The notes beneath the pieces were generated by a model, which did no database searches, was not told where the DNA came from, and saw only the letters and a program-made list of their open reading frames with translations. This document shows, piece after piece, positions 1 through 64,000 of a DNA stretch of 64,000 nt; position 1 is the stretch's first letter, and the number at the start of each line of letters is the position of its first letter. The position numbers were made by a program, and so were the translations under genes. The stretch comes from Struthio camelus (Eukaryota), in NCBI RefSeq assembly GCF_040807025.1, contig NC_090970.1, positions 837,359 through 901,358 of the forward strand. The letters are read 5' to 3'.

Positions 1-590
1 TTTCCCGGGCACCTGGGCCCCTCCCGGACACCTGGGCCCCTCCCCGGACGCCTGGGCCCCTTTCCCGGGCACCTGGGCCCCTTCCCCGGACGCCTGGGCC
101 CCTCCCCGGACACCTGGGTCCCTCCCTGGACGCCTGGGCCCCTTTCCTGGACACCTGGGCCCCTCCCCGGACACCTGGGCCCCTCACCGCTCGTCAGTGG
201 CGCACAACCGGGCCCCCCGGGCGCTGCACATGGCGCCCAGCATCTCCTGGAGCCGCTCGTTACCTGTGTGGGTAGATGGGAGCGGGTCGGGGGTCATCCC
301 GGACGCCTGGGCCCCTCCCCTGGATGCCTGGGCCCCTCCCCCGGACACCTGGGTCCCTCCCCCGGATGCCTGGGCCCCTTCCCCGGATGCCTGGGCCCCT
401 GCCCCGGACGCCTGGGCCCCTTCCCCGGATGCCTGGGCCCCTTCCCGGACACCTGGGCCCCTTTCCCAGACACCTGGGCCCCTTCCCCGGACGCCTGGGC
501 CCCTTTCCCAGACACCTGGGCCCCTTCCCCGGACACCTGGGCCCCTCCCCCGGACGCCTGGGCCCCTTCCCCGGACGCCTGGGCCCCACG
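1..590. repeat. 20-21-bp minisatellite (CCCGGACRCCTGGGCCCCTYC)n, C-rich strand on plus; interrupted by OSGEP exon 9 (188-263)
   Basis: Read directly. Same family as the arrays at 3100-3715, 3985-4925, 10960-12060, 16560-17740, 19840-21110, 23870-25250, 26560-26900, 40200-40900, 48330-49100 and 49920-50560. Confidence 0.9.
188..263 (-). CDS. OSGEP: OSGEP exon 9 (phase-2 donor cg|GTGAGG; remaining C-terminal exons lie before position 1)
   Basis: (C)[24 protein letters not shown](R) matches human [26 protein letters not shown]. Confidence 0.85.
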
Positions 591-593
591 TAC

Positions 594-684
594 AGCCGAC
601 GCCGCCCACCAGCAGCACCTCGGGGGACCGGCACTGGGCGGCCGCTCGCTCCGTCACCTCCACCAACATGGCGAACACCGTCTC
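594..684 (-). CDS. OSGEP: OSGEP exon 8
   Basis: [30 protein letters not shown](C) matches human [31 protein letters not shown]. Donor t|GTACGT. Confidence 0.85.
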
Positions 685-849
685 CTGCGGGGGGGGGGCA
701 ATCTCACAGCGGCACCCCCAAATACCCCCCGATTCACCCCAAAATACCTCCCCGCCCCCCCCATGCCCGCTGGGACCCCCCAAAAACAACCCCTCAAAAA
801 CTGCCCCCGGAAGAAACCCTAAAACCCCCCTAATACTCTCTAATACTCA

Positions 850-2860
850 TTAATACTCACTAATACCCCATTAATACTCTTTACCCCCTACTAATAGGCC
901 TTAAAAGCCCCCAAACAACCCCAAATACCCCCAAAACAGCCCCCCAAACCCCTCCGAAAGCCCCCAACGCTCCCCAAATACCCACCGGTACTCACTCCTA
1001 CTCCGTTAATACTCCCACGTGCAAAATACCCCCAGTGGCCCCTGTGGTACCCCCAACCCTCCCCGAGCCCGATACTTCCAGATACCCCAAACGCCCCATT
1101 AATACTCCCGCCCGGCCCCAAAACACTTCTTTCCACCCCAAAGACCCCCTGAAAGCCCTCAAAAATACTCTAGCATGCAAAATACCCCATTAATACTCCG
1201 TCCTGCTCTCCAGTACTTTCCAACACCCCCGATACCCCCCCCCATATTTTAGCAACGCTCCCCCAAGGCCTCAATACCCCCCAAACGCTTCCCCCATACC
1301 CCAAATACCCCGTTAATACTCCCGGATACTACAGCCCCCCCCCCCCAGCAGCCCCCAAACGCCTCCGAACGCACCCAAGTGCCCCCCAAATACCCCCAGC
1401 GACCCTGCAAATACCCCCCACGGCGCCCCAACACCCCCAAGGGTCACCCGATACCCTTTGACACCCCCAAATACCCCCCCCGGATACTCCCAAATACCCC
1501 CAAAATACAAAAAAAATACTCCCAAATACCCCAAATACTGCCCAAGTACACCAAAATACCACCCACGTACTCCCAAATACCCCCAAATAGGAAAAATACT
1601 CCCACACACCCCCCAGATATTCACCAAGTACACCAAAATATACCCCCATACTCCCAAATACCCCCAAATAGAAAAAAAATACTCCCAAATACTCCCAAAT
1701 ACCCCCAGATACTCCCTAAGTACACCAAAATACCGCCCACGTACTCCCAAATACCCCCAAATAGGAAAAATGCTCCCACATACCCCCCAGATACTCACCA
1801 AGTACACCAAAATATACCCCCATACTCCCAAATACCTCCAAATAGAAAAAATACTCCCAAATACTCCCAAATACCCCCAGATACTCCCTAAGTACACCAA
1901 AATACCACCCATGTACTCCCAAATACCCCCAAATAGGAAAAATACTCCCACATACCCCCCAGATACTCACCAAGTACACCAAAATATACCCCCATACTCC
2001 CAAATACCTCCAAATAGAAAAAATACTCCCAAATACTCCCACATACCCCCAGATACTCCCTAAGTACACCAAAATACCACCCATGTACTCCCAAATACCC
2101 CCAAATAGGAAAAATGCTCCCACATACCCCCCAGATACTCACCAAGTGCACCAAAACATACCCCACATACTCCCAAATACCCCCAACTAGGAAAAATACT
2201 CCCAAATACCCCCCCAGATACTCCATAAGTACACCAAAATACCGCCCACGTACTCCCAAAATACCCCCAAATAGGAAAAATACTCCCAAATACCCCCAGA
2301 TACTCACCAAGTACACCAAAACACCACCCACACACTCCCAAATAGAAAAAAATGCCCCCAGATACCCCCAGATACCCCCCAAGTACACCAAAACGCCACC
2401 CAGCTACTCCCCAGCACCCCCAAAATACTCCCAAATACCCCCAGATGCTTCCAAACACCCCAAATACCCCCAGGTCCTCCCCAAATACCCCAAATTACTC
2501 CCAAAATACCCCTAAGCACCGGCCAAACGCACCCAAGTACACAACAAAATACTCCCAAATACCCCCAAACACCCCCAGGCACCCCCAGATACTCCCCAAA
2601 TACCCCAATACTAACCAAGCACACCAAAACACTCTCCAAATACCACCTAGAGAGTCCCAAAAGACCCCCAAAATGCTCCCAAATCCCCCTGGATACTCCC
2701 AAACATCCCCAAATACCCCAAGTACCCTGCAAATACCCCAAAATACTAATTCATCACCTAGATACTCCAAAATACACACAAAAATACTCTGAATTACCCC
2801 CAAATACTCCCGAATACCCCCAGGTACTCCCAAACACCCCCCGGGCGCTCTCAAATACTC
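850..2860. repeat. Strand-asymmetric A+C-rich tandem repeat (about 165-bp unit built from CCCAAATACTCCCAAATACCCCCAGATACTC... sub-motifs) in OSGEP intron 8
   Basis: Units recur at about 1700, 1865, 2030 and 2195. The plus strand is almost G-free. Confidence 0.8.
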
Positions 2861-3023
2861 TAGGCCCCCACAAATGCTCCCCCCAAACCCCAAACGTTCC
2901 CAAATTACAGCAAAACACTCCCCAAAACAGCCCCCGGGGAGCCCGGACGCCCCCCCCAGGCCCGTCCGCAGACCCCCGGACGCCTGGGCCCCCGCCCCGG
3001 ACGCCTGGGCCCCCCGCGGGCAC

Positions 3024-3089
3024 CTGCAGCGAGAAGCAGAGATCCTCAACGGTGGCTTCGCCCGACGCCAGCAGCTGGGGGGCCACCGC
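3024..3089 (-). CDS. OSGEP: OSGEP exon 7
   Basis: [22 protein letters not shown] matches human [22 protein letters not shown]. 22 codons. Confidence 0.8.
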
Positions 3090-3099
3090 CTGCGGGGGG

Positions 3100-3715
3100 G
3101 CAGCCGGACGCCTGGGCCCCTCGCCCGGACGCCTGGGCCCCTTCCCCGGACACCTGGGCCCCTCGCCCGGACGCCTGGGCCCCTCGCCCGGACGCCTGGG
3201 CCCCCTCCCCGGACGCCTGGGCCCCTCGCCCGGACGCCTGGGCCCCTTCCCCGGACGCCTGGGACCCTCGCCCGGACGCCTGGGCCCCTTCCCCGGACGC
3301 CTGGGCCCCTTCCCCGGACACCTGGGTCCCTTCCCCGGACACCTGGGCCCCTCACCCGGATGCCTGGGCCCCTTCCCCGGACACCTGGGTCCCCTCCCCG
3401 GACACCTGGGCCCCTCCCCGGACACCTGGGCCCCCTCCCTGGATGCCTGGGCCCCTCCCCGGACACCTGGGCCCCTCCCCGGACACCTGGGCCCCTTCCC
3501 CGGACACCTGGGCCCCTGCCCGGACGCCTGGGCCCTTCCCCGGACACCTGGGCCCCCTCCCCGGACGCCTGGGCCCCTCCCCCGGACACCTGGGTCCCTT
3601 CCCCCGGACACCTGGGTCCCTCCCCGGACACCTGGGCCCCTTCCCCGGACACCTGGGCCCCTTCCCGGACACCTGGGCCCCTCGCCCGGACGCCTGGGCC
3701 CCTCCCGGACGCCTG
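3100..3715. repeat. 21-bp minisatellite family (C-strand on plus) in OSGEP intron 6
   Basis: ccggacgcctgggcccctcgcccggacgcctgggcccc... Confidence 0.9.
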
Positions 3716-3725
3716 GGCCCCTCAC

Positions 3726-3804
3726 CTCGATGTGCGACAGGAGGCCCGAGAAGGAGACGTCCAGGCCCTTCACCACGTACGGCAGCTCCAGCAGCTTCGT
3801 CCCC
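3726..3804 (-). CDS. OSGEP: OSGEP exon 6
   Basis: (K)[26 protein letters not shown] matches human [26 protein letters not shown]. Donor gag|GTGAGG. Confidence 0.85.
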
Positions 3805-3920
3805 CTGCGGCCGCAGCCCCGACCCCGCCGTCAGGGCCCCCCGGACGCCTGGGCCCCCCCTCCCCCCCCGGCCGCGTGGCAGGGGGCCCAGGCGTCCGGG
3901 CCGGCCCCCGAAACACTCAC

Positions 3921-3970
3921 TTCTTAGCCAGTTGTTCGATGTTGTAGCCGGGACTGGGGTCGTTGGAGAT
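3921..3970 (-). CDS. OSGEP: OSGEP exon 5
   Basis: [16 protein letters not shown](K) matches human [17 protein letters not shown]. Acceptor cccgcag, donor aa|GTGAGT. Confidence 0.85.
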
Positions 3971-3984
3971 CTGCGGGAGACCGG

Positions 3985-4925
3985 GCAGGACGTCCAACGG
4001 GGCCCAGGCGTCCGGGGAGGGCCCAGGCGTCCGGGGAGGGGCCCAGGTGTCCGGGAAAGGGGCCCAGGCGTCCGGGGAAAGGGCCCAGGTGTCCGGCGAA
4101 AGAGCCCAGGCATCCAGGGAGGGGCCCAGGCGTCCGGGGAAGGGGCCCAGGCGTCCGGGGAGGGGCCCAGGTGTCCGGGGAGGGGGCCCAGGCGTCCGGG
4201 AAAGGGGCCCAGGTGTCCGGGGAGGGGCCCAGGCATCCGGGGAGGGGCCCAGGTGTCCGGGGAGGGACCCAGGTGTCCGGGGAGGGGCCCAGGTGTCCGG
4301 GGCAGGAACCCAGGCGTCCGGGAAGGGGACCCAGGCGTCCGGGAAGGGGACCCAGGTGTCCGGGGGAGGGGCCCAGGTGTCTGGGGAAAGGGCCCAGGTG
4401 TCCGGGGAAGGGACCCAGGTGTCCGGGGAGGGGCCCAGGCGTCCGGGGCAGGAACCCAGGCGTCCGGGGCAGGAACCCAGGTGTCCGGGGCAGGGACCCA
4501 GGCGTCCGGGGCAGGAACCCAGGCGTCCGGGCCAGGGGGCCAGGTGTCCGGGGAGGGGCCCAGGCGTCCGGGGCAGGAACCCAGGCGTCCGGGCCAGGGG
4601 GCCAGGTGTCCGGGGAAGGGGCCCAGGCGTCCGGGGCCGGAACCCAGGTGTCCGGGGAAGGGACCCAGGCGTCCGGGGCAGGAACCCAGGCGTCCGGGGC
4701 AGGGACCCAGGCGTCCGGGGCCGGAACCCAGGCGTCGGGGGAAGGGACCCAGGTGTCCGGGGCAGGAACCCAGGCGTCCGGGGAGGGGCCCAGGCGTCCG
4801 GGGCCGGAACCCAGGCGTCCGGGGCAGGAACCCAGGTGTCCGGGGCAGGGACCCAGGCGTCCGGGGCAGGAACCCAGGTATCCGGGGCAGGAACCCAGGC
4901 GTCCGGTCCAGGGGGCCCAGGCGTC
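3985..4925. repeat. 21-bp minisatellite family (G-strand on plus: GGGGCCCAGGCGTCCGGGGMAGGR) in OSGEP intron 4
   Basis: Read directly. Confidence 0.9.
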
Positions 4926-4932
4926 CGGGCAC

Positions 4933-5028
4933 CTGCAGGGCGCGAGCGAAGCGGTCCAGGCAGTTGCCCACGGCCACGTCCAAGGTCTCGCCCAGGATGC
5001 GGTAGCGGCGCCGGGCGAAGGCGATCAC
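4933..5028 (-). CDS. OSGEP: OSGEP exon 4
   Basis: [32 protein letters not shown] matches human [32 protein letters not shown]. 32 codons, phase 0. Confidence 0.9.
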
Positions 5029-5122
5029 CTGCCGGCAGACGGAGAGCGAGAGTTCAGCGTTCGGCCCGGGGGCTCCGTGTCCCCCCCCCCCCCGAACACG
5101 CGTGTCGCCCCGAGCCGTGTAC

Positions 5123-5298
5123 CTGCGTGTTGCCGCCGCTGACGTAGAGCACGAGGGGGTCGCGGGCCCCGCACACCAGCCGCCCCATCTCGATGTGCCC
5201 CACGCAGTGGTTCACCCCCAGCAGCGGCCGGTCCCACAGCTGCGCCAGCGTCCGGGCCGCCGCCGCCACCACCGCCAGCGGCGCCCCCATGCCCGGCC
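5123..5298 (-). CDS. OSGEP: OSGEP exon 3
   Basis: (G)[58 protein letters not shown] matches human [45 protein letters not shown]...[10 protein letters not shown]. Donor cag|GTACAC. Confidence 0.9.
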
Positions 5299-5389
5299 CT
5301 GCGCCCCGCGCACGCTAAGCACACGTCAGCCCCCTCGTGCCCCCCCATGACCCCCACGCGCCTCCCGTGCGCTTGGGACGCGGCTATAA

Positions 5390-6660
5390 CCACCGATAAG
5401 GCCCCTGGGAGGAGTGCTGAGCGCACACGCTAAGCACATGCTAAGCACATGTGAACCCTATCACGCCTCTGGGGCCCCCCACGACCCCCACGCGCCTCCC
5501 GTGCGCTTGGGATGCGGCTATAGCCACTAATATGGCCCCCACGAGGAGTGCTGAGCGCACACGCTAAGCACATGCTAAGCACATGTGAGCCCTATCGAGC
5601 CTCTGGGGCCCCCCATGACCCCCACGCCCGTCCCGTGCGCTTGGGATGCGGCTATAACCACCGATAAGGCCCCTAGGAGGAGTGCGGAGCACACACGCTA
5701 AGCACATGCTAAGCACATGTGAACCCTATCACGCCTCTGGGGCCCCCCACGACCCCCACGCGCCTCCCGTGCGCTTGGGACGTGGCTATAACCACTAATA
5801 TGGCCCCCACGAGGAGTGCTGAGCGCACACGCTAAGCACATGCTAAGCACACGTGAGCCCTATCGCGCCTCTGGGGCCCCCCACGACCCCCACGCGCCTC
5901 CCGTGCGCTTGGGACGCGGCTATAGCCACTAATATGGCCTCCACGAGGAGTGCTGAGCGCACACGCTAAGCACATGCTAAGCACATGTGAACCCTATCGC
6001 GCCTCTGGGGCCCCCCACGACCCCCACGCGCCTCCCGTGCACTTGGGACGTGGCTATAACCACTAATATGGCCCCCACGAGGAGTGCTGAGCGCACACGC
6101 TAAGCACATGCTAAGCACATGTGAACCCTATCACACCTCTGGGGCCCCCCACGACCCCCACGCGCCTCCCGTGCGCTTGGGATGCGGCTATAGCCACCGA
6201 TAAGGCCCCTGGGAGGAGTGCTGAGCGCACACGCTAAGCACATGCTAAGTACATGTGAACACTATCACGCCTCTGGGGCCCCCCACGACCCCCACGCGCC
6301 TCCCGTGCGCTTGGGACGCGGCTATAGCCACTAATATGGCCCCCACGAGGAGTGCTGAGCGCACACGCTAAGCACATGCTAAGCACATGTGAACCCTATC
6401 ACGCCTCTGGGGCCCCCCACGACCCCCACGCGCCTCCCGTGCGCTTGGGATGCGGCTATAACCATCGATAAGGCCCCTGGGAGGAGTGCTGAGCGCACAC
6501 GCTAAGCACATGCTAAGCACATGTGAACCCTATCACGCCTCTGGGGCCCCCCACGACCCCCACGCGCCTCCCGTGCGCTTGGGATGTGGCTATAACCACT
6601 AATATGGCCCCCACGAGGAGTGCTGAGTGCACACGCTAAGCACACGCTAAGCACACACGA
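5390..6660. repeat. About 134-bp tandem repeat of about 9 copies in OSGEP intron 2
   Basis: TAAGCACATGCTAAGCACATGTGA recurs at 5431, 5564, 5698, 5833 .... Unit ...GAGCGCACACGCTAAGCACATGCTAAGCACATGTGAACCCTATCACGCCTCTGGGGCCCCCCACGACCCCCACGCGCCTCCCGTGCGCTTGGGACGCGGCTATAACCACTAATATGGCCCCCACGAGGAGTGCT. Confidence 0.9.
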
Positions 6661-6939
6661 CCCCGATTGGGCCTACATGACCCCCAGTGACTCCCACCCA
6701 CCTCCCCCCCACCCGGGACACGTCTCCAAGTGCTCCCAGGGCCCCGGGGACGCACACGGCACGCACACGCTAAGCACACGCTAAGCACACGCTAAGCACA
6801 CGCGACCCCGATCGGGCCTACATGACCCCCAATGACTCCCACCCACCCAGGACACGTCTCCGAGTGCTCCCAGGGCCCCGGGGACGCACACGGCACGCAC
6901 ACGCTAAGCACACGCTAAGCGCACGCCAAGGACACGCAC

Positions 6940-7059
6940 CGCGGGTGAAGGCCACGGCGTCGACGTCGGCCGCCCGCAGCCCGGCCTCCCGCAGCGCCGC
7001 CGCCACCAGCCCCGGCAGCCGCCGCCGGTGGTGCCGCGCCGCCGCCCCCGGGGCGAAGC
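6940..7059 (-). CDS. OSGEP: OSGEP exon 2
   Basis: ...HHRRRLPGLVAAALREAGLRAADVDAVAFTR(G) matches human ...[32 protein letters not shown]. Acceptor cgcgcag, donor GTGCGT. Confidence 0.75.
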
Positions 7060-7069
7060 CTGCGCGGGG

Positions 7070-7500
7070 GGGGGGGGGTCACCCAGGGGTCGGGGGTCAC
7101 GGCGGGGTCACGCGGAGGGGGGGGAGCGGGAGGGGGTCGCCCGGGGGGGTCAGGGGTCACGGGGGGAGGTCGGGGGTCATTCAGGGGTCACCCGGGGGGG
7201 GTCGGGGGTCGCCTCGGGGTCACGGGGGTCACAGAGGGAGGTCAGGGGTCATTCAGGGGTCACCCGGGGGGGGTCAGGGGTCAACCGGGGGGGTCAGGGG
7301 TCATTCAGAGGTCACCTGGGGTCAGGGGTCACGGGGGGGGTCAGGGGTCATTCGGAGGTCACCAGGGGGGTCAGGGGTCACGGGGGGAGGTCAGCGGTCA
7401 TTCAGGGGTCACCCAGGGGGGTCAGTGGTCACGGGGGGAGGTCAGGGGTCACCCGGGGGTCACGGGGGGTCAGGGGTCACGCGAGGGTCAGCGCTGCCCT
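7070..7500. repeat. About 22-44-bp repeat (GGGGTCAGGGGTCACGGGGGGAGGTCAGGGGTCATTCA)n in OSGEP intron 1; the same motif recurs at 59935-60050 in NDRG2
   Basis: Read directly. Contains GGGTCA-G-GGGTCA direct repeats. Confidence 0.85.
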
Positions 7501-7516
7501 CACCCCCCCCGAGCGG

Positions 7517-7780
7517 TGACGTCACTGGGGTGGGGGGGGGAGGGAAGGCCGTGACGTCAAAGAGCGGTGAGCTCGTGGAGGAGGGGGGGAAGGGCGGAAG
7601 TGACGTCACGGCGCGCGCGGGGAAGGGGGAGGAGGGCGGAAGTGACGCGGGCGCTCACCGTGGCCGGGCGCGGTGACGTAGGTGGCGCGCGGGTTGCTCA
7701 GCACCGCCCCGTCGCGCACCAGCCCCGCCCCCACCTTGTTGGCCGAGCCCTCCAGCCCCAGCACCACCGGCATGACGTCA
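7517..7780. promoter_or_regulatory. Four perfect CRE palindromes TGACGTCA (7517-7524, 7552-7559, 7601-7608, 7773-7780) at or around OSGEP exon 1; the last overlaps the OSGEP ATG
   Basis: Exact 8-mer matches read directly. Also a (GGC)8 triplet repeat (sense strand) at about 7805-7830, about 35 nt upstream of the OSGEP ATG, and ETS-like CTTCCG repeats at 7850-7865. Confidence 0.55.
7659..7773 (-). CDS. OSGEP: OSGEP coding exon 1 (ATG at 7773-7771; donor GT 7658-7657; phase 1)
   Basis: [38 protein letters not shown] matches human [39 protein letters not shown]. Confidence 0.85.
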
Positions 7781-7899
7781 CCGCCCGCGTCACCGCCCGC
7801 GTCACTGCCCGCGCTCCTCTCCCCGCGCCGCCGCCGCCGCCGCCGCCGCTTCCTACTTCCGCTTCCGGCCCCCGCGGGTCCCGCCCCTTCCGCTCACGT

Positions 7900-8460
7900 A
7901 GATCCGGCGCGCGCTGATTGGTTGGGGAAGCGGCGCGCGGGGAGGGGGAAGCGGCGGCGCGCGCGGATTGGCTGGAGCGGGGCGGGGGTGGGCGGGGGGA
8001 GGAGGAGGAGGGAGCAGCGGCCGGCGGCGCGCGCTGATTGGCTGGAGCGGGGCGGAGGGGGGCGGGGGGAGGAGGAGGAGGGAGCAGCGGCCGGCGGTGC
8101 GCGCTGATTGGCTGGAGCGGGGCGGGGGTGGGCGGGGGGAGGAGGAGGAGGGAGCAGCGGCCGGCGGCGCGCGCTGATTGGCTGGAGCGGGGCGGGGGTG
8201 GGCGGGGGGAGGAGGAGGAGGGAGCAGCGGCCGGCGGCGCGCGCTGATTGGCTGGAGCGGGGCGGGGGTGGGCGGGGGGAGGCGGAGGAGGGAGCAGCGG
8301 CCGGCGGTGCGCGCTGATTGGCTGGAGCGGGGCGGGGGTGGGCGGGGGGAGGCGGAGGAGGGAGCAGCGGCCGGCGGTGCGCGCTGATTGGCTGGAGCGG
8401 GGCGGGGGTGGGCGGGGGGAGGAGGAGGAGGGAGCAGCGGCCGGCGGCGCGCGCTGATTG
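7900..8460. promoter_or_regulatory. OSGEP/APEX1 bidirectional promoter: 70-bp unit repeated 8 times, each with one CCAAT/Y-box (GCTGATTGGCTG) and Sp1-type GC boxes (GGGGCGGGGG). Two further CCAAT + GC-box copies lie at 8461-8535, abutting the APEX1 ATG.
   Basis: The plus-strand ORFs 7968, 8038, 8108, 8178, 8248 and 8318 start exactly 70 nt apart with near-identical 69-aa translations. The unit GCGCGCTGATTGGCTGGAGCGGGGCGGGGGTGGGCGGGGGGAGGAGGAGGAGGGAGCAGCGGCCGGCGG is visible directly. It lies between the OSGEP ATG (7773, minus strand) and the APEX1 ATG (8539, plus strand). Confidence 0.7.
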
Positions 8461-8538
8461 GCTGCGGCGGCGGGCGCTGATTGGCTGCGGATGTGGGGGC
8501 GGGGCCTGGGGCGGAGGGGGCGGGGCCTGGCGGCGGCC

Positions 8539-8608
8539 ATGCCGAAGCGCAGCAAGAAGGAGGCGGCGGCGGACGGAGATGGCGGCGAGGAGGCGGCGGC
8601 GGAGACCG
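8539..8608 (+). CDS. APEX1: APEX1 coding exon 1 (ATG 8539; donor g|GTAGGG, phase 1)
   Basis: MPKRSKKEAAADGDGGEEAAAET(G) matches human [23 protein letters not shown]. Confidence 0.8.
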
Positions 8609-8699
8609 GTAGGGACCAGTATAGACCAGTATAAACCAGTACGGACCAGTATGGACCAGTACGGCCCGGCACAGGCCGGCGCCGGCCCGTAACCCCGCC

Positions 8700-10740
8700 C
8701 ACTGCCCCCCCCACGATATCCCAGTGCCCCCCCACCCCCCTCCCAGTGCTCCCAGTAGCCCCCCCAGTGGCCCCAGTGCCTCCCAGTGCTCTCCCAGTGC
8801 TCCCAGTAGCCCCCCAGTGCCTCCCAGTGCTCTCCCAGTGCTCCCAGTAGCCCTCCCAGTGCCTCCCAGTACCTCCCAGTTCCTCCCAGTACTCCCAGTA
8901 GCCCCCCGTGCTCTCCCAGTGCTCCCAGTAGCCCCCCCAGTGCCCCCAGTACCTCCCAGTGCTCTCCCAGTGCTCCCAGTAGCCCCCCCAGTGCCTCCCA
9001 GTGCTCTCCCAGTGCTCCCAGTACTCCCAGTAGCCCCCCCAGTGCCTCCCAGTACCTCCCAGTCCCTCCCAGTGCCCCCAGTAGCCCCCCCAGTCCCTCC
9101 CAGTCCCTCCCAGTGCTCTCCCAGTGCTCCCAGTAGCCCCCCCAGTGCTCCCAGTAGGCCCCCGTGCTCTCCCAGTGCTCCCAGTAGCCCCCCCAGTCCC
9201 TCCCAGTGCCTCCCAGTCCCTCACAGTGCTCTCCCAGTGCCCCCAGTAGCCCCCCACTGTCTCCCAGTGCTCTCCCAGTGCTCCCAGTAGCCCCCCCCAG
9301 TGCCTCCCCGTGCTCTCCCAGTGCCTCCCAGTGCCTCCCAGTGCCTCCCAGTGCTCCCAGTAGCCCCCCCAGTGCCTCCCAGTGCTCTCCCAGTGCCTCC
9401 CAGTTTTCTCCCAGTGCTCCCAGTGCTCTCCCTGTAGCCCCCAGTGCTCTCCCAGTGCCTCCCAGTGCTCCCAGTAGCCCCCAGTGCTCTCCCAGTGCCT
9501 CCCAGTTTTCTCCCAGTGCCTCCCAGTGCTCCCAGTGCCTCCCAGTACCTCCTAGTGCTCTCCCAGTGCTCCCAGTAGCCCCCCACTGCCTCCCAGTAGC
9601 CCCCGTGCTCTCCCAGTGCTCCCAGTAGCACCCCCAGTCCCTCCCAGTGCTCTCCCAGTGCTCCCAGTAGCCCCCCCAGTGCCTCCCAGTAGCCCCCAGT
9701 AGCCTCCCAGTGCCCCCAGTAGCCTCCCAGTGCTCCCAGTAGCCCCCCCACTGCCCCCCACTGTCTCCCAGTGCTCTCCCAGTGCCCCCAGTAGCCCCCC
9801 ACTGCCTCCCTGTGCCTCCCAGTGCTCTACCAGTGCCCCCAGTAGCCCCCCCAGTGCCTCCCAGTACCTCCCAGTCCCCCCAGTAGCCCCCCAGTCCCTC
9901 CCAGTGCTCTCCCAGTGCTCCCAGTACCCCCCACTGCCTCCCAGTACCTCCCAGTGCTCTCCCAGTGCCCCCAGTGCTCTCCCAGTGCTCCCAGTAGCCC
10001 CCCCAGTGCTCCCAGTAGCCCCCCATGCTCTCCCAGTGCCCCCAGTAGCCCCCCAGTCCCTCCCAGTCCCTCCCAGTCCCTCCCAGTGCCCTCCCAGTGC
10101 CCTTACAATCCCTTCTAGTCTCTCCCCGTGCTTCCCAGTCCCTCCCAGTCCCTCCTAGTGCCCTCCCAGTGCCCTTCCAATCCCTCCCAGTGCCTCCCAG
10201 TCCCTCCCAGTGCCCCCCAGTGCCTCCCAGTGCCCCCCAGCGCCCTCCCAATCCCTCCCAGTACCCCCCAGTCCCTCCCAGTGCCCCCCAGTGCCCTTCC
10301 AATCCCTCCCAGTCCCTCCCAGTGCCTCCCAGTGCCCCCCAGCGCCCTCCCAATCCCTCCCAGTACCCCCCAGTCCCTCCCAGTGCCCCCCAGTGCCCTT
10401 CCAATCCCTCCCAGTGCCTCCCAGTGCCCCCCAGCGCCCTCCCAATCCCTCCCAGTACCCCCCAGTCCCTCCCAGTGCCCCCCAGTGCCCTTCCAATCCC
10501 TCCCAGTGCCTCCCAGTGCCCCCCAGCGCCCTCCCAATCCCTCCCAGTGCCCCCCCAGTCCCTCCCAGTGCCCCCCAGTGCCCTTCCAATCCCTCCCAGT
10601 GCCCCCCAGTGCCCCCCAGCGCCCTTCCAATCCCTCCCAGTGCCCCCCCAGTCCCTCCCAGTGCCCCCCAGTGCCCTTCCAATCCCTCCCAGTGCCTCCC
10701 AGTGCCCCCCAGCGCCCTCCCAGTGCCCCCCAGTGCCCCC
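8700..10740. repeat. Tandem repeat family (CCCAGTGCTCTCCCAGTGCTCCCAGTAGCCCCCCAGTGCCTC; further on CCCAGTGCCCCCCAGTGCCCTTCCAATCCCTC)n filling APEX1 intron 1
   Basis: Read directly. Produces the spurious P/S-rich ORFs 8724-10868. Confidence 0.85.
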
Positions 10741-10790
10741 CCAGTCCCTCCCAGTGCCCCCCAGTGACGGCGGCGCGCCCCCCCCGGCAG

Positions 10791-10957
10791 GCGGGCGCCC
10801 CCCGAAGGCGGCGCGGGGCGACGGGGGGGCGGCGGCGGCCCCCTACGAGGACCCCCCCGACCGGCTGACGGCGCCGGGGGGGCAGCGCTTCACCCTCAAG
10901 GTGACGTCCTGGAACGTCGACGGCCTCCGCGCCTGGGTGCGCAAGCAGGGCCTGCAG
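10791..10957 (+). CDS. APEX1: APEX1 coding exon 2
   Basis: Acceptor cccccggcag|gc. ...[39 protein letters not shown] matches human [40 protein letters not shown]. Donor cag|GTGGGG. Confidence 0.85.
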
Positions 10958-10959
10958 GT

Positions 10960-12060
10960 GGGGCCCCGGCGTCCGGGAGGGGCCCCGGCGTCCGGGGGGG
11001 GGCCCAGGGGTCCGGGGGAAGGGGACCCAGGTGTCCGGGAGGGGCCCAGGCGTCCGGGGAGGGGGCCCAGGTGTCCGGGAGGGGCCCAGGCGTCCGGGGA
11101 GGGGGCCCAGGTGTCCGGGGAAGGGGCCCCGGCGTCCGGGGAGGGGGCCCAGGTGTCCGGGGAAGGGGCCCAGGCGTCCGGGGAGGGGCCCAGGTGTCCG
11201 GGGAGGGGCCCCGGCGTCCGGGGAGGGGGCCCAGGTGTCCGGGGAAGGGGCCCAGGCGTCCGGGGAGGGGGCCCAGGTGTCCGGGGAGGGGGCCCAGGCG
11301 TCCGGGGAAGGGGCCCAGGCGTCCGGGGAGGGGCCCAGGTGTCCGGGGAGGGGCCCAGGTGTCCGGGGAGGGGCCCAGGTGTCCGGGGGAGGGACCCAGG
11401 CGTCCGGGAGGGGGCCCAGGCGTCCGGGGAAGGGGCCCAGGCGTCCGGGAAGGGGCCCAGGCGTCCAGGGAAGGGGCCCAGGCGTCCGGGGAGGGGCCCC
11501 GGCGTCCGGGAGGGGCCCAGGCGTCTGGGAGGGGGCCCAGGCGTCCGGGAGGGGCCCCGGCGTCCGGGAGGGGGCCCAGGCGTCCGGGAGGGGCCCCAGC
11601 GTCCAGGGAAGGGGCCCAGGCGCCCGGGGGAGGGGCCCAGGTGTCCGGGGAAGGGGCCCAGGTGTCCGGGGGGGGCCCAGGCGTCCGGGGAGGGGCCCAG
11701 GCGTCCGGGGGAAGGGGCCCAGGCATCCGGGGAGGGGGCCCAGGCGTCCGGGAGGGGCCCAGGTGTCCGGGGAAGGGACCCAGGCGTCTGGGGAAGGGAC
11801 CCAGGCGTCTGGGGAAGGGACCCAGGCGTCCGGGAAGGGACCCAGGCGTCCGGGGGAAGGGGCCCAGGTGTCCGGGGAAGGGGCCCAGGTGTCCGGGAAG
11901 GGACCCAGGCGTCCAGGGAGGGGCCCAGGCGTCCGGGGAAGGGGCCCAGGCGTCCGGGGAGGGGCCCAGGTGTCCGGGAAGGGGCCCAGGCGTCCGGGGA
12001 GGGGCCCAGGCGTCCGGATGAGGGGACCCAGGTCTCCGGGGAAGGGGCCCAGGCGTCCGG
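10960..12060. repeat. 21-bp minisatellite (G-strand) filling APEX1 intron 2
   Basis: ggggcccaggcgtccggggaggg... starts 3 nt after the exon-2 donor. Confidence 0.9.
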
Positions 12061-12153
12061 GGGAGACCCGAAACGCCGGCCCTCGAAGACCTGACGGACC
12101 CAGGCGTCCCGCACCCGGGGGGGGGGTGGGTGGGCCGCGCCGGTGTCGCCCAG

Positions 12154-12346
12154 TGGGTGCAGGAGGAGGCGCCGGACGTGCTGTGCCTGCAGGAGACCAA
12201 GTGCGGGGGGGCGGCGGTGCCCCCCGAAGTTCGGGCCCTGCCGGGCCTCCCCCACCAGTTCTGGGCCAGCGCCGAGGGCAAACCGGGCTACAGCGGCGTC
12301 GGCCTGCTGGCCCGCCACGAGCCCCTCAGCGTCACCTACGGCATCG
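12154..12346 (+). CDS. APEX1: APEX1 coding exon 3
   Basis: [64 protein letters not shown](G) matches human [65 protein letters not shown]. Donor g|GTGAGC. Confidence 0.9.
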
Positions 12347-12389
12347 GTGAGCCCCCCGGCCCGCCCACCCGTGATACCCCCCCCAAAGC

Positions 12390-13250
12390 CTCCTTCTGCC
12401 CCCCCTCGAAACCGCCGGCTGCTCCGTCCTGCCCCCTGCCGAAACCGCCGGCTGCTTCATGCTGCCCCCCGCTGAAACCGCCGGCTGCTTCATGTTGCCC
12501 CCCACTGAAACCGCCGGCTGCTCCATGCTGCCCCCCACTGAAACCGCCGGCTGCTCCATGCTGCCCCCCACTGAAACCGCCGGCTGCTCCATGCTTCCCC
12601 CCACCGAAACCGCCAGCTGCTCCATGCTGCCCCCCCTGCCGAAACCGCCAGCTGCTTCATGCTGCCCCCCACTGAAACCGCCGGCTGCTTCATGCTGCCC
12701 CTCACTGAAACCACCGGCTGCTTCATGCTTCCCCCCACCGAAACCGCCAGCTGCTCCATGCTGCCCCCCACCGAAACCACCGGCTGCTCCATGCTGCCCC
12801 CCTGCCGAAACCGCCGGCTGCTTCATGCTGCCCCCCACTGAAACTGCCGGCTGTTCCATACTGCCCCCCTACCGAAACCACCAGCTGCTCCATGCTGCCC
12901 CCCACTGAAACCACCGGCTGCTTCATCCTGCCCCGCACCAAAACTGTCGGTTGCTCTATGCTGCCCCCCACTGAAACTGCCAGCTGCTTCATTCTGCCCC
13001 CCCACCGAAACCGCCGGCTGCTCTATGCTGCCCCCCACTGAAACCGCCGGCTGCTCTATGCTGCCCCCTACTGAAACCACCGGCTGCTCCATGCTGCCCC
13101 CCTGCCGAAACCGCCGGCTGCTCCATTCTGCCCCCCACCGAAACCGCCAGCTGCTCCATGCTTCCCCCCACTGAAACCGCCGGCTGCTCCATCCTGCTCC
13201 CCTGCCGAAACCGCCGGCTGCTCCATGCTGCCCCCCGCCGAAACCGCCGG
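12390..13250. repeat. About 39-bp tandem repeat (TGCCCCCCACTGAAACCGCCGGCTGCTCCATGC)n of about 22 copies in APEX1 intron 3
   Basis: Read directly. Confidence 0.9.
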
Positions 13251-14246
13251 CCCGCACCGCTCCGCCGCCCATCCCCTCTCTCTCCCCCCACCCCGTGCCC
13301 GAAACGCTCCCGCCTCGCTCCCCGTCGCCCTCTCCCCAAAAACACCCCGTCTTGCCCCGAAACGCCCCCTTCTCCCCCTCCCGACGCTCCCGCGCGCTAC
13401 CGGCTGCGCTCCCGCCGCCTTCGCGTACTCCCCCCTACCCCAAAACGCTCCCTCGTTACCCCAAACGCTCTCTTAGTGCCTTAAAACGCTCTGTTACTGC
13501 TCTTGGGTACTTCCTAGTACTTCTAGGTACTCCTCGGTGCTTCCCGGTGCGCCCCCGATACCGTTTCGGGACGCCACGAAACCCCTTGGTACCCCCCAAA
13601 TACTCCCCCTACCCCAAACTCTTCTCCCACCCCCCAAATTACTCTTTCCCTATCCCAAAACGCCCTTTGTTACCCCCAATACTCCGCCGGTACCCCGGAA
13701 TACCCGTGAGTACCCTCGAACATCTCCTCGCTCCCCCCGAAACATCTCCTGGTGCCCTTAAAAGCCCCTTCAACGCGTTGGTATGTGTCCAACCCTCCCT
13801 TGATTAGACCTTAATTACTCCAAAATACTCCTCGGTGCCTCTAGGTCCTCTTCGAGTACTCGAGGATGTTTCTTAGTAGGGTTAAACGCCTCTTTAGCGC
13901 CCTGAGGTACTTTTGGGTGTCTCAAAGGTGGGGTTAATGCTCCAGCATCGTGCTGGTGCTCCTGAGTACTGCCTTGGTGGTCCAGGGTGCTCCCTGGTGG
14001 CCCTCAACGCCCGTTAAACGCTCTGGACCGTCACCCAACGCCCGTAAACGCGTCCCGGCTTGGCCAAAAATACTCGGGGGCGTCCATAAATACCTGCCCG
14101 AGAGCGTTTGCCGTCCTGTACGGTCCTCGCTCCGGCGGCCCAGGTCATCTGCTGGCGCCTCCAACCGCCTCCCCGCACCTCTGGCGTCCGTCTACCTCCC
14201 GCGTCGACCGGTTCCCACCGCCGCCGCCGTGTCCCTCTTCCCGCAG

Positions 14247-14761
14247 GTGACGAGGAGCACGACCGCGAGGGCCGGGTGGTGACGGCCGAGTTCCCCGCTC
14301 TCTACGTGGTGGCCGCCTACGTGCCCAACGCCGGCCGGGGGCTGGTACGCTTGGATTACCGGCGCCGCTGGGACGTCGCCCTCCGCGCCTTCTTGGCCCG
14401 CCTGGACGCCCGCAAGCCGGTGGCCCTCTGCGGCGACCTCAACGTGGCCCACGGCGAGCTCGACCTGCGCCACCCCCGGGCCAACCGCCGCTCGCCCGGC
14501 TTCACCGCCGAGGAGCGCCAGGGCTTCGGCGACCTCCTCGACGCCGGCTTCCTCGACTCCTTCCGGCACCTCTACCCGGCCGTGCCCCACGCCTACACCT
14601 TCTGGACCTACTTGGGGGGCGCCCGGGCACGCAACGTGGGCTGGCGCCTCGATTACTTCGTCCTCTCGCGCCGCCTCGAGGGAGCCCTCTGCGACAGCAA
14701 GATCCGCTCCAAGGTGCTGGGCAGCGACCACTGTCCCATCACCCTCTACCTCGCCCTATAG
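14247..14761 (+). CDS. APEX1: APEX1 coding exon 4 (terminal; TAG stop 14759-14761)
   Basis: Acceptor ccgcag|gt. [170 protein letters not shown]. This is the 171-aa ORF 14108..14761 in the track. Confidence 0.95.
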
Positions 14762-14849
14762 CGGCCCCCGCCCTCAGCCCCTAAGTCCGGCCCCCGCCGG
14801 GCTCTCTTGGCCGGCGGGCCGCGGTGGCCGCGTCGCGCCCTGCTCGGCC

Positions 14850-16470
14850 GTAGGGTCACCCTAGTCCCCGTTAGCCTGGTCTATATGGGTCTGTGGGCTT
14901 CTCCGGGGGGGTTGTGGTGGCCACATCACACCCGGCTTGCCGTAGGGTCACCCTACAGCCCCGTTAGCCTGGTCTACGTGGGGCTGTTGGGTCATGGTGG
15001 CCTCCTCAACCTCCACTTGACCCTATAGTCGTTCTATGTCCCCATTAGCCTGGTCTATATGGGTCTGTGGGCTTCTCTGTGGGGTTGTGGTGGCCACATC
15101 ACACCCAGCTTGCCGTAGGGTCGCCCTACAGCCCTGTTAGCCTGGTCTACGTGGGGCTGTTGGGTCCTGGTGGCCACCCCAACCTCCACTTGACCCTATA
15201 GTGACTCTGTGTCCCTATTAGCCTGGTCCATATGGGGCTGTCGTTGTCTCTGCTGGGTTGTGATGACCACATCATGCCCTACTTGGCCATAGGGTCGCCC
15301 TACAGCCCCGTTAGCCTGGTCTACGTGGGGCTGTTGGGTCCTGGTGGCCACCTCAACCTCCGCTTGACCCTATAGTCGTTCTATGTCCCCATTAGCCTGG
15401 TCTATATGGGTCTGTGGGCTTCTCCGGGGGGTTGTGGTGGCCACATCACACCCAGCTTGCCGTAGGGTCGCCCTACAGCCCCGTTAGCCTGGTCTACGTG
15501 GGGCTGTTGGGTCCTGGTGGCCACCTCAACCTCAGCTTGCCCCTAGAGCCCCCATACTGCCCCATAAGTCTGCTCTATAGGGGATTATCATGTTTCTTCT
15601 GGGCTCACGATGGCCCCCTCAGCCTCCGCGCTGACCCTATAGCCCCCCCACGGCCCGGCTATATGGGCCCGCCGTGCCGGTCTTCGGGTGGCAACGGTCC
15701 CACCAACCTCCGTTTGGTCCTATAGCCGCCCTACGCCCCCCCTCCCACGGCGCTATATGGCCCCCGCGCGTGCTCGTGGGGCAGATACGGCCCCGTATGG
15801 CCCCTCCTGCCTATGGGGCAGATATAGCCCCAGGACCCCCCCCCCCCAAAAATCCATACCGCCCCATAGGGACCTCCCCCAGCTCCTGTGGACCCATAGA
15901 GACCCTCCGTGCAGCCCCTATGCCCGCCGCCTGAGCCTATAGGGCCCTATAGGCTCCTCCGCTCCATACAGCCCTATATAGGCCCCCTACAGCCCCCTTG
16001 ATCTATACAACCCTACTTAACCCCTATAGACTCCTCATCTATATGGCCCTACATAGCTCTCCTGCCCCATATAGACCCCCCATAACGCCCCTGAGCCCTA
16101 TAGCTCCCACCAGCCTATATAGACCCCATGCTCCTTATAGCCTCCCCCCGACCCCTATACACCCAATTCATATAAGCTCCCCCCCCCAGACCCTATAGCT
16201 CCCCCCGACCCCTACAGGCTCCCCCCCAACACCCGTAGCCCCCCTGACCCTTATAGACCCCCCTGGCAGCCCTATAGTCCCCCGTGACCCCCTATAGCCT
16301 CCCCCAACCCCTATAGATGCCTCTAACCCCTATAGACCCCCCCCAGCCCCTATAGATCCGCCCCCCAAACCTATAACTGCTCTGGCTCCTCTAGAGTCCC
16401 CTGAAACCTATGGAGACCCCTATAGCCCCCCCACCCCCTATAGCTCCCCTATAGCCCCCCCACGGCCCGG
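14850..16470. repeat. About 180-bp tandem repeat of 4 copies (14850-15560; ...CCCGTTAGCCTGGTCTACGTGGGGCTGTTGGGTCCTGGTGGCCACCTCAACCTCCACTTGACCCTATAGTC...) followed by a CCCCTATAG-rich low-complexity tract (15560-16470), downstream of APEX1
   Basis: Read directly. Confidence 0.85.
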
Positions 16471-16559
16471 CCGGCCCTCAGGGATCCCCCCCCCCCACGG
16501 CTATTTTTTTAACTTTCCTGAAACTCCCCCCGAGGGGGCAATAAACCTGGCGAGAAACC

Positions 16560-17740
16560 GCGGCCCCCAGGCTCTCCGGGGGCCCAGGCGTCCGGGGAGG
16601 GGCCCAGGCGTCCAGGGAGGGGACCCAGGTGTCCGGGGAGGGGCCCAGGTGTCCGGGGGAGGGACTCAGGCGTCCGGGGAGGGGGCCCAGGCGTCCGGGA
16701 AGGGGGCCCAGATGTCCGGGGAGGGGCCCAGGCGTCCGGGGAAGGGGCCCAGGTGTCCGGGGAGGGGCCCAGGCGTCCGGGGAGGGGGCCCAGGCGTCCG
16801 GGGAGGGGCCCAGGTGTCCGGGGGAGGGACCCAGGTGTCCGGGGAGGGGCCCAGGTGTCCGGGGAAGGGCCCAGGCGTCCGGGGAAGGGGCCCAGGTGTC
16901 CGGGGCAGGGACCCAGGTGTCCGGGGAGGGGCCCAGGTGTCCGGGGAAGGGCCCAGGCGTCCGGGGAAGGGCCCAGGTGTCCGGGGAGGGGCCCAGGTGT
17001 CCGGGGGAGGGGCCCAGGTGTCCGGGGGAGGGACTCAGGCGTCCGGGGAAGGGGCCCAGGTGTCCGGGGGGGGGGCCCAGGTGTCCGGGGACAGGGGCCC
17101 AGGCGTCTGGGTGAGGGGCCCAGGCGTCCGGGGGGGGGCCCAGGCGTCCGGGGAGGGGCCCAGGCGTCCGGGGAGGGGGCCCAGGTGTCCGGGGAGGGGG
17201 CCCAGGCGTCCGGGGAGGGGCCCAGGTGTCCGGGGGAGGGACCCAGGTGTCCGGGGAAGGGGCCCAGGCATCCGGGGAAGGGCCCAGGTGTCCGGGGAGG
17301 GGCCCAGGTGTCCGGGGGAGGGACTCAGGCGTCCGGGGAAGGGGCCCAGGTGTCCGGGGGGGGGGCCCAGGTGTCCGGGGACAGGGGGCCCAGGCGTCTG
17401 GGGAAGGGGCCCAGGCGTCCGGGTGAGGGGCCCAGGCGTCCGGGGAGGAACCCAGGCGTCCGGGGAAAGGGCCCCGGTGTCCGGGGAGGGGCCCAGGTGT
17501 CCGGGTGAGGGGCCCAGGTGTCCGGGGAGGGGCCCAGGTGTCCGGGGAGGGGCCCAGGCGTCCGGGAAGGGGCCCAGGTGTCCGGGGGAGGGACCCAGGT
17601 GTCCGGGGCAGGGGCCCAGGCGGCCGGGGGAGGGACCCAGGCGTCCGGGGCAGGGGCCCAGGCGTCCGGGTGAGGGGCCCAGGCGTCCGGGTGAGGGGCC
17701 CGGGTGTCCGGGGAGGAAAGAACAAAACGGGCCCAGGCGT
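16560..17740. repeat. 21-bp minisatellite (G-strand), APEX1-PIP4P1 intergenic
   Basis: Read directly. Confidence 0.9.
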
Positions 17741-17747
17741 CCGGGGC

Positions 17748-17753
17748 TTTATT
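17748..17753 (-). terminator. AATAAA polyadenylation signal on the minus strand (candidate PIP4P1 3' end, about 1.95 kb downstream of its stop codon)
   Basis: TTTATT on the plus strand at 17748-17753. It sits in the only AT-rich patch (17745-17815) between the convergent APEX1 and PIP4P1 genes. Confidence 0.4.
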
Positions 17754-17979
17754 TACAGTCTGTTCCCTTCCCCCACTGCGCGCGGAGGAGCAATTAATTA
17801 AATATTTATATACAGGGGGCGGGGCTTATGTACAGCAGAGGGTGGAGCCTTACAGAGGGGGGAGGGGCTAGCACCCCCCAGGGCATTGTGGGATGGGAGG
17901 GGCGCTCCTTCTCGTCACCAATTGCATGCTGGGAAGAAGAAGGGCGGAAGCAGGTCCCGGGCGCCGAACCGGGGGGGGG

Positions 17980-18150
17980 GGGGGACCAAGATGGCCGCCG
18001 AGGGAGAGAGCGTCCGTCCAAGATGGCTGCCCCAAGATGGCCGCCGCCGCGGAGGGCGTCCGTCCGACACCCATCCAAGATGGCCGCCGCGCTGGGGCTC
18101 GGGCCGGCCAAGATGGCCGCCGCCGCGGAGGGCGCCATTCCAAGATGGCC
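17980..18150. promoter_or_regulatory. Cluster of 6 CAAGATGGCCGCC motifs (YY1 core AAnATGGC) followed by 4 copies of GGCGTGTCGA
   Basis: ccaagatggccgcc at about 17987, 18020 (ggctgcc variant), 18034, 18076, 18109 and 18139. Unique, non-minisatellite sequence in the presumed PIP4P1 3'UTR / APEX1-PIP4P1 convergent intergenic region. Confidence 0.35.
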
Positions 18151-18299
18151 GCCGGGCCGGCGAGCCTTCAGGCTCGACGAGGCGTGTCGAGGCGTGTCGA
18201 GGCGTGTCGAGGCGGTGGCCACCTCCCCTCGACGCGCCCCGTCTCCAGCCCACGCGTGACGCAGGCGCGTCCAACTGCGACGCGACCGCGCTGCAGCGC

Positions 18300-19690
18300 G
18301 CGGCGACGTGGTGAAGTATGTTGAGCCGTGCCGCGGGACGCCGAGGCGTGTTGAAGCGTGTTGAGGCGTGTCGCAGCACACTGAAGCCTGTTGCGGCACG
18401 TCAGAGCACAATGAAGCGTGTTCAAGTGTGTTGAGGCGTGTCGCAGCACACTGAAGCGTGTTGGGGCCCGTCGGAGCACACTGAAGCGTGTTGAAGCGTG
18501 TTGAGGCGTGTCGCAGCACACTGAAGCGTGTTGGGGCATGTCAGAGCACGCCGGGGCGTGTTGAAGCGTGTTGAGGTGTGTTGCAGCACACTGAAGCGTG
18601 TTGGGACACGTCGGAGCACAATGAAGCGTGTTCAAGCGTGTTGAGGCGTGTCACAGCACATTGAAGTGCGTTGAGGCACGTTGGAGCACGCCGAGGCGTG
18701 TTGGGGCAGGTTGCAGGACACCGAGGCGTGTTGAAGCATGTTGAGGCGTGTTGCAGCACACTGAAGCGTGTTGGGGCCCGTCGGAGCACAATGAAGCGTA
18801 TTCAAGCGTGTTGAGGCGTGTCGCAGCACACTGAAGCCTGTTGCGGCACGTCAGAGCACAATGAAGCGTGTTCAAGTGTGTTGAGGCGTGTCGCAGCACA
18901 CTGAAGCGTGTTGGGGCCCGTCGGAGCACACTGAAGCGTGTTGAAGCGTGTTGAGGCGTGTCGCAGCACACTGAAGCGTGTTGGGGCACGTCGGAGCACG
19001 CCGAAGCGTGTTGAAGCGTGTAGAGGCGTGTCGCAGCACACTGAAGCGTGTTGGGGCCCGTTGGAGCACAATGAAGCGTGTTCAAGCGTGTTGAGGCGTG
19101 TCACAGCACACTGAAGCGTGTTGGGGCAGGTCGCAGCACACTGAAGTGTGTTGGGGCAGGTTGCAGGACACCGAGGCGTGTTGAAACGCGTTGACGCGTG
19201 TCGCAGCACACTGAAGCGTGTTGGGGCACGTCGGAGCACGCCGAGGCGTGTTGAAGCGTGTAGAGGCGTGTTGCAGCACACTGAAGCGTGTTGGGGCCCG
19301 TTGGAGCACAATGAAGCGTGTTCAAGCGTGTTGAGGCGTGTCACAGCACACTGAAGCGTGTTGGGGCAGGTCGCAGGACGCCGAGGCGTGTTGAAGCGTG
19401 TCGGGGCGTGTCGCAGCACGCCGGGGCGCGTCGAAGCGTGTCGGGGGCAGAAGGCCGCCTCGCCGCGCACCGCCCCCAGCGGGCAGGCGTGTTGAAGCGT
19501 GTTGAGGCGGGCGGAAGCGCGGCGCGGGCCCTCACCCGGGCAGCACACGCGTGACGCAGCGCGCACACGCGTGGCCGAGCGCGTCGAAGCAGCAGCAGCA
19601 GCTCCGGCGGCGGCGGCAGCCCGGGGACTGGGGCGGGGGGCAGAGGCGGCGCGCCGAGGCGTGTTCAGGCGTGTCGAGGCGTGCGGAGGC
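18300..19690. repeat. About 40-bp (about 120-bp higher-order) tandem repeat GCGTGTTGARGCGTGTYGCAGCACACTGAAGC immediately 3' of the PIP4P1 stop codon (presumed 3'UTR)
   Basis: Read directly. Produces the spurious ORFs 18168-19568. Confidence 0.85.
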
Positions 19691-19694
19691 GTGT

Positions 19695-19838
19695 TCAGGC
19701 GGGGCCGGGCAGCGGGTGGCTCACGCGGACGCAGCCCCAGTAGCCGGCGCGCAGCAGGCAGGCGCCGGCCCCGGCCACCAGCAGGGCCCAGGCGGCGTGG
19801 AGCCCCCCGAAGCGCCGGGCGGCCGCCCACGTGCCCAC
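19695..19838 (-). CDS. PIP4P1: PIP4P1 exon 7 (terminal; TGA 19697-19695)
   Basis: Acceptor cccgcag. VGTWAAARRFGGLHAAWALLVAGAGACLLRAGYWGCVRVSHPLPGPA* matches human [47 protein letters not shown]. Confidence 0.85.
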   Translation of the reverse strand: MGTWAAARRFGGLHAAWALLVAGAGACLLRAGYWGCVRVSHPLPGPA

Positions 19839-19839
19839 C

Positions 19840-21110
19840 TGCGGGCCCGGACGCCTGGGTCCCTCGGCTCGGACGCCTGGGCCCCTCCCCGGACGCCTGG
19901 GTCCCCTTCACCGGACGCCTGGGCCCCTCCCCGGACACCTGGGTCCCCTTCACCAGACGCCTGGGTCCCTCCCCGGACGCCTGGGTCCCCTTCCCCGGAC
20001 GCCTGGGTCCCCTTCCCCGGACGCCTGGGCCCCTTCCCCGGACGCCTGGGCCCCTCCCCGGACGCCTGGGCCCCCTCCCCGGACGCCTGGGTCCCCTTCA
20101 CCGGACGCCTAGGCCCCTCCCCGGACGCCTGGGCCCCTCCCCGGACGCCTGGGTCCCCTTCACCGGACGCCTGGGCCCCTTCCCCGGACACCTGGGCCCC
20201 TCCCCAGATGTCTGGATCCCCTTCACCGGACACCTGGGCCCCTTCCCCGGACGCCTGGGCCCCCTCCCCGGACGCCTGGGTCCCCTTCACCGGACGCCTG
20301 GGCCCCCTTCACCGGACGCCTGGGCCCCCTTCACCGGACACCTAGGCCTCTTCCCGGACACCTGGGCCCCTCCCCGGACGCCTGCGTCCCTCGGCTCAGA
20401 CACCTGGGCCCCTCCCTGGACACCTGGGCCCCTTCCCCAGACGCATGGGCCCCTCCCCGGACACCTGGGCCCCTCCCCGGACGCCTGGGCCCCCTTCACC
20501 GGACACCTAGGCCTCTTCCCGGACACCTGGGCCCCTCCCCGGACACCTGGGCCCCTTCCCCGGACACCTGGGCCCCTTCCCGGACGCCTGGGCCCCTCCC
20601 GGACACCTGGGCCCCTCCCCGGACACCTGGGCCCCTTCCCCGGACGCCTGGGCCCCCTTCCCCGGACACCTGGGCCCCTTCCTGGACACCTGGGCCCCCT
20701 TCCCCGGACACCTGGGCCCCTCCTGGACACCTGGCCTCCTCCCCGCACGCCTGGGTCCCCTTCACCGGACTCCTGGGCCCCTTCCCGGACACCTAGGCCT
20801 CTTCCCGGACGCCTGGGCCCCTCCCCGGACGCCTGGGTCCCTTCCCCGGACGCCTGGGCCCCCTCCCCGGACGCCTGGGTCCCCTCCCCGGACGCCTGGG
20901 CCCCTTCCCCAGACGCCTGGGCCCCTCCCCCGGACACCTGGGCCCCTCCCCCGGACACCTGGGCCCCCTCCCCCGGACACCTGGGCCCCCTCCCCGGACA
21001 CCTGGGTCCCCTTCACCGGACACCTGGGCCCCTCCCCGGACACCTGGGTCCCCTTCACCGGACGCCTGGGCCCCCTCCCCCGGACGCCTGGGCCCCTCCC
21101 CGGACGCCGG
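19840..21110. repeat. 21-bp minisatellite filling PIP4P1 intron 6
   Basis: Read directly. Confidence 0.9.
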
Positions 21111-21124
21111 GGCCCCTCACTCAC

Positions 21125-21215
21125 CGCCAGGCCGGCGCCGGCGGCCGCCATGAGCAGCCCCAGCAGGAAGCAGCAGACGCAGCGTCTCCGGGGGTAGCGG
21201 CGCCCCACGGCCGAC
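21125..21215 (-). CDS. PIP4P1: PIP4P1 exon 6
   Basis: (V)[30 protein letters not shown] matches human [30 protein letters not shown]. Donor gcg|GTGAGT. Confidence 0.88.
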
Positions 21216-21445
21216 CTGGGGGGGGGGGGGGGTCGACAAGGGACCCAGGCGTCCGGGGAGGGGACCCAGGCGTCCGGGCCCGGATCCCCCCCCCCCCTCC
21301 CTTCCCCACCTCCAACCTCCCCGTCCAGCACCCACGGGGGAGCCCAGGCGTCCGGGCTCCCCCCCCCTCCCCCCCGCCATGAAGGGACAGGGGTGCCTGG
21401 GGCCCCTCCCCCGCCGCGAGGGGCCCAGGCGTCCGGGGCACTCAC

Positions 21446-21498
21446 ACTTTGCGGCAATGGGGGCACCGGGCCAAGGTCCGCTCCGAGAACTCCGTCCA
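21446..21498 (-). CDS. PIP4P1: PIP4P1 exon 5
   Basis: [17 protein letters not shown](V) matches human [18 protein letters not shown]. Acceptor cccgcag, donor gt|GTGAGT. Confidence 0.9.
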
Positions 21499-21519
21499 CT
21501 GCGGGGGGGGAGGGGGCGT

Positions 21520-22920
21520 CAGGGACCCCGGCGTCCGGGTGCTGTGACCCCCTCCCCCCCCCCACCCCGCCACACACCCCCAAGGGGCCCCGGCGGCCGG
21601 GGGAGAGAGGGGCCCAGGCATCCGGGGAGGGAAGGGGCCCAGGCGTCCGGGGCGGAAGGGACCCCGGTATCCGGGAGGAGAAGGGGCCCAGGCGTCCGGG
21701 AGCAGAAGGGACCCAGGTGTCCGTGGCGAGAAGGGGCCCAGGCGTCCGGGGGGGAGAGGGGCCCAGGCATCTGGGAGGAGAAGGGGCCCAGGCGTCCGGG
21801 GGGGAGAAGGGGCCCAGGCGTCCGGGGGGGAGAAGGGGCCCAGGTCTCCGGGGAGGGGCCCAGGTGTCCAGGGAAGGGACCCAGGTGTCCGGGACAAGGA
21901 CCCAGGCGTTCGGGGCAAGAAGGGGCCCAGGCGTCCGGGGCGGAAGGGGCCCCGGTGTCTGGGGCAGGACCCAGGTGTCCGGGGAGGGGCCCCGGCGTCC
22001 AGGGTGAAGGGGCCCAGGCGTCCGGGGCGAGGAAGGGGCCCAGGCGTCCGGGGCGAGAAGGGGCCCAGGCGTCCGGGGGGAGAAGGGGCCCAGGCGTCCG
22101 GGGGAGAGAGGGGCCCAGGCATCCAGGGGGGAGAAGGGGGCCCAGGCATCCAGGGGGGAGAAGGGGGCCCAGGCATCCAGGGGGGAGAAGGGGGCCCAGG
22201 CGTCCGGGGGGGAGAAGGGGGCCCAGGCGTCCGGGGCGAGGAAGGGGCCCAGGCATCCGGGGCGAGGAAGGGGCCCAGGCGTCCGGGGCGAGGAAGGGGC
22301 CCAGGCGTCCGGGGCGAGGAAGGGGCCCCGGTGTCCGGGAGGAGAAGGGGCCCAGGCGTCCGGGGAGGAGAAGGGGCCCAGGCGTCCGGGGCGAGGAAGG
22401 GGCCCAGGCGTCCGGGGCGAGGAAGGGGCCCAGGCGTCCGGGGAGGAGAAGGGGCCCAGGCGTCCGGGGCGAGGAAGGGGCCCAGGCGTCCGGGGAGGGA
22501 AGGGGCCCCGGTGTCCGGGAGGAGAAGGGGCCCAGGCGTCCGGGGAGGAGAAGGGGCCCAGGCGTCCGGGGGAGAGGGGCCCAGGCGTCCGGGGCGGAAG
22601 GGACCCCGGTGTCCGGGGGAGAGGGGCCCAGGCATCCGGGGCGGAAGGGACCCCGGTGTCCGGGGGAGAGGGGCCCAGGCGTCCGGGGCGAGGAAGGGGC
22701 CCAGGCGTCCGGGGAGGGAAGGGGCCCAGGCGTCCGGGGAGGAGAAGGGGGCCCAGGCGTCCGGGGAGGAGAAGGGGGCCCAGGCGTCCGGGGAGGAGAA
22801 GGGGGCCCAGGCGTCCGGGGAGGAGAAGGGGCCCAGGCGTCCGGGGAGGAGAAGGGGCCCAGGCGTCCGGGGCGGAAGGGGCCCCGGCGTCCGGGGAGGG
22901 AAGGGGCCCCGGCGTCCGGC
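21520..22920. repeat. About 27-bp minisatellite variant (GGGGMGARAAGGGGCCCAGGCGTCC)n filling PIP4P1 intron 4
   Basis: Read directly. Confidence 0.9.
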
Positions 22921-22924
22921 TCAC

Positions 22925-23030
22925 CAGGAAGGGGCTCCCGCAGTGGCCGCACGCCACCCGCCGCCCCCCGGGCTGCGGTTCGGGGCTGGGGGCTCCCGCC
23001 TGCACCGGGCCCAGGTTGATGATGCGTTTG
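22925..23030 (-). CDS. PIP4P1: PIP4P1 exon 4
   Basis: (C)[35 protein letters not shown] matches human [35 protein letters not shown]. Donor ctg|GTGAGC. Confidence 0.9.
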
Positions 23031-23099
23031 CTGGCGGAGGAACACAAACTGGTTAAACTGGGAGGACTGGGAGGACTGGGAGAGGCCGCTGGGAGCGGC

Positions 23100-23740
23100 C
23101 GGGGCAGCCCTGGCCCCTCCCAGTGCCTCCCAGTATGGCCCAGTGTCCTCCCGATCCCTCCCAGTACCCCCCGGTGTCTTCCCAGTATATCCCCGTGCCT
23201 CCCAGTATGGCCCAGTGCCCCCCGGGGTCCTCCCAGTATGTCCCAGAAGCTCCCAGTATAGTCCAGTGCCCCCAGCAGCCCCCAAGAGCCCTCCTAGTCC
23301 CTCCCCAGTACCTCCCAGTATGGCCCAGTGTCCTCCCACTGCCCTCCAGTGTTCTCCCAGTATATCCCAGTGCCTCCCAGTATGGCCTGCTTTCCCCCAA
23401 GAGCCCCCCAGAGCCCTTCCAGTCCTTCCCAGTATCCTCCCAGTTCGCCCCAGGGCCTCCCAATATGGCCCAGTGTCCTCCCACTCCCTCCTAGTGCTCC
23501 CCCCCGACCTCCCAGTATATCCCAGTGACTCCCAGTATGACCTGTTTCCCCCCAAGGGCCCCCCAGGACCCTTCCAATCCCTCCCAGTATATCCCAGTGC
23601 CTCCCAACATGGCCCAGTGCCACCCAGAACCCTCTCAATCTTCCCCCAGTGTCGTTCCAGTATATCCCAGTGCCTCCCAGTATAGCCCAGTCCCTCCCAC
23701 AGCCCCCCAGGACCCCCCGCCGCCCCACCCCCGCCCCCCA
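23100..23740. repeat. CCCAGTATRKCCCAGTGYCTCC-type repeats in PIP4P1 intron 3
   Basis: Read directly. Confidence 0.8.
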
Positions 23741-23757
23741 GGCCCTCCCAGTCTGAC

Positions 23758-23864
23758 CAGTAAGGCCGGGGGCAGGCGATGCGCTGGGACGACGCTTTGC
23801 AGACCAGGAGGCAGTTGCAGGGGCAGCGGACGTACTTCTTGCCGCCGGGCGCCGTGCGGATGGG
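23758..23864 (-). CDS. PIP4P1: PIP4P1 exon 3
   Basis: [35 protein letters not shown](C) matches human [36 protein letters not shown]. Acceptor cccgcag, donor tg|GTCAGA. 35 codons + 2 nt. Confidence 0.9.
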
Positions 23865-23869
23865 CTGCG

Positions 23870-25250
23870 GGCGGGCCGGACGCCTGGGCCCCCTGCCCGG
23901 ACGCCTGGGCCCCTCCCCGGACGCCTGGGCCCCCTGCCCGGACGCCTGGGCCCCTCCCCGGACGCCTGGGCCCCCTGCCCGGACGCCTGGGCCCCTCCCC
24001 GGACACCTGGGCCCCCTGCCCGGACGCCTGGGCCCCTTCCCGGACACCTGGGCCCCCTGCCCGGACACCTGGGCCCCCTGCCCGGACGCCTGGGCCCCTT
24101 CCCGGACACCTGGGCCCCCTGCCCGGACGCCTGGGCCCCTGCCCGGACGCCTGGGCCCCCTGCCCAGACGCCTGGGCCCCTTCCCGGACACCTGGGCCCC
24201 CTGCCCGGACACCTGGGCCCCCTGCCCGGACGCCTGGGCCCCCTGCCCGGACGCCTGGGCCCCTTCCCGGACACCTGGGCCCCCTGCCCGGACACCTGGG
24301 CCCCCTGCCCGGACGCCTGGGCCCCTCCCCGGACACCTGGGCCCCCTGCCCGGACGCCTAGGCCCCCTGCCCGGACGCCTGGGCCCCTGCCCAGACGCCT
24401 GGGCCCCTTCCCCGGACGCCTGGGCCCCTCCCTGGACACCTGGGTCCCTCCCCGGACACCTGGGTCCCTTTCCCCGGACACCTGGGCCCCTCCCTGGACA
24501 CCTGGGTCCCTTCCCCGGACGCCTGGGCCCCTCCCCGGACACCTGGGCCCCTTCCCCGCACACCTGGGCCCCTTCCCCGGACGCCTGGGCCCCCTCCCCG
24601 GACGACTGGGCCCCTCCCCGGACGCCTGGGCCCCTCCCTGGACACCTGGGCCCCTTCCCCGCACACCTGGGCCCCTTCCCCGGATGCCTGGGCCCCTTCC
24701 CCCGGACGCCTGGGCCCCTTCCCCGGACGCCTGGGTCCCTTCCTCGGACGCCTGGGCCCCTTCCCCGGACACCTCGGTCCCTCCCCGGACACCTGGGCCC
24801 CTTCCCCGGACACCTGGGCCCCTGCCCCGGACGCCTGGGCCCCTCCCCAGGACGCCTGGGCCCCCTCCCCGGACGCCTGGGCCCCTCCCCGGACGCCTGG
24901 GCCCCTTTCCCCGGACGCCTGGGCCCCTCCCCAGGACGCCTGGGCCCCTCCCCGGACGCCTGGGTCCCTCTCCCGGACGCCTGGGCCCCTCCCCCGGACG
25001 CCTGGGCCCCTTCCCGGACGCCTGGGCCCCTTCCCCGGACGCCTGGGCCCCTCCCCCGGACGCCTGGGCCCCTCCCCGGACACCTGGGCCCCCTTCCCCG
25101 GACGCCTGGGTCCCTTCCCCGGACGCCTGGGCCCCTTCCCGGACACCTGGGCCCCTTCCCCGGACACCTGGGCCCCTCCCCGGACGCCTGGGCCCCTTCC
25201 CCGGACGCCGGGGCCCCTCCCCGGACGCCTGGGCCCCCCCGGCCGCGGGG
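23870..25250. repeat. 21-bp minisatellite filling PIP4P1 intron 2
   Basis: Read directly. Confidence 0.9.
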
Positions 25251-25255
25251 CTCAC

Positions 25256-25434
25256 GGTGGCCTCGTTGCACACGTGACACTTCACCACGTGCTGGTGCGT
25301 TTTGCCCTCGACGCTGATGCGGCTCTGACACACGCGGCACGTGACCGCCGGCCCCGCCCCCCCTTCGGGGCTGCCCAATGGCGAGTAAGGGGGCGGGGCC
25401 TCCGCCCCTGGCCCCGCCCCCGGCGAGGCCCCGC
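25256..25434 (-). CDS. PIP4P1: PIP4P1 exon 2 (+/-1 nt at the 5' end)
   Basis: [59 protein letters not shown] matches human [49 protein letters not shown]. Donor acc|GTGAGC. Confidence 0.8.
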
Positions 25435-25645
25435 CTGCGGGAGACGCCCGGTAAAGGGGAGTGGCGTTAGCCCCGCCCCCTCCCCAAGCCCCGCCCCACT
25501 CCTCTAAGCCCCGCCCACCACGGCGCACCGCCCCACCTAGGAAGGCCCCGCCCACGTCAAGCCCCGCCCCCAGACCGCGGCGCCCTCTCAGGCCCCGCCC
25601 CTCCCAAAGCCCCGCCCCCTCCCCGTAGCCCCGCCCCCTCCTCAC

Positions 25646-25733
25646 CGGGGGGGGTCGCGGGTGCCGCCGCCGCCGCCGCCGGCCCCGGTTCGGGCTCGGC
25701 CGGCAGCAGCGGGGAGCGTTCGCCGTCCGCCAT
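25646..25733 (-). CDS. PIP4P1: PIP4P1 coding exon 1 (ATG 25733-25731; proposed donor g|GTGAGG about 25645; +/-1 nt)
   Basis: [29 protein letters not shown](G) matches human [18 protein letters not shown].... The exon 1/2 split is inferred from a frame change plus GTGAGG and tctcccgcag sites. Confidence 0.6.
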
Positions 25734-25749
25734 GGCCGCCCGTGCCGGC

Positions 25750-26550
25750 CGCCGTAGCGCCGCCCCCACGTGACGCCGGCGCCGCGCCGCGATTGGGCCC
25801 GGCCGGCCGCGCCGCCGCTCACGTGACCCCTCCCCCTCCCTCCGCGGCGCTCCCTCGCCACCACGTGACGCCGCGTCGCTAGGCGACCGCCCCGCCCCAG
25901 CGCTCCGCCGCGCTCGCCCGACGCCCTCCCCGCGCTTCTCATTGGCCCGCCGGCCCGCCCGCGCCACGTGACGCCGCGTTGCTAGGCGACCGCCTCCCCT
26001 AGGGCTCCGCCCCGCTCGCCCGACGCCCTCCCCGCGCTTCTCATTGGCCCGCCGCCCCGCCCGCACCACGTGACGCCGCGTCGCTAGGCGACCGCCCCGC
26101 CCATGCGCTCCGCCCCGCTCGCCCGACGCCCTCCCCGCGCTTCTCATTGGCCCGCCGCCCCGCCCGCGCCACGTGACGCAGCGTTGCTAGGCGACCGCCC
26201 CCCGCTCACCCACAGCGCGCCGCCGGCGGTCACGTGCGCCTCTCCGCCGCCTCCCATTGGCTCCGGGCGGTCGGGAGCGGAGCGGCGCCTTCACCCCCCT
26301 CCCCTCACCCAACTCCCCTTCCTTCCGCCCCGCCCACCCGCCGCCGCTGACCAATGGCGGCCGCCGCTGCCCGCCGTCGCCCGGGGCGACGCGGCGGCGG
26401 TGCCGGCGGACGGCGCCGCTGATTGGCTCTCCCGGCCGTGACGTCGGCGCGGGTGAGGGGGGGGCGGTTTTAGGCGGGCAGCGGCGACCGGCCCGCTCAT
26501 AACTGACCGGCGACTATGGACGGCAGGTGCGCGGTGCGCATGCGCGGTGG
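25750..26550. promoter_or_regulatory. PIP4P1 promoter / CpG island: about 105-bp unit tandemly repeated about 3.5 times, carrying a CCAAT box (TCTCATTGGCCC) plus a CACGTGAC E-box (CLEAR-like). Six CACGTG E-boxes in total (about 25821, 25864, 25967, 26069, 26172, 26231). Additional CCAAT boxes at about 26255, 26352 and 26425, and an NRF1 palindrome GCGCATGCGC at about 26536-26545.
   Basis: Repeat unit CGCGCTTCTCATTGGCCCGCC...CCACGTGACGCCGCGTTGCTAGGCGACCGCC...GCTCCGCCCCGCTCGCCCGACGCCCTCCC read at about 25930, about 26031 and about 26140, immediately upstream of the PIP4P1 ATG (25733, minus strand). Confidence 0.6.
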
Positions 26551-27099
26551 GGGGGGGCCGGACACCTGGGTCCCTCCCCGGACACCTGGGCCCCTCACCC
26601 GGGACGCCTGGGCCCCTTTCCCGGACACCTGGGCCCCTTCCCCTGGACACCTGGGCCCCTCCCCGGACGCCTGGGCCCCTCCCCGGACGCCTGGGCCCCT
26701 CCCGGGACGCCTGGGCCCCTCCCCGGACTCCTGGGCCCCTTCCCCGGACACCTGGGCCCCTTCCCCGGACGCCTGGGCCCTTCCCCGGACACCTGGGCCC
26801 CTTCCCCGGACACCTGAGTCCCTCCCCGGACGCCTGGGCCCATCACCCGGACGCCTGGGCCCCTTCCCCGGACGCCTGGGCCCCTCACCCGGACACCTGG
26901 GCCCGTTGCCCACTTCCGGGTTGCCCCTTTCCCTCGTTCCCCCCCCCCGTCCCCCGCCGGCCCGAACCAGCCAATCAGGAGGCGGCGCGGCGCTCACACC
27001 CCCCGCCGGGCCGGCCAATCAGAGTGCGGCTCTCCTGACACGCCTTCCCTCCCCCATCCACCCTAGGGGCCCAGGCGTCCGGGCCCTGCCCTACGCGTG

Positions 27100-30000
27100 G
27101 GCGGAAGGGGTCACGTGGGTCCCACGTCATGCCGCAGTCACGCTGTGGGTCCCGGGGCCACCCGTGGGTCCGGTCGTGGGTGTTGGGGCCGTCTGTGGGG
27201 CGCCGCGTGGGTCCCACCGTGGGTCCCGGTCCATCCGTGGGTCCGGTCGTGGGTCCTGGACCATCTGTGGGTCCTGTTATGGGTGCTGGGGTTGGTGATG
27301 GGTCTCACCATGGTTCCTGGTCCATCCGTGGGTCCGGTCGTGGGTCCTGGACCATCTGTGGGTCCTGTTATGGGTGCTGGGGTTGGTGATGGGTCTCACC
27401 ATGGTTCCTGGTCCATCCGTGGGTCCGGTCGTAGGTCCTGGACCATCTGTGGGTCCTGTTATGGGTGCTGGGGTTGGTGATGGGTCTCACCATGGTTCCT
27501 GGTCCATCCGTGGGTCCGGTCGTAGGTCCTGGACCATCTGTGGGTCCTGTTATGGGTGCTGGGGTTGGTCATGGGTCTCACCATGGCTCCTGGGCCATCC
27601 GTGGGTGCTGTTATGGGTGCTGGGGTTGGTGATGGGTCTCGCTCTGGGTCCTGGTCCATCCATGGGTCCTGTTATGGGTGCTGGGGTTGGTCAAGGGTCC
27701 CACCATGGCTCCTGGTCCATCCGTGGGTGCTGTTATGGGTGCTGGGGTTGGTCATGGGTCACGCTCTGGCTCCTGGCTGCATGCCCAAGTCATGCCATGG
27801 GTCCTGGGTTACATCATGGGTCTCCCCATAGGTGTTAGGTGCATCCATGGGTCACGTTCTGGGTTGTGGGTGCATCCATGGGTGCTGTTATGGGTGCTGG
27901 GGTTGATTATGGGTCTCACCATGGGTCCCGGTCTGTCCATGGGTCCTGTCATGGGTGCTGGGGTTGGTCATGGGTCTCGCTCTGGGTCCTGACTCCATGC
28001 CCAAGTCACACCGTGGGTCCTGGGTCACGCTATGAGTCTCACCATAGGTGTTAGGTGCATCCATGGGTCACGGTCTGGGTTGTGGGTGCATCTGTGGGTT
28101 ATATTACGGGTGCTGGGGTTGGTTATGGGTCTCACCATGGTTCCTGGTCCATCCGTGGGTCCCACCATGGTTCTTGATCCGTCTATGGGTGCTGTTATGG
28201 GTGCTGGGGTTGGTCAAGGGTCCCACCATGGCTCCTGGTCCATCCGTGGGTTCTGTTATGGGTGCTGGGGTTGGTCGTGGGTCCCACTATGGGTCCTGGT
28301 CTATCCATGGGTGCAGTTATGGGTGCTGGGGTTGGTCATGGGTCTCACTCTAGGTCTTGACTCCATGCCCAAGTCATGCCATGGGTCCTGGGTCATACCA
28401 TGGGTCTCACCACAGGTCTTGCATCCATCCATGGGTCGTGTTATGGGTGCTGGGGTTGGCCATGGGTCGCACGCTGGGTCCCGGGTCCATGCCCAAGTCA
28501 CGCCATGGGTCTCACGATAGGACTTAGGTTCATCCATGGGTCACTCCATAGGTCCTGGGCCCATTCCTGAGTCCTGCCAGGGGTTCTGGGACCAACTATG
28601 GGTCACACTATGGGTCCCAGGTCCATTCACGGGTCCCGCGATGGGTCCTGGGTCCATCCCTGAGTCCCACCATGCGTCCCAGGTCTATCCATGGGTCATA
28701 TTAGGGAGGCTGGGTCCATCCTTGAGTCCCACCATAGGTCTTGGGCCCATCCGTGGGTCCAACCATGGGTTCTGGGACCATCCCTGGGTCGTGCTATGGG
28801 TCCTGGGTCCATCCCTGAGTCCCACCATAGGTCCTAGGTCCATCCCTGAGCTGTGCTATGGGTCTCGGGGTGATCATGGAAGCCACCGTAGGTTCTGAAT
28901 CCATCTATGGGTTGCGGGTCGCACCACAGGTCATGCTATGGGTCCTGGCCTCACCCATGGGTCACGCCATGGATCCTGGGTTATGCTATGGGTCAGATAG
29001 TGGGTCATGGGTCCATCCATGAGTCCTGCCGTGGGTGGGTGCTAGGTCCATCAGTGAGTCCCACCATAGGTCCTGACACCATCCCTGGGTCCCACCATGA
29101 ACTTCAGGTCCATCCGTGGGTCACGCTATGGGTCTTGAGCCCAACTCTGGGGCGCAGCATGATTAGTAGCTCATAAAGTAGGTCCATCAAGGGGTGCTGG
29201 GTCCATCCCTGGGTCCCACCACGAGCTTCAGGTCCATGCCTGGGTCACGCTATGGGTGCTGGGTCCCTGTATGGGTCACAACATGCTTAGTAGATGACAA
29301 TGTAGGTTGTGTTATGGGTCTTGGGTCCATCTCTGGGTCACAACATGATTAGTTAGATCATGACATAGATCATGTTATGGGTGCTGGGTCCATCCCTGGG
29401 TCCCACCATGAGCTTCAGGTCCATGCCTGGGTCACGTTATGGCTCTTGGGTCCATCCCTGGGTCCCACCATGAGCTTCAGGTCCATCTGTGGGTCACGCT
29501 ATGGGTCTTGGGTCCATCTCTGGGGCACAGCGTGATTAGTAGCTCATAAAGTAGGTCCATCAAGGGGTGCTGGGTCCATCCCTGGGTCCCACCATGAGCT
29601 TCAGGTCCATCCGTGGGTCATGCTATGGGTCTTGGGTCCATCTCTGGGTCGCAGCATGCTTAGTAGATGACAGTGTAGGTCGTGTTATGGGTGCTGGGTC
29701 CATCCCTGGGTCCCACCACGAGCTTCATGTCCATCCGTGGGTCATGCTATGGGTGCTGGGTCCCTGTATGGGTCGCAACATGCTTAGTAGATGACAGTGT
29801 AGGTCGTGTTATGGGTGCTGGGTCCATCCCTGGGTCGCTGTATGGGTGCTGGGTCCATGCTTGGACCATGCTATGGGTCTTGGGTCCATCTCTGGGGCGC
29901 AACATGATTAGTTAGATCATGACATAGATCATGTTATGGGTCTTGGGTCCATCCCTGGGTCCCACCATGAGTTTCAGGTCCATGCCTGGGTCACGTTATG

Positions 30001-33000
30001 GGTCTTGGGTCCATGCCTGGGTCCCACCACGAGCTTCAGGTCCATCCGTGGGTCATGCTATGGGTGCTGGGTCCCTGTATGGGTCGCAACATGCTTAGTA
30101 GATGACAGTGTAGGTCGTGTTATGGGTGCTGGGTCCATCCCTGGGTCGCTGTATGGGTGCTGGGTCCATACTTGGACCATGCTATGGGTCTTGGGTCCAA
30201 CTCTGGGTCACAACATGCTTAGTAGATGACAATGTAGGTCGTTTTATGGGTCTTGGGTCCATCCATGAGTCCCTGTATGGGTGCTGGGTCCACCCCTGGG
30301 TCACGCTATGGGTCTTGGGTCCATCCCTGGGTCCCACCATGAGCTTCAGGTCCATGCCTGGGTCACGCTATGGGTGCTGGGTCCCTGTATGGGTCACAAC
30401 ATGCTTAGTAGATCACAACATAGGTCGTGTTATGGGTGCTGGGTCCATCCATGGGTCCCACCATGAGCTTAAGGTCCATGCCTGGGTCACGCTATGGGTG
30501 CTAGGTCCCTGTATGGGTCGCAACATGCTTAGTAGATGACAGTGTAGGTCGTGTTATGGGTGCTGGGTCAATCCCTGGGTCGCTGTATGGGTGCTGGGTC
30601 CATGCTTGGACCATGCTATGGGTCTTGGGTCCATCTCTGGGGCGCAACATGATTAGTTAGATCATGACATAGATCATGTTATGGGTGCTGGGTCCATCCC
30701 TGGGTCCCACCACGAGCTTCAGGTCCATGCCTGGGTCACGCTATGGGTGCTGGGTCCCCGTATGGGTCGCAACATGCTTAGTAGATGACAATGTAGGTCG
30801 TGTTATGGGTGCTGGGTCCATCCCTGGGTCCCTGTATGGGTGCTGGGTCCATGTATGGGTGCTGGGTCCATGCTTGGACCATGCTATGGGTCTTGGGTCC
30901 ATCTCTGGGGCGCAACATGATTAGTTAGATCACAACATAGGTTGTGTTATGGGTGCTGGGTCCATCCCTGGGTCCCACCACGAGCTTCAGGTCCATGCCT
31001 GGGTCACGCTATGGGTGCTGGGTCCATCCCTGGGTCCCACCACGAGCTTCAGGTCCATCCGTGGGTCATGCTATGGGTCTTGGGTCCATCTCTGGGGCAC
31101 AGCATGATTAGTAGCTCATAAGGTAGGTCCATCAAGGGGTGCTGGGTCCATCCCTGGGTCCCACCACGAGCTTCAGGTCCATGCCTGGGTCACGCTATGG
31201 GTGCTGGGTCCCTGTATGGGTCACAACATGCTTAGTAGATGACAATGTAGGTTGTGTTATGGGTCTTGGGTCCATCTCTGGGTCACAACATGATTAGTTA
31301 GATCATGACATAGATCATGTTATGGGTGCTGGGTCCATCCCTGGGTCCCACCATGAGCTTCAGGTCCATCCGTGGGTCACATTATGGGTCTTGGGTCCAT
31401 CCCTGGGTCCCACCACGAGCTTCAGGTCCATGCCTGGGTCACGCTATGGGTGCTGGGTCCCTGTATGGGTCACAATGTGATTAGTAGATTATAATGTAGG
31501 TCGTGTTATGGGTGCTGGGTCCATCCCTGGGTCCCACCACGAGCTTCAGGTCCATCCGTGGGTCACACTATGGGTCTTGGGTCCATCTCTGGGGCACGGC
31601 GTGATTAGTAGCTCATAAAGTAGGTCCATCAAGGGGTGCTGGGTCCATCCCTGGGTCCCACCACGAGCTTCAGGTCCATCCGTGGGTCACGCTATGGGTG
31701 CTGGGTCCCTGTATGGATCATGACATAGATCATGTTATGGGTGCTGGGTCCATCCCTGGGTCCCACTACAAGCTTCAGGTCCATGCCTGGGTCATGCTAT
31801 GGGTGCTGGGTCCCTGTATGGGTCGCAACATGCTTAGTAGATGACAGTGTAGGTTGTGTTATGGGTGCTGGGTCCATCCCTGGGTCCCTGTATGGGTGCT
31901 GGGTCCATACTTGGACCATGCTATGGGTCTTGGGTCCATCTCTGGGTCGCAGCATGCTTAGTAGATGACAATGTAGGTTGTGTTATGGGTCTTGGGTCCT
32001 TCTCTGGGTCACAACATGATTAGTTAGATCATGACATAGATCATGTTATGGGTGCTGGGTCCATCCCTGGGTCCCACCACGAGCTTCAGGTCCATCCCTG
32101 GGTCACGTTATGGGTCTTGGGTCCATCCCTGGGTCCCACCATGAGCTTCAGGTCCATCCCTGGGTCACGTTATGGGTCTTGGGTCCATCTCTGGGGCACA
32201 GCGTGATTAGTAGCTCATAAAGTAGGTCCATCAAGGGGTGCTGGGTCCATCCCTGGGTCCCACCATGAGCTTCAGGTCCATCCGTGGGTCATGCTATGGG
32301 TCTTGGGTCCATCTCTGGGTCGCAGCATGCTTAGTAGATGACAGTGTAGGTCGTGTTATGGGTGCTGGGTCCATCCCTGGGTCCCTGTATGGGTGCTGGG
32401 TCCATGTATGGGTGCTGGGTCCATGCTTGGACCATGCTATGGGTCTTGGGTCCATCTCTGGGGCGCAACATGATTAGTTAGATCATGACATAGATCATGT
32501 TATGGGTGCTGGCTCCATCCCTGGGTCCCACCACGAGCTTCAGGTCCATCCGTGGGTCATGCTATGGGTCTTGGGTCCATCTCTGGGGCACAGCATGATT
32601 AGTAGCTCATAAAGTAGGTCCATCAAGGGGTGCTGGGTCCATCCCTGGGTCCCACCACGAGCTTCAGGTCCATGCCTGGGTCACGCTATGGGTGCTGGGT
32701 CCCTGTATGGGTCACAACATGCTTAGTAGATGACAATGTAGGTTGTGTTATGGGTCTTGGGTCCATCTCTGGGTCACAACATGATTAGTTAGATCATGAC
32801 ATAGATCATGTTATGGGTGCTGGGTCCATCCCTGGGTCACGTTATGGGTCTTGGGTCCATCCCTGGGTCCCACCATGAGCTTCAGGTCCATCTGTGGGTC
32901 ACGCTATGGGTCTTGGGTCCATCCCTGGGTCCCACCACGAGCTTCAGGTCCATGCCTGGGTCACGCTATGGGTGCTGGGTCCCTGTATGGGTCACAATGT

Positions 33001-36000
33001 GATTAGTAGATTATAATGTAGGTCGTGTTATGGGTGCTGGGCCCATCCCTGGGTCCCACCACGAGCTTCAGGTCCATCCGTGGGTCACACTATGGGTCTT
33101 GGGTCCATCTCTGGGGCACGGCGTGATTAGTAGCTCATAAAGTAGGTCCATCAAGGGGTGCTGGGTCCATCCCTGGGTCCCACCACGAGCTTCAGGTCCA
33201 TCCGTGGGTCACGCTATGGGTGCTGGGTCCCTGTATGGATCATGACATAGATCATGTTATGGGTGCTGGGTCCATCCCTGGGTCCCACTACAAGCTTCAG
33301 GTCCATGCCTGGGTCATGCTATGGGTGCTGGGTCCCTGTATGGGTCGCAACATGCTTAGTAGATGACAGTGTAGGTTGTGTTATGGGTGCTGGGTCCATC
33401 CCTGGGTCGCTGTATGGGTGCTGGGTCCATACTTGGACCATGCTATGGGTCTTGGGTCCAACTCTGGGTCACAACATGCTTAGTAGATGACAATGTAGGT
33501 CGTTTTATGGGTCTTGGGTCCATCCATGAGTCCCTGTATGGGTGCTGGGTCCACCCCTGGGTCACGCTATGGGTCTTGGGTCCATCCCTGGGTCCCACCA
33601 TGAGCTTCAGGTCCATGCCTGGGTCACGCTATGGGTGCTGGGTCCCTGTATGGGTCACAACATGCTTAGTAGATCACAACATAGGTCGTGTTATGGGTGC
33701 TGGGTCCATCCATGGGTCCCACCATGAGCTTAAGGTCCATGCCTGGGTCACGCTATGGGTGCTAGGTCCCTGTATGGGTCGCAACATGCTTAGTAGATGA
33801 CAGTGTAGGTCGTGTTATGGGTGCTGGGTCAATCCCTGGGTCGCTGTATGGGTGCTGGGTCCATGCTTGGACCATGCTATGGGTCTTGGGTCCATCTCTG
33901 GGGCGCAACATGATTAGTTAGATCATGACATAGATCATGTTATGGGTGCTGGGTCCATCCCTGGGTCCCACCACGAGCTTCAGGTCCATCCGTGGGTCAT
34001 GCTATGGGTCTTGGGTCCATCTCTGGGTCGCAGCATGCTTAGTAGATGACAGTGTAGGTCGTGTTATGGGTGCTGGGTCCATCCCTGGGTCCCTGTATGG
34101 GTGCTGGGTCCATGTATGGGTGCTGGGTCCATGCTTGGACCATGCTATGGGTCTTGGGTCCATCTCTGGGGCGCAACATGATTAGTTAGATCACAACATA
34201 GGTTGTGTTATGGGTGCTGGGTCCATCCCTGGGTCCCACCACGAGCTTCAGGTCCATGCCTGGGTCACGCTATGGGTGCTGGGTCCATCCCTGGGTCCCA
34301 CCACGAGCTTCAGGTCCATCCGTGGGTCATGCTATGGGTCTTGGGTCCATCTCTGGGGCACAGCATGATTAGTAGCTCATAAGGTAGGTCCATCAAGGGG
34401 TGCTGGGTCCATCCCTGGGTCCCACCACGAGCTTCAGGTCCATGCCTGGGTCACGCTATGGGTGCTGGGTCCCTGTATGGGTCACAACATGCTTAGTAGA
34501 TGACAATGTAGGTTGTGTTATGGGTCTTGGGTCCATCTCTGGGTCACAACATGATTAGTTAGATCATGACATAGATCATGTTATGGGTGCTGGGTCCATC
34601 CCTGGGTCCCACCATGAGCTTCAGGTCCATCCGTGGGTCACATTATGGGTCTTGGGTCCATCCCTGGGTCCCACCACGAGCTTCAGGTCCATGCCTGGGT
34701 CACGCTATGGGTGCTGGGTCCCTGTATGGGTCACAATGTGATTAGTAGATTATAATGTAGGTCGTGTTATGGGTGCTGGGTCCATCCCTGGGTCCCACCA
34801 CGAGCTTCAGGTCCATCCGTGGGTCACACTATGGGTCTTGGGTCCATCTCTGGGGCACGGCGTGATTAGTAGCTCATAAAGTAGGTCCATCAAGGGGTGC
34901 TGGGTCCATCCCTGGGTCCCACCACGAGCTTCAGGTCCATCCGTGGGTCACGCTATGGGTGCTGGGTCCCTGTATGGATCATGACATAGATCATGTTATG
35001 GGTGCTGGGTCCATCCCTGGGTCCCACTACAAGCTTCAGGTCCATGCCTGGGTCATGCTATGGGTGCTGGGTCCCTGTATGGGTCGCAACATGCTTAGTA
35101 GATGACAGTGTAGGTTGTGTTATGGGTGCTGGGTCCATCCCTGGGTCCCTGTATGGGTGCTGGGTCCATACTTGGACCATGCTATGGGTCTTGGGTCCAT
35201 CTCTGGGTCGCAGCATGCTTAGTAGATGACAATGTAGGTTGTGTTATGGGTCTTGGGTCCTTCTCTGGGTCACAACATGATTAGTTAGATCATGACATAG
35301 ATCATGTTATGGGTGCTGGGTCCATCCCTGGGTCCCACCACGAGCTTCAGGTCCATCCCTGGGTCACGTTATGGGTCTTGGGTCCATCCCTGGGTCCCAC
35401 CATGAGCTTCAGGTCCATCCCTGGGTCACGTTATGGGTCTTGGGTCCATCTCTGGGGCACAGCGTGATTAGTAGCTCATAAAGTAGGTCCATCAAGGGGT
35501 GCTGGGTCCATCCCTGGGTCCCACCATGAGCTTCAGGTCCATCCGTGGGTCATGCTATGGGTCTTGGGTCCATCTCTGGGTCGCAGCATGCTTAGTAGAT
35601 GACAGTGTAGGTCGTGTTATGGGTGCTGGGTCCATCCCTGGGTCCCTGTATGGGTGCTGGGTCCATGTATGGGTGCTGGGTCCATGCTTGGACCATGCTA
35701 TGGGTCTTGGGTCCATCTCTGGGGCGCAACATGATTAGTTAGATCATGACATAGATCATGTTATGGGTGCTGGCTCCATCCCTGGGTCCCACCACGAGCT
35801 TCAGGTCCATCCGTGGGTCATGCTATGGGTCTTGGGTCCATCTCTGGGGCACAGCATGATTAGTAGCTCATAAAGTAGGTCCATCAAGGGGTGCTGGGTC
35901 CATCCCTGGGTCCCACCACGAGCTTCAGGTCCATGCCTGGGTCACGCTATGGGTGCTGGGTCCCTGTATGGGTCACAACATGCTTAGTAGATGACAATGT

Positions 36001-37760
36001 AGGTTGTGTTATGGGTCTTGGGTCCATCTCTGGGTCACAACATGATTAGTTAGATCATGACATAGATCATGTTATGGGTGCTGGGTCCATCCCTGGGTCA
36101 CGTTATGGGTCTTGGGTCCATCCCTGGGTCCCACCATGAGCTTCAGGTCCATCTGTGGGTCACGCTATGGGTCTTGGGTCCATCCCTGGGTCCCACCACG
36201 AGCTTCAGGTCCATGCCTGGGTCACGCTATGGGTGCTGGGTCCCTGTATGGGTCACAATGTGATTAGTAGATTATAATGTAGGTCGTGTTATGGGTGCTG
36301 GGCCCATCCCTGGGTCCCACCACGAGCTTCAGGTCCATCCGTGGGTCACACTATGGGTCTTGGGTCCATCTCTGGGGCACGGCGTGATTAGTAGCTCATA
36401 AAGTAGGTCCATCAAGGGGTGCTGGGTCCATCCCTGGGTCCCACCACGAGCTTCAGGTCCATCCGTGGGTCACGCTATGGGTGCTGGGTCCCTGTATGGA
36501 TCATGACATAGATCATGTTATGGGTGCTGGGTCCATCCCTGGGTCCCACTACAAGCTTCAGGTCCATGCCTGGGTCATGCTATGGGTGCTGGGTCCCTGT
36601 ATGGGTCGCAACATGCTTAGTAGATGACAGTGTAGGTTGTGTTATGGGTGCTGGGTCCATCCCTGGGTCCCTGTATGGGTGCTGGGTCCATACTTGGACC
36701 ATGCTATGGGTCTTGGGTCCATCTCTGGGTCGCAGCATGCTTAGTAGATGACAATGTAGGTTGTGTTATGGGTCTTGGGTCCGTCTCTGGGTCACAACAT
36801 GATTAGTTAGATCATGACATAGATCATGTTATGGGTGCTGGGTCCATCCCTGGGTCCCACCATGAGCTTCAGGTCCATCCCTGGGTCACGTTATGGGTCT
36901 TGGGTCCATCCCTGGGTCCCACCATGAGCTTGAGGTCCATGCCTGGGTCACGCTATGGGTCTTGGGTCCATCTCTGGGGCACAGCGTGATTAGTAGCTCA
37001 TAAAGTAGGTCCATCAAGGGGTGCTGGGTCCATCCCTGGGTCCCACCATGAGCTTCAGGTCCATCCGTGGGTCATGCTATGGGTCTTGGGTCCATCTCTG
37101 GGTCGCAGCATGCTTAGTAGATGACAGTGTAGGTCGTGTTATGGGTGCTGGGTCCATGCCTGGGTCCCACCACGAGCTTCAGGTCCATCTGTGGGTCACG
37201 CTATGGGTCTTGGGTCCATCTCTGGGGCACAGCGTGATTAGTAGATCATAAAGTAGGTCCATCAAGGGGTGCTGGGTCCATCCCTGAGTCCCACCACGAG
37301 CTTCAGGTCCATGCCTGGGTCACGCTATGGGTGCTGGGTCCCTGTATGGGTCGCAACATGCTTAGTAGATGACAGTGTAGGTCGTGTTATGGGTGCTGGG
37401 TCCATCCCTGGGTCCCTGTATGGGTGCTGGGTCCATGCTTGGACCATGCTATGGGTCTTGGGTCCATCTCTGGGTCACAACATGATTAGTTAGATCATGA
37501 CATAGATCATGTTATGGGTGCTGGGTCCATCCCTGGGTCCCACCACGAGCTTCAGGTCCACCCCTGGGTCACGCTATGGGTTTTGGATCCATCCCTGGGT
37601 CCCACTACGAGCTTCAGGTCCATCCGTGGGTCACGCTATGGGTCTTGGGTCCATCTCTGGGGCGCAGCGTGATTAGTAGCTCATAAAGTAGGTCCATCAA
37701 GGGGTGCTGGGTCCATCCCTGGGTCCCACCACGAGCTTCAGGTCCATGCCTGGGTCACGC
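27100..37760. repeat. About 10.6-kb satellite array between the PIP4P1 promoter and PNP. Monomers of about 110-130 bp (e.g. ATGGGTCTTGGGTCCATCCCTGGGTCCCACCACGAGCTTCAGGTCCATSC...). 27.1-29.1 kb is a divergent GGGTCC-rich part; 29.1-37.76 kb is organised in a 3261-bp higher-order repeat (about 2.6 copies).
   Basis: Identical ORF translations recur exactly 3261 nt apart: 30117/33378, 30281/33542, 30676/33937, 31732/34993, 32238/35499, 32808/36069, 33254/36515. There is internal 1522/1739 sub-periodicity (31732 vs 33254). Confidence 0.9.
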
Positions 37761-38045
37761 TATGGGTCTTGGGTCCAGCCGTGGCTCCAAGCGTGGCTTC
37801 TGCCTCGCGCCGGGGGTCCCGCCCCGGGGTCCCGCCCCCTCCCCGCTCCTCCCACGTCCTCCCACGGCCCGTCCCACCACCTCCCCTCCCCTTGCCCGGC
37901 CCCGCGCCCCCCCGCCCCCGGCCCCGCCACGTCCCTATGACCTCCCAGACTCCAAAACACGTGTCGGACGGGTCCCGCGTGTCTTCCTCTCGGGGGCGCC
38001 GGCGTTGGCAGCTACGAGGCCTGCGCGGCGGCGGCAGCCTGGGTG

Positions 38046-38178
38046 ATGGCCCGGGCCGGGGGGCCGCCCCCCCGCCTGGCCGTGGTCTGCGGCTCCGGCC
38101 TGGGCGAATTGGCCGAGGCGTTGAGCGAACCGCAGGCCTTCGACTACGCCGACCTGCCCCACTTCCCCCGCAGCACCG
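38046..38178 (+). CDS. PNP: PNP exon 2 (from first in-frame ATG 38046; the frame stays open upstream to about 37941)
   Basis: The human exon1/exon2 junction (ac|C TAT GAA) corresponds here to an acceptor ttggcag|C TAC GAG at 38012, so the true start may lie in an upstream mini-exon. M(M)ARAGGPPPRLAVVCGSGLGELAEALSEPQAFDYADLPHFPRST matches human [38 protein letters not shown]. Donor g|GTGAGT. Confidence 0.8.
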
Positions 38179-38199
38179 GTGAGTCCCGGGGTGGGGGAC

Positions 38200-40020
38200 T
38201 GGGAGGGACTGGGGGCAACTGGGAGGGTTTAGGGGGCGGATTCGAGGAGGTCTGGGGGGGGTCTGGGGGCAACTGGGGGGGTTCTGGGGGTCCTGGAGGG
38301 TAATGGGGGGGTCTGAGGGCCAACTGGGGGGGAACTGGGGGGTCCCGGGGGCAACTGGGAGGTGTTGGGGGGCCTTGGGGGGAACTGGGGGATCTGAGAG
38401 GCGACTGGGGAGAACTGGGGGGGAACTGGGGGGTCTGGGGGGCAACTGGGGCAACAGGGAGGCAACTGGGGAGTCTTTGGGGGGTCCTGGGGGGCAACTG
38501 GGGGTGACTGGGAGGGTCTTGGGGGGGGGAACTGGGAGTAACTGGGGGGTGTGGGGGGCAACTGGGGGGACGGGGGGAACTGGGGGGGACTGGAAGGTCT
38601 GGAGGGAACTGGGGGGGTCTGGGGAGAACTGGGGGGTCTGGGGGGAACTGGGGAGGACTGGGGGGGTTTGAGGGGAACTGGGGGGGAACTGGGGCTCTGG
38701 GGGGCTCTGGGGGGCTCTGGGGAGGACTGGGGGGGTCCTGGGGGGCTCTGGGGAGTCCTGGGGGGGTCCTGGGGGGCTCTGGGAGGACTGAGGGCTCTGG
38801 GGGGGTCCTGGGGGGCTCTGGGAGGTCCTGGGGGGGGTCCTGGGGGGCTCTGGGGGGTCCTGGGGGGGGTCCTGGGGGGCTCTGGGAGGACTGAGGGGTC
38901 CTGGGGGACTCTGGGGGGGGTCTGGGGAGGAACTGGGAGGTCCTGGGGGGGCTCTGGGGGGTTCTGGGGGGCTCTGGGGGGTCGTGGGGGGCTCTGGGAG
39001 GACTGGAGGGTCCTGGGGGCTCTGGGAGGGTCTGGGGGGCTCTGGGGGGTCGTGGGGGGCTCTGGGGGGTCCTGGGGGGCTCTGGGAGGACTGGAGGGTC
39101 CTGGGGGCTCTGGGGGGCTCTGGGGGGCTCTGGGGGGTCGTGGGGGGCTCTGGGGGGTCCTGGGGGGCTCTGGGAGGACTGGAGGGTCCTGGGGGCTCTG
39201 GGGGGGCTCTGGGGGGGCTCTGGGGGGTCCTGGGGGGCTCTGGGGGGTCCTGGGGGGGTCCTGGGGGGTCCTGGGGGGCTCTGGGGGGTCCTGGGGGGCT
39301 CTGGGAGGACTGGGGGGGTCCTGGGGGGCTCTGGGAGGTCCTGGGGGGCTCTGGGAGGTCCTGGGGGGTCCTGGGGGGCTCTGGGAGGACTGGGGGGGTC
39401 CTGGGGGGCTCTGGGAGGTCCTGGGGGGCTCTGGGAGGACTGGGGGGGTCCTGGGGGGCTCTGGGAGGTCCTGGGGGGCTCTGGGAGGACTGGGGGGGTC
39501 CTGGGGGGCTCTAGGGGGCTCTGGGGGGCTCTAGGGGGCTCTGGGGGGGCTCTGGGGGTCCTGGGGGGTCCTGGGGGGCTCTGGGAGTCCTGGGGGGCTC
39601 TGGGGGGGCTCTGGGGGGGCTCTGGGGGGGTCCTGGGGGTCCTGGGGGGCTCTGGGAGGCTCTGGGAGGTCCTGGGGGGGTCTGGGGGGGTCTGGGAGGC
39701 TCTGGGAGGTCCTGGGGGGGTCCTGGGGGGGTCTGGGAGGTCCTGGGGGGGTCCTGGGGGGGTCTGGGAGGCTCTGGGAGGTCCTGGGGGGGTCCTGGGG
39801 GGTCCTGGGGGGCTCTGGGAGGACTGGGGGGGTCCTGGGGGCTCTGGGGGGCTCTGGGGGGCTCTGGGGGGGTCCTGGGGGGGTCTGGGGAGGACTGGGG
39901 GTGTGTGGGAGCTCTTGGGGGGTCCTGGGGGGGTCCTGGAGGGGTCTGGGGGGCTCTGGGGGCTCTGGGGGGTCTGGGGGCTCTGGGGGGGTCCTGGGGG
40001 GCTCTGGGGGGTCTGGGGGG
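38200..40020. repeat. About 20-bp repeat (GGGGGCTCTGGGGGGTCCTG / GGGAACTGGGGGG)n filling PNP intron 2
   Basis: Read directly. Confidence 0.9.
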
Positions 40021-40065
40021 TCTGCCCCCCCCGGCGCTGACGGTGACGGGGGGTGGGGGGGGCAG

Positions 40066-40169
40066 TGGCGGGCCACGCCGGGCGCCTGGTGCTGGGCTGG
40101 CTGGGGGGGCGGCGCTGCGCCCTGCTGCAGGGGCGCTTCCACCTCTACGAGGGCTACAGCCCGGCCCAG
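40066..40169 (+). CDS. PNP: PNP exon 3
   Basis: Acceptor ggggggcag|tg. (V)[34 protein letters not shown] matches human [35 protein letters not shown]. Donor cag|GTGCGC. Confidence 0.9.
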
Positions 40170-40986
40170 GTGCGCCCGGACGCCGGGGCCCCCGCCCCCC
40201 CCACCCCCCCAGCCCTGCGCGCGCCCCACCCGGACGCCGGGGCCCCTCCTGAAACTCCTGGGCCCCTTCCCCGGACACCAGGGCCCCTCCCCCGGACGCC
40301 TGGGCCCCTCCCCGGACGCCTGGGCCCCTCCCCGGACGCCTGGGCCCCTCTCTGAACACCTGGGACCCCTCCCCGGACACCTGGGCCCCTCCCCGGACAC
40401 CTAGGCCACCTCCCCCGGACGCCTGGGCCCCCTCCCGGACGCCTGGGCCCCTTTCCTGGACGCCTGGGCCCCTTCCCCGGACGCCTGGGCCCCTTCCCCG
40501 GACACCTGGGCCCCTCCCCGGACACCTAGGCCACCTCCCCCGGACACCTGGGCCCCCTCCCGGACACCTGGGCCCCTTTCCCAGACACTGGGGCCCCTCC
40601 CCGGACGCCTGGGCCCCTCCTGAAACTCCTGGGCCCCTTCCCTGGACGCCTGGGCCCCCTCCCCGGACGCCTGGGCCCCCTCCCCCGGACACCTGGGCCC
40701 CTCCTGAAACTCCTGGGCCCCCCGTTCCCCGGACACCTGGGTCCCTCCCCGGACACCTGGGCCCCTTCCCCGGACACCTGGGCCCCTTTCCCAGACACTG
40801 GGGCCCTTCCCCGGACGCCTGGGCCCCTCCTGAAACTCCTGGGCCCCCTTCCCCGGACACCTGGGCCCCTCCTGAAACTCCTGGGCCCCCCGTTCCCCGG
40901 ACGCCTGGGCCCCGTGCCCGCACCCTGGCCCCCTCCCCGGCCCCCCGGCCCCCCACCGGCGGCCAGCTGAGGGCGGCCGGCGGCAG

Positions 40987-41162
40987 GTGGCCATGCCGGT
41001 GCGCACGCTGCGCCTGCTGGGCGCCCGCACGCTGGTGCTGACCAACGCGGCCGGCGGCCTCGGGCCCGAGCTGGCCCCCGGCGACCTGCTGGTGCTGCGC
41101 GACCACCTCAACCTGCCCGGCCTGGCCGCCTGCAGCCCCCTGGCCGGCCCCAACGACGAGCG
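40987..41162 (+). CDS. PNP: PNP exon 4
   Basis: VAMPVRTLRLLGARTLVLTNAAGGLGPELAPGDLLVLRDHLNLPGLAACSPLAGPNDE(R) matches human [59 protein letters not shown]. Donor cg|GTGAGC. Confidence 0.92.
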
Positions 41163-41189
41163 GTGAGCGCCCGGCGCCCCCGGCAGCGG

Positions 41190-42780
41190 CGCGGGGGGCC
41201 CAGGCGGCCCGGCGGGGACGGAGGCAGGGGGCCCAGGAGTCCGGGGAGGGAGGAGAGGGCCCAGGAGTCCGGGCGGCTGCGGAGGGAGGGGGCCCAGGAG
41301 TCCGGGGAGGGAGGAGGGGGCCCAGGAGTCTGGGGAGGGGGCCCAGGAGTCTGGGCGGCTGCGGAGGGAGGGGGCCCAGGAGTCCGGGGAGGGACGGAGG
41401 GGGCCCAGGAGTCCGGGCGGCTGCGGAGGGAGGGGGCCCAGGTGTCCGGGGAGGGACGGAGGGGGCCCAGGAGTCCGGGCGGCTGCAGAGGGAGGGGGCC
41501 CAGGTGTCCGGGAACAGAGGGAGGGGGCCCAGGAGTCCGGGGAGGGAGGGGGCCCAGGAGTCCGGGCAGCGGCGCGGGGGGCCCAGGCGGCCCGGCGGGG
41601 ACGGAGGGAGGGGGCCCAGGAGTCCGGGGAGGGAGGAGGGGGCCCAGGTGTCCGGGCAGCGGCGCGGGGGGCCCAGGCGGCCGGGCGGGACAGAGGGAGG
41701 GGGCCCAGGAGTCCGGGGAGGGAGGGGGCCCAGGAGTCCGGGCAGTGGCGCAGGGGGCCCAGGCGGCCGGGCGGGACAGAGGGAGGGGGCCCAGGAGTCC
41801 GGGGAGGGAGGGGGCCCAGGTGTTCGGGGAGGGAGGGGGCCCAGGTGTTCGGGAAGGCAGTGGAGGGAGGGGGCCCAGGTGTCTGGGGAGGGAGGAGGGG
41901 GCCCAGGAGTCCGGACGGGCAGGGAGGGAGGGGGCCCAGGAGTCCGGGGAGGGAGGGGGCCCAGGTGTCCGGGCAGCGGCGCGGGGGGCCCAGGCGGCCC
42001 GGCGGGGACGGAGGGAGGGGGCCCAGGAGTCTGGGGAGGGAGGGGGCCCAGGTGTCCAGGAAGGGAGGGATGGGGCCCAGGAGTCCGGGTGGCTGAGGAG
42101 GGAGGGGGCCCAGGAGTCCAAGGAGGGAGGAGGGGGCCCAGGCGTCCGGGGAGGGAGGAGGGGGCCCAGGAGTCCGGGGAGGGAGGGGGCCCAGGTGTCC
42201 GGGCAGCGGCGCGGGGGGCCCAGGCGGCCCGGCGGGGATGGAGGGAGGGGGCCCAGGAGTCCGGGGAGGGAGGGGGCCCAGGAGTCCGGGGAGGGAGGGA
42301 GGGGGCCCAGGAGTCCGGGCGGCTGCAGAGGGAGGGGGCCCAGGTGTCCGGGGACAGAGGGAGGGGGCCCAGGTGTTCGGGGAGGGAGGAGGGGGCCCAG
42401 GTGTTCGGGGAGGGAGGGAGGGGGCCCAGGCGTCCGGGCGGGCAGGGGCGGAGGGGGCCCAGGAGTCCGGGGACGGAGGGAGGGGGCCCAGGAGTCTGGG
42501 GAGGGGGCCCAGGTGTCCGGACGGCTGCGGAGGGAGGGGGCCCAGGAGTCCGGGGAGGGAGGGAGGGGCCCAAGCGTCCGGGGAGGGGCCCAGGCGTCCG
42601 GGAAAGGGGCCCAGGCGTCCGGGGAGGGGCCCAGGCGTCCGGGGAAGGGGCCCAGGCGTCCGGGAAAGGGCCCAGGTGTCCGGGGAGGGACCCAGGCGTC
42701 CGGGGAAGAGGCCCAGGCCTCCGGGAAAGAGGCCCAGGCGTCCGGGCCGGGACCCAGGCGTCCGGGAGAGGTTGGGTACG
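41190..42780. repeat. Minisatellite variant (GGGGGCCCAGGAGTCCGGGGAGGGAGGR...)n filling PNP intron 4
   Basis: Read directly. Confidence 0.9.
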
Positions 42781-42825
42781 ACCCCCCCCCCGACCCCCCC
42801 CCCACCTTGGGGTGCCGCCCCGCAG

Positions 42826-43016
42826 GTTCGGGCCCCGCTTCCCGGCCATGGCGGACGCCTACGACGCGGGGCTGCGGGCGCTGGCCCTGGAGCTGGCCGC
42901 CCGGGTGGCGCCGGAGCTGCGGGCCCGCGAGGGCGTCTACTGCGGCGTCGGCGGCCCCAGCTACGAGACGGTGGCCGAGTGCCGCTTCCTGAAGCTCGCC
43001 GGCGCCGACGCCGTGG
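42826..43016 (+). CDS. PNP: PNP exon 5
   Basis: Acceptor ccccgcag. (R)FGPRFPAMADAYDAGLRALALELAARVAPELRAREGVYCGVGGPSYETVAECRFLKLAGADAV(G) matches human [64 protein letters not shown]. Donor g|GTGAGT. Confidence 0.92.
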
Positions 43017-43259
43017 GTGAGTGGCGCCGCGGCGTGTAATTAGCCCGTAATTACAACTTTGGGCCTGTGTAATTAGCATGTAACAAGCCCATGCGTTGCC
43101 AATTGCCCGCATTGTAATTACAATGTAATAAGCACCGCGCGGCTTTGTAATTACCATGTAATTACACTGTAATTACTATGTAATTACTAGCTAATTACCG
43201 CACGGGTAGCTCGCAGTCGGCGTGTAAGGCTGCGCTCAGCCCACACTCAGCCCACACTC

Positions 43260-45260
43260 AACCCGCACTCAGCCCGCTCTTTGCAGACATGTTGCATGCA
43301 GCTTGCACACGCTTAGCGCGCTCTTTGCGTGTCCTTTGCAGGCGCTTTGCACGTGCTTGGCGTGCGGTTTGCACACACTCGGCCCGCGCTTTGCCCGCTC
43401 TCTGCGTGCACTTCGCGCGCACGTTGCGTGCACTTTGCGTGCTCTTTGCACGCGCGTTGCACGCACGTTGTGTGCGCATTGCGTGCAGTTTGCATGCGCT
43501 TTCTGCGCTCTTTGCACGCTCGTTGCCTGCACTTTGCGTGCACGTTGCGTGCACTTTGCGTGCTCTTTGTGTACACGTTGCACACATGTTGCACGCACGT
43601 TGCACGCACGTTGCATGCACTTTGCGTGCACATTGCGTGCTCTTCTCGTGCTCTTTGCATGCACGTTGCATGCACGTTGCAGGCACTTTGTGTGCACGTT
43701 GCCTGCACGTTGCACACACGTTGCGTGCACATTGCATGCACTTTGCACACACGTTGCACACACATTGCACGCACGTTGTGTGCTCTTTGCGTGCTCTTTG
43801 CCTGCACTTTGTGTGCACGTTGCGTGCATGTTGCACGCACTTTGTGTGCTCTTTGCACACACATTGCCTGCACTTTGCACACACGTTGTATGCACTTTGC
43901 ACGCACATTGCTTACACTTTTGCACGCACCTTGCATGCACTTTGTGTGCACATTGCACGCACTTTGCACACACATTGCACGCACTTTGCATGCACTTTGC
44001 GGGGTCTTTGCACACACATTGCCTGCACTTTGCACACACATTGCACGCACTTTGTGTGCACGTTGCATGCACTTTGCATGCACTTTGTGTGCACATTGCA
44101 TGCACTTTGCACACACGTTGCACACACATTGCACGCACTTTGCACACACTTTGCGTGCACTTTGCACGCACATTGCACACACATTGCACGCACTTTGCGT
44201 GCTCTTTGCCTGCACTTTGCACGCACGTTGCCTGCACTTTGCACGCACTTTGCACGCACTTTGCACGCACATTGCACACACTTTGCCTGCACTTTGCACG
44301 CACTTTGCACACACATTGCACGCACTTTGCATGCACTTTGCGGGGTCTTTGCACACACATTGCCTGCACTTTGTGTGCTCTTTGCCTGCACTTTGCACAC
44401 ACATTGCACGCACTTTGCACACACATTGCACGCACTTTGTGTGCACGTTGCATGCACTTTGCATGCACTTTGTGTGCACATTGCATGCACTTTGCACACA
44501 CGTTGCACACACATTGCACGCACTTTGCACACACTTTGCGTGCACTTTGCACGCACATTGCACACACATTGCACGCACTTTGCGTGCTCTTTGCCTGCAC
44601 TTTGCACGCACGTTGCCTGCACTTTGCACGCACTTTGCACGCACTTTGCACGCACATTGCACACACTTTGCCTGCACTTTGCACGCACTTTGCACACACA
44701 TTGCACGCACTTTGCATGCACTTTTTGTGCACTTTGCCTGCACTTTGCACGCACATTGCACACACTTTGCCTGCACTTTGCACGCACTTTGCACACACAT
44801 TGCACGCACTTTGCATGCACTTTTTGTGCACTTTGCATGCACTTTGCACGCACATTGCACACACGTTGCCTGCACTTTGCACGCACTTTGCACGCACTTT
44901 CCGTGCTCTTTGCCTGCACTTTGCACACACATTGCACACACTTTGCACGCACTTTGCGTGCTCTTTGCCTGCACGTTGCCTGCACTTTGCACACACATTG
45001 CCTGCACTTTGCACGCACTTTGCGTGCTCTTTGCCTGCACTTTGCACACACATTGCACACACATTGCACACACTTTGCATGCACTTTGCACACACTTTGC
45101 GTGCTCTTTGCCTGCACTTTGCACGCACGTTGCCTGCACTTTGCCTGCACTTTGCACACACTTTGCACGCACTTTGCCTGCACTTTGCCTGCACGTTGCC
45201 TGCACTTTGCACGCACTTTGCACGCTCTTGCCGTGCTCTTGGCGTGCTCTGGCCGTGCTC
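43260..45260. repeat. About 2-kb tandem repeat (TTGCACGCACTTTGCACACACA, about 11/22-bp) in PNP intron 5, preceded by a GTAATTAC/TAATTA cluster at 43030-43200
   Basis: Read directly. Produces the spurious cysteine-rich ORFs on both strands (43269-45431 etc.). Confidence 0.9.
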
Positions 45261-45355
45261 GGCCGCCGGGGGGGGGGGGGGGAACACGCCGCCGCGCGTG
45301 GCCCGGCGCCGTCGGCCCCCCCCTTGACCCCCCCCCCGCCGCCGCCCGCCGCCAG

Positions 45356-45642
45356 GCATGAGCACGGTGCACGAGGCGGTGGCCGCCCGCCACTGCGGCC
45401 TGCGCCTCCTCGGCCTCTCGCTCATCACCAACGCGGCCGCCCTCGACTACGAGCGGCCGCCGGCCGCCGGCCACGCCGAGGTGCTGGCGGCCGCCCGCCG
45501 GGCCGCCCGCGCCCTCCGCGCCCTCCTGGCCGCCCTCGCCCGCCGCCTGCCCCCCGACGACGAGGAGGAGGAGGAGGCCGAAGGCCGCCGCGGGGAGGAG
45601 GAGGAGGAGGAGGGAGACGGCGCCCGCCGCCAGGCTGCCTAG
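45356..45642 (+). CDS. PNP: PNP exon 6 (terminal; TAG 45640-45642) with an acidic low-complexity C-terminal extension
   Basis: (G)MSTVHEAVAARHCGLRLLGLSLITNAAALDYERPPAAGHAEVLAAARRAARALRALLAALARRLPPDDEEEEEAEGRRGEEEEEEGDGARRQAA* matches human [71 protein letters not shown]. This is ORF 45358..45642 in the track. Confidence 0.9.
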
Positions 45643-45659
45643 CGGCGCCTCCCCAGTGC

Positions 45660-47760
45660 GCGGTTCGGGGAGGGGCGGGGGGGGGGCCCAGGCGTCCGGG
45701 TGCTTTAACCCCCTCCCGCCCCCCCCCATCCCCTCCCACAAAGGGCCCAGGCGTCCGGGGACCCGCCATCCTGCCCATCCCCCCCCTAAAGGGCCCAGGT
45801 GTCCGGGGACCCTCCATCCTGCCCATCCCCCACCCCGAAGGGCCCAGGCGTCCGGGGACCCACCATCCTGTTCATCCCCCCCCAAAGGGCCCAGGCGTCC
45901 GGGTGTCTTAACCCCCCCCCCAAAGGGCCCAGGCGTCCGGGGACCCTCCATCCTGCCCATCCCCCCCCCCCAAAGGGCCCAGGCATCCGGGTGTCTTAAC
46001 CCCCCCCCACCCCAATGGGCCCAGGCGTCCGGGTGTCTTAACCCCCCCCCCAAAGGGCCCAGGCGTCCGGGGACCCTCCATCCTGCTCATCCCCCCCCTA
46101 AAGGGCCCAGGCGTCCGGGTGTCTTAACCCCCCCCCCAAAGGGCCCAGGCGTCCGGGGACCCTCCATCCTCTTCATCCCCCCCCTAAAGGGCCCAGGCGT
46201 CTGGGTGTCTTAACCCCCCCCATCCCCCACCCCAAAAGGGCCCAGGCGTCCGGGGACCCACCATCCTGCCCATCCCCCACCCCCAAAGGGCCCAGGCGTC
46301 CGGGTGTCTTAACCCCCCCCCATCCCCACCCCAAAAGGGCCCAGGCGTCCGGGGACCCTCCATCCTGCCCATCCCCCCCCCAAAGGGCCCAGGCGTCCGG
46401 GTGTCTTAACCCCCCCCCCAAAGGGCCCAGGCGTCCGGGTGTCTTAACCCCCCCATCCCCCCCCCAAAAGGGCCCAGGCGTCCAGGGACCCACCATCCTG
46501 CCCATCCCCCCCCCAAAAGGGCCCAGGCGTCCGGGGACCCTCCATCCTGCCCATCCCCCCCCTAAAGGGCCCAGGCGTCCGGGTGTCTTAACCCCCCCCA
46601 TCCCCCCCCCAAAAGGGCCCAGGCGTCCAGGGACCCTCCATCCTGCCCATCCCCCCCCAAAAGGGCCCAGGCGTCCGAGTGTCTTAACCCCCCCCCCCAA
46701 AGGGCCCAGGCGTCCGGGTGTCTTAACCCCCCCCCAAAAGGGCCCAGGCGTCCGGGGACCCGCCATCCTGCCCATCCCCCCCCCAAAGGGCCCAGGCATC
46801 CGGGTGTCTTAACCCCCCCCATCCCCCACCCCGAAGGGCCCAGGCGTCCGGGGACCCTCCATCCTGCCCATCCCCCCCCAAAAGGGCCCAGGCGTCCGGG
46901 TGTCTTAACCCCCCCCCCAATGGGCCCAGGCGTCCGGGTGTCTTAACCCCCCCCCCAAAAGGGCCCAGGCGTCCGGGTGTCTTAACCCCCCCCCCCAAAA
47001 GGGCCCAGGCGTCCGGGGACCCTCCATCCTGTTCATCCCCCCCCCAAAGGGCCCAGGCGTCCGGGTGTCTTAACCCCCCCCATCCCCCCCCCAAAGGGCC
47101 CAGGCGTCCGGGGACCCGCCATCCTGCCCATCCCCCCCCAAAAGGGCCCAGGCGTCCGGGTGTCTTAACCCCCCCCCCCCAATGGGCCCAGGCGTCCGGG
47201 TGTCTTAACCCCCCCCCCAAAAGGGCCCAGGCGTCCGGGTGTCTTAACCCCCCCCCCCCCAAAAGGGCCCAGGCGTCCGGGGACCCGCCATCCTGCCCAT
47301 CCCCCCCCTAAAGGGCCCAGGCGTCCGGGGACCCGCCATCCTGTTCATCCCCCCCCAAAGGGCCCAGGCGTCCGGGTGTCTTAACCCCCCCCCAAAAAGG
47401 GCCCAGGCGTCCGGGGACCCTCCATCCTGCCCATCCCCCACCCCGAAGGGCCCAGGCGTCCGGGGACCCTCCATCCTGCCCATCCCCCACCCCGAAGGGC
47501 CCAGGCGTCCGGGGACCCTCCATCCTGCCCATCCCCCCCCCAAAGGGCCCAGGCGTCCGGGGACCCTCCATCCTGCCCATCCCCCCCCCAAAGGGCCCAG
47601 GCGTCCGGGGACCCTCCATCCTGCCCATCCCCCACCCCGAAGGGCCCAGGCGTCTGGGGACCCGCCATCCTGCCCATCCCCCACCCCGAAGGGCCCAGGC
47701 GTCCGGGGACCCTCCATCCTGCCCATCCCCCCCCCAAAAGGGCCCAGGCGTCCGGGTGCC
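45660..47760. repeat. About 42-84-bp tandem repeat (AAAGGGCCCAGGCGTCCGGGTGTCTTAACCCCCCC / ...GGGGACCCTCCATCCTGCCCATCCCCCCCC)n downstream of the PNP stop codon
   Basis: Read directly. Confidence 0.9.
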
Positions 47761-48130
47761 CCAGGACCAACCCCTCCCCCCAACATCCGCCCCTCCCGGG
47801 GATTAATTAACCCCTCGAGGGTTAATTAATTGGGGGGGGGAGGTGCACGGTAATTAACCCTGCTTCCGTCCTCAACGGTTAATTAGCAGCTTGTCACCCC
47901 GTAATTAACGGTCAGTTAATGGTTGGCCACCGGTTAATTAATGGTTAATTAACGGCGGGTTAATTAATGGTTAATTAACGGCGGCCGCCAGGGAACGGGC
48001 GGGTAACGATGACCAAATAGGTAATTAGCGCCGGGTTGCTAATTGCGCCCCTCCCCCGCCCCGTCCGCGGTTGATTTTTGGCACTTTTGTTTTATTTAAG
48101 GTTAATAAACGGCTTTAATTAAGTTAACGA
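47760..48130. repeat. AT-rich island with about 12 TTAATTAA / GGTTAATTAA motifs
   Basis: gattaattaaccc...ggttaattaatggttaattaacggcgggttaattaatggttaattaacgg. Similar islands at 50600-50810 and 43030-43200. Confidence 0.8.
48104..48109 (+). terminator. AATAAA on the plus strand inside an AT-rich TTAATTAA island (candidate PNP polyA signal, about 2.4 kb after the stop codon)
   Basis: ggttAATAAAcgg read directly. Lies between the PNP stop (45642) and the NDRG2 promoter. Confidence 0.3.
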
Positions 48131-49868
48131 AGCACCAATTTAATGGGAAAAGGGGCGGAGGGGGAGGTAGGGGGAGAGACGGGGCCCCTCCCCCACCCCC
48201 AGGGGGCCCAGGCGTCCGGGCACGGCCCCTCCCCCCAGTCTGGGGTATTTATAGCCTGGAGATGCCCCTGCCCCTCCCCCACCCTGGAGGGGCCCAGGCG
48301 TCCGGCTCGTGGGTGCCGGGGTGGGGGTGGGGGGGGCTGGTCGGGAACCCGGACGCCTGGGCCCCTTCCCGGACACCTGGGCCCCTCGCCGGACGCCTGG
48401 GACCTTCCCGGACGCCTGGGCCCCCTTGCCCGGACGCCTGGGCCCCTCACCCGGACGCCTGGGCCCCTTCCCCGGACACCTGGGTCCCTCCCCGGACGCC
48501 TGGGCCCCTCCCCGGACGCCTGGGCCCCCTCCCCGGACGCCTGGGCCCCTCCCGGACGCCTGGGCCCCTTCCCCGGACACCTGGGCCCCCTCCCCGGACA
48601 CCTGGGCCCCTCCCCAGACGCCTGGGCCCCTTCACCGGACGCCTGGGCCCCCTCCCCGGATGCCTGGGCCCCTCCCCCGGACACCTGGGCCCCTTCCCCG
48701 GACACCTGGGCCCCTTCCCCGGACGCCTGGGCCCCTTCCCTGAACGCCTGGGCCCCTCCCTGGACGCCTGGGCCCCTTCGCGGACACCTGGACCCCTGTC
48801 CCGGACGCCTGGGCCCCTCCCGGACGCCTGGGCCCCCTCCCCGGACACCTGGGCCCCTCCCCGGACACCTGGGCCCCCCCCGGACACCTGGGCCCCTCCC
48901 CGGACGCCTGGGCCCCTTCCCTGAACGCCGGGGCCCCTTCCCGGACACCTGGGCCCCTTCCCCGGACACCTGGGCCCCTCCCCTGGACGCCTGGGCCCCC
49001 TCCCCGGACGCCTGGGCCCCTTCCCCGGACACCTGGGCCCCTCCCCGGACGCCTGGGCCCCTTCCCCGGACACCTGGGCCCCTCCCCTGGACGCCTGGGC
49101 CCCCTTGCCCGGACGCCTGGGCCCCGCGCGGGCAGTGAAGCAGTTCTGGGCCGGCGGCGGCGCCCGGACGCCTGGGTCCCCCGGAGGCCCCGGGAGGGGG
49201 AGCGGGAGCACCCGGACGCCTGGGCCCCGTCCCAGAAAGAGGCGCTGCGGGGGGGGGGGAGACGCCTGGGGCTCCGAGCGGGGGAGGAAACCGGTTCCTC
49301 CGGGGACGCCTGGGCCCCCCCCTTCCCGGACGCCTGGGCCCCGCCCTGCGGGGGTGTCCCGGGTGGGGGAGGGGCGGGGATCCCCGGCGGCGGCCGGGGG
49401 GGGAGGGGCGGGGGGAGGGGCAGGGGTGGGGGAGGGGCCGCTCGCCGTCAAAGGCAAGTGAAGGTGGCCGGAGAACGGAGGTACCCGGACGCCTGGGCCC
49501 CTTCTCGGACGCCTGGGCCCCTTTTTAGGCCTAACCCGGACGCCTGGGTCCCTTGCGGGGCTTAGTCGACCGCTTTGGGCACCTGCCCCCCGGACGCCTG
49601 GGCCCCTCTCAGACGCCTGGGTCCCTGCCCGGACGCCTGGGCCCCTCCCGGACGCCTGGGTCCTTTTTGGGTGCCGCTGGGACGCCTGGGCCCCTTCCCA
49701 GATGCCTGGGTCCCTGCCCGGACGCCTGGGCCCTTCCCAGTCTCCTGGGACCCGGACGCCTGGGTCCTCCCCCCTCCTCGCCAGGGGAATTATGGGATAG
49801 CGGGGGTGTCGATGGTGGGGGGGGTCGGAGGTCACGACCTCTGACCCTTCCCCCCCCCCCCCAAGGCC

Positions 49869-49916
49869 ATGACGGAGCTGCGGGATGTCGGCGCCGCCCC
49901 CCCGGGGCCCCCCGAG
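49869..49916 (+). CDS. NDRG2: NDRG2 first coding exon (ATG 49869; donor GAG|GTGAGC)
   Basis: [16 protein letters not shown] matches the human N-terminus MAELQEVQITEEKP. Confidence 0.6.
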
Positions 49917-50856
49917 GTGAGCGCACCCCTCCCCCAGCCCCGGGGGCCCCGGTGTCCGGGGAGGGGGCCCAGGTGTCTGGGCGACGGGGGCCCAGGTGTC
50001 CGGGGAGGGGCCCAGGCGTCCGGGGAGGGGCCCAGGTGTCCGGGCGAGGGGGGCCCAGGTGTCTGGGAGAGGGGCCCAGGTGTCCGGGGAGGGGCCCAGG
50101 TGTCCGGGCGAGGGGGGCCCAGGTGTCCGGGGAGGGACCCAGGTGTCTGGGAGAGGGACCCAGGTGTCCGGGCGAGGGGGGCCTAGGCGTCCGGGGAGGG
50201 GCCTAGGCGTCCGGGCGAGGGGGGCCCAGGTGTCCGGGCGAGGGGGGCCCAGGCGTCCGGGCAAGGGGCCCAGGTGTCCGGGGAGGGGCCCAGGTGTCCG
50301 GGAAGGGGCCCAGGTGTCCGGGGAGGGGCCCAGGCGTCCGGGGAGGGGCCCAGGTGTCCGGGGAAGGGGCCCAGGTGTCCGGGCGAGGGGGGCCCAGGCG
50401 TCCGGGCAAGGGGCCCAGGTGTCCGGGGAGGGGCCCAGGTGTCCGGGGAAGGGGCCCAGGTGTCCGGGGGGGGGCCCAGGTGTCCAGGGAAGGGGCCCAG
50501 GTGTCCGGGCAAGGGACCCAGGTGTCCAGGAAGGGGCCCAGGCGTCCAGAGAGGCCCCTCAGAGCCTTCCTGGGGCGGGGGGGGGGGTTAAGGAGAAGTA
50601 ATTGGAGGGGAGGGCTGTATTAAGGGTTAATTAATACTTAATTAAGGGTTAATTAAAGGTTTATTAATGGTTAATTAACGGTTAATTACGTCTGCAGTCG
50701 GGAGGGTAATCGAGGCGACGAGGGGGCGATTTTGGGGGGGTATTTGGGGAGGGTGATTAATCACGGGGGGGTGATTAATTGCAGGGGGGGTCAATTAAGG
50801 GTTAATTGGGGGGGGGGGACATGGAGGACGGTTCATGACGGGTGTCCCCCCCGCAG

Positions 50857-50965
50857 GTCCGGGCCCAGCTGGAGACGCCGTACGGGGCCGTCAGCGTCGC
50901 CGCCGTGGGGAGCCCCCGGCCCGGGCGCCCGGCGCTGCTGGGCTGGCCCGACGTGGGGCACACGC
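50857..50965 (+). CDS. NDRG2: NDRG2 exon
   Basis: Acceptor ccccccgcag. [36 protein letters not shown] matches human [34 protein letters not shown]. Donor c|GTGAGT. Confidence 0.8.
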
Positions 50966-50989
50966 GTGAGTGCCGGACGCCTGGGCCCC

Positions 50990-51900
50990 CGTCTCCCCCG
51001 GACGCCTGGGCCCCTTCCTCCATTGGGTGGACCCTTCCCCGGACGCCTGGGCCCTTCCCCGGACACCTGGGCCCCTGCCCCGGACGCCTGGGCCCCTTCC
51101 TCCATTGCATGGACTCTTCTCCGGACGCCTGGGCCCCCTTCCCCGGACACCTGGGCCCCTGCCCCGGACGCCTGGGCCCCTTCCTCCGTTGCATGGACTC
51201 TTCTCCGGACGCCTGGGCCCCTTCCCCGGACGCCTTGGCCCCTTCCTCCACTGGGTGTACCCTTCCCCGGACGCCTGGGCCCCCTCCCCGGACGCCTGGG
51301 CCCCCTCCCCGGACACCTGGCCCCCTTCCCCAGACACCTGGCCCCCTTCCCCGGATGCCTGGGCCCCCTTCCCCGGACGCCTGGGCCCCTTTCCCTGGAC
51401 GCCTGGGCCCCTTCTTCCATTGCGTGGACCCTTTCCCGGACGCCTGGGCCCCTTCCCCGGATGCCTGGGCCCCTTCCTCCACTGGGTGTACCCTTCCCCG
51501 GACGCCTGGGCCCTTTCCCTGGACGCCTGGGCCCCTTCCCCGGATGCCTGGGCCCTTCCTCCGTTGCATGGACTCTTCTCCGGACGCCTGGGCCCCCATC
51601 TCGCCCGGACGCCTTGGCCCCTTCCTCCATTGGGTGGACCCTTCCCCGGATGCCTGGGCCCCTTTCCCGGACGCCTGGGCCCCTTCTTCCATTGCGTGGA
51701 CCCTTTCCCGGACGCCTGGGCCCCTTCCTCCATTGCGTGGACCCTTTCCCAGATGCCTGGGCCCCCTTCCCCGGACGCCTGGGCCCTTCCCGTGTTGCAT
51801 GGGCCCCCTTCCCCGGACGCCTGGGCCCTTCCCCCATTGGGTGGACCCTTCCCTGGATGCCTGGGCCCCTTCCTCCATTGGGTGGACCCCTCCCCGGACG
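50990..51900. repeat. About 60-bp repeat (GGACGCCTGGGCCCCTTCCTCCATTGGGTGGACCCTTCCCC)n in an NDRG2 intron
   Basis: Read directly. Confidence 0.85.
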
Positions 51901-51934
51901 CCTGGGCCCCTCTCCCCCTCTTCCCCCCCCCCAG

Positions 51935-52055
51935 ACGAGTCGTGCTTCGCGCCGCTCTTGGCCCACGAGGAGATGCAGGAGATCGTCAAGAGCTTCCTGG
52001 TGGTGCACGTGGACCCGCCCGGCATGGAGGACGGGGCTCCCCCCTACCCGTCGGG
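51935..52055 (+). CDS. NDRG2: NDRG2 exon
   Basis: (H)[39 protein letters not shown](G) matches human [41 protein letters not shown]. Donor gg|GTCAGG. Confidence 0.88.
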
Positions 52056-52129
52056 GTCAGGCTCCGCCCCCGCCACCCCCTGCCCCCCCGGCCTCCCCAC
52101 TCCCCCCTTCCTGCCTTTCTGCCCCCCTT

Positions 52130-53400
52130 GACCCCCCCAACGATGCCGTTGACCCCCTGTTGGCTCCTGTGGAGACCACTGACCCCCTCCTCACCCCCCG
52201 TTGACCTCTGTTGACCCCCATTGACCCCCAATGGTGCCACTGACCCCCGCCTTGACCCCTGTTGGCCTCCGATGATGCTGTTGACTCCCCCGAACCCCCC
52301 CATTGACTCCCCCCCCGTTGACCCCCATTGACCCCCAATGGTGCCATTGACACCCCCCATTGACCCCCATTGACCTCCAATGATGCCACTGACCCCCTGT
52401 TTCCCCCGTTGACCCCTAATGATGCCCTTGACCCCTGTTGGCCCCCAGTGATGCCATTGACCCCCCCCGTTGACCCCCCCTGCTGACCCCCACTGACCCC
52501 TGTCGGTCCCCAATGATGCCGTTGACCCTCACTGACCCCCAGTGATGCCATTGACCCCTTCAGTTGACCCCTTGACCTCCTATTGACCCCCCCTTTGACC
52601 CTCCATGCCGCTCCTTGACCCTCCCATTGGCCCCATTGACCCCCCATGCCCCTCCTTGACCCTATTGACCCTCCCATTGGCCCCATTGACCCCCATGCCC
52701 CTCCTTGACCCCCATGCCCCTCCTTGACCCCCATTGACCCCCCGCTGACCCCCATGCCTGTCCTTGACCCCTATTGACCTCCCATTGGCCTCATTGACCC
52801 CCCATGCCCCTCCTTGACTCCTGTTGACCGCCACATTGGCCCCCATGCCCTGACTCCCATGCCCTGCTTTGACCCCATTGACCACCATACCTCTCCTTGA
52901 CCCCGTTGACCCCCTCATGGGCCCTGTTGACCCCCTTACCCCTCCTTGACCCCCATGTCCCTCCTTGGCCTCCATTGACCCCCTATTGGCCCCATTGACT
53001 CCCATGCCCCTCCTTGACCCCTGTTGACCTCACATTGGCCTCCTTGACCCCCCTATGTCCCTCCTTGACCCCATTGACCTCCCATTGGCCCCTTTGATCC
53101 CCATGCCCCCATTGATCCCTATGTCCCTCCTTGACTCCGTTGACCTCCCATTGACCCCCATGTCCCTCCTTGACCCCTATTGATCTCCCATTGGCCCCAT
53201 TGACCCCCATGCCCCTCCTTGACCCCTATTGACCTCCCATTGGCCTCATTGACCCCCCCCATGCCCCTCCTTGACCCTGTAGGCCCCCCAGTGCCCCTTC
53301 TTGACCCCGTTGACCCCTATGTCCCTCCTTGACCTCCCATTGGCCTCGCTGACCCCCCATGCCCCTCCTTGACCCCATTGACCGCCCCAGTGTCCCTCCT
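52130..53400. repeat. CCCATTGACCCCCATGCCCCTCCTTGACC tandem repeats in an NDRG2 intron
   Basis: Read directly. Confidence 0.85.
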
Positions 53401-53432
53401 TGACCCCAACGACCCCCTTGACCCCCCCCCAG

Positions 53433-53495
53433 GTACCAGTACCCCTCCCTGGAGCAACTGGCCGAAACCATCCCCTGCATCCTTGAGCACTTCAA
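53433..53495 (+). CDS. NDRG2: NDRG2 exon
   Basis: (G)[20 protein letters not shown](N) matches human [21 protein letters not shown]. Donor aa|GTGAGT. Confidence 0.9.
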
Positions 53496-53632
53496 GTGAG
53501 TTGGGGGTCAGGGGAGGGGGGTCGGGGGGGCCCCATAGGGGGCCAGAGGGAGGTGGGGGGGAGGGGTCAGGGCCCGGCTGACCTGTCCCGCGTGTCGTGT
53601 CCGTCCCCCCCCCCCGCCCCCCAAAACCGCAG

Positions 53633-53693
53633 CATCCGCACCATCATCGGCATCGGGGTGGGAGCCGGCGCCTTCATCCTGGCAAAATTCGGG
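53633..53693 (+). CDS. NDRG2: NDRG2 exon
   Basis: [20 protein letters not shown] matches human FSTIIGVGVGAGAYILARYA. Donor ggg|GTGAGT. Confidence 0.9.
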
Positions 53694-53804
53694 GTGAGTG
53701 GGGGCCGCGGGGGGTTGGGGGGGGTCCTTGAGGGTCAGACCACCCCCACCCAGGACCCCTCCCTTGACATGATCTCCCCTTTCCCCCTTTCCCCTCCCCC
53801 AAAG

Positions 53805-53891
53805 ATGACGCACCCCGAGGCCGTGGAGGGGCTGGTGCTCATCAACATCGACCCCCACGCCAAGGGCTGGATGGACTGGGCCGCCCACAAG
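53805..53891 (+). CDS. NDRG2: NDRG2 exon
   Basis: [29 protein letters not shown] matches human [28 protein letters not shown]. Donor aag|GTGGGG. Confidence 0.92.
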
Positions 53892-53999
53892 GTGGGGCGG
53901 GGCCTGTGGGGGGCGGGGAATATGGGGGCGGGGCTGTGGCGAGGTGGGGGGGCGATGGGGAGGGCCTATGGGGTCTCCCTGTGTCCCCCACCCCGGGCC

Positions 54000-55300
54000 T
54001 TATGGGGGGTGGGGGCTATGTCCGCTATGGGACCCATGTAGGACCTTGTGCTGTATGGGTCTCCTATGGGTCCCTGTGGGTCTCCTGTGGGTCTCTGTGT
54101 CCCTGTGGGTCCCCATGTCCCTCTGGGTCTCCTATGGGTCCCCTGTGGGTCCCCGGGTCCTTGTGGGTCCCCTGTGGGTCCCCATGTCCCTCTGGGTCTC
54201 CTCTGGGTCTTCTATGGGTCCCTGTGTCCCTGTGTGTCCCCTAAGGGTCCTCATGTCTCTCTGGGTCCCCTGTGGGTCCCCGTGTCCCTGTGGGTCTCCT
54301 ATGGGTCCCCATGGGTCCTTGTGTCCCTGTGGGTTCCCTGTGGGTCCCCATATCCCTCTGGGTCCCCTATGGGTCTCTGTGTCCCTGTGGGTCCCCTATG
54401 GGTCCCCATGTCCCTCTGGGTTTCCTATGGGTCCCCTGTGGGTCCCCGTGTCCCTGTGGGTCCCCTAAGGGTCCGCATGTCTCTGTGGGTCTCCTATGGG
54501 TCTTCTATGGGTCCCTGTGGGTCCCCATGTCCCTCTGGGTCTCCTATGGGTCTCCTCTGGATCCCCGTGTCCCTCTGGGTCCCCTGTGGGTCCCCATGTC
54601 CTTCTGGATCCCCTGTGGGGCTCCTCTAGATCCCCTCTGGGTCCTGATGTCCCTATGGGTCTTCATTTCCTTCTGGTTCCCCAGCGGGTCCCCGTGTCCC
54701 TGTGGGTCCCCTAACGGTCACTTATTGGTCCCCGTATCCCTCTGGGTCTCTTAGGGGGTTCCCTATGGGTCTATGTGTCCTTATGGGTTGCCTATGGGTC
54801 CCCATACTCCTACGGTCCCCTGTGGGTCCCCGTGTCCCTATGGGTCTTCCATGGGTGACCTCTGGGTCCCTTTGTCCCTATGGGTCTCCTATGGATGCTA
54901 GTGGGTCCCCAGTGGGTCCCCATGTCCCTATGTGTCCCCAGTGGTTCCCCATGTTTCTATGGGCCCCCAATGGGTCCCTGTGTCCCTAGGGATCTCCCAT
55001 GGGTTCCCAATGGATCCTCATGTCCCTATGGGTCTCTGTGTCCCCAGGGATCTCCCATGGGTCCTCCAATGGGTCCCCATGTCCCTATAGGTCCCCATGT
55101 CCCTAGGGATCTCCCATGGGTCCCCTAATGGGTCCCCACGTCCCTATGGGTCACCTACAAGTATTATTGTCTGTATGGGTCCCGTCTGGATCCCCTTGTC
55201 TCTATGGGTGCCCTGTGGGTCCCCAGATCCTTATGGGGCCCTACGGACCTCCTCCGTGGGTCTCCCATGGGTGCCCCAGGCTGAGGTGTCCCTGCGTCTC
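54000..55300. repeat. GGGTCCCCATGTCCCTATGGGTCTCCTATGGGTCCCTGTGGGTC tandem repeats in an NDRG2 intron
   Basis: Read directly. Confidence 0.85.
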
Positions 55301-55318
55301 CCCCCGCCCCAACTCTAG

Positions 55319-55375
55319 CTCTCAGGGCTGACGTCCTCCTCCACCGAGATGATCCTGGCCCACCTCTTCAGCCAG
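55319..55375 (+). CDS. NDRG2: NDRG2 exon
   Basis: [19 protein letters not shown] matches human LTGLTSSIPEMILGHLFSQ. Acceptor aactctag, donor cag|GTGGGG. Alternative acceptor 3 codons downstream. Confidence 0.82.
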
Positions 55376-55379
55376 GTGG

Positions 55380-57335
55380 GGCCGTTGCGGGGAGGGCGGT
55401 ATTTTGGGTGTATTTTGGGTTATTGTGGGTTTTTTTGGTGGATATTTTGGCTTTGGGGGGGGATATTTGGGGTGTATTTGGGTGTATTTAGGGTGACATC
55501 CCTGGAGGAGGAGCTCATGGTCACCATGTCCCAGGGAGGTATTTTGGGGTAACGGGGGCATTTGGGGGGGGTATTTGGGGTTATCGGGCAATTTGGGTGT
55601 AACAGGTTGTTTTTGGGGAGGTATTTAGGGGGTATTTGGGGTCTTGAAGCTGACATGTCCATGGAAGGACCTGGTGGCCACCATGCCCTGGAGAGGGGGT
55701 TGGGGGTGGTATTTGCAGGTATCAGGTTGTAATTAGGGTATTTTGGGGGTATCTGGGGGTATTGGGGGGTATTTAGGGTGTATTTGGGGGTAATGTGGGG
55801 GTTGCAAGGCTGTTTAGGGGTTATTTGGGGGCTTGTTGTGGTATTTTGGGGTATTTTGGGTGTCGGGAGTGTCTGGGTCCCATCCCTGCTCGGGGCCACC
55901 CTGTCCGGGGGTGGGGGGGGCATTTGGGGCAATATTGGGGCATTTTGGCATTTTTCTGGGGATTTCGTGGGGTATTTTGAGGGTGTTTTGGGTGTATCAG
56001 GGTGTTTTGGGGGCATTTAGGGGGTATTTTGGGGTATTCGGGTGCTGTCCCCACAGGAGGACCTGGTCACTGTGACCTCGGGGGCATTTTGGGGGTATTT
56101 TGGGTGTATTTGTGCATGTTGAGGTATGTTTTGGGGGTATTGATGGGGGTATGGTGGTATCTGGCTACCATCCCAACAAGAAGACCTGGTGGCCACCATA
56201 TCCAGAGAGGTATTTTGGGGGCAGTTGGGGCATTTTGGGTGTATTTGTGCACGTTTGGGTATGTTTTGGGTGTATTTATGGATGTTTTGAGGGTGTTGTG
56301 AGGGGTATTTTGGTGTATGGGGGGGTATCTGGGTGTTGTCACTGCAGGAGGACCTCATGGCCACCAGGTCCTGGGGGGTACCTGGGGGTTGTTGGGGCAT
56401 TTTTAGGGTATATTTTGGGGTATTTGAGGTGTATTTGTGCATGTTTAGATGTATTTTGGGTGAATTTGTAAGTATTTTGGGGGTGTTATGAGGGATAGGG
56501 GGGTATCTGGGTGGCGCCCTGCAGGAGGACCTCATGGCCACCATGGCCTGGAAACTATTTTGGGGGTATTTTCTGTGTATTTGGGCATATGTTGGGGGTA
56601 TATTTGGGGTATTTTTGAGTACTGTGGGGGTATCCGGGGGTGTTTTGGGGGTATTTGGGGGTATTTTGGGTATCCAGGCACTGTCCCTGTAGCAGGACCT
56701 CTTGGCCACCATGTCCTGGGGGTTATTTTGGGGATATTTTGCTGTTTTGGGTCTATTTTGGTGTCATTTTGGGGTATTTTGGGGGTATTGCAGGGGTATC
56801 TGGGGCAATTTTGGGGGTAATCGGGGGGATTTGGGGTATCCAGGCGCCATCCCCCGCAGGAGGACCTCATGGCCACCACATCTAGCGGGGCATTTTGAGG
56901 GTATTTTGCTATTTTGGTGTCATTTTGGGGTATTTGGGGGCTATTGCAGGAGTATCTAGGGGGAATTTTGGGGTTAACTGGGGGGATTTGGGGTATCCGG
57001 GTGTTGTCTCTGGAGGAGGACCTCATGGCCACCACATCCTGGGAGCTATTTGGAGGGTATTTTGGGTATGTTTGGGGTATATTGGAGGTACATTTTTGGC
57101 ATTTGTGGGTATTGCGGGGGTATTTGAGGATATTTTGGGGGAAATCAGGGGGCTTTAGGGTGTGTGGGCGCCGTCCCCGCGGGAGGACCTCATGGTCACC
57201 ATGTCCTGGGGGTGGCGTGGGGTATTTTGGGGGTGTTTTTGTGTAATTTGATGTAATTTTTTGGTATTTTGGGGCATTGCGGGGGTATCCGGGGGTATTT
57301 TTGGGGGGGATTTGGGGTATCCGGGCACCGTCCCC
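55380..57335. repeat. About 165-bp tandem repeat of about 11 copies, each containing a decayed copy of the downstream exon's acceptor + first codons (CAGGAGGACCTCATGGCCACCA)
   Basis: Copies at about 55500, 55655, 56050, 56180, 56345, 56520, 56690, 56850, 57010 and 57175. The real exon is at 57340. Confidence 0.8.
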
Positions 57336-57339
57336 ACAG

Positions 57340-57434
57340 GAGGAGCTCGCGGCCAACTCGGCCCTGGTGCAGCAGCGGCGCCGGGCCCTGGCGGCGGCCC
57401 CCAACACCCCCCTCTACTGGGCCATGTACAACAG
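57340..57434 (+). CDS. NDRG2: NDRG2 exon
   Basis: [31 protein letters not shown] matches human [35 protein letters not shown]. Acceptor tccccacag, donor ag|GTGGGG. Confidence 0.85.
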
Positions 57435-57439
57435 GTGGG

Positions 57440-59290
57440 GCGATGGGGGCCGATGGGGGGGTGACCGGGGCTACTGGAAGGGAAAATAGGCCAATGGGGG
57501 ACCACTGGGGTGATGGGGGGGTGACTGGGCCAAAGGGGGGGTCAACGGGGGCAACTGGGGCAGACTAGGGGGCAATTGGGGTGCTGGAGGGGCAACTGGG
57601 CCAATGGGAGGGTCAACAGGGGCTACTGGGGGGATCAATGAGGGGGCAACTGGGGTGACAGGGGTCAATGGGGGCAACTGGGGAGCAATTGAGGTGATGA
57701 GACAACTGGGTCAGTGAGGGGGTCAACGGGGGCTACTGGGATGGCTAGGGAGCTACTGGGGGGCAACTGGGGCAGACTAGGGGGCCATTGGGCTGCCAGA
57801 GGGGCAACTGGGCCAATGGGAGGGTCAACGGGGGCTAATGGGGGTGTAAATAGGTCAATGAGGGGGCAACTGGGGTGACGGGGGTCAATGGGGGCAATTG
57901 GGGGGCAACTGAGGTGACGAGGCAAGTGGGTCAGTGAGGGGGTCAACGGGGGCTACTGGGGGGGGTAAATAGGCCAATGGAGGGCAACTGGGGAGATGCA
58001 GGGGCAACTGGGGTGGTGATGGGGCAATGGGGCTAATGGAGTGTCAATAGGGGTGAATGGGGGGGCTACTGGGGTGGTGGGCAATCAACGGGGCCAGTGG
58101 GGGGGTCAATGGGGACAACTGGGGTGACTGGGGGGCAACTGGGGAGATGGGGGGGCAACTAGGCCAACGGGGGTCAACAGGGGTCAATGGGGGCAACTGG
58201 GGGGGCAACTGGGGTGGTGGTGGGACCACTGAGCCAACGGGGGGCAACTGGGCCAACTGGGGGAGGTCAATGGGTCCAACGGGGAGCCAATGGGGGGGCA
58301 GTTGGGCCAACTGGGGCCAGCTAGGTCAATGGGGGGGAAACTGGGTCAATGGGGGTGTCAATGGGGCCAACGGGGGGGGCAACTGGACCTACGGGGAGGT
58401 CAGTGGGGGGTAAATGGGGGACCAATGGGTCAGCAGGGGGGGGCAACTGGGCTAATGGGGGGGTCAGTGGGGTCAAGTGGGCAGAACTAGGCCAATGGGG
58501 GGGGTCAATAGGGCCAACGGGGGGGCAACTGGGCCAACGGGGTCAGTGGGGTCAACGGGTGGGCAATTGGGCCGACAGGGGGGGGCCAATGGGGTCAACT
58601 GGGTCAGCAGGAGGTCAATGGGGCCAATGGGGGGACAACTGGGCCAACAGGGGGGTCATTCAGGTCAACTGGGGGTCAACTGTGCCAAGGGGGGGATCAA
58701 CAGGGCCAATGGGGGGGTCAGTAGAGTCAATGGGGGGGTCAATGGGGGTCAACTGGGCCAAGGGTGGGATCAGCAGGGGGTCAGTGGGGTCAACAGGGGG
58801 TCAAGGGGTCAACTGGGCCAATAGGGGGTCAATGGGGCCAGCAGGGGGGCAACTGGGCCAACGAGGGGGCCATTCAGGTCAATTGGGGGTCAACTGAGCC
58901 AATGGGGGGGATCAATGGGACCAACAGGGGGTCAGTAGGGTCAACGGGGGGGTCAATGGGGGTCAACTGGGCCAATAGGGGGTCAAAGGGGCCAGTGGGG
59001 GGCAACTGGGTGGATGGGGGGGGCCATTCAGGTCAACTGGGGGTCAACTGGGCCAATAGGGGGGGGTCAACGGGACCAACGGGGGGGTCAGTAGGGTCAA
59101 CAGAGGGGTCAATGGGGTCAACAGGGCCAATAGGGGGTCAACGGGACCAACGGGGCGACAATGGGGGGTCAACTGGGCCAGCAGGAGGTCAATGGGGCCA
59201 AGGGGGGGGTCAACGGGGTCAAGTGGGGTCAAGGGGGGTCAACGGGGTCAAGTGGGGTCAAGGGGGGGTCAACGGGGTCAAGGGGGACCA
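57440..59290. repeat. About 30-bp repeat (GGGGCAACTGGGCCAATGGGGGTCAACGGG)n in an NDRG2 intron
   Basis: Read directly. Confidence 0.85.
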
Positions 59291-59322
59291 GAGCGACCCC
59301 CCCCCCCCGACCCCCCCAACAG

Positions 59323-59367
59323 CCGCCGGGACCTGGGCCTGGAGCGCAGCGGCGACGGCCCCCTCAA
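59323..59367 (+). CDS. NDRG2: NDRG2 exon
   Basis: (S)[14 protein letters not shown](K) matches human RRDLNFERGGDITLR. Donor aa|GTGAGC. Confidence 0.82.
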
Positions 59368-59608
59368 GTGAGCGACCCCTGACCCCCCCCCGCGTGACCC
59401 CTGACCCCTGCATGACCCCCCCATGCGACCCCTGACCATCCCCCGCATGATGACCCCCATCCCCCCACCGCGACCCTTGACCTCCCCAGCCACCCCCATC
59501 TCCCACGTGACTCCACACCAACCCCCCCACACCGTGACCCTTGACCCTGGGGGGGTCAGAGGTCACCCACGCGTGACTCCGCCTCCCCCCCCCCCCAAAA
59601 AAAACCAG

Positions 59609-59660
59609 GTGCCCGGTGCTGCTGGTGGTGGGCGACAGCTCCCCCCATGAGGACGCCGTG
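59609..59660 (+). CDS. NDRG2: NDRG2 exon
   Basis: (K)[17 protein letters not shown] matches human CPVMLVVGDQAPHEDAV. Donor gtg|GTGAGT. Confidence 0.9.
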
Positions 59661-59765
59661 GTGAGTGGGGGGGGCGGAGCTCAGGCGAGGGGGCGGGGCC
59701 GTGACGCAGGGGGGGCGTGGCCACGGCCGCCAAGCCCCGCCCCCCTCCTCCCGCTCCCCCTCTAG

Positions 59766-59813
59766 GTGGAATGCAACGCCCGGCTGGACCCCACCCAGAC
59801 CTCCTTCCTCAAG
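59766..59813 (+). CDS. NDRG2: NDRG2 exon
   Basis: [16 protein letters not shown] matches human [16 protein letters not shown]. Acceptor ctctag, donor aag|GTAGCC. Confidence 0.92.
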
Positions 59814-59894
59814 GTAGCCCCGCCCCCTTTCCCCCCCCAGCGTGGCCACGCCCCCTTCCCCACGCGTGGCCACGCCCCCTTTTCCTCCCCGCAG

Positions 59895-59930
59895 ATGGCC
59901 GACGGCGGCGGGCAGCCCCAGATCAGCCAG
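59895..59930 (+). CDS. NDRG2: NDRG2 exon
   Basis: [12 protein letters not shown] matches human MADSGGQPQLTQ. Donor cag|GTGAGG. Confidence 0.9.
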
Positions 59931-60060
59931 GTGAGGGGGGGGTCATGGGGGGTCAGGGGTCACGGGGGGTCAGGGGTCACGGGGGGGTCAGGGGTCACGG
60001 GGGTGGGGTCAGGGGTCACGGGGGGTCAGAGGTCATGACCCCTCCCCTCCCCCCCCGCAG

Positions 60061-60112
60061 CCCGCCAAGCTCACCGAGGCCTTCAAGTACTTCGTGCAGG
60101 GCATGGGCTACA
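60061..60112 (+). CDS. NDRG2: NDRG2 exon
   Basis: [17 protein letters not shown](M) matches human [18 protein letters not shown]. Donor a|GTGAGT. Confidence 0.92.
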
Positions 60113-60114
60113 GT

Positions 60115-61260
60115 GAGTAATTAGCGCGCCGCTTCTTAATTAATTAAAGCCCTGGGGGGTGCTGGGGGGGGGGGTTAGGTTGCCAGGGGCAATTAGGTTC
60201 CCCCATAGGGCAATTAACCCCCCTCAGGAGCTATTAGCTCCCCCCATAGGGTAATTAAACTCCGTGTAGGGTAATTAAGCCCCCCTAGGGGCAATTAGCT
60301 CCCCCCCATATGGTAATTAACCACCCCATAGGGTAATTAAGCCCCCCTAGGGGCAATTAGCTCCCCCCATATGGTAATTAACCCCCCCATAGGGTAATTA
60401 ACCCCCACCAAGGGCAACTAGCTCCCCCCCATAAGGTAATTAACCTCCCTGTAGGGTAATTAAGCCCTCCCAGGGGCAATTAGCTCCCCCTACAGGGTAA
60501 TTAACCCCTCCCAGGGGCAATTAGGTCCCTTCATAGGGTAATTAAGCCCTCCCAGGGGCAATTAGCTCCCCCTATAGGGTAATTAACCCCCCCCAGGGGC
60601 AATTAGGTACCTTCATAGGGTAATTAAGCTCCTCATAGGGCAATTAGCTCCCCCCATAAGGTAATTAAGCCCTCCCAGGGGCAATTAGCTCTCCCTATAG
60701 GGTAATTAACCCCCCCCAGGGGCAATTAGGTCCCTTCATAGGGTAATTAAGCTCCTCATAGGGCAATTAGCTCCCCCCATAGGGTAATTAAGCCCTCCCA
60801 GGGGCAATTAGCTCCCCCTACAGGGTAATTAACCCCCCCCAGGGGCAATTAGGTCCCTTCATAGGGTAATTAAGCTCCTCATAGGGCAATTAGCTCCCCC
60901 CATAGGGTAATTAAGCCCTCCCAGGGGCAATTAGCTCCCCCCATAGGGTAATTAAGCCCTCCCAGGGGCAATTAGCTCCCCCCATAGGGTAATTAACCCC
61001 CTTATGGAGTAATTAAGCCCCCCCAGGGGCAATTAGTTCCCTCCATAGGGTAATTAACCCCCTTATGGGGCAATTAGCTTCCCTCATAGGGTAATTAACC
61101 CCCTTATGGAGTAATTAAGCCCCCCCAGGGGCAATTAAGTCCCCCCGTAGGGTAATTAACCCCCTTATGGGGCAATTAGCTCTCTCCATAGGGTAATGAA
61201 CCTCCCCTCCCCCCGTTCCGGGTAATTAAGCCCCCCCCGGGTATTTACCCCCCCCCGCTC
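60115..61260. repeat. About 40-bp tandem repeat (GGGTAATTAAGCCCTCCCAGGGGCAATTAGCTCCCCCATA)n of about 28 copies in the last NDRG2 intron, with a TAATTA core every about 20 bp
   Basis: Read directly. Starts right after the exon donor at 60113. Confidence 0.85.
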
Positions 61261-61669
61261 CGGGTAATTACCCTCTCCCCCCTCCCCCCAGTCCCCAACC
61301 TGCCCGACCGCCGCCTCGGCCCAGGTACCGGCCGACACGCGTGTGCGGGGGGCGGGGGCAGGTCACGTGTGCTGTGCTCCGCCCCCTCCGCGGTCACGTG
61401 TGCTGCCCCACCCCCCCCCCCCACCGTCACGCGTGTGCGCCTCTCTCCCCCCTCCCTGCACTACGTCACGTGTGCTCCTCCCCCTCCAGGCGGGGGGGGC
61501 GTGGCCGGGGGGTGGAGGGGGCGTGGCCGGCGGGGAAGGGGGACACGCAGCCAATGGGGCGCGGCGCGGGCTCCCGGGGGGCGTGGCCAAGCGGGAAGGC
61601 GGGGCGGGGTGGAGAATGGAGGGGCGTGGCCGGCGGCGGGCTGGGCCAATGGGGTCGCTGCTGACTGGG

Positions 61670-62770
61670 CCGGGGAGCCGTTGCCGGGGCAACGGGGCAC
61701 TGTGGAGGGTTGGGCGGAGGGGGCGTGGCCGGCGGCGGTCTGGGCCAATGGGATGGCTGCTGACTGGGCCGGGGAGGGGGGGGGGAGTGTTGCCGGGGCA
61801 ACGGGGCGCGGAGGGGAGGGCTGCTGACTGGGCGGGGGGAACGTTGCCAGGGCAACGGGGCGCGGAGGGGAGGGCTGCTGACTGGGCGGGGGAACGTTGC
61901 CAGGGCAACGGGGCGCGGAGGGGAGGGCTGCTGACTGGGCGGGGGAACGTTGCCAGGGCAACGGAGCGAGGAGGGGAGGGCTGCTGACTGGGCGGGGGAA
62001 CGTTGCCAGGGCAACGGGGCGCGGAGGGGAGGGCTGCTGACTGGGCGGGGGAACGTTGCCAGGGCAACGGGGCGCGGAGGGGAGGGCTGCTGACTGGGCG
62101 GGGGAACGTTGCCAGGGCAACGGGGGGCGGAGGGGAGGGCTGCTGACTGGGCGGGGGGGAACGTTGCTACGGCAACGGGGCGCGGAGGGGAGGGCTGCGG
62201 CGGGCTGGGACAATGGGATGGCTGCTGACTGGGCGGGGGGAACGTTGCCAGGGCAACGGGGCGCGGAGGGGAGGGCTGCTGACTGGGCGGGGGAACGTTG
62301 CCAGGGCAACGGAGCGAGGAGGGGAGGGCTGCTGACTGGGCGGGGGAACGTTGCCAGGGCAACGGGGCGCGGAGGGGAGGGCTGCTGACTGGGCGGGGGG
62401 GAACGTTGCTACGGCAACGGGGCGCGGAGGGGAGGGCTGCGGCGGGCTGGGACAATGGGATGGCTGCTGACTGGGCGGGGGGAACGTTGCCAGGGCAACG
62501 GGGCGCGGAGGGGAGGGCTGCTGACTGGGTGGGGACAGCGTTGCCAGGGCAACAGGGCGCGGAGGGGAGGGCTGCGGCGGGCTGGGCCAATGGGGTGGCT
62601 GCTGACTGGGCCGGGGGGGGGGGAGCGGGAGTGTTGCCGGGGCAACGGGGCGCGGAGGGGAGGGTAGCGGTGGAGGGGGCGTGGCCTGCAGCGGTCTGGC
62701 CCAATGGGGTGGCTGCTGACTGGGTCGGGGAGAGGGAAGCGTTGCCGGGGCAACGGGGGAAGCGTTGCAG
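61670..62770. repeat. About 59-bp tandem repeat of about 18 copies in the last NDRG2 intron, each containing the palindrome GTTGCCAGGGCAAC (RFX X-box consensus GTTGCC-NN-GGCAAC)
   Basis: Unit GGCTGCTGACTGGGCGGGGGAACGTTGCCAGGGCAACGGGGCGCGGAGGGGAGG. Variants GTTGCCGGGGCAAC and GTTGCTACGGCAAC. Followed at 62660-63030 by about 8 copies of GGGGGCGTGGCC (GC-box like) just upstream of the terminal exon. Confidence 0.8.
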
Positions 62771-63051
62771 CGGAGGGGGCGTGGCCAGCGGTGAAGTGGG
62801 CCAATGGGGCGGGAGGGGGCGTGGCCAGCGCGTGTGTATCGACGGTGGGGAGAACGGGCCAAGAGGAAGGGGGCGCGGCCGGGGTGGGCGTGGCCGGGGT
62901 GGAATGGGCGTGGCCAGCGGAGGGAGTGGGCGTGGCCAGGGGGCAGCAGCCAGCGCTCTCCCTGCCGGAGCTGCGCTATTACGCGGGGGGGCGGGGGCGT
63001 GGCCTCCGAGGGGCGGGGGCGTGGCCTAACTCGCCCCCGCCCCCTCCGCAG

Positions 63052-63179
63052 TGGCATCGTCGTGCATGACACGGCTGTCGCGGTCGCGCACGGCCTCGCT
63101 CTCCAGCGGCGCCTCGGGCGACGGCGGCCGGGCCCGGAGCCTGTCGCGGGGCAGCGAGGCTTCGCCCGCCGCCTGCTGA
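63052..63179 (+). CDS. NDRG2: NDRG2 terminal coding exon (TGA 63177-63179)
   Basis: Acceptor cccctccgcag. (M)[41 protein letters not shown] matches human [40 protein letters not shown].... Shorter Ser/Arg tail than human. Confidence 0.85.
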
Positions 63180-63189
63180 ACCCGCCGCC

Positions 63190-64000
63190 CCCTCCCCAAA
63201 TCCTCCCCAGATCCCCCCCGGACTCCATAGCCCCCCCCCCAAAACCCTCCCCAGACTCGAAATCCCCCCAAATCCTCCCCAGACGCCCCCCCCCCGGACT
63301 CGATACCCCCCCAATATCCCCCCAAATCCTCCCCAGACCCCCCTGGACTCGATATCCCCCCCGATATCCCCCCCAAAACCCTTCCCAGACCCGATATCCC
63401 CAATATCCCCCCATATCTTCCCCAGACCCCCCCCCGGACTCGATGTCCCCCCCAATATCCCCCCAAATCCCCCTGGACTCGATATCCTCCCAATATCCCC
63501 CCAAATCCTTCCCAGACCCCCTCCCTGGACTTGATATCCCCCCCAATATCCCCCCAAATCCTTCCCAGACCCCCCCTGGACTCGATATCCCCCCAATATC
63601 CCCCCAAATCCTCCCCAGATCCCCCTGGACTCGATATCCTCCCCAATATCCCCCCAAATCCTCCCCAGACCCCCTCTCAGACTCGATATCCCCCCCGATA
63701 TCCCCCCCAAATCCTTCCCAGACCCCCCGGGACTCGATATCCTCCCCAATATCCCCCCAAATCCTTCCCAGACCCCCTCTCAGACTCGATATCCCCCCCA
63801 ATATCCCCCCAAATCCTCCTCAGACCCCCTCTCAGACTCGATATCCTCCCAATATCCCCCCAAATCCTTCCCAGACCCCCTCTCAGACTCGATATCCCCC
63901 AATATCCCCCCAAATCCTCCTCAGACCCCCTCTCAGACTCGATATCCCCCCCAATATCCCCCCAAATCTTCCTCAGACCCCCTCTCAGACTCGATATCCC
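63190..64000. repeat. About 60-bp tandem repeat (CCCCAGACCCCCTGGACTCGATATCCCCCCAATATCCCCCCAAATCCT)n in the NDRG2 3'UTR
   Basis: Read directly. Begins 10 nt after the stop codon and continues to the window end. Confidence 0.85.

Follow-up and report, generated by a model that had tools for sequence, protein, structure and literature searches.

The architecture of avian dot chromosomes has been described as "sequence stuttering" (Hron et al. 2026). For zebra finch, intronic minisatellites have been published, and their repeat periods are reported as "multiples of 10-11 bp". Here we analyze a stretch of 64,000 nucleotides (the window), which is part of a 6.96-Mb Struthio camelus record. The window is very probably a gene-rich segment of an ostrich microchromosome that carries the orthologues of OSGEP, APEX1, PIP4P1 (TMEM55B), PNP and NDRG2, with introns swollen by tandem repeats and dominant arrays that appear to stem from an old dispersed element. 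Much of this has precedent: the genes already have annotations, and the architecture is published for avian dot chromosomes and zebra finch introns. In the literature searched, we found no earlier account of the conservation of the arrays, of the 21-bp family and its positional match with a turtle element, or of intermediate forms in pigeon arrays.

Five genes in a conserved order

The initial annotation had read five genes from the window, and spliced models reproduce their order and orientation:

187 to 7773, minus strand: OSGEP, coding exons 1-9, codons 1-290, introns GT-AG (Pfam TsaD, E=1e-73); exons 7659-7773, 6940-7059, 5123-5298, 4933-5028, 3921-3970, 3726-3804, 3024-3089, 594-684, 187-263
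8539 to 14761, plus strand: APEX1, 4 coding exons, 314 aa, product XP_068777937.1; exons 8539-8608, 10791-10957, 12154-12346, 14247-14761
19695 to 25733, minus strand: PIP4P1 (TMEM55B), 7 coding exons, 255 aa, product XP_068777949.1; exons 25646-25733, 25256-25434, 23758-23864, 22925-23030, 21446-21498, 21125-21215, 19695-19838
26516 to 45642, plus strand: PNP, 6 coding exons, 311 aa (isoform X2), product XP_068777948.1; exons 26516-26526, 38012-38178, 40066-40169, 40987-41162, 42826-43016, 45356-45642
49869 to 63179, plus strand: NDRG2, 14 coding exons, 333 aa, product XP_068777970.1; exons 1-7 at 49869-49916, 50857-50965, 51935-52055, 53433-53495, 53633-53693, 53805-53891, 55319-55375; exons 8-14 at 57340-57434, 59323-59367, 59609-59660, 59766-59813, 59895-59930, 60061-60112, 63052-63179

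OSGEP is present but incomplete, with codons 1-290 of ~335 in the window and its last exon(s) beyond position 1. The first coding exon of PNP is tiny (26516-26526) and is followed by an 11.5-kb intron, 94% of which is array; isoform X1 arises from an alternative acceptor near 37948. The order OSGEP(-) APEX1(+) PIP4P1(-) PNP(+) is also that of a sea turtle. Emu, owl and duck have OSGEP(-) APEX1(+) PIP4P1(-), and emu in addition PIP4P1(-) PNP(+). For these four genes we take human 14q11.2 to have the matching order.

Protein alignment, the check that had been proposed, matched the spliced products at full length to the expected proteins, for OSGEP over its in-window codons. OSGEP residues 1-290 align with human OSGEP residues 1-290 (6gwj_K; E=9e-141), APEX1 residues 1-314 with human APE1 residues 1-318 (E=6e-137), and PNP residues 4-285 with human PNP residues 6-286 (E=4e-99); PIP4P1 spans the whole Pfam Tmemb_55A profile (positions 1-248 of 248; E=1e-106). 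The APEX1, PIP4P1, PNP and NDRG2 products (four of the five genes) are identical, residue for residue, to RefSeq ostrich proteins. As expected from the earlier reading, splice sites are canonical (GT-AG in 35 of 35 introns) with exons and phases intact. Homology and identity with RefSeq's own predictions argue for these junctions, and the five genes look intact and ordinary.

It is extremely unlikely that any of the five genes is a pseudogene or a paralogue rather than the functional orthologue, for example that the gene labelled "NDRG2-like" in ostrich RefSeq is another member of the NDRG family; such a reading could appeal to that label and to NDRG4, which has no PDB entry for comparison. 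Against it, internal stops and frameshifts are absent from all five genes, catalytic motifs are kept in APEX1, PNP, OSGEP and PIP4P1, and synteny is conserved. The best PDB match of the NDRG2 product is human NDRG2, with 435 bits vs 364 for NDRG3 and 338 for NDRG1, which places it 70 bits above NDRG3; among its best 120 relatives in the database, 94 have a source name, and all 94 bear the name NDRG2, in species ranging from shark to mammals. A start of NDRG2 inside a repeat-derived ORF, picked by naive alignment, was rejected in favor of position 49869.

Coding sequence had been put at about 8% of the window and measures 4,521 nt (7.06%). The claim of a GC3 near 100% agrees with 95.7% overall and 92.6-98.1% by gene, and a warning about false ORFs was well founded: the six frames hold 1,273 stop-free stretches of at least 20 codons, among them one of 550 codons through repeats. 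The statement that such loci are difficult to assemble is in line with published work (PMC12954441; bioRxiv 10.1101/2025.10.17.683159), but the expected mis-annotation does not apply here: since the current ostrich RefSeq annotates the locus correctly, it is neither hidden nor mis-annotated in this assembly.

Tandem arrays in introns and spacers

Tandem repeats make up 76.7% of the window (Tandem Repeats Finder). Introns had been described as tandem arrays, and 29 of the 35 bear one; those longer than 250 nt are 45-99% array, and the six repeat-free introns measure 94-230 nt. Most array bases fall in periods of 21, 10, 31, 20 and 11 bp, which match those reported for zebra finch, and the filling of introns and spacers by arrays corresponds to the stuttering and intronic minisatellite pattern of chicken and zebra finch dot chromosomes. 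At the orthologous locus of emu, owl, duck and pigeon, tandem-repeat coverage is 68-88%; the turtle loci have only 10-15%, and their introns are short. GC3 is 0.95-0.96 in ostrich, 0.84-0.98 in the four birds scored and 0.81-0.88 in turtle, and Gly, Ala, Arg and Pro together account for 0.36-0.40 of amino acids in birds vs 0.30 in turtle. The high GC3 and the enrichment of these four amino acids may result from GC-biased gene conversion on a high-recombination chromosome. Array length would rise and fall by replication slippage and by unequal exchange or gene conversion, with the short exons and their splice sites held by selection.

Two arrays lie in introns 1 and 2 of PNP:

27206 to 37788, plus strand: PNP intron 1 array, 10.6 kb, 31/62/124-bp units, ~55% GC
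38256 to 40022, plus strand: 176 copies of GGGGGGTCCT in PNP intron 2, the sense strand carrying the G-runs

A tRNA-Pro called by ARAGORN at 39952-40039, inside or at the edge of the intron 2 array, had no Rfam support. The intron 1 array contains an internal 3,261-bp duplication, whose copies (30.0-33.3 kb and 33.26-36.56 kb) are 97-100% identical. This duplication could be a mis-assembly, and poor PacBio coverage is known for such regions; that the repeat architecture as a whole is largely an artefact of expanded, collapsed or mis-joined long-read arrays is nevertheless very unlikely. In emu, owl, duck and pigeon, independent assemblies reach the repeat coverage given above, with the same introns filled in most of those compared; every exon, phase and splice site is intact, and chicken arrays have been confirmed by raw nanopore reads (PMC12954441).

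Both head-to-head promoters also contain arrays, as does intron 1 of APEX1:

7774 to 8538, no strand: OSGEP/APEX1 promoter, 81% GC, with a tandem array of 70 bp x 7.3 at 7952-8464
25734 to 26515, no strand: PIP4P1/PNP promoter, with a tandem array of 103 bp x 3.3 at 25861-26201
8739 to 10766, plus strand: CCTCCCAGTG repeated ~198 times in APEX1 intron 1, with a short array of the ACCAGTAT type ahead of it at 8605-8661

Every 70-bp unit includes CTGATTGGCT, which reads as a CCAAT box on the opposite strand, and GGGGCGGGG. The 765-bp OSGEP/APEX1 promoter has 10 ATTGG motifs, and several are likewise found in the corresponding promoter of emu, owl, duck, pigeon and turtle. Each 103-bp unit, within the 782 bp between the PIP4P1 and PNP start codons, contains GTCACGTG (an E-box), ATTGG and GC boxes. 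Each gene pair is probably driven from its short CpG-rich head-to-head promoter.

Conservation of the arrays among birds

Compared by sequence, many arrays turn out to be old and stable in position rather than recent or local. Ostrich and emu arrays agree in position, motif and orientation in 9 of 11 compared introns, where the 9-mer cosine is 0.31-0.80 (off-diagonal mean, 0.057). Between ostrich and duck the cosine is 0.40 for OSGEP intron 1, 0.25 for OSGEP intron 2 and 0.31 for APEX1 intron 1, vs 0.004; between owl and duck it is 0.50 for OSGEP intron 2 and 0.44 for APEX1 intron 1. OSGEP intron 2 and APEX1 intron 1 have arrays common to ostrich, duck and owl, and OSGEP intron 1 has one shared with duck only. 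The APEX1 intron 1 array shows the same motif and order in emu (x124), duck (x102) and owl, with cosines to ostrich of 0.31-0.67 vs 0.004-0.06 for non-orthologous introns. Because a few motif families recur across genes and species, some of this sharing could reflect a common motif vocabulary rather than orthology; CCCCATTGA, for instance, occurs in ostrich NDRG2 intron 3 and in pigeon APEX1 introns 1 and 3.

The persistence of the OSGEP intron 1 and 2 and APEX1 intron 1 motifs in duck and/or owl, with both first introns flanking the shared promoter, would also fit arrays that, at least in part, are no neutral by-products but are kept by selection. Such arrays could serve as groups of transcription-factor sites close to the promoters, as hotspots of recombination, or as elements acting in splicing or forming G-quadruplexes. 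The promoter arrays do multiply CCAAT, GC-box and E-box sites, and a zebra finch preprint proposes roles in splicing or recombination. We nonetheless regard selective maintenance as unlikely: the copy number in APEX1 intron 1 varies widely between species (198, 124, 102), pigeon has swapped these motifs for others, turtle has the same genes without arrays, array orientation is unrelated to the direction of transcription, and array length varies within chicken populations (PMC12954441).

Origin of the 21-bp family

The dominant 21-bp family, GGGGCCCAGGCGTCCGGGGA, covers ~21% of the window. In turtle, a dispersed element of ~80 bp with the core CCCAGGAGTCCTGG is located at sites of ostrich 21-bp arrays, in the same orientation. 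The family arrays (C-rich or G-rich strand up) and their counterparts are as follows:

4 to 587, plus strand: OSGEP introns 9 and 8, C-rich up; turtle intron 9 has one copy, same orientation
2974 to 3723, plus strand: OSGEP intron 7 end and intron 6, C-rich up, CCGGACACCTGGGCCCCTCC x 30; emu matches, and copies of the element lie in turtle intron 6, oriented alike
3999 to 4929, plus strand: OSGEP intron 4, G-rich up, GGGGCCCAGGCGTCCGGGGCA x 45; emu motif and orientation equal, turtle 2 element copies, same orientation
10960 to 12062, plus strand: APEX1 intron 2, G-rich up, x 54; emu matches, and pigeon has the variant AGGGACCCAGGAGTGCCCC x 33, oriented as in ostrich
16579 to 17716, plus strand: between APEX1 and PIP4P1, G-rich up, x 55; one turtle element copy in this space, oriented as the ostrich array
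19846 to 21118, plus strand: PIP4P1 intron 6, C-rich up, x 61; turtle intron 6 copy, same orientation
21582 to 22919, plus strand: PIP4P1 intron 4, 25/26-bp family variant, G-rich up, x 54; turtle has 5 tandem element copies, oriented as the ostrich array
23876 to 25238, plus strand: PIP4P1 intron 2, C-rich up, x 66; emu and turtle same orientation
26558 to 26904, plus strand: PNP intron 1 start, C-rich up, beginning 31 nt past the exon-1 donor
40229 to 42771, plus strand: PNP intron 3 (40229-40940, C-rich up) and intron 4 (41213-42771, 29-bp variant, G-rich up); emu orientations equal, turtle counterpart not found in the compartment comparison
45725 to 51917, plus strand: PNP-NDRG2 spacer and NDRG2 introns 1-2, with a 48-bp compound unit, G up (45725-47756), and arrays at 48348-49753 (C up), 49943-50547 (G up) and 50973-51917 (C up), the last two in NDRG2 introns 1-2

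Among 26 compartments, 15 have ostrich arrays, 11 the turtle element and 10 both (Fisher p=0.0045). In 9 of the 10 shared compartments the orientation is the same, and in the tenth it is tied. Gene strand cannot account for this agreement because orientation is mixed within each gene. The ostrich core, with at most 2 mismatches, has 10 matches in the turtle locus L004 vs 0.97 expected, and 8 of the 10 lie in element copies; the turtle data derive from one or two closely similar assemblies, the element copies in L004 and L007 having identical nhmmer scores. Where PNP intron 1 begins, a base-for-base comparison of turtle, ostrich and emu is possible, with GGACTCCTGGGTCCTCTCC after the donor in turtle and an ostrich-like sequence in emu. 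In pigeon, the arrays include both the ostrich and the turtle core in exact form, along with intermediates.

On this sequence evidence, the likeliest origin of the 21-mer family (core CCCAGGCGTCCGG) is that a stretch of ~20 bp within the ~80-bp dispersed repeat was amplified in place. That repeat would already have been at these positions in the ancestor of turtles and birds. Later homogenisation between arrays within each lineage may have followed and would explain why one lineage-specific consensus extends across introns.

The same uniformity, with more than 20 arrays of one consensus in the window and an emu variant of its own (GGGAAA tail), points to either a recent common origin or strong homogenisation, and the family could instead be a recent spread in palaeognaths of a mobile or ectopically seeded minisatellite, its likeness to the turtle element being coincidental or due to a short GC-rich word. 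Consistent with such a spread, five compartments have ostrich arrays without a turtle copy, the bird 21-mer shares only ~15 nt with the turtle element, and an HMM of the whole turtle element gave zero matches in the bird loci. We consider a recent spread unlikely in view of the co-occurrence and orientation of turtle copies in the shared compartments, the site past the PNP exon-1 donor, which is equal within ~15 nt, the pigeon arrays, which carry both cores and intermediates in the same introns and orientations, and the ostrich and emu arrays, which are already orthologous. Two further results speak against amplification in place: in the unexpanded PIP4P1 intron 5 of ostrich, the spacers between cores resembled the element no more than shuffled sequence did, and element copies are present in APEX1 intron 1 of turtle, where ostrich has no 21-mer array. 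The turtle element had no ARAGORN or Rfam match and no literature match by sequence.

The spacer between PNP and NDRG2 also differs locally in composition:

47800 to 48130, plus strand: AT-rich island packed with TTAATTAA / TAATTA; a second island is at 50590-50810

TTAATTAA occurs 14 times in the window vs 0.01 expected, and at the emu site orthologous to the AT-rich island, an array of 1.4 kb holds 37 copies.

Five conserved proteins encoded by the block

Exons were located by seeded tblastn and then by a custom splice-aware aligner, with four terminal exons corrected from the DNA; the PNP start codon and exon 1 were located by pattern search. The human protein seeds were approximate and were used as exon probes only, the identifications resting on later tool results.

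Gene models of the block (window coordinates)
OSGEP: 7773 to 187, minus strand, 9 coding exons, codons 1-290; remainder past the window start
APEX1: 8539-14761, plus strand, 4 coding exons
PIP4P1/TMEM55B: 25733 to 19695, minus strand, 7 coding exons
PNP: 26516-45642, plus strand, 6 coding exons; the entire first coding exon is 11 nt
NDRG2: 49869-63179, plus strand, 14 coding exons

Introns are bounded by GT-AG in 35 of 35 cases and the frames of all five models are uninterrupted, in keeping with the canonical splice sites and conserved phases described in the initial annotation. Coding sequence is a small fraction of the window, as had been stated, although at 4,521 nt (7.06%) it falls short of the ∼8% given there; overall GC3 of the five spliced models is 95.7%, which bears out the claim of a value near 100%. 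Long stop-free stretches are ubiquitous in the GC-rich DNA of the window (six-frame ORFs). Two exon candidates were discarded: an NDRG2 exon 1 at 50296-50418 is translated repeat, and 49869-49916 was taken instead on reading the sequence; a long PIP4P1 exon 2 (acceptor 25503) is absent from the database, the canonical acceptor 25434 yielding the RefSeq protein.

The spliced products match the five proposed genes by Pfam, human structures and RefSeq. Their Pfam families, TsaD, Exo_endo_phos, Tmemb_55A, PNP_UDP_1 and Ndr, all score far over the curated cut-offs. OSGEP (PF00814, E=1e-73) aligns over residues 1-290 with residues 1-290 of human OSGEP (6gwj_K; E=9e-141), archaeal Kae1 and bacterial TsaD scoring well below, and contains HxxxH, which we take to be the metal-binding motif of the OSGEP/Kae1 family (TsaD family, KEOPS catalytic subunit). 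APEX1 (PF03372, E=2e-32) aligns end to end with human APE1 (1-314 versus 1-318; E=6e-137), and its catalytic motifs, GSDHCPITL among them, are all identical to the human ones in the alignment; we assume the human catalytic residues to be N68, D70, E96, D210, N212, D308 and H309. The redox (Ref-1) cysteine at human C65 is absent, ostrich APEX1 reading KVTSWN, with Thr, for human KICSWN in the part of exon 2 at 10900-10957. To our knowledge a cysteine at this position occurs only in mammals, and the Thr is therefore irrelevant to membership as a nuclease orthologue; judged from the sequence, the "redox regulator" part of the RefSeq APEX1 name may be inapplicable in ostrich.

PIP4P1 is covered by PF09788 (Tmemb_55A) over positions 1-248 of 248 (E=1e-106) and carries, as CKASSQR, the CX5R motif that is presumably the phosphatase motif of this PI(4,5)P2 4-phosphatase type 1; it was assigned as TMEM55B rather than TMEM55A solely from synteny (its place between APEX1 and PNP) and the RefSeq name. 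PNP (PF01048, E=4e-51) aligns at 4-285 with human PNP 6-286 (E=4e-99), with conservation of active-site segments including LITN, whose residues we assume to have the roles usually given to them in PNP. End-to-end alignment of the spliced products, put forward earlier as a check, was thus obtained for APEX1, PNP and the PIP4P1 domain, and for OSGEP over codons 1-290 only, the final ∼45 codons falling outside the window. The NDRG2 product (PF03096, E=9e-101) scores 435 bits against human NDRG2, 364 against NDRG3 and 338 against NDRG1 among solved structures, a set in which NDRG4 is missing. Of its 120 best database relatives, 94 come with a source name, and all 94, from sharks to mammals, are named NDRG2; the RefSeq label "NDRG2-like" is therefore over-cautious.

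APEX1, PIP4P1 and NDRG2 equal the RefSeq ostrich predictions XP_068777937.1, XP_068777949.1 and XP_068777970.1 residue for residue, and the PNP product is XP_068777948.1. Since these four products equal the RefSeq models, the five-gene locus is neither hidden nor mis-annotated in this assembly: the genes are already correctly modelled in current ostrich RefSeq. They are annotated also in many other long-read bird assemblies. The source record of the ostrich locus is 6,963,444 bp, which is microchromosome size.

In RefSeq, PNP isoform X1 (332 aa) uses an acceptor at 37948, 63 nt upstream of the X2 acceptor (38012), and gains 21 residues (RLQNTCRTGPACLPLGGAGVG) unmatched in the human PNP alignment. 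The last PNP exon encodes, at 45540-45642, an acidic low-complexity tail (PPDDEEEEEAEGRRGEEEEEEGDGARRQAA) that extends past the C terminus of human PNP; a comparable tail occurs in emu PNP, together with an Asp/Gly-rich insertion within the domain. The tail and the emu insertion may represent repeat expansion in coding regions. Rfam detected no RNA genes in the window at gathering thresholds, and an 88-nt tRNA-Pro(GGG) called by ARAGORN at 39952-40039 was rejected as a false positive, lying at the end of a G-rich GGGGGGTCCT array and having no Rfam tRNA match.

Conservation of gene order

The sea turtle locus contains OSGEP(−), APEX1(+), Tmemb_55A(−) and PNP(+) in the order and orientation of ostrich, both head-to-head pairs included, within ∼22 kb. 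OSGEP(−) APEX1(+) PIP4P1(−) is found in emu, owl and duck, and PIP4P1(−) PNP(+) in emu too. We take human 14q11.2 to have the matching OSGEP-APEX1-PIP4P1-PNP order and orientations, again with both head-to-head pairs. Gene identities and synteny together support the initial interpretation. In turtle this amniote cluster takes up little space, its introns and spacers being short, whereas the four ostrich genes span ∼46 kb. PNP and NDRG2 are 4.2 kb apart in ostrich and >10 kb apart in emu; in human the RNase A cluster and other genes presumably lie between them. A literature search on the OSGEP/APEX1 head-to-head arrangement found no open-access paper. In the band-tailed pigeon (locus L005, 15857-24034) APEX1 is followed by 60KD_IMP (OXA1L-like) and RNF31-like genes, not by PIP4P1 and PNP, the gene order being locally rearranged by comparison with ostrich, emu, owl, duck and turtle.

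Tandem arrays fill introns and spacers

Average G+C of the window is ∼65-70%, with stretches near 80%. Tandem Repeats Finder covered 76.7% of the sequence and left about sixty short unique islands. Arrays occupy 29 of the 35 introns, as well as the intergenic spacers and both promoters. All introns >250 nt are 45-99% array, and the six repeat-free introns measure 94-230 nt. The dominant basic periods are 21, 10, 31, 20 and 11 bp; a helical-period tally, in which 82% of periods fell within 1 of a multiple of 10.5, was set aside as an unfair test because the tolerance widens with period, leaving the list of periods alone usable. Tandem repeats make up 77% of the ostrich window and 68-88% of the orthologous locus in emu, owl, duck and pigeon, versus 10-15% of two turtle loci. 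GC3 is 0.95-0.96 in ostrich, 0.84-0.98 in the four birds scored and 0.81-0.88 in turtle, and Gly+Ala+Arg+Pro amount to 36-40% of residues in birds versus 30% in turtle. Both shifts fit the GC-biased gene conversion by which the literature explains them, and which would be the mechanism here.

This architecture of tandem-repeat-filled introns has already been described by Hron et al. (2026, Genome Biol Evol, PMC12954441), under the name "sequence stuttering", for avian dot-chromosome genes. That study, in chicken, describes a local origin, recent independent expansion and differences among related species, whose orthologous introns "often" differ, and exon edges are copied occasionally. Extensive variation of intron length within a species is the dynamic feature that defines stuttering. 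Ostrich is reported there to possess chromosomes whose gene content is dot-like. The window shares with stuttering the GC-rich conserved genes, the introns and spacers of imperfect, TRF-recognisable tandem repeats with units of tens of bases, the lack of interspersed repeats, the high gene density and the unaffected turtles, and its introns are dominated by the local repeat blocks of tens to hundreds of bases that characterise the phenomenon. The ostrich case differs in being a palaeognath, in lacking exon-derived copies, in having one motif family over >20 arrays, and in that its arrays often match those of emu, and some those of duck and owl, in position, motif and orientation. BLASTN of the 40 exons against the exon-masked window returned nine weak, low-complexity matches, none in an adjacent intron; since exon-edge copying is only occasional (PMC12954441), five genes without it are still compatible with membership.

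A zebra finch preprint (bioRxiv 10.1101/2025.10.17.683159) describes >70% tandem repeat in dot-chromosome introns, unit lengths that run in multiples of 10-11 bp, the dominance of "a specific minisatellite sequence" in introns and intergenic euchromatin, and abundant G4 motifs; dot-chromosome intronic minisatellites are treated also in the T2T zebra finch genome (bioRxiv 10.1101/2025.10.14.682431). These minisatellites belong to another species and presumably have another motif sequence than the ostrich 21-mer, and a search of the former preprint by terms returned nothing on repeat origin or cross-species orthology. GC-rich avian genes termed "hidden" or "missing" (Lovell 2014; Hron 2015; Botero-Castro 2017, cited through PMC12954441) share with the ostrich block an extreme GC3, a GARP shift of the proteins, a location on microchromosomes and trouble with short-read sequencing; unlike genes of that description, the five ostrich genes are present and correctly modelled in current RefSeq.

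The observation is confirmed: the feature is one more instance, from a palaeognath, of a known architecture, and its locus is already annotated. Array conservation and the origin of the 21-mer are the only results that go beyond the literature found. The block is a clean palaeognath case of conserved housekeeping genes surviving in GC-rich, minisatellite-filled microchromosome euchromatin; the architecture occurs in ostrich, emu, duck, owl and pigeon, and a turtle of like gene order is without it.

In addition, the array of PNP intron 1 (30000-36560) contains a tandemly duplicated 3,261-bp block of 97-100% identity, with ∼2.4 kb at 100%, left by unequal exchange very recently or else produced by misassembly. 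Within DNA of ∼70% GC lie AT-rich islands with many TTAATTAA / TAATTA motifs, at 47800-48130, 50590-50810, 60136-60147 and 17794, with 14 copies of TTAATTAA in the window for 0.01 expected; they might also serve NDRG2 as a homeodomain-type regulatory cluster. At the orthologous emu site downstream of PNP (locus L006, 27909-29314) a 1.4-kb array contains 37 copies of TTAATTAA, which makes the AT-rich motif another repeat seed, one whose expansion is confined to a single lineage. Between APEX1 and PIP4P1, an island free of repeats (17750-18180) is 73% identical in emu over 441 bp and partly matched in owl. With a minus-strand AATAAA at ∼17750, this island may be where a PIP4P1 3′ UTR of ∼1.9 kb ends, and that UTR would include the 70-bp array at 18307-19446.

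Orthologous arrays are conserved between birds

Orthologous introns of OSGEP and APEX1 were compared by strand-specific 9-mer spectra (cosine) among ostrich, emu, owl and duck; the loci covered in all were those of these four birds, pigeon and turtle.

Cosine similarity of intron 9-mer spectra
Ostrich versus emu: orthologous introns 0.31-0.80 in 9 of 11; non-orthologous mean 0.057
Ostrich versus duck: OSGEP intron 1 0.40, OSGEP intron 2 0.25, APEX1 intron 1 0.31; non-orthologous mean 0.004
Ostrich versus owl: OSGEP intron 2 0.28, APEX1 intron 1 0.51; non-orthologous mean 0.007
Owl versus duck: OSGEP intron 2 0.50, APEX1 intron 1 0.44; non-orthologous mean 0.013

The CCTCCCAGTG array of APEX1 intron 1 has 198 copies in ostrich, 124 in emu and 102 in duck, preceded in each by a ACCAGTAT-type array; between species, array copy numbers vary two-fold or more. 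Pigeon has other motifs in these OSGEP and APEX1 introns. Judging by these spectra, many arrays of the block have retained motif and orientation since the ostrich-emu split, and three arrays since before palaeognaths and neognaths separated. With the divergence dates of these two splits as background, the positional conservation of the arrays would span tens to probably >100 million years.

The OSGEP intron 1 arrays of ostrich (7060-7658), emu and duck (locus L003, 8513-9399) contain GGGGTCA / AGGTCA words, and the duck unit, GGGGTCAAAGGTCA, resembles a direct repeat of nuclear-receptor half-sites with one-base spacing, a resemblance that may be coincidental. NDRG2 intron 3 (52311-53427) holds a 10-mer array, CCCCCATTGA / CATTGACCCC, that also fills pigeon APEX1 introns 1 and 3 (L005, 10088-10309 and 12020-13438) and whose motif occurs in duck APEX1 intron 3 (L003, 20006-25984); the arrays of bird dot chromosomes appear to be built from a limited, shared repertoire of ∼10-bp motifs.

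The 21-mer family and a dispersed turtle element

The dominant 21-bp motif, with core GCCCAGGYGTCCGG, has 399 core copies in the window, 200 and 199 on the two strands, in >20 arrays that make up ∼21% of the sequence and lie in introns of all five genes and in spacers. Its G-rich strand has no coding-strand preference, orientation being unrelated to gene strand. The emu 27.5-kb locus has 220 copies of the core, and the owl and duck loci none. Turtle loci carry dispersed copies, at times 2-5 in tandem, of a ∼80-bp unit with core CCCAGGAGTCCTGG. The ostrich core, with up to two mismatches, matches the turtle locus 10 times for 0.97 expected, and eight of the 10 matches lie within copies of this element. 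In pigeon arrays both cores, that of ostrich and that of turtle, are found in exact form along with intermediates such as CCCAGGAGTCCGGG. The pigeon variant lies in APEX1 intron 2 and OSGEP introns 4 and 6, in the orientations seen in ostrich.

Positions agree as well. Of the 26 compartments into which the four shared genes fall, 15 hold ostrich arrays, 11 the turtle element and 10 both (Fisher p=0.0045); orientation is concordant in nine of these 10 and tied in one, and the turtle copy is missing at five ostrich array sites. Counted from the PNP exon-1 donor, the motif copies begin at +20 nt in turtle and at ∼+33 nt in ostrich and emu, the donor region reading GTGTGCGCGGGGGGAGGGGC-GGACTCCTGGGTCCTCTCC in turtle and GTGCGCGG...GGGGGGGCC-GGACACCTGGGTCCCTCCCC in ostrich, with an equivalent in emu; two copies follow in turtle and an array in the birds. 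An nhmmer search of the bird loci with an HMM of the whole turtle element gave no matches, and the spacers of ostrich PIP4P1 intron 5, which is unexpanded, do not resemble the element more closely than shuffles do; homology is accordingly not demonstrated outside the ∼15-nt core. ARAGORN and Rfam gave no name for the turtle element, and the literature searched held nothing relevant on the bird and turtle motif sequences. Derivation of the CCTCCCAGTG family from the CCCTCCCAGAG part of the element was rejected for APEX1 intron 1 because the orientation there is opposite.

With a fair degree of confidence we read the 21-mer arrays as in-place amplifications of ancient element copies, homogenised afterwards within lineages. 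The ∼80-bp dispersed element would have been inserted at these intronic sites already in the ancestor that turtles and birds share, its ∼20-bp core would have been amplified in place to become the commonest palaeognath family, and homogenisation would have followed between arrays of different introns, lineage by lineage. The broader reading, towards which we lean only slightly, is that the intronic minisatellites of bird dot chromosomes are for the most part no recent accidents of local origin, many being ancient and orthologous, with position, motif and orientation retained since a time before palaeognaths and neognaths split, and that the palaeognath family arose from the element core with lineage-wise homogenisation. 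Stuttering would thereby acquire an origin that can be dated, a defined seed and a component of concerted evolution. Were this true genome-wide, the picture of recent local instability would change to one of old seeds repeatedly expanded and homogenised, and there would be a concrete route to dating the onset of the process in the archosaur line.

Both head-to-head promoters contain tandem repeats

The start codons of OSGEP and APEX1 are 765 bp apart in a spacer of 81% GC that includes 7.3 tandem copies of a 70-bp unit, with CTGATTGGCT and GGGGCGGGG present in every unit; multiple ATTGG boxes are present in this spacer in all six species examined, turtle included. Between PIP4P1 and PNP, whose start codons are 782 bp apart, a 103-bp unit is repeated 3.3 times, and each unit has GTCACGTG, ATTGG and GC boxes. 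From the motifs we infer that these boxes may be functional NF-Y, Sp1 or E-box sites. Upstream of PIP4P1 (25740-26250) there are seven CACGTG E-boxes in ∼500 bp, mostly GTCACGTGG, about three of the seven deriving from the 103-bp tandem repeat (units 25861-26201). Mammalian TMEM55B is among the targets of TFEB/TFE3, and the E-boxes here presumably resemble CLEAR-type sites.

What the first reader, a model, noticed from the sequence alone, without database searches (positions are those of the whole stretch)
1..64000. A single 20-21-bp minisatellite family occupies most introns in both orientations and is also dispersed as single units in promoter DNA
GGGGCCCAGGCGTCCGGGGAGGG and its complement, with variants GGTGTCC, GGAGTCC, GGCATCC, fills at least 12 separate introns or intergenic segments. 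Within the NDRG2 promoter (49140-49700) the 17-bp core CCGGACGCCTGGGCCCC occurs repeatedly as isolated single copies inside otherwise unique sequence, suggesting a seeding motif or protein-binding site that expands by slippage. On the G-rich strand each unit supplies GGGG-A-GGGG, a dense potential G-quadruplex array. Orientation switches between neighbouring introns.
Basis: seen in the sequence. Interest (0 to 1): 0.5.

Follow-up and report, generated by a model that had tools for sequence, protein, structure and literature searches.

The report
Ancient dispersed intron minisatellite of ostrich
A 21-base GC-rich repeat really does fill a quarter of this ostrich gene cluster, but it is the local form of the tandem repeats already known to stuff bird "dot-chromosome" introns; the arrays sit at the same introns, in the same orientation, in distant birds, while the repeat sequence differs between lineages.

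Summary
The core CCGGACGCCTGGGCCCC occurs 625 times (0.28 expected), in about 17 arrays or clusters covering 25% of the window, in both orientations. "Most introns" is overstated: 12 of 33 complete introns hold it. TRF marks 77% of the window as tandem repeat, mostly other families.

The window is ostrich: OSGEP, APEX1, PIP4P1, PNP and NDRG2. Arrays fill introns from 1-31 nt after the donor to 11-84 nt before the acceptor. Orientation is unrelated to transcription.

G4 potential is only borderline. Mean G4Hunter is about 1.0, there are almost no canonical motifs, and the family scores below the rest of the window. No CTCF- or ZNF143-like match was found. The solitary copies are real, and two near NDRG2 exon 1 are conserved in seriema.

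Comparison with emu, gulls, seriema and frogmouth shows that a GGGRCCCA-N7-GGGG superfamily occupies the same introns in the same orientation across the palaeognath-neognath split, each lineage having its own unit.

The best explanation is old resident arrays that expand by out-of-register repair and are kept alike by ectopic gene conversion. It is a new member of the published "sequence stuttering" minisatellites. Deep positional conservation with concerted evolution is the added point.

The parts
5..183 (+). Array, 9 copies, C-rich core on + strand. OSGEP intron 9, cut by the window edge. The sense strand of OSGEP (-) is G-rich.
299..587 (+). Array, 14 copies of 21 bp. Fills 88% of OSGEP intron 8, starting 4 nt after the donor.
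2976..3013 (+). Two copies next to OSGEP exon 7. The rest of intron 7 holds an unrelated CCCAAATAC-type array.
3104..3721 (+). Array, 30 copies. Fills 97% of OSGEP intron 6, and the donor GTGAGG runs straight into GGGCCCAGG. Gulls have a 90-bp intron here, so this is an ostrich-side expansion.
3841..3899 (.). Perfect 19-bp inverted pair of single units inside the 110-bp OSGEP intron 5. It marks the point where array orientation flips.
3999..4928 (-). Array, 39-43 copies, with private GGGTTCC variants. Fills 97% of OSGEP intron 4. The orthologous gull intron holds the gull-type unit in the same orientation.
10960..12060 (-). Array, 52-54 copies. Fills 93% of the APEX1 intron between coding exons at 10805-10957 and 12145-12351. 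Orthologous arrays in gulls and single copies in seriema have the same orientation.
16579..17744 (-). Array, 55 copies, intergenic between the 3' ends of APEX1 and PIP4P1. Gulls hold a same-orientation array at this place.
19847..21116 (+). Array, 54-59 copies, with a private 22-bp CTTCA spacer and 42-bp periodicity. Fills 98% of the last PIP4P1 intron.
21240..21436 (-). Four spaced copies in a 230-bp PIP4P1 intron.
21522..22919 (-). Array of a derived 25-27-bp unit, 47-54 copies. Fills 96% of a PIP4P1 intron. Gulls and seriema carry the superfamily here in the same orientation.
23876..25237 (+). Array, 63-66 copies, 41/62-bp higher-order periodicity. Fills 98% of a PIP4P1 intron. Absent from the 360-385-bp orthologous introns of gulls and seriema.
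26558..26905 (+). Array, 16-17 copies, upstream of the PIP4P1 promoter region.
27066..27082 (-). Solitary exact copy.
40176..40913 (+). Array, 24-26 copies, 90% of a PNP intron. The sense strand is C-rich. Seriema has one copy in the same orientation.
41195..42765 (-). Array of derived 25-33-bp units with core GGACTCC, 56 copies, 94% of the next PNP intron. Together with the previous array it forms an inverted pair around PNP exon 40984-41163.
45683..47755 (-). 48-bp compound repeat, each unit holding one core copy (46 copies), downstream of the PNP stop.
48203..48305 (-). Two solitary exact copies flanking a TATTTATAG box at 48245. The first is orthologous to a seriema copy at the same distance from the same box.
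48349..49342 (+). Regular array to 49125 (about 38 copies), then spaced single copies at 49164, 49212, 49303 and 49327. It lies between the TATA-like box and the conserved GC-box/exon-1 block. That interval is about 135 bp in seriema and about 1225 bp here.
49485..49768 (+). Loose cluster of 9-11 copies with irregular 19-54-bp spacing, downstream of a conserved GAAG|GTGG donor-like site. Seriema has exactly one copy here and goose has none.
49943..50549 (-). Array, 27-29 copies, NDRG2 intron 1. The sense strand is G-rich.
50973..51910 (+). Array, 31-32 copies, 97% of NDRG2 intron 2. Emu has a 63-copy array of the same core, in the same orientation, in the orthologous intron.

Best explanation
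This is the ostrich form of the GC-rich minisatellites that fill the euchromatin of avian dot chromosomes. It is not a gene, an RNA or a transposon.

A superfamily with unit GGGRCCCA-N7-GGGG-N2-3 (21 bp, two helical turns) has sat in a fixed subset of introns and spacers of the OSGEP-APEX1-PIP4P1-PNP-NDRG2 cluster, in fixed orientation, since before ostrich and neognath birds split. This part is shown.

Each array grows and shrinks by out-of-register repair or replication in steps of one to three units. It comes to occupy all intron sequence not needed for splicing. The edge-to-edge filling is shown; the mechanism is inferred.

The dispersed arrays are kept alike by non-allelic gene conversion. 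This is why one unit type is found in about 17 places in both orientations in ostrich, a slightly different spacer type in emu, and a quite different central heptamer in all gull arrays. This step is inferred from the pattern; concerted evolution itself is shown.

Solitary copies are the same element in the unexpanded state.

No function is required. The arrays are most likely a by-product of very high recombination and GC-biased repair, tolerated because they stop short of splice signals.
For: Source:
- Ostrich NDRG2 isoform X1 is encoded exactly by the window.
- The syntenic genes carry the expected Pfam hits in orthologous loci.

One family:
- 625 copies against 0.28 expected.
- Cosine similarity of 14-mer spectra is high between arrays 37 kb apart and does not depend on distance (Spearman -0.08, Mantel p 0.18) or on orientation.

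Not a transposon:
- Flanks share nothing beyond single units.
- Arrays begin 1-31 nt after donors and end 11-84 nt before acceptors (NDRG2 intron 1: 310 nt), covering 86-98% of 11 of the 12 introns that hold the family and 65% of NDRG2 intron 1.

Positional and orientational orthology:
- The generic pattern occurs on the same strand in ostrich, two gulls and seriema in OSGEP i4, i8 and i9, the APEX1 intron, the APEX1-PIP4P1 spacer and a PIP4P1 intron.
- It is absent in all species from six other segments.
- Emu NDRG2 intron 2 and a seriema PNP intron agree.

Concerted evolution:
- Ostrich-type core: 625 in ostrich, 203 in emu, 2-3 in gulls.
- Gull-type core: 0 in ostrich, 122-150 in gulls.
- Gull 62-bp higher-order repeats keep an ostrich-like third subunit.
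- Two emu arrays 21 kb apart and inverted share TTTC/TTTTC spacers that are rare in ostrich.

Local growth:
- Private variants per array.
- 41-, 42- and 62-bp periodicities in some arrays.

Literature on the kind: PMC12954441; bioRxiv 10.1101/2025.10.17.683159; 10.1101/2025.10.14.682431.
Against: - Gene conversion between arrays is inferred from the pattern. No conversion tract was demonstrated.
- The generic superfamily pattern was written after seeing both unit types. Its zero counts on other segments and strands are the only control.
- Only one locus was compared, and frogmouth, goose and cuckoo lack the ostrich-type core. Loss or replacement must therefore be common.
- The 8:1 excess of CA over TG at the second CpG, in arrays of either orientation, is not explained.
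- Near-perfect solitary copies inside unique sequence in ostrich and emu, two of them conserved in seriema, fit a selected binding site at least as well as a neutral one.
- Assignment to a dot chromosome was not tested.
Confidence: 0.65

Rival explanations
1. The 17-bp core is a protein-binding site (or a G-quadruplex-forming regulatory element). It pre-exists as single copies, is expanded into arrays by slippage, and is kept by selection as a binding or structure platform.
For: - Solitary copies are exact or near-exact while their surroundings are unique.
- Two copies bracketing NDRG2 exon 1, one about 25 bp upstream of a TATTTATAG box and one about 15 nt after a GAAG|GTGG site, are conserved in place and orientation between ostrich and seriema.
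- The core is nearly unchanged between ostrich and emu.
- Relaxed long-central-loop G4 motifs (GGGG-A-GGGG-N11-GGGG-A-GGGG) are frequent, about 250 in the arrays.
- Unit junctions give GGGGAGGGG (143 exact) and the TG variant gives CAGGTG (206).
Against: - Recalled CTCF and ZNF143 consensus strings give 0 hits in the arrays.
- G4Hunter means are 0.33-1.20, canonical G4s are almost absent, and the family is less G4-prone than the rest of the window.
- Hairpin folding is no better than in shuffles.
- Orientation is unrelated to transcription.
- Goose and cuckoo NDRG2 loci and the frogmouth locus lack the core.
- In gulls the central heptamer was replaced in every array. That is hard to reconcile with a conserved recognition sequence.
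Confidence: 0.17
2. Purely local 'sequence stuttering'. Each intron expanded its own pre-existing sequence independently, and the arrays look alike only because GC-rich donors and introns started out similar.
For: - Arrays start at donors whose sequence (G|GTGAGGGG, G|GTGGGG) differs by one base from the unit junction GGGGAGGGG.
- Every array has private variants.
- Hron et al. report a local origin and species-independent expansion for chicken (PMC12954441).
- Other families in the window are local and position-conserved.
Against: - The same 17-bp core occurs in about 17 places with no isolation by distance.
- Independent origin cannot produce the same seven-base replacement in all gull arrays, or the shared emu spacer type.
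Confidence: 0.1
3. A mobile element carrying an internal minisatellite delivered the arrays to many introns in either orientation.
For: Dispersed copies occur in both orientations. Solitary copies are scattered in unique DNA.
Against: - No shared flanks, terminal repeats or duplications: all flank matches are <=26 bp and are the unit itself.
- Arrays abut the splice sites.
- Positions and orientation are orthologous across very distant birds.
- No Rfam family was found in the window.
Confidence: 0.04
4. An assembly or sequencing artefact of a hard-to-sequence GC-rich region.
For: These regions are known to give HiFi coverage drop-outs (10.1101/2025.10.14.682431).
Against: - Units are imperfect, with array-specific variants.
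- Exons between arrays are intact and encode the RefSeq protein exactly.
- An independent emu assembly has the same core in the orthologous intron.
Confidence: 0.02

Closest known systems
Intron 'sequence stuttering' on chicken dot chromosomes (Hron et al. 2026, Genome Biol Evol, PMC12954441)
   Same: - GC-rich, gene-dense bird DNA.
- Introns made almost wholly of imperfect tandem repeats that never enter exons.
- Intergenic DNA affected too.
- TRF coverage of 77% here, within their 7-93% per-chromosome medians.
   Different: - They describe motifs of local origin, different in each intron and expanded independently in each species.
- This family is shared by about 17 introns and spacers of five genes, in both orientations.
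- Its positions and orientation are conserved between palaeognaths and neognaths.
- Exon-derived copies were not seen for this family.
Dot-chromosome intronic minisatellites of the zebra finch T2T genome (Formenti et al. 10.1101/2025.10.14.682431; Smeds et al. 10.1101/2025.10.17.683159)
   Same: - Degenerate 10-30-bp units, with lengths in multiples of 10-11 bp.
- More than 70% of dot-chromosome introns affected.
- Association with G4 and direct-repeat annotations.
[quoted passage not shown]
   Different: - Their unit sequence is not given in the text or supplements held here, so identity could not be tested.
- They report G4s enriched on the coding strand of introns. Here the split is 8 G-rich to 5 C-rich, and G4Hunter is sub-threshold on average.
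PO41, the 41-bp chicken/quail tandem repeat (Solinhac et al. 2010, PMC3091757; Trofimova et al. 2014, PMC4301066)
   Same: - G-rich/C-rich strand asymmetry.
- Found in both tandem and inverted orientation.
- Linked to a recombination hotspot on a microchromosome.
- The 20+21-bp dimer here gives a 41-bp period.
   Different: - PO41 is 63% G+C and mainly subtelomeric in long arrays.
- This unit is about 80% G+C and sits inside introns.
- The sequences could not be compared.
Classical GC-rich hypervariable minisatellites of mammals (Jeffreys-type; from general knowledge)
   Same: - Unit of tens of bp with purine/pyrimidine strand bias.
- Arrays of 0.2-2 kb.
- Interspersed unit variants.
- Growth by recombination-associated repair.
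   Different: - Mammalian loci are mostly unrelated to one another and subtelomeric.
- Here one family is dispersed through neighbouring introns and evolves in concert.
- Hypervariability was not tested.
Concerted evolution of dispersed satellite arrays ('library'/molecular-drive models; from general knowledge)
   Same: Lineage-specific unit types are homogenised across physically separate arrays.
   Different: Such models are usually described for heterochromatic satellites, not for arrays confined within the introns of housekeeping genes with orientation preserved.

Membership tests
Avian dot-chromosome intronic minisatellites / sequence stuttering | Lies in GC-rich, gene-dense bird euchromatin on a dot chromosome | tested here: inconclusive
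   The window is bird (ostrich), 55-80% G+C, and holds five genes in 64 kb. Which chromosome it comes from cannot be checked with these tools.
Avian dot-chromosome intronic minisatellites / sequence stuttering | Introns consist largely of imperfect tandem repeats | tested here: met
   TRF covers 77% of the window. The family covers 86-98% of 11 of the 12 introns that hold it, and 65% of the twelfth, NDRG2 intron 1.
Avian dot-chromosome intronic minisatellites / sequence stuttering | Repeat blocks stay within introns and exons remain intact | tested here: met
   Arrays stop 1-31 nt from donors and 11-84 nt from acceptors (310 nt in NDRG2 intron 1). NDRG2 exons encode the RefSeq protein exactly.
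Avian dot-chromosome intronic minisatellites / sequence stuttering | Unit lengths are multiples of 10-11 bp | tested here: met
   Units are 20-21 bp. 68% of array bases with basic period <=66 have periods of 10-11, 20-22, 31-32, 41-42, 51-53 or 62-63.
Avian dot-chromosome intronic minisatellites / sequence stuttering | Local origin: each intron has its own motif, expanded independently in each species | tested here: not met
   The same core occurs in about 17 segments, with no isolation by distance. Positions and orientation are shared with gulls, seriema and emu. Other families in the window do fit this feature.
Avian dot-chromosome intronic minisatellites / sequence stuttering | Extensive intron length variation between individuals | not testable with these tools
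   Only one ostrich haplotype is available. The ostrich locus could not be fetched from another assembly.
G-quadruplex-forming repeat array | Four runs of >=3 G with loops of 1-7 nt | tested here: not met
   There are 0-1 such motifs per array, and 7 in the derived 29-33-bp array.
G-quadruplex-forming repeat array | G4Hunter score (25-nt window) at or above 1.2-1.5 | tested here: inconclusive
   G-strand means are 0.33-1.20 per array (-0.94 for the derived 48-bp array). Between 0 and 55% of windows reach 1.2 and 0-19% reach 1.5. Consensus multimers score 1.2-1.3. Outside the family 20% of windows reach 1.5. Motifs with loops up to 12 nt number about 250.
G-quadruplex-forming repeat array | Folds into a quadruplex in vitro or in vivo | not testable with these tools
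   This needs CD, NMR, G4-seq or BG4 assays.
Transposon-borne or otherwise mobile minisatellite | Arrays are flanked by shared element sequence, terminal repeats or target duplications | tested here: not met
   All-against-all comparison of 150-bp flanks gives only <=26-bp matches, which are unit copies.
CTCF / ZNF143 binding-site arrays | The unit matches the factor's consensus | tested here: not met
   There are 0 matches in the arrays at <=1 mismatch to CCASYAGRKGGCRSY, TTCCCAGAATGCATTGCG or YCCCAGAATGC.
PO41 41-bp repeat of Galliformes | 41-bp unit, 63% G+C, mainly subtelomeric | tested here: not met
   The basic period is 20-21 bp, with 41-42-bp periodicity in only some arrays. G+C is 78%. 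The location is intronic.
Classical hypervariable minisatellite | GC-rich 10-100-bp unit with strand asymmetry, in arrays of hundreds of bp to kb with interspersed variants | tested here: met
Classical hypervariable minisatellite | High germline length mutation rate and allelic hypervariability | not testable with these tools
   No population data are available.

The most novel reading that the evidence does not exclude
The arrays are not just debris. On this reading, a set of intronic and promoter-proximal sites has been held in place and orientation since the base of crown birds, and its 17-21-bp unit is the target of a conserved DNA-binding or break-initiating activity in a clade that lacks PRDM9.

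The arrays would then be amplified platforms for that activity, for example preferred recombination-initiation or pairing sites that secure the obligate crossover on tiny chromosomes. Chromosome-wide ectopic conversion would keep them matched to the factor. The gull lineage, having switched to a different heptamer, would be a case of co-evolution.

Inverted arrays around exons would in addition form dsRNA hundreds of bp long in pre-mRNA.
Probability: 0.12. Interest if true: 0.8.

Novelty: new member of a known kind. Interest (0 to 1): 0.48.

Why it matters
The published accounts of repeat-filled bird dot-chromosome introns treat the repeats as local and independently expanded in each species.

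This locus shows a different picture. A subset of arrays is old, fixed in place and orientation over the deepest split of living birds. The unit sequence is nevertheless replaced lineage by lineage in all arrays together.

If that holds genome-wide, these introns would be a natural system for measuring non-allelic gene conversion and repeat turnover in the most recombinogenic part of a vertebrate genome. It would also bear on why these genes are so hard to sequence and so GC-rich.

The practical consequences are modest:
- The G4 story is weaker than it looks by eye.
- The solitary copies at the NDRG2 5' end are candidates for a reporter test.
- Exons bracketed by inverted arrays are candidates for circular RNA or editing.

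Tried and rejected
- **Literature search for the unit.** Full-text search for six 15-mers of the unit found no paper.
- **Metagenome scan.** These look like chance hits, and they say nothing about distribution.
- **Rfam.** Nothing was found in the window.
- **Fetching the ostrich locus from another assembly** to measure length polymorphism. The RefSeq isoforms are not on record in the locus index.
- **Hypothesis of an ancestral 41-bp dimer** (a CA-unit of 20 bp plus a CG-unit of 21 bp). Rejected: there is no association between core type and unit length (Fisher p = 1) and no alternation beyond chance.
- **Hairpin or cruciform propensity of single strands.** It is no better than in dinucleotide shuffles, with z from -0.2 to +1.6.
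- **Isolation by distance between arrays.** None was found.
- **Shared flanks, as expected for a transposon.** None was found.
- **CpG-island status.** CpG observed/expected is 0.46 in the arrays, which is not island-like despite the high CpG density.
- **Supplements of Smeds et al.** Searched for the zebra finch unit sequence, without result.
- **PO41 papers.** They give no sequence.
- **Not attempted.**
  - Searching protein databases with translations of the repeat, to map its taxonomic spread. This was judged too unspecific for the cost.
  - Structure prediction, which is irrelevant for non-coding repeats.

Full report
**What the window is.**
Six-frame translation and tblastn place five genes in the window.
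- OSGEP (-, exons from 7773 down to 185).
- APEX1 (+, 10805-14761).
- PIP4P1/TMEM55B (-, 25730-19710).
- PNP (+, 38010-45640).
- NDRG2 (+, 49869-63179).

The same order, with the matching Pfam families, is annotated in orthologous bird loci.

The RefSeq protein 'NDRG2-like isoform X1 [Struthio camelus]' (333 aa) is encoded exactly by 14 window exons. 330 residues were placed as exact strings and the other 3 fall at exon junctions, consistent with split codons. The window is therefore ostrich.

It is 55-80% G+C. Tandem Repeats Finder covers 77% of it. This is the signature of the euchromatin of avian dot chromosomes as described recently (PMC12954441; 10.1101/2025.10.14.682431; 10.1101/2025.10.17.683159). 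The chromosome itself could not be checked.

**Check of the observation.**
The core CCGGACGCCTGGGCCCC has 625 matches at <=2 mismatches, against 0.28 expected. They form 23 clusters spanning 16.3 kb, or 25% of the window.

The basic unit is 20-21 bp. Three arrays carry derived units:
- 25-27 bp at 21522-22919.
- 25-33 bp with core GGACTCC at 41195-42765.
- A 48-bp compound at 45683-47755.

At the second CpG the copies read CG 367, CA 219, TG 27 and CT 28.

With the exon maps, 12 of 33 complete introns (plus OSGEP intron 9, cut by the window edge) hold the family. Four or five further arrays are intergenic or upstream. 'Most introns' is therefore overstated. The remaining introns are short or hold unrelated families: the 10-mers CCTCCCAGTG and GGGGGGTCCT, an 11-mer, a 31/62/124-bp family of 10 kb, and others.

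**Anatomy.**
Where present, the family covers 86-98% of the intron, except 65% in NDRG2 intron 1. It begins 1-31 nt after the donor and ends 11-84 nt before the acceptor, 310 nt in NDRG2 intron 1. Donors run straight into the unit: G|GTGAGGGGCCCAGG, G|GTGGGGCCCC and G|GTGCCCGGACGCC. The arrays thus occupy everything except the splice signals.

Every array has private variants. Examples are GGGTTCC in 3999-4928, a CTTCA spacer in 19847-21116, CTGC in 23876-25237 and CCTCGC in 49943-50549.

Some arrays show 41-, 42- or 62-bp periodicity as strong as or stronger than 21 bp. Growth is therefore local, in steps of one to three units. The data do not separate polymerase slippage from unequal exchange.

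Orientation runs along the window as + + + + + | - - - - | + | - - | + + | - || + | - - - | + + | - | +. Relative to the gene, the sense strand is G-rich in 8 intron arrays and C-rich in 5, so orientation does not follow transcription.

Several exons are bracketed by inverted arrays. Predicted RNA duplexes between 200-nt pieces are -314 to -483 kcal/mol for three of these pairs (-270 for a fourth), against -217 to -241 for shuffles. That is a possible consequence, not a demonstrated one.

- G4Hunter (25-nt windows) gives means of 0.33-1.20 on the G strand (0.72-1.20 for the regular arrays; the derived 48-bp array at 45683-47755 scores -0.94).
- Between 0 and 55% of windows reach 1.2 and 0-19% reach 1.5.
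- Canonical motifs with loops <=7 number 0-1 per array.
- Only with loops up to 12 nt (GGGG-A-GGGG-N11-GGGG-A-GGGG) do motifs become frequent.
- The family is less G4-prone than the rest of the window (11% versus 20% of windows at 1.5) and far below the GGGGGGTCCT array (mean 1.93).
- Single strands fold no better than shuffles.
The only simple motifs supplied are GGGGAGGGG at unit junctions and CAGGTG in the TG variant.
- CpG observed/expected is 0.46.

**Comparative evidence.**
Orthologous loci were fetched through proteins found by homology search.

Frogmouth, hornbill, goose and cuckoo have no copy of the ostrich-type core at <=2 mismatches.

Emu has 203 copies:
- A 63-copy array in the intron orthologous to ostrich NDRG2 intron 2, in the same orientation.
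- Further arrays, and blocks of solitary copies, downstream.

Gulls (Larus, Rissa) have only 2-3 ostrich-type cores but 122-150 copies of their own 21-bp unit, GGGACCCACATCTATGGGGCT. That unit is absent from ostrich. It shares GGGRCCCA and GGGG with the ostrich unit at the same spacing. Gull 62-bp higher-order repeats also contain a third subunit, GGGGGGCCCAGGTGCCCGGG, that is ostrich-like.

The pattern GGG[AG][AC]?CCCA-N6-8-GGG was counted per orthologous segment and strand:
- It falls on the same strand in ostrich, both gulls and (as a few copies) seriema in OSGEP introns 9, 8 and 4, the APEX1 intron, the APEX1-PIP4P1 spacer and one PIP4P1 intron.
- It is absent from all species in six other segments.
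- It is never on the opposite strand, apart from one copy in Larus OSGEP intron 4 and two in the frogmouth APEX1 intron.
- My arithmetic on these counts: all six gull-positive segments fall among the ten ostrich-positive of sixteen (chance 210/8008 = 0.026), and orientation agrees in 6 of 6 (chance 1/64).
- Emu NDRG2 intron 2 and a seriema PNP intron agree as well.

Seriema carries single copies of the ostrich-like unit (GGGGACCCAGGTGTCCGGGG, GGGAACCCAGGCGTCCGGGG) where ostrich has arrays.

The arrays, or at least their sites, therefore predate the palaeognath-neognath split. That is on the order of 70-110 million years by published datings, a figure quoted from memory.

**How it most likely works.**
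Three facts together call for sequence exchange between arrays (concerted evolution by non-allelic gene conversion or template switching during repair):
- The places and orientation are conserved across lineages.
- The unit is uniform among arrays within a lineage but different between lineages.
- Similarity shows no decay with distance or orientation inside the window. The APEX1 array is most like the array upstream of NDRG2, 37 kb away and inverted.

Seven arrays in gulls cannot each have made the same seven-base change independently. Two emu arrays, 21 kb apart and inverted, share TTTC/TTTTC spacers that are rare in ostrich.

A transposon vector is unlikely. Flanks share nothing but the unit, and arrays abut the splice sites.

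Purely local stuttering explains the private variants and the donor-adjacent starts. It does not explain the shared core.

What is shown: one family, edge-to-edge filling of introns, positional and orientational orthology, and lineage-specific units. What is inferred: conversion as the homogenising process, recombination-driven expansion, and neutrality.

**The solitary copies and the NDRG2 5' end.**
Ostrich 48203-48219 (- orientation) lies about 25 bp upstream of TATTTATAGCC (48245). Seriema has GGGGGAACCCAGGCGTCCGGG at a similar distance from the same box.

Ostrich 49485 (+) follows a conserved block, GGGGTGGGGGAGGGG...CAAAGGCAAGTGAAG|GTGG, by about 15 nt. Seriema has one copy there, while goose keeps the block but has no copy.

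Between the two landmarks seriema has about 135 bp. Ostrich has about 1225 bp, made of the 48349-49125 array and spaced copies.

Two of the solitary copies are old. That allows a binding-site reading but does not demonstrate one. Their absence in goose and cuckoo argues against an essential role.

**Unexplained.**
- At the second CpG, CA outnumbers TG by 219 to 27 in arrays of either orientation, while the first CpG decays symmetrically (31 versus 36). CA and CG units are randomly interspersed and unrelated to spacer length.
- Near-perfect solitary copies amid unique spacers occur in both ostrich and emu.

**Comparison with what is known, and verdict.**
The thing belongs to the recently described class of dot-chromosome intronic minisatellites. 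It meets the features that could be tested:
- Repeat-filled introns.
- Intact exons.
- Units in multiples of about 10.5 bp.

It departs from the published 'local origin, independent expansion' description. The zebra finch papers already mention a specific minisatellite dominating introns and spacers.

None of the unit 15-mers searched, the core and its common CA variant, appears in the searchable literature.

I rate it a new member of a known kind. The added point, deep positional and orientational conservation with concerted replacement of the unit, would need a genome-wide test.

Noticed in passing
window 7952-8464 (and L002 8925-9687): A 70-bp unit repeated 7.3 times at 97% identity sits in the OSGEP/APEX1 bidirectional promoter. 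Each unit holds a CCAAT box (CTGATTGGCTGG) and GC boxes. Frogmouth has tandem CTGATTGGCC units at the same place, so promoter elements themselves are tandemly multiplied.
   Followed up: partly
window 25861-26201: A 103-bp unit repeated 3.3 times (92%) carries CACGTG, GC boxes and ATTGG. It lies just upstream of PIP4P1 exon 1 and is a second multiplied promoter block.
   Followed up: no
window 17900-18300 (and L002 22229-23695): Repeated AAGATGGCGGC (YY1-like) motifs lie between the 3' ends of APEX1 and PIP4P1. Frogmouth has CCAAGATGGCCGCCGTG arrays at the same place. This may mark an unannotated promoter or an insulator.
   Followed up: no
L002 19457-19816 and 20479-20763: Two partial copies of the APEX1 last exon lie downstream of the gene in frogmouth. 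This is exon stuttering in the sense of Hron et al., and it was not seen in ostrich.
   Followed up: no
window 5341-6937 and 8603-10766; L124, L126, L002, L001: Arrays outside the family are also position-conserved across bird orders. GCACACGCTAA/GACACGCCAAG-type repeats sit in OSGEP intron 2, and CCAGTATAGA plus CCTCCCAGT 10-mers sit in the 5' APEX1 intron.
   Followed up: partly
all family arrays (e.g. 3104-3721, 16579-17744, 49943-50549): The second CpG of the unit reads CA in 219 copies but TG in only 27, whatever the array orientation. The first CpG decays symmetrically (31 versus 36). The CA units are randomly interspersed.
   Followed up: partly
window 3810-3919: The 110-bp OSGEP intron 5 contains a perfect 19-bp inverted pair of single units with a 23-nt spacer. 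It sits exactly where array orientation flips from + to -.
   Followed up: no
window 40176-42765, 49943-51910, 3104-4928: Exons are bracketed by inverted arrays. Predicted RNA duplexes between 200-nt pieces are -314 to -483 kcal/mol, against about -235 for shuffles. These exons are candidates for back-splicing or RNA editing.
   Followed up: partly
L128 28042-33220: Downstream of emu NDRG2, near-perfect single units are separated by unique spacers and arranged in blocks of alternating orientation. This is the same mode as the ostrich 49485-49768 cluster.
   Followed up: partly
L129 11640-11810: Goose has a CCCCTATAGA 10-mer array immediately upstream of the conserved NDRG2 exon-1 block, where ostrich and seriema have a single TATTTATAG box. 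This may be a stuttered TATA region.
   Followed up: no
protein search: Larus michahellis has at least five 'NDRG2-like' RefSeq proteins on different contigs, which suggests duplication of this gene in gulls.
   Followed up: no

Follow-up and report, generated by a model that had tools for sequence, protein, structure and literature searches.

The promoter region shared by OSGEP and APEX1 has a counterpart in mammals, where the gene pair and the CCAAT/Sp1/CREB logic of its control are already known. In the articles that cite Seki 2002 (Gene 285:101) and Ikeda 2002 (BBRC 296:785), namely PMC3418287 and PMC2094082, the two genes are portrayed as lying in head-to-head orientation, with less than 1 kb between them, in a TATA-less CpG island, and for the mouse OSGEP/APEX bidirectional promoter a CCAAT box is described as crucial (Ikeda 2002, cited in PMC3418287). 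For APE1, a CREB/ATF site and Sp1 have been reported as regulators (PMC3794595). The control of mammalian APEX1 by CCAAT, Sp1 and CREB-type elements, which the preliminary description of the present locus had invoked, can thus be traced to published work (PMC3418287, citing Ikeda 2002, and PMC3794595). The ostrich has the same genes in the same arrangement and likewise in a TATA-less CpG island. However, no tandem array is mentioned in the passages of PMC3418287 and PMC2094082 that cite the two original studies, whereas the ostrich has 10 Y-boxes and four perfect CREs; neither kind of element is found between the start codons of a bat.

Human promoters in which NF-Y occupies several CCAAT boxes offer a second comparison (PMC4889920). 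Such multi-CCAAT platforms recruit Sp1/Sp2, and in human ChIP-seq data double CCAAT boxes keep a minimum distance of 19 bp and prefer distances of 24-27, 36 and 43 bp. The ostrich promoter resembles them in having several consensus sites with GC boxes between consecutive CCAAT boxes, and all of its spacings are above the 19-bp minimum. Its proximal pair of boxes (23 bp), however, falls just under the 24-27 bp class, its 70-bp and 50-bp spacings as well as the 48-bp period of the tinamou lie outside the preferred distances, and the 31-33 bp spacing of owl, cormorant and duck falls between the 24-30 and 35-37 bp classes of the same study. Moreover, the human sites are mostly pairs of boxes, whereas here 7-23 boxes have been generated by tandem duplication.

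Genes saturated with repeats are also known from bird microchromosomes. The "sequence stuttering" of avian dot chromosomes is defined as massive local tandem expansion, detected with TRF, of the non-coding parts of genes whose coding exons stay intact; it affects GC-rich bird genes, and the expansions are local and imperfect, their units measuring tens to hundreds of bp (PMC12954441). It has been described for introns and exon edges, and that article never uses the word "promoter". The ostrich locus shares the repeat-filled introns but differs in what has been expanded, namely a promoter module whose factor sites are intact, and a turtle has a more decayed Y-box array at a locus that is not stuttered. 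Finally, in the cyp51A TR34/TR46 alleles of Aspergillus fumigatus a short promoter segment with activator sites is likewise tandemly duplicated, slippage or unequal exchange alters the copy number, and expression rises with it (PMC7711461). That promoter is fungal and unidirectional and carries only 2-4 copies, and its effect, which is credited to the SrbA sites and not to the CCAAT complex, has been demonstrated experimentally, whereas the ostrich array is not known to affect expression.

The gene pair and its promoter elements

The window (the whole 64-kb stretch of Struthio camelus DNA analysed here) contains APEX1 on the plus strand and, divergently oriented, OSGEP on the minus strand, as the preliminary description had proposed. 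The spliced APEX1 model is identical to the ostrich protein XP_068777937.1 at 314 of 314 positions, and it matches human APE1 structures with E=6e-137. The sequence that carries this protein record is 6.96 Mb long, a length compatible with a small chromosome that does not decide on a dot-chromosome location. Further OSGEP exons extend down to about position 109, and the orthologous emu gene of OSGEP has the Pfam domain TsaD. The distance of about 765 bp claimed for the two start codons proved exact, with 765 bp (7774-8538) between the OSGEP ATG (7773..7771, minus strand) and the APEX1 ATG (8539-8541, plus strand). The same head-to-head arrangement is found in emu, owl, cormorant, duck, tinamou, turtle and bat. 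The features of the region are the following, with a strand where one applies:

7517-7524, 7552-7559 and 7601-7608: three perfect CREs in OSGEP intron 1, 165-256 bp beyond the CRE at the ATG
7600..8600: CpG island (GC 0.77-0.81, CpG o/e 1.05-1.13), which takes in the complete array and the first exon of each gene
7657..7773, minus strand: OSGEP coding exon 1, located by tblastn with a human OSGEP query
7773-7780: perfect CRE TGACGTCA at the OSGEP ATG, sharing one base with it
within 7773..7813: 12-bp x 3.2 micro-repeat CGTCACCGCCCG continuing this CRE, presumably in the OSGEP 5'UTR, and adding a further two half-CREs
7849..7893, minus strand: ETS-like CTTCCG motifs (7856, 7862, 7887) on the OSGEP-proximal side, reading CGGAAG on the OSGEP-sense strand
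7902..7951, plus strand: diverged 50-bp copy of the repeat unit, aligned to the unit consensus, with Y-box GCTGATTGGTTG and then a shorter G-rich tail
7952..8464, plus strand: 70-bp minisatellite (TRF: period 70, 7.3 copies, 97% matches, 0% indels, score 970)
8465..8538, plus strand: unique APEX1-proximal promoter, with the last Y-box and then three GC boxes
8539..8608, plus strand: APEX1 coding exon 1 (MPKRSKKEAAADGDGGEEAAAET), with a GT donor at 8609
10791-10957, 12154-12346 and 14247-14761, plus strand: remaining APEX1 coding exons of the spliced model (314 amino acids)

No TATA box was found in 7774-8538. CpG o/e is 1.02 over the intergenic interval as compared to 0.50 for the whole window, and 0.0-0.6 in the flanking intronic minisatellites. 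On the OSGEP side, TGACGTCA is found at 7517, 7552, 7601 and 7773, its only occurrences in the 64 kb (four observed versus 0.18 expected; 0 of 100 shuffles reach four), in full agreement with the earlier claim of four perfect CREs, one overlapping the OSGEP ATG and three within 260 bp of it. The CRE at 7601-7608 lies within an ETS/CRE-like composite, CGGAAGTGACGTCAC (7595-7609). A CRE at the OSGEP ATG is also present in emu, owl and tinamou, and multiple intron-1 CREs were found in all five other birds compared and in none of turtle, bat and gecko. On the APEX1 side, the last Y-box (ATTGG at 8480) lies 59 bp before the ATG and is followed by GGGCGG boxes at 8497, 8509 and 8518, the same order of elements as in the 70-bp unit; this segment is orthologous to emu 9958-10120 (83% identity). 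It also holds an ATG at 8491, in frame with the APEX1 ATG and 48 nt before it. The possibility that coding sequence extends N-terminally through the repeat was considered and rejected, as a period of 70 is not a multiple of three and the ATG at 8491, the sole upstream one on the plus strand, lies downstream of the array.

The 70-bp array and its factor sites

The preliminary description had counted eight near-identical 70-bp units between the genes. The array itself is borne out, the count is not: there are seven complete units (7952-8441) followed by a 23-bp unit start (8442-8464). A second 23-bp partial copy lies just 3' of the array (8465-8487). The seven full units are 94-100% identical in pairwise comparison (mean 97.3%) with five variable columns, and the diverged copy forms the OSGEP-side edge of the Y-box cluster. 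By the head-to-tail arrangement of its units the array belongs to the repeats with units of at least 10 bp that lie inside a promoter, here within the CpG island.

Motif counts uphold the claimed combination of NF-Y and Sp1 motifs in the unit. Besides a (GGA)n purine tract, each full unit contains a single Y-box, CTGATTGGCTG (CAGCCAATCAG when seen from the OSGEP-sense strand), and the two GC boxes GGGGCGGGGG and TGGGCGGGGGG. GGGGCGGGGG is found seven times, once in every full unit, and GCTGATTGGCTG eight times, in six of the seven full units and both partial copies, the first unit having GCGGATTGGCTG instead; GGGCGG occurs 17 times across the intergenic region. All ten ATTGG boxes of the region are on the plus strand, which has no CCAAT there, and eight of the ten are spaced by the minisatellite unit. 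The NF-Y consensus is C-R-R-CCAAT-S-R-S. Nine of the ten boxes match the full 11-nt consensus (SYS-ATTGG-YYG on the plus strand), and these nine are the sole plus-strand matches in the 64 kb. Similarly, CTGATTGG is found 12 times in the window as compared to 2.3 expected, with nine of the 12 in the intergenic region. This pattern is far beyond chance. Since all spacings between Y-boxes (predominantly 70 bp, once 50 bp, and 23 bp in the proximal pair) are at least 23 bp, neighbouring boxes could possibly be bound by NF-Y simultaneously.

Y-box arrays in other birds and the turtle

We compared the single ostrich sequence with the orthologous loci of emu, the owl Athene, the cormorant Phalacrocorax, the duck Anas, the tinamou Eudromia, a turtle, a bat, a gecko and a toad. 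Arrays of CTGATTGG are present in emu (7), owl (23, at 31-32 bp), cormorant (18, at 31-32 bp), duck (3), tinamou (12, at 48 bp) and turtle (10), so that box number varies from 3 to 23 between species, and periods other than that of the ostrich are 31 bp, 48 bp or irregular, with a Y-box spacing of 31-33 bp in owl, cormorant and duck. Every ATTGG of these arrays, in the five other birds and the turtle alike, is on the APEX1-sense strand. Between the start codons of the bat there is no CCAAT or ATTGG, no TGACGTCA and no tandem repeat, and therefore a large NF-Y cluster is not generally needed for this gene pair. The 3.7-kb interval of the gecko contains dispersed ATTGG only and no array, and in the toad neither an OSGEP within 6 kb of APEX1 nor an array was found. 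Y-box amplification is not peculiar to the ostrich, and taken by itself the ostrich array is not exceptional, being one lineage's form of a common feature.

The ostrich unit matches a single-copy emu segment (9596-9669) at 79-83%, and the unique flanks of the array are orthologous to and collinear with emu at 83-86%; the array is homologous to a single-copy emu module. We had considered that spacers are unrelated in all species, and rejected this given the similarity of the ostrich unit to both the emu module and the tinamou unit; spacers differ only in the neoavian species. The G-rich tail with its G4 motifs and GC boxes was likewise rejected as the conserved element, as it is missing from neoavian units. 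Within the unit the GC boxes are specific to the ostrich lineage, and the conserved part is the Y-box.

The seven ostrich units are 97% identical and therefore uninformative on constraint, so that any argument from conservation has to rest on the other species. In a motif-anchored analysis of 73 units, high information content was confined to CGCTG-ATTGG-C. When three diverged arrays were cut independently of the motif, Y-box columns agreed with the consensus in 95-99% and other columns in 83-86%. Out of 20000 draws of random column sets, 55, 1234 and 118 came up to the mean of the Y-box columns, one of the three tests (1234/20000) being marginal. The regular arrays of owl, cormorant and tinamou contain no unit without ATTGG and no double-length gap, and the Y-box is the sole element common to the units of all species. 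Within these arrays the Y-box is thus better conserved than the spacer, with units that are not independent of one another because of concerted evolution.

Origin of the array and alternative explanations

Taken together, these comparisons point, with fair probability, to a TATA-less CpG-island bidirectional promoter with an ancestral cluster of NF-Y sites that local expansion has remodelled repeatedly, the expansion in the ostrich being a recent one. The central 0.5 kb would then be a young minisatellite that arose when a single ancestral promoter module, consisting of a Y-box with a G-rich/GC-box tail behind it, was locally expanded in tandem through replication slippage or unequal exchange, that is through the same instability that would have filled the adjoining introns with minisatellites. 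The Y-boxes (CAGCCAATCAG, matching the NF-Y consensus in full) would each bind NF-Y, the GC boxes of the unit would bind Sp1-family factors, and together these sites may keep the approximately 600 bp between the core promoters nucleosome-poor and active in both directions. The ETS and CRE sites near the OSGEP start would serve as the proximal promoter of OSGEP, and the Y-box and GC boxes near the APEX1 start as that of APEX1. Selection would hold the multi-site NF-Y cluster and be loose on unit length and copy number. If so, the exact number of 7.3 copies is probably near neutral and likely variable among individuals; with 3-23 copies among birds, dosage cannot be tightly selected.

But do the additional Y-boxes matter at all? 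The array may be a neutral by-product of regional minisatellite instability, with one or two Y-boxes doing the regulating and the extra copies adding nothing, a reading that we consider rather unlikely. TRF assigns 77% of the window to tandem repeats (minisatellites), with a share of 45-100% in the larger OSGEP and APEX1 introns and of 87% in the intergenic interval, and overlaps 72 of 945 bases of the APEX1 exons. The window thus shows expansions in the non-coding parts of genes next to intact coding exons and matches the pattern of dot-chromosome stuttering; because so much of it is tandem repeat, a repeat at the promoter is to be expected and unexceptional. The loci of the other birds are 58-88% tandem repeat, and promoters on bird dot chromosomes have been reported to be generally enriched in direct repeats (bioRxiv 10.1101/2025.10.17.683159). 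The 97% identity of the ostrich units indicates recent expansion, copy number (3-23) and period (31-70 bp) vary freely among species, and the emu has amplified another part of the same promoter, the segment orthologous to the ETS-like stretch, which holds 15 CTTCCG motifs. The PIP4P1-side promoter in the same window has a repeat of its own (103 bp x 3.3, 25861-26201), as expected if promoter repeats were mere by-products of local instability. However, neutrality would not readily explain that Y-box columns exceed spacer columns in conservation in three diverged arrays, that ATTGG has been lost from no unit even though other columns disagree with the consensus by 14-17%, that the Y-box alone is common to all units across species, and that the turtle has its Y-box array at a locus with only 11% tandem repeat.

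It is most improbable that non-B DNA is the functional principle, that is that a G-quadruplex or a (GGA)n triplex drives promoter opening or recombination with the Y-box as a mere passenger. The array does contain six potential G-quadruplex motifs, all on the plus (APEX1-sense) strand and one canonical motif each in six of the seven full units, the second unit falling outside the motif pattern, and G4s have been reported to be enriched and unmethylated at bird promoters and 5'UTRs (bioRxiv 10.1101/2025.10.17.683159). Then again, the window has 358 G4 motifs on both strands, which are common throughout and therefore no marker of the array site. Moreover, the G-rich tail is confined to palaeognath units, and the 31-bp units of owl, cormorant and duck keep the Y-box without a G4 motif. 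An assembly artefact, by which the unit number or the array itself would stem from a mis-assembled, hard-to-sequence G-rich direct repeat, is scarcely credible either: G4 and direct-repeat content does correlate with loss of PacBio HiFi depth on bird dot chromosomes (bioRxiv 10.1101/2025.10.17.683159) and the array, with its six G4 motifs, has a GC content of 81%, but it is only 513 bp long and thus far below long-read length, its differences at five columns follow a non-periodic pattern unlike that of a collapsed or copy-pasted consensus, its flanks are collinear with emu, and homologous arrays stand at the same place in six independent assemblies of other species.

Beyond the remodelled NF-Y cluster that we favour, we tentatively put forward a wider proposal, which is doubtful at present: that the bird and turtle promoter is a long-lived cluster of identical NF-Y sites under selection whose units are rebuilt by tandem expansion and decay, with copy number acting as a heritable dial. 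In the literature searched we found no description of an OSGEP/APEX1 promoter whose core is a tandem array of intact NF-Y sites undergoing rapid remodelling, nor of the presence of such arrays here in a turtle and all the birds compared; searches for work on the avian APEX1 promoter or on microchromosomes found none, and one on turnover of homotypic binding-site clusters nothing specific.

If the arrays are neutral, a housekeeping bidirectional promoter tolerates great variation in how many sites it has and how they are spaced. If they are functional, they would provide a simple, countable cis-regulatory variable for the expression of APEX1 and OSGEP, across as well as within species, and a test of whether avian dot-chromosome instability reaches working regulatory DNA. 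Should the wider proposal hold, copy number would be a fast-mutating expression dial for an essential base-excision-repair gene and a tRNA-modification gene, the locus would be a natural vertebrate system for the concerted evolution of binding-site arrays, and dot-chromosome stuttering would extend from introns to working regulatory DNA.

The gene pair and the array between its start codons

A tblastn search with human OSGEP and APEX1 gave nine OSGEP exon matches from 7773 down to 109 on the minus strand, and plus-strand matches to the exons of APEX1; both start codons were read directly from the sequence.

OSGEP and APEX1 features
7773..7771, minus strand: ATG of the OSGEP first exon
8539, plus strand: ATG of APEX1, opening MPKRSKKEAAADG...
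8539-8608, 10791-10957, 12154-12346, 14247-14761, plus strand: spliced APEX1 model, 314 aa

The APEX1 model has AG/GT at every internal junction, is identical to XP_068777937.1 (Struthio camelus) at 314/314 residues, and human APE1 crystal-structure sequences align to it over its full length (E=6e-137). The protein identity marks the window as ostrich DNA. The two start codons are 765 bp apart. Between them TRF reports an array at 7952-8464 with a period of 70, 7.3 copies, 97% matches and zero indels. Its seven full units (mean pairwise identity 97.3%, five variable columns) are preceded by a diverged 50-bp copy and followed on the 3' side by a 23-bp unit start and then a second 23-bp partial copy. 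The preliminary description of an OSGEP/APEX1 promoter with eight 70-bp CCAAT/GC-box units and four CREs is correct except for the unit count, which TRF and the units in register put at seven full copies.

Ten ATTGG boxes (Y-boxes, CCAAT on the OSGEP-sense strand) span 7917-8480, all on the plus strand (10/10), and nine of them fit an 11-nt NF-Y consensus and are the only plus-strand matches to it in the window. Every full unit carries two GC boxes, and 9 of the 12 occurrences of CTGATTGG in the window (2.3 expected) fall inside the interval. The last 75 bp before the APEX1 ATG hold a Y-box and three GC boxes, and ETS-like and CRE motifs sit on the OSGEP side, the TGACGTCA CREs at 7517, 7552, 7601 and 7773 being the only four in 64 kb (0.18 expected). 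CpG observed/expected is 1.05-1.13 at 7600-8600; it averages 0.50 over the window and is 0.0-0.6 in the intronic repeats on either side. The interval contains no TATA box.

The sole plus-strand ATG of the interval, at 8491, shares the reading frame of the APEX1 start without an intervening stop, and a transcript beginning upstream of it would encode 16 extra residues (MWGRGLGRRGRGLAAA). This weakly suggests that the APEX1 TSS lies between 8494 and 8538.

Orthologous promoters and conservation of the Y-box

Orthologous loci of birds, turtle, bat, gecko and toad were retrieved via APEX1 homologues. All birds examined and the turtle have the two genes head to head; in the toad they are not adjacent, the gecko interval has no array, and the bat has 0 ATTGG boxes between the start codons.

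ATTGG boxes between the OSGEP and APEX1 start codons
Ostrich (the window): 10, spacing 70 bp
Emu: 7, irregular spacing, 28-87 bp
Little owl (Athene): 23, mostly 31-32 bp
Cormorant (Phalacrocorax): 18, mostly 31-32 bp
Mallard (Anas): 3, 31-33 bp
Tinamou (Eudromia): 12, 48 bp
Flatback turtle (Natator): 10, decayed TGYGATTGGCC array, irregular, about 43-90 bp

The boxes of every array lie, without exception, on the APEX1-sense strand. The unique flanks of the interval are orthologous between ostrich and emu (83-86%), and the 70-bp unit, which the tinamou unit resembles, matches a single-copy emu module (9596-9669 of the emu locus, L001) at 79-83%, which makes the ostrich array a recent amplification of a single ancestral module of Y-box plus G-rich tail. 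What has multiplied in the emu is the ETS-like motif on the OSGEP side (CTACTTCCGCCCGC): arrays with periods of 23, 51 and 74 bp (L001 9025-9364) contain 15 CTTCCG motifs, against 3 in ostrich. The sister lineage has thus expanded another part of this promoter.

In 73 units from six species, anchored on ATTGG, CGCTG-ATTGG-C alone has high information content. When the owl, cormorant and tinamou arrays were instead cut by their TRF period, independently of the motif, and the pieces aligned, consensus agreement was 95-99% in the Y-box columns and 83-86% in the remaining ones; of 20000 random column sets per array, 55, 1234 and 118 reached the figure for the Y-box, one result being marginal. Since double-length gaps are absent, every unit in the regular stretches of these arrays has kept its ATTGG. 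These alignments support purifying selection on the candidate NF-Y sites, though less strongly than the figures suggest, because units evolving in concert are not independent and one of the three results is marginal. In ostrich the units are too alike to inform on constraint.

Repeat-saturated surroundings

Tandem repeats make up 77% of the window and 45-100% of the larger OSGEP and APEX1 introns by TRF, but cover just 72/945 APEX1 exon bases, a distribution matching the "sequence stuttering" of avian dot-chromosome genes (PMC12954441). A non-coding minisatellite is thus the default here, not an anomaly. Could the array then be a neutral by-product? It is young, period and copy number vary freely between species, and the window holds another repeated promoter module. 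We nevertheless regard this as possible but rather unlikely, given the conserved Y-box and the turtle array. Tandem repeats cover 58-88% of the whole locus in birds, 11% in turtle, 0% in bat and 1% in gecko (33% of the turtle intergenic interval), which argues that the multi-Y-box layout predates avian repeat saturation and is not merely its symptom. That the array is an assembly artefact is highly improbable: although its exact copy number is provisional, it is just 513 bp long, its unit variants are non-periodic and six other assemblies carry homologous arrays. Equally improbable is a G-quadruplex as the primary element, as neoavian units without G-runs retain the Y-box and 358 G4 motifs are spread across the whole window.

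The other repeated module belongs to a probably bidirectional CpG-island promoter (25734-26515) adjoining the PIP4P1/TMEM55B start (ATG 25733, minus strand) on its upstream side. It comprises 3.3 copies of 103 bp (25861-26201, 92% matches), each with CACGTGAC (E-box), CATTGGCC (CCAAT box) and GC boxes; in the cormorant the orthologous stretch measures only about 210 bp. Downstream of the ATG, about a dozen tightly spaced (A/G)GCCCCGCCCC copies (25340-25640) form a GC-box array in the first exon/intron boundary region of PIP4P1.

A 20-21-bp minisatellite family (GGGGCCCAGGYGTCCGGGG, about 400 core matches) forms at least 14 arrays, in either orientation, across many introns and intergenic regions (e.g. 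24-571, 2976-4914, 11043-12046, 16581-17730, 19911-22856, 23876-25221, 45685-47741, 48205-50494, 50973-51894). Being recurrent and shared with emu (L001 11690-11990), its behaviour is that of a dispersed satellite family, not of unique sequence expanded purely on the spot. APEX1 intron 1 holds minisatellites of AGACCAGTAT and then of about 200 copies of CCTCCCAGTG (8603-8664, 8739-10766), with emu counterparts in the same order and sequence (L001 10062-10201, 10214-11495); some arrays are thus at least as old as the split between these two palaeognath lineages. Common to both species too is an OSGEP intron-1 minisatellite of (A/G)GGTCA(C) motifs (7132-7491; L001 8055-8630), which look like nuclear-receptor half-sites or half of the neighbouring GTGACGTCAC CRE; it may derive by stuttering from the adjoining CRE-containing sequence. 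A 2.97-kb block of 62/124-bp minisatellite is tandemly duplicated as a higher-order repeat (30740-33710 and 34001-36972, 97.8% identity), probably inside PNP, in what would be a very long intron 1; plus-strand PNP exons lie from 38070 onward.

Proposed role and significance

The array lies between two divergent first exons in a CpG island, and every unit has consensus motifs for NF-Y and Sp1. In mouse, the OSGEP/APEX promoter reportedly depends crucially on a CCAAT box (Ikeda 2002, as cited in PMC3418287), APE1 is regulated by a CREB site and Sp1 (PMC3794595), and NF-Y multi-CCAAT platforms, with GC boxes between the CCAAT boxes, recruit Sp1/Sp2 (PMC4889920). Throughout, what we say on function we infer: occupied by NF-Y and Sp1, the array would keep the interval open and transcribed both ways; it would have grown by slippage or unequal exchange, and selection would favour the cluster of sites, not their exact number. 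The 70-bp period is outside the CCAAT-CCAAT distances preferred in human cells, and cooperative pairing of neighbouring units is therefore not implied.

Promoter VNTRs and dot-chromosome stuttering are already known, as are this gene pair and the logic of its promoter. Nothing we found in the literature searched describes tandem Y-box arrays at the OSGEP/APEX1 promoter of birds or turtles, and the stuttering paper (PMC12954441) does not discuss promoters. The ostrich repeat by itself is unsurprising in its setting; the locus offers a tidy, testable case of binding-site-array turnover.

Follow-up and report, generated by a model that had tools for sequence, protein, structure and literature searches.

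Repeated E-box and CCAAT motifs in the bidirectional PIP4P1/PNP promoter of the ostrich

PIP4P1 and PNP flank a short GC-rich interval

The window, which is the whole 64-kb stretch of ostrich DNA that was analysed, contains the head-to-head genes PIP4P1 (TMEM55B) and PNP. PIP4P1 was placed on the minus strand by tblastn searches, translation and the inspection of splice sites. The assembled protein of 255 amino acids matches the Pfam family Tmemb_55A (E 1.4e-106), and it is identical to ostrich XP_068777949.1, which identifies the DNA as ostrich and shows that the exon model agrees with that of NCBI. These matches confirmed the gene name that had been proposed in a sequence-only reading of this DNA. 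Rodent PIP4P1 proteins are 61-63% identical to the protein encoded in the window and the gene order APEX1-PIP4P1-PNP is shared with mammals. The ostrich gene sits on a record of 6.96 Mb. Five more exons follow exon 2, with the stop codon near position 19695. Three additional CACGTG hexamers occur in exon 2 (25271, 25286 and 25338), where they are dictated by the coding sequence (TCRVC, QHVV and CHVC). The features that frame the interval between the two genes are as follows.

25256..25434, minus strand: PIP4P1 exon 2 (tblastn and translation)
25646..25733, minus strand: PIP4P1 exon 1, coding part; ATG 25733-25731, GT donor 25645-25644, phase fits exon 2
25734..26515: bidirectional PIP4P1/PNP promoter in a CpG island, 782 bp from ATG to ATG; 80% GC, CpG observed/expected 1.2
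26351..26445: PNP-proximal elements; CCAAT 26351-26355 (plus strand), ATTGG 26422-26426, CRE-like TGACGTC 26439-26445
26516..26526, plus strand: PNP exon 1, ATGGACGGCAG followed by gt; in-frame splice to exon 2
26536-26545: NRF1 consensus GCGCATGCGC, 10 nt beyond the donor of PNP exon 1, in intron 1

The tiny first exon of PNP joins exon 2 (about 38012-38178) in frame, reading MDGSYEACAAAAAW...LAVVCGSGLG (MDGSYEAC...LAVVCGSGLG), and later PNP exons run to about 45.5 kb. The eagle locus keeps this exon as ATGGCGGGCAG followed by gt, and there, too, an NRF1 consensus lies just past the donor. Two head-to-head genes less than 1 kb apart within a CpG island constitute a bidirectional promoter, with the distance given here from ATG to ATG. 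The same head-to-head layout is found in eagle, pigeon and Aegotheles, in which PNP and PIP4P1 are annotated 391-586 bp apart. The PNP-proximal CRE is also present in Rhea, pigeon and cowbird, and a TATA-like box is found next to PNP in eagle, cowbird, pigeon and Aegotheles. An NRF1 site had previously been assigned to the PIP4P1 promoter. Its consensus was found, yet with PNP exon 1 at 26516-26526 the site falls within PNP intron 1.

A tandem array upstream of the PIP4P1 start codon

Tandem Repeats Finder (TRF) identified a repeat that spans the region 128-468 bp upstream of the PIP4P1 ATG. Its position upstream of the gene, as had been claimed, follows from the minus-strand ATG at 25733-25731 and the array at 25861-26201. 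A tandem repeat of about 105 bp in about 3.5 copies had been described at this place; the repeat itself holds and its dimensions are corrected to 103 bp and 3.3 copies. The motifs of the PIP4P1-side half of the interval are listed below, with the distance of E-box starts from the PIP4P1 ATG.

25861..26201: 3.3 copies of a 103-bp tandem unit, 92% matches, no indels
25862..25867: repeat E-box 1, GTCACGTGG in gene orientation, -134
25965..25970: repeat E-box 2, -237
26067..26072: repeat E-box 3, -339
26170..26175: repeat E-box 4, -442
25875..25887, 25978-25990, 26080-26092 and 26183-26195, minus strand: X-box-like palindrome (GTCGCCTAGCGAC in gene orientation at the first position), with 5 nt between it and the E-box downstream
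25941..25945, 26043-26047 and 26146-26150, minus strand: repeat-unit CCAAT box, GGGCCAATGAGA in gene orientation, with a gap of 19 nt to the E-box upstream of it
25820..25825: palindromic E-box TCACGTGA (GGTCACGTGAGC in gene orientation), -92; 9 of 10 CLEAR positions
25767..25796, minus strand: proximal module; CCAAT 25796-25792, 19 nt, then GTCACGTGG (E-box 25772-25767, -39)
26231..26260, minus strand: distal module outside the repeat; CCAAT 26260-26256, followed after 19 nt by GCACGTGAC (E-box 26236-26231, -503)

Between 25750 and 26550 the hexamer CACGTG occurs seven times (25767, 25820, 25862, 25965, 26067, 26170 and 26231, i.e. at -39, -92, -134, -237, -339, -442 and -503); the E-box cluster reported earlier is thus real and its count rises from six to seven. 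Each of the seven is flanked by T on one or both sides and, at a distance of up to 503 bp from the ATG, they match 8-9 of 10 positions of the CLEAR consensus GTCACGTGAC, which bears out their description as CLEAR-like. Among the other CACGTG hexamers of the window, T flanks are found in 7 of 14, and three of these 7 lie in one other promoter-like block. The amplified site is GTCACGTGG, which is CLEAR-like in one half only.

Boxes reading ATTGG, and therefore CCAAT in the orientation of PIP4P1, are located in three repeat units (25941, 26043 and 26146) and at 25792, 26256 and 26422, and a single CCAAT on the plus strand lies at 26351. An inverted CCAAT box in each unit had been claimed; this is true of three units, and the fourth, partial unit stops before its CCAAT. 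An NF-Y site is flanked as CCAAT followed by S-R, and flanks of this type were found in the repeat (CCAATGAG), in the proximal module (CCAATCG) and in the distal module (CCAATGGG). The X-box-like palindromes were compared with the RFX palindrome GTNRCC-N(0-3)-RGYAAC. They read GTCGCCTAGC(A/G)AC in gene orientation, and two of the four (the GCAAC copies, GTCGCCTAGCAAC) fit the strict consensus GTNRCC-N-RGYAAC, with one mismatch (GCGAC) in the other two.

The enrichment of these motifs was evaluated with 5000 dinucleotide-preserving shuffles of the intergenic sequence (25735-26515, 781 bp). The seven observed CACGTG compare with a shuffle mean of 0.13 (maximum 2 in 5000) and the seven CCAAT/ATTGG with a mean of 0.20. 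When the array was collapsed to one unit, 4 CACGTG (0.09 expected) and 5 CCAAT (0.16 expected) were retained. The observed counts were not reached in any of the 5000 shuffles for either the full or the collapsed sequence.

The repeat units alternate in an A-B-A-B pattern, with X-boxes ending in GCAAC or GCGAC and E-box flanks reading GTGGCG or GTGGTG. This alternation points to one duplication, a period of divergence and a subsequent duplication of the dimer. The E-box is invariant in 4/4 units and the CCAAT box in the three units that have one, although with about 8% divergence among the four units the comparison has no power to show constraint on the motifs above that on the spacers.

Two known elements with related motifs do not describe this arrangement. 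The ERSE and ERSE-II elements (ATF6/XBP1; CCAAT-N9-CCACG) were rejected, as the gaps are 19 nt and the gene-orientation strand reads GTCACGTGG, with CCACG on the opposite strand. The carbohydrate response element (ChoRE), two E-boxes 5 nt apart, was rejected because the E-boxes of this promoter are at least 42 nt apart.

Orthologous promoters of birds, lizards and rodents

For comparison, CACGTG hexamers were counted within 600 bp of the PIP4P1 ATG in 12 promoters. Besides the ostrich, amniote sequences were fetched for six birds, for two lizards and for rodent loci (four promoters printed).

Ostrich: 7 CACGTG; 103 bp x 3.3
Eagle: 5 CACGTG; 93 bp x 2.8 (TRF)
Cowbird: 4 CACGTG; spacing about 103 bp
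Pigeon: 2 CACGTG; repeat, none noted
Aegotheles (owlet-nightjar): 5 CACGTG; spacing about 80 bp
Parrot: 4 CACGTG; repeat, none noted
Rhea pennata: 1 CACGTG; a different repeat, 54 bp x 9.8
Lizards (two): 3-4 CACGTG; without recognisable repeat
Rodents: 3-4 CACGTG plus TCATGTG; without recognisable repeat
Frog: 1 CACGTG; no repeat

The T flank is present on all CACGTG of the compared orthologues except one of four in rat, and CCAAT boxes within 600 bp follow the gene orientation in every amniote promoter fetched. The absence of TCACGTG/CACGTGAC from orthologous promoters had been named as an outcome that would speak against conserved regulation. Such sites were present in every amniote promoter fetched, and conserved regulation therefore remains the likeliest view. 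The tandem promoter form is common to other birds and not special to the ostrich.

In five neognaths (eagle, cowbird, pigeon, owlet-nightjar and parrot) an ordered module occurs 2-5 times and consists of an X-box GTTGCCNGGCAAC, a variable spacer, the E-box GTCACGTGA/G and CCAAT. An alignment of 16 modules revealed invariant X-box half-sites and an invariant E-box core, and the neognath units fit the RFX consensus (GTTGCCGGGCAAC). The spacer between X-box and E-box varies in length (5-44 nt), and this speaks against a rigid enhanceosome. The gap between E-box and CCAAT is 10-12 nt in 19/19 neognath pairs. The ostrich unit has the neognath order with a gap of 19 nt, which would be consistent with an insertion of 8 nt. 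In ostrich, eagle and Aegotheles, units resemble those of their own species most, and this grouping by species means that amplification or homogenisation was lineage-specific.

The assembly of Rhea pennata is flagged as low quality for PIP4P1. In this species the proximal CCAAT-N19-E-box module is shared with the ostrich, and a CRE, TGACGTCAC, is found at the position of the distal module. A direct orthologue of the ostrich repeat was searched for and rejected: blastn matches only the flanks, and these conserved flanks enclose a 54-bp x 9.8 repeat that carries an X-box only, with a single GTCACGTGG at -52. A promoter with one E-box in this low-quality assembly implies that multiplicity is dispensable.

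Lizard and rodent promoters contain multiple CCAAT-N19-27-TCACGTG pairs, and neither an X-box nor a recognisable tandem repeat was found in them. The human TMEM55B promoter harbors four CLEAR motifs (Willett et al. 2017, PMC5691037), which in our own count score 7-9 of 10 consensus positions, and the rodent sites correspond to these four. With 3-4 T-flanked E-boxes and CCAAT boxes in lizards and rodents and four CLEAR motifs in human, multiple CLEAR-type sites must be ancestral, whereas the tandem form is confined to birds. The pairing of E-box and CCAAT in several copies is ancestral to amniotes, and the X-box and the head-to-tail form are seen only in the birds sampled. The earlier suggestion of a different architecture in the ostrich was overstated, as mammals and lizards possess 3-4 E-boxes with several co-oriented CCAAT boxes and the ostrich with seven is at the high end.

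As PNP shares the promoter region, the modules could serve this gene too. Only 315 bp separate the PNP ATG from the distal end of the array (26201 to 26516) and the head-to-head layout is conserved in all birds sampled, which would fit an array that controls mainly PNP or both genes equally. However, module orientation follows PIP4P1 throughout, and the PNP side carries separate proximal CRE and CCAAT elements, plus the TATA-like box in neognaths. E-box/CCAAT sets are also present in lizards and rodents, and in these animals the annotation shows no gene in the 5 kb upstream of PIP4P1; the sets were therefore ancestrally those of PIP4P1 and not of PNP. Control chiefly or equally of PNP is accordingly judged very unlikely.

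Tandem repeats dominate the window

TRF assigned 77% of the 64-kb window to tandem repeats. A 21-bp minisatellite is found in most PIP4P1 introns and again in PNP intron 1, together with about 10 kb of a 62/124-bp satellite. The adjacent bidirectional promoter of OSGEP (minus strand) and APEX1 (plus strand) at 7774-8539 contains a 70-bp x 7.3 repeat with ATTGG and GC boxes in each unit; its ATTGG count is 10, versus 2 in the rat counterpart. Amplified repeats thus occur in 2/2 bidirectional promoters of the window. Rfam models at gathering threshold revealed no non-coding RNA in the whole 64 kb.

A retroelement or dispersed-repeat origin of the unit was rejected, as blastn searches of the window with bird promoters gave no hits other than the PIP4P1 array and a single motif-rich block (about 61.5-61.9 kb), with roughly 70-80% identity over 50-124 bp. 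This second block belongs to a region with comparable X-box, CCAAT and GTCACGTG motifs in an NDRG2 intron (61340-62760). The intronic location is indicated by a Pfam scan of open reading frames between 46 and 64 kb, in which only NDRG (Ndr family) was detected. The presence of such a block in NDRG2 suggests a generic grammar of GC-rich promoters that is not specific to lysosomal genes.

Genes on avian dot chromosomes have been reported to undergo "sequence stuttering", i.e. locally derived tandem repeats in introns and exons (PMC12954441); the word "promoter" is absent from this paper. In the telomere-to-telomere assembly of zebra finch, more than 70% of dot-chromosome introns are tandem repeats (bioRxiv 2025.10.17.683159). 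The PIP4P1 array has the hallmarks of stuttering, being a local, imperfect and GC-rich 103-bp repeat of 92% identity in repeat-saturated DNA, with a unit homologous to single modules of other birds. As the tandem form is shared with other birds and repeats fill 77% of the window, the amplification needs no regulatory explanation.

Adaptive amplification is the reading that the sequence-only account had implied. Extra CLEAR-like sites would have been selected, in the ostrich or in birds, for a stronger or more switch-like TFEB response. The ostrich count is the highest of the 12 promoters (7 versus 1-5), multiple copies are retained in 5/6 other birds, and the E-box and CCAAT letters are unchanged in the units that carry them. 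Against this stand the repeat as the default state of the window, the likewise amplified second promoter, the single E-box of Rhea with an E-box-free repeat at the same place, and an amplified ostrich site that is a half-CLEAR motif with non-canonical spacing. As these same four observations also remove the need for an adaptive account of the tandem form, selection for a stronger response is regarded as quite improbable. Most likely, the array represents tolerated dot-chromosome stuttering of a functional module.

Candidate factors at the E-boxes

Expression of TMEM55B is induced on starvation via TFEB/TFE3, and SREBF2 contributes on sterol depletion (PMC5691037). The statement of the sequence-only reading that mammalian TMEM55B is a TFEB/TFE3 target is therefore well founded, with four CLEAR motifs and TFEB/TFE3-dependent induction in that study. 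The Tmemb_55A domain, the identity with rodent proteins and the APEX1-PIP4P1-PNP synteny make the ostrich gene the orthologue of this validated target. Orthology makes the ostrich E-boxes the avian equivalents of the CLEAR motifs of mammals.

In ChIP-seq data, shared sites of NF-Y and USF1/2/MAX show a preferred CACGTG-CCAAT distance of 10-12 bp (Dolfini et al. 2016, PMC4889920). The E-box/CCAAT pair is hence a known NF-Y/USF composite, so that occupancy by USF is no less likely than by TFEB. This spacing is not found in the ostrich, where the gap is 19 nt in the repeat units, and the proximal and distal CCAAT-N19-E-box modules likewise lie outside the 10-12 bp range. With 19 nt in place of the neognath 11 nt, the copies in the array may work less well as composite sites.

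Taken further, the module could be a constitutive housekeeping element of NF-Y/USF (and RFX) type for basal transcription of PIP4P1 and PNP, with MiT/TFE factors having no significant part in birds. The 19/19 neognath gaps of 10-12 nt are the NF-Y/USF signature, USF binds the GTCACGTG core as well, and a similar motif trio occurs in the unrelated block at 61.3-62.7 kb. Bidirectional promoters typically contain CCAAT and NRF1 motifs. On the other hand, the mammalian orthologues of these E-boxes are those of a TFEB/TFE3-induced gene, and lizards and rodents keep T-flanked E-boxes without the 11-nt spacing. Moreover, USF2 and TFEB share such sites and are not mutually excluding: USF2 occupies CLEAR motifs in fed cells and competes with TFEB on starvation (Kim et al. 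2024, PMC11436898). A purely constitutive role thus seems rather doubtful, and it is most plausible that the ostrich E-boxes are common to USF and MiT/TFE factors.

A T-flanked CACGTG cannot tell MiT/TFE from USF or SREBP. The combination of E-box, NF-Y site and GC box might therefore be taken chiefly for a sterol-response element under SREBP2. SREBPs bind CACGTG-type sites and require NF-Y or Sp1 as cofactor, and GC boxes are dense in every ostrich unit. The induction of TMEM55B by sterol depletion via SREBF2 (PMC5691037) points in the same direction, although TFEB/TFE3 contribute too in that study. No classical SRE (TCACNCCAC) was noticed, and bHLH-ZIP factors are inseparable by sequence alone. 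A chiefly sterol-responsive element is considered highly unlikely.

Proposed origin and role of the module

The observed anatomy, motif enrichment, orthology and cross-species conservation are probably best explained by a shared promoter at 25734-26515 in which an ancestral E-box/CCAAT module, joined in birds by an X-box, was amplified by stuttering and is occupied by USF and MiT/TFE factors as in mammals. The PIP4P1-side half would be built of a module that comprises, in gene orientation, an RFX-type X-box, the T-flanked class-B E-box GTCACGTG(G/A) and the NF-Y CCAAT. In the ostrich, the module would have been duplicated, the copies would have diverged and the dimer would have been duplicated to give the 103-bp x 3.3 array, by unequal exchange or by slippage, as in the sequence stuttering that saturates avian dot-chromosome DNA. 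We infer that NF-Y keeps the promoter open and that in fed cells the E-boxes would be bound by USF1/2. Starvation or lysosomal stress would bring TFEB/TFE3 (MiT/TFE) to these sites, and SREBP2 may bind them as well. Occupancy of the E-boxes is expected to raise PIP4P1 transcription as in mammals, and a TFEB response of the ostrich promoter, together with binding of TFEB, USF and NF-Y, is predicted accordingly. Extra copies would be tolerated and would modulate output at most, without a new regulatory logic.

The ostrich array is real but fairly ordinary, as it fits the mammalian control of the gene and the repeat-prone nature of bird DNA. It reveals no new regulatory principle. Its value lies in extending the TFEB/TFE3-PIP4P1 (TMEM55B) link, known so far from mammalian cells, to sauropsids in the form of conserved promoter motifs. 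It also provides a natural series for relating the number and spacing of sites to output, with 1, 2, 4, 5 or 7 E-boxes and 11 nt or 19 nt to CCAAT. In both bidirectional promoters of the window, the generation of repeats known from dot chromosomes appears to extend into promoters and to multiply transcription factor sites, and such stuttered promoters bear on how genes in unstable regions stay expressed. A more far-reaching reading would be that the X-box/E-box/CCAAT array has been kept through crown birds and renewed by concerted evolution, with copy number as a heritable dial on TFEB/USF-responsive output and with stuttered promoters (OSGEP/APEX1 included) as a distinct, undescribed cis-regulatory mode on avian dot chromosomes. 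We consider this proposal speculative and unlikely.

Comparison with known systems

The avian module can be compared with that of MHC class II promoters. In the S-X-Y module of these genes, RFX binds the X-box in cooperation with NF-Y at the Y-box, and a bZIP site lies in between. The order of the avian module, an RFX-like X-box, a bZIP/bHLH-ZIP site and CCAAT, is alike. In contrast to S-X-Y, the middle site is an E-box and not a CRE, and there is no S box. An association of NF-Y with RFX5 has been reported (PMC4889920), and a literature search for a link between RFX7 and TMEM55B found no paper with both terms.

The NF-Y/USF composite, including its tandem copies in LTR12/ERV9 (PMC4889920), resembles the avian module in its two motifs, their fixed order, the distance of 10-12 nt in neognaths and the tandem iteration. 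Unlike the LTR12/ERV9 copies, the ostrich modules have a gap of 19 nt, carry no sign of a retroelement and lie in the promoter of a conserved single-copy gene. The likeness to avian stuttering lies in a GC-rich array of local origin, with a unit of tens to hundreds of bp and turnover between species. It differs from stuttering as described for introns and exons in that the stuttered unit is a set of transcription factor sites in a promoter.

The closest counterpart is the TMEM55B promoter of human and mouse, in which the orthologous gene has T-flanked CACGTG/CATGTG sites within about 500 bp of the ATG amid co-oriented CCAAT boxes. Regulation of TMEM55B has been tested in mammals and is predicted in birds from the DNA sequence. 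Compared with mammalian TMEM55B, 4/7 of the ostrich sites are near-identical copies in a 103-bp array, each with an X-box, and unlike in rodents and lizards the PIP4P1 promoter is shared with PNP at less than 1 kb. What is known is thus the TFEB-target promoter, and what is new is its stuttered, bidirectional and X-box-bearing avian form.

A second stuttered promoter

Besides the PIP4P1/PNP promoter, the window contains a second promoter in which sites are multiplied by a tandem repeat, namely that shared by OSGEP and APEX1:

7774-8539, OSGEP/APEX1 bidirectional promoter (OSGEP on the minus strand, ATG at 7773; APEX1 on the plus strand, ATG at 8540)

Its repeat (7952-8464) comprises 7.3 copies of a 70-bp unit with 97% identity, and every unit carries a CCAAT box, GCTGATTGGCTGG, together with GC boxes. 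Ten ATTGG motifs (CCAAT boxes on the other strand) were counted in the ostrich promoter versus two in its rat counterpart.

Repeats in introns

Tandem repeats make up 77% of the window. A single minisatellite family with a 21-bp unit (CCGGACGCCTGGGCCCCTTCC or its complement) occupies introns in OSGEP, APEX1 and PIP4P1 and also flanks the PIP4P1/PNP promoter; the family is found in Rhea pennata as well, with 82-89% identity.

298-587, 3104-3723, 3999-4929, 10960-12062, 16579-17716, 19846-21118, 23876-25238, 26558-26904 and 48348-49125, example sites of the 21-bp minisatellite
26527-38011, plus strand, PNP intron 1, about 11.5 kb

PNP intron 1 is largely taken up by the 21-bp minisatellite and approximately 10 kb of a 62/124/373-bp satellite, which has 55% GC and a strong AT skew. 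Judging from matching TRF rows, this intron seems to contain two almost identical copies of a 3.26-kb segment, 30883-34143 and 34144-37400. An island without repeats (26900-27120) contains CAGCCAATCAGG at 26970 and GGTCACGTGGGT at 27112, and could be a further pairing of E-box and CCAAT box, or else an alternative promoter.

In PIP4P1 intron 1, directly downstream of exon 1, Sp1-type GC-box units (GGGGCGGGGC) form an array, recurring roughly every 19 nt, in all three birds listed here. This array could belong to the promoter.

25435-25645, array in ostrich
L001 5757-5997, array at the Rhea locus
L002 10090-10440, array at the eagle locus

A block resembling a promoter was observed at 61340-62760. 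It is flanked by exons of the NDRG family, one encoding CPVLLVVGD around 59.6 kb and one with SSCMTRLSRSRTAS around 63.03 kb, and is therefore intronic. The block harbors three E-boxes (GTCACGTGTGC at 61364, 61395 and 61467), multiple GGCCAATGGG and GGGGCGTGGCC sites and 17 X-boxes (GTTGCCAGGGCAAC and variants), most of which lie inside a 53-bp tandem repeat. Neognath PIP4P1 promoters matched this block weakly in blastn.

Comparison of the distal site with Rhea

Window positions 26218-26464 were compared with L001 4781-4960 of Rhea pennata. The distal E-box GCACGTGAC of the ostrich (26231) stands opposite a CRE, TGACGTCAC, at the homologous position in Rhea, which looks like a swap between bHLH-ZIP and bZIP sites via a small change.
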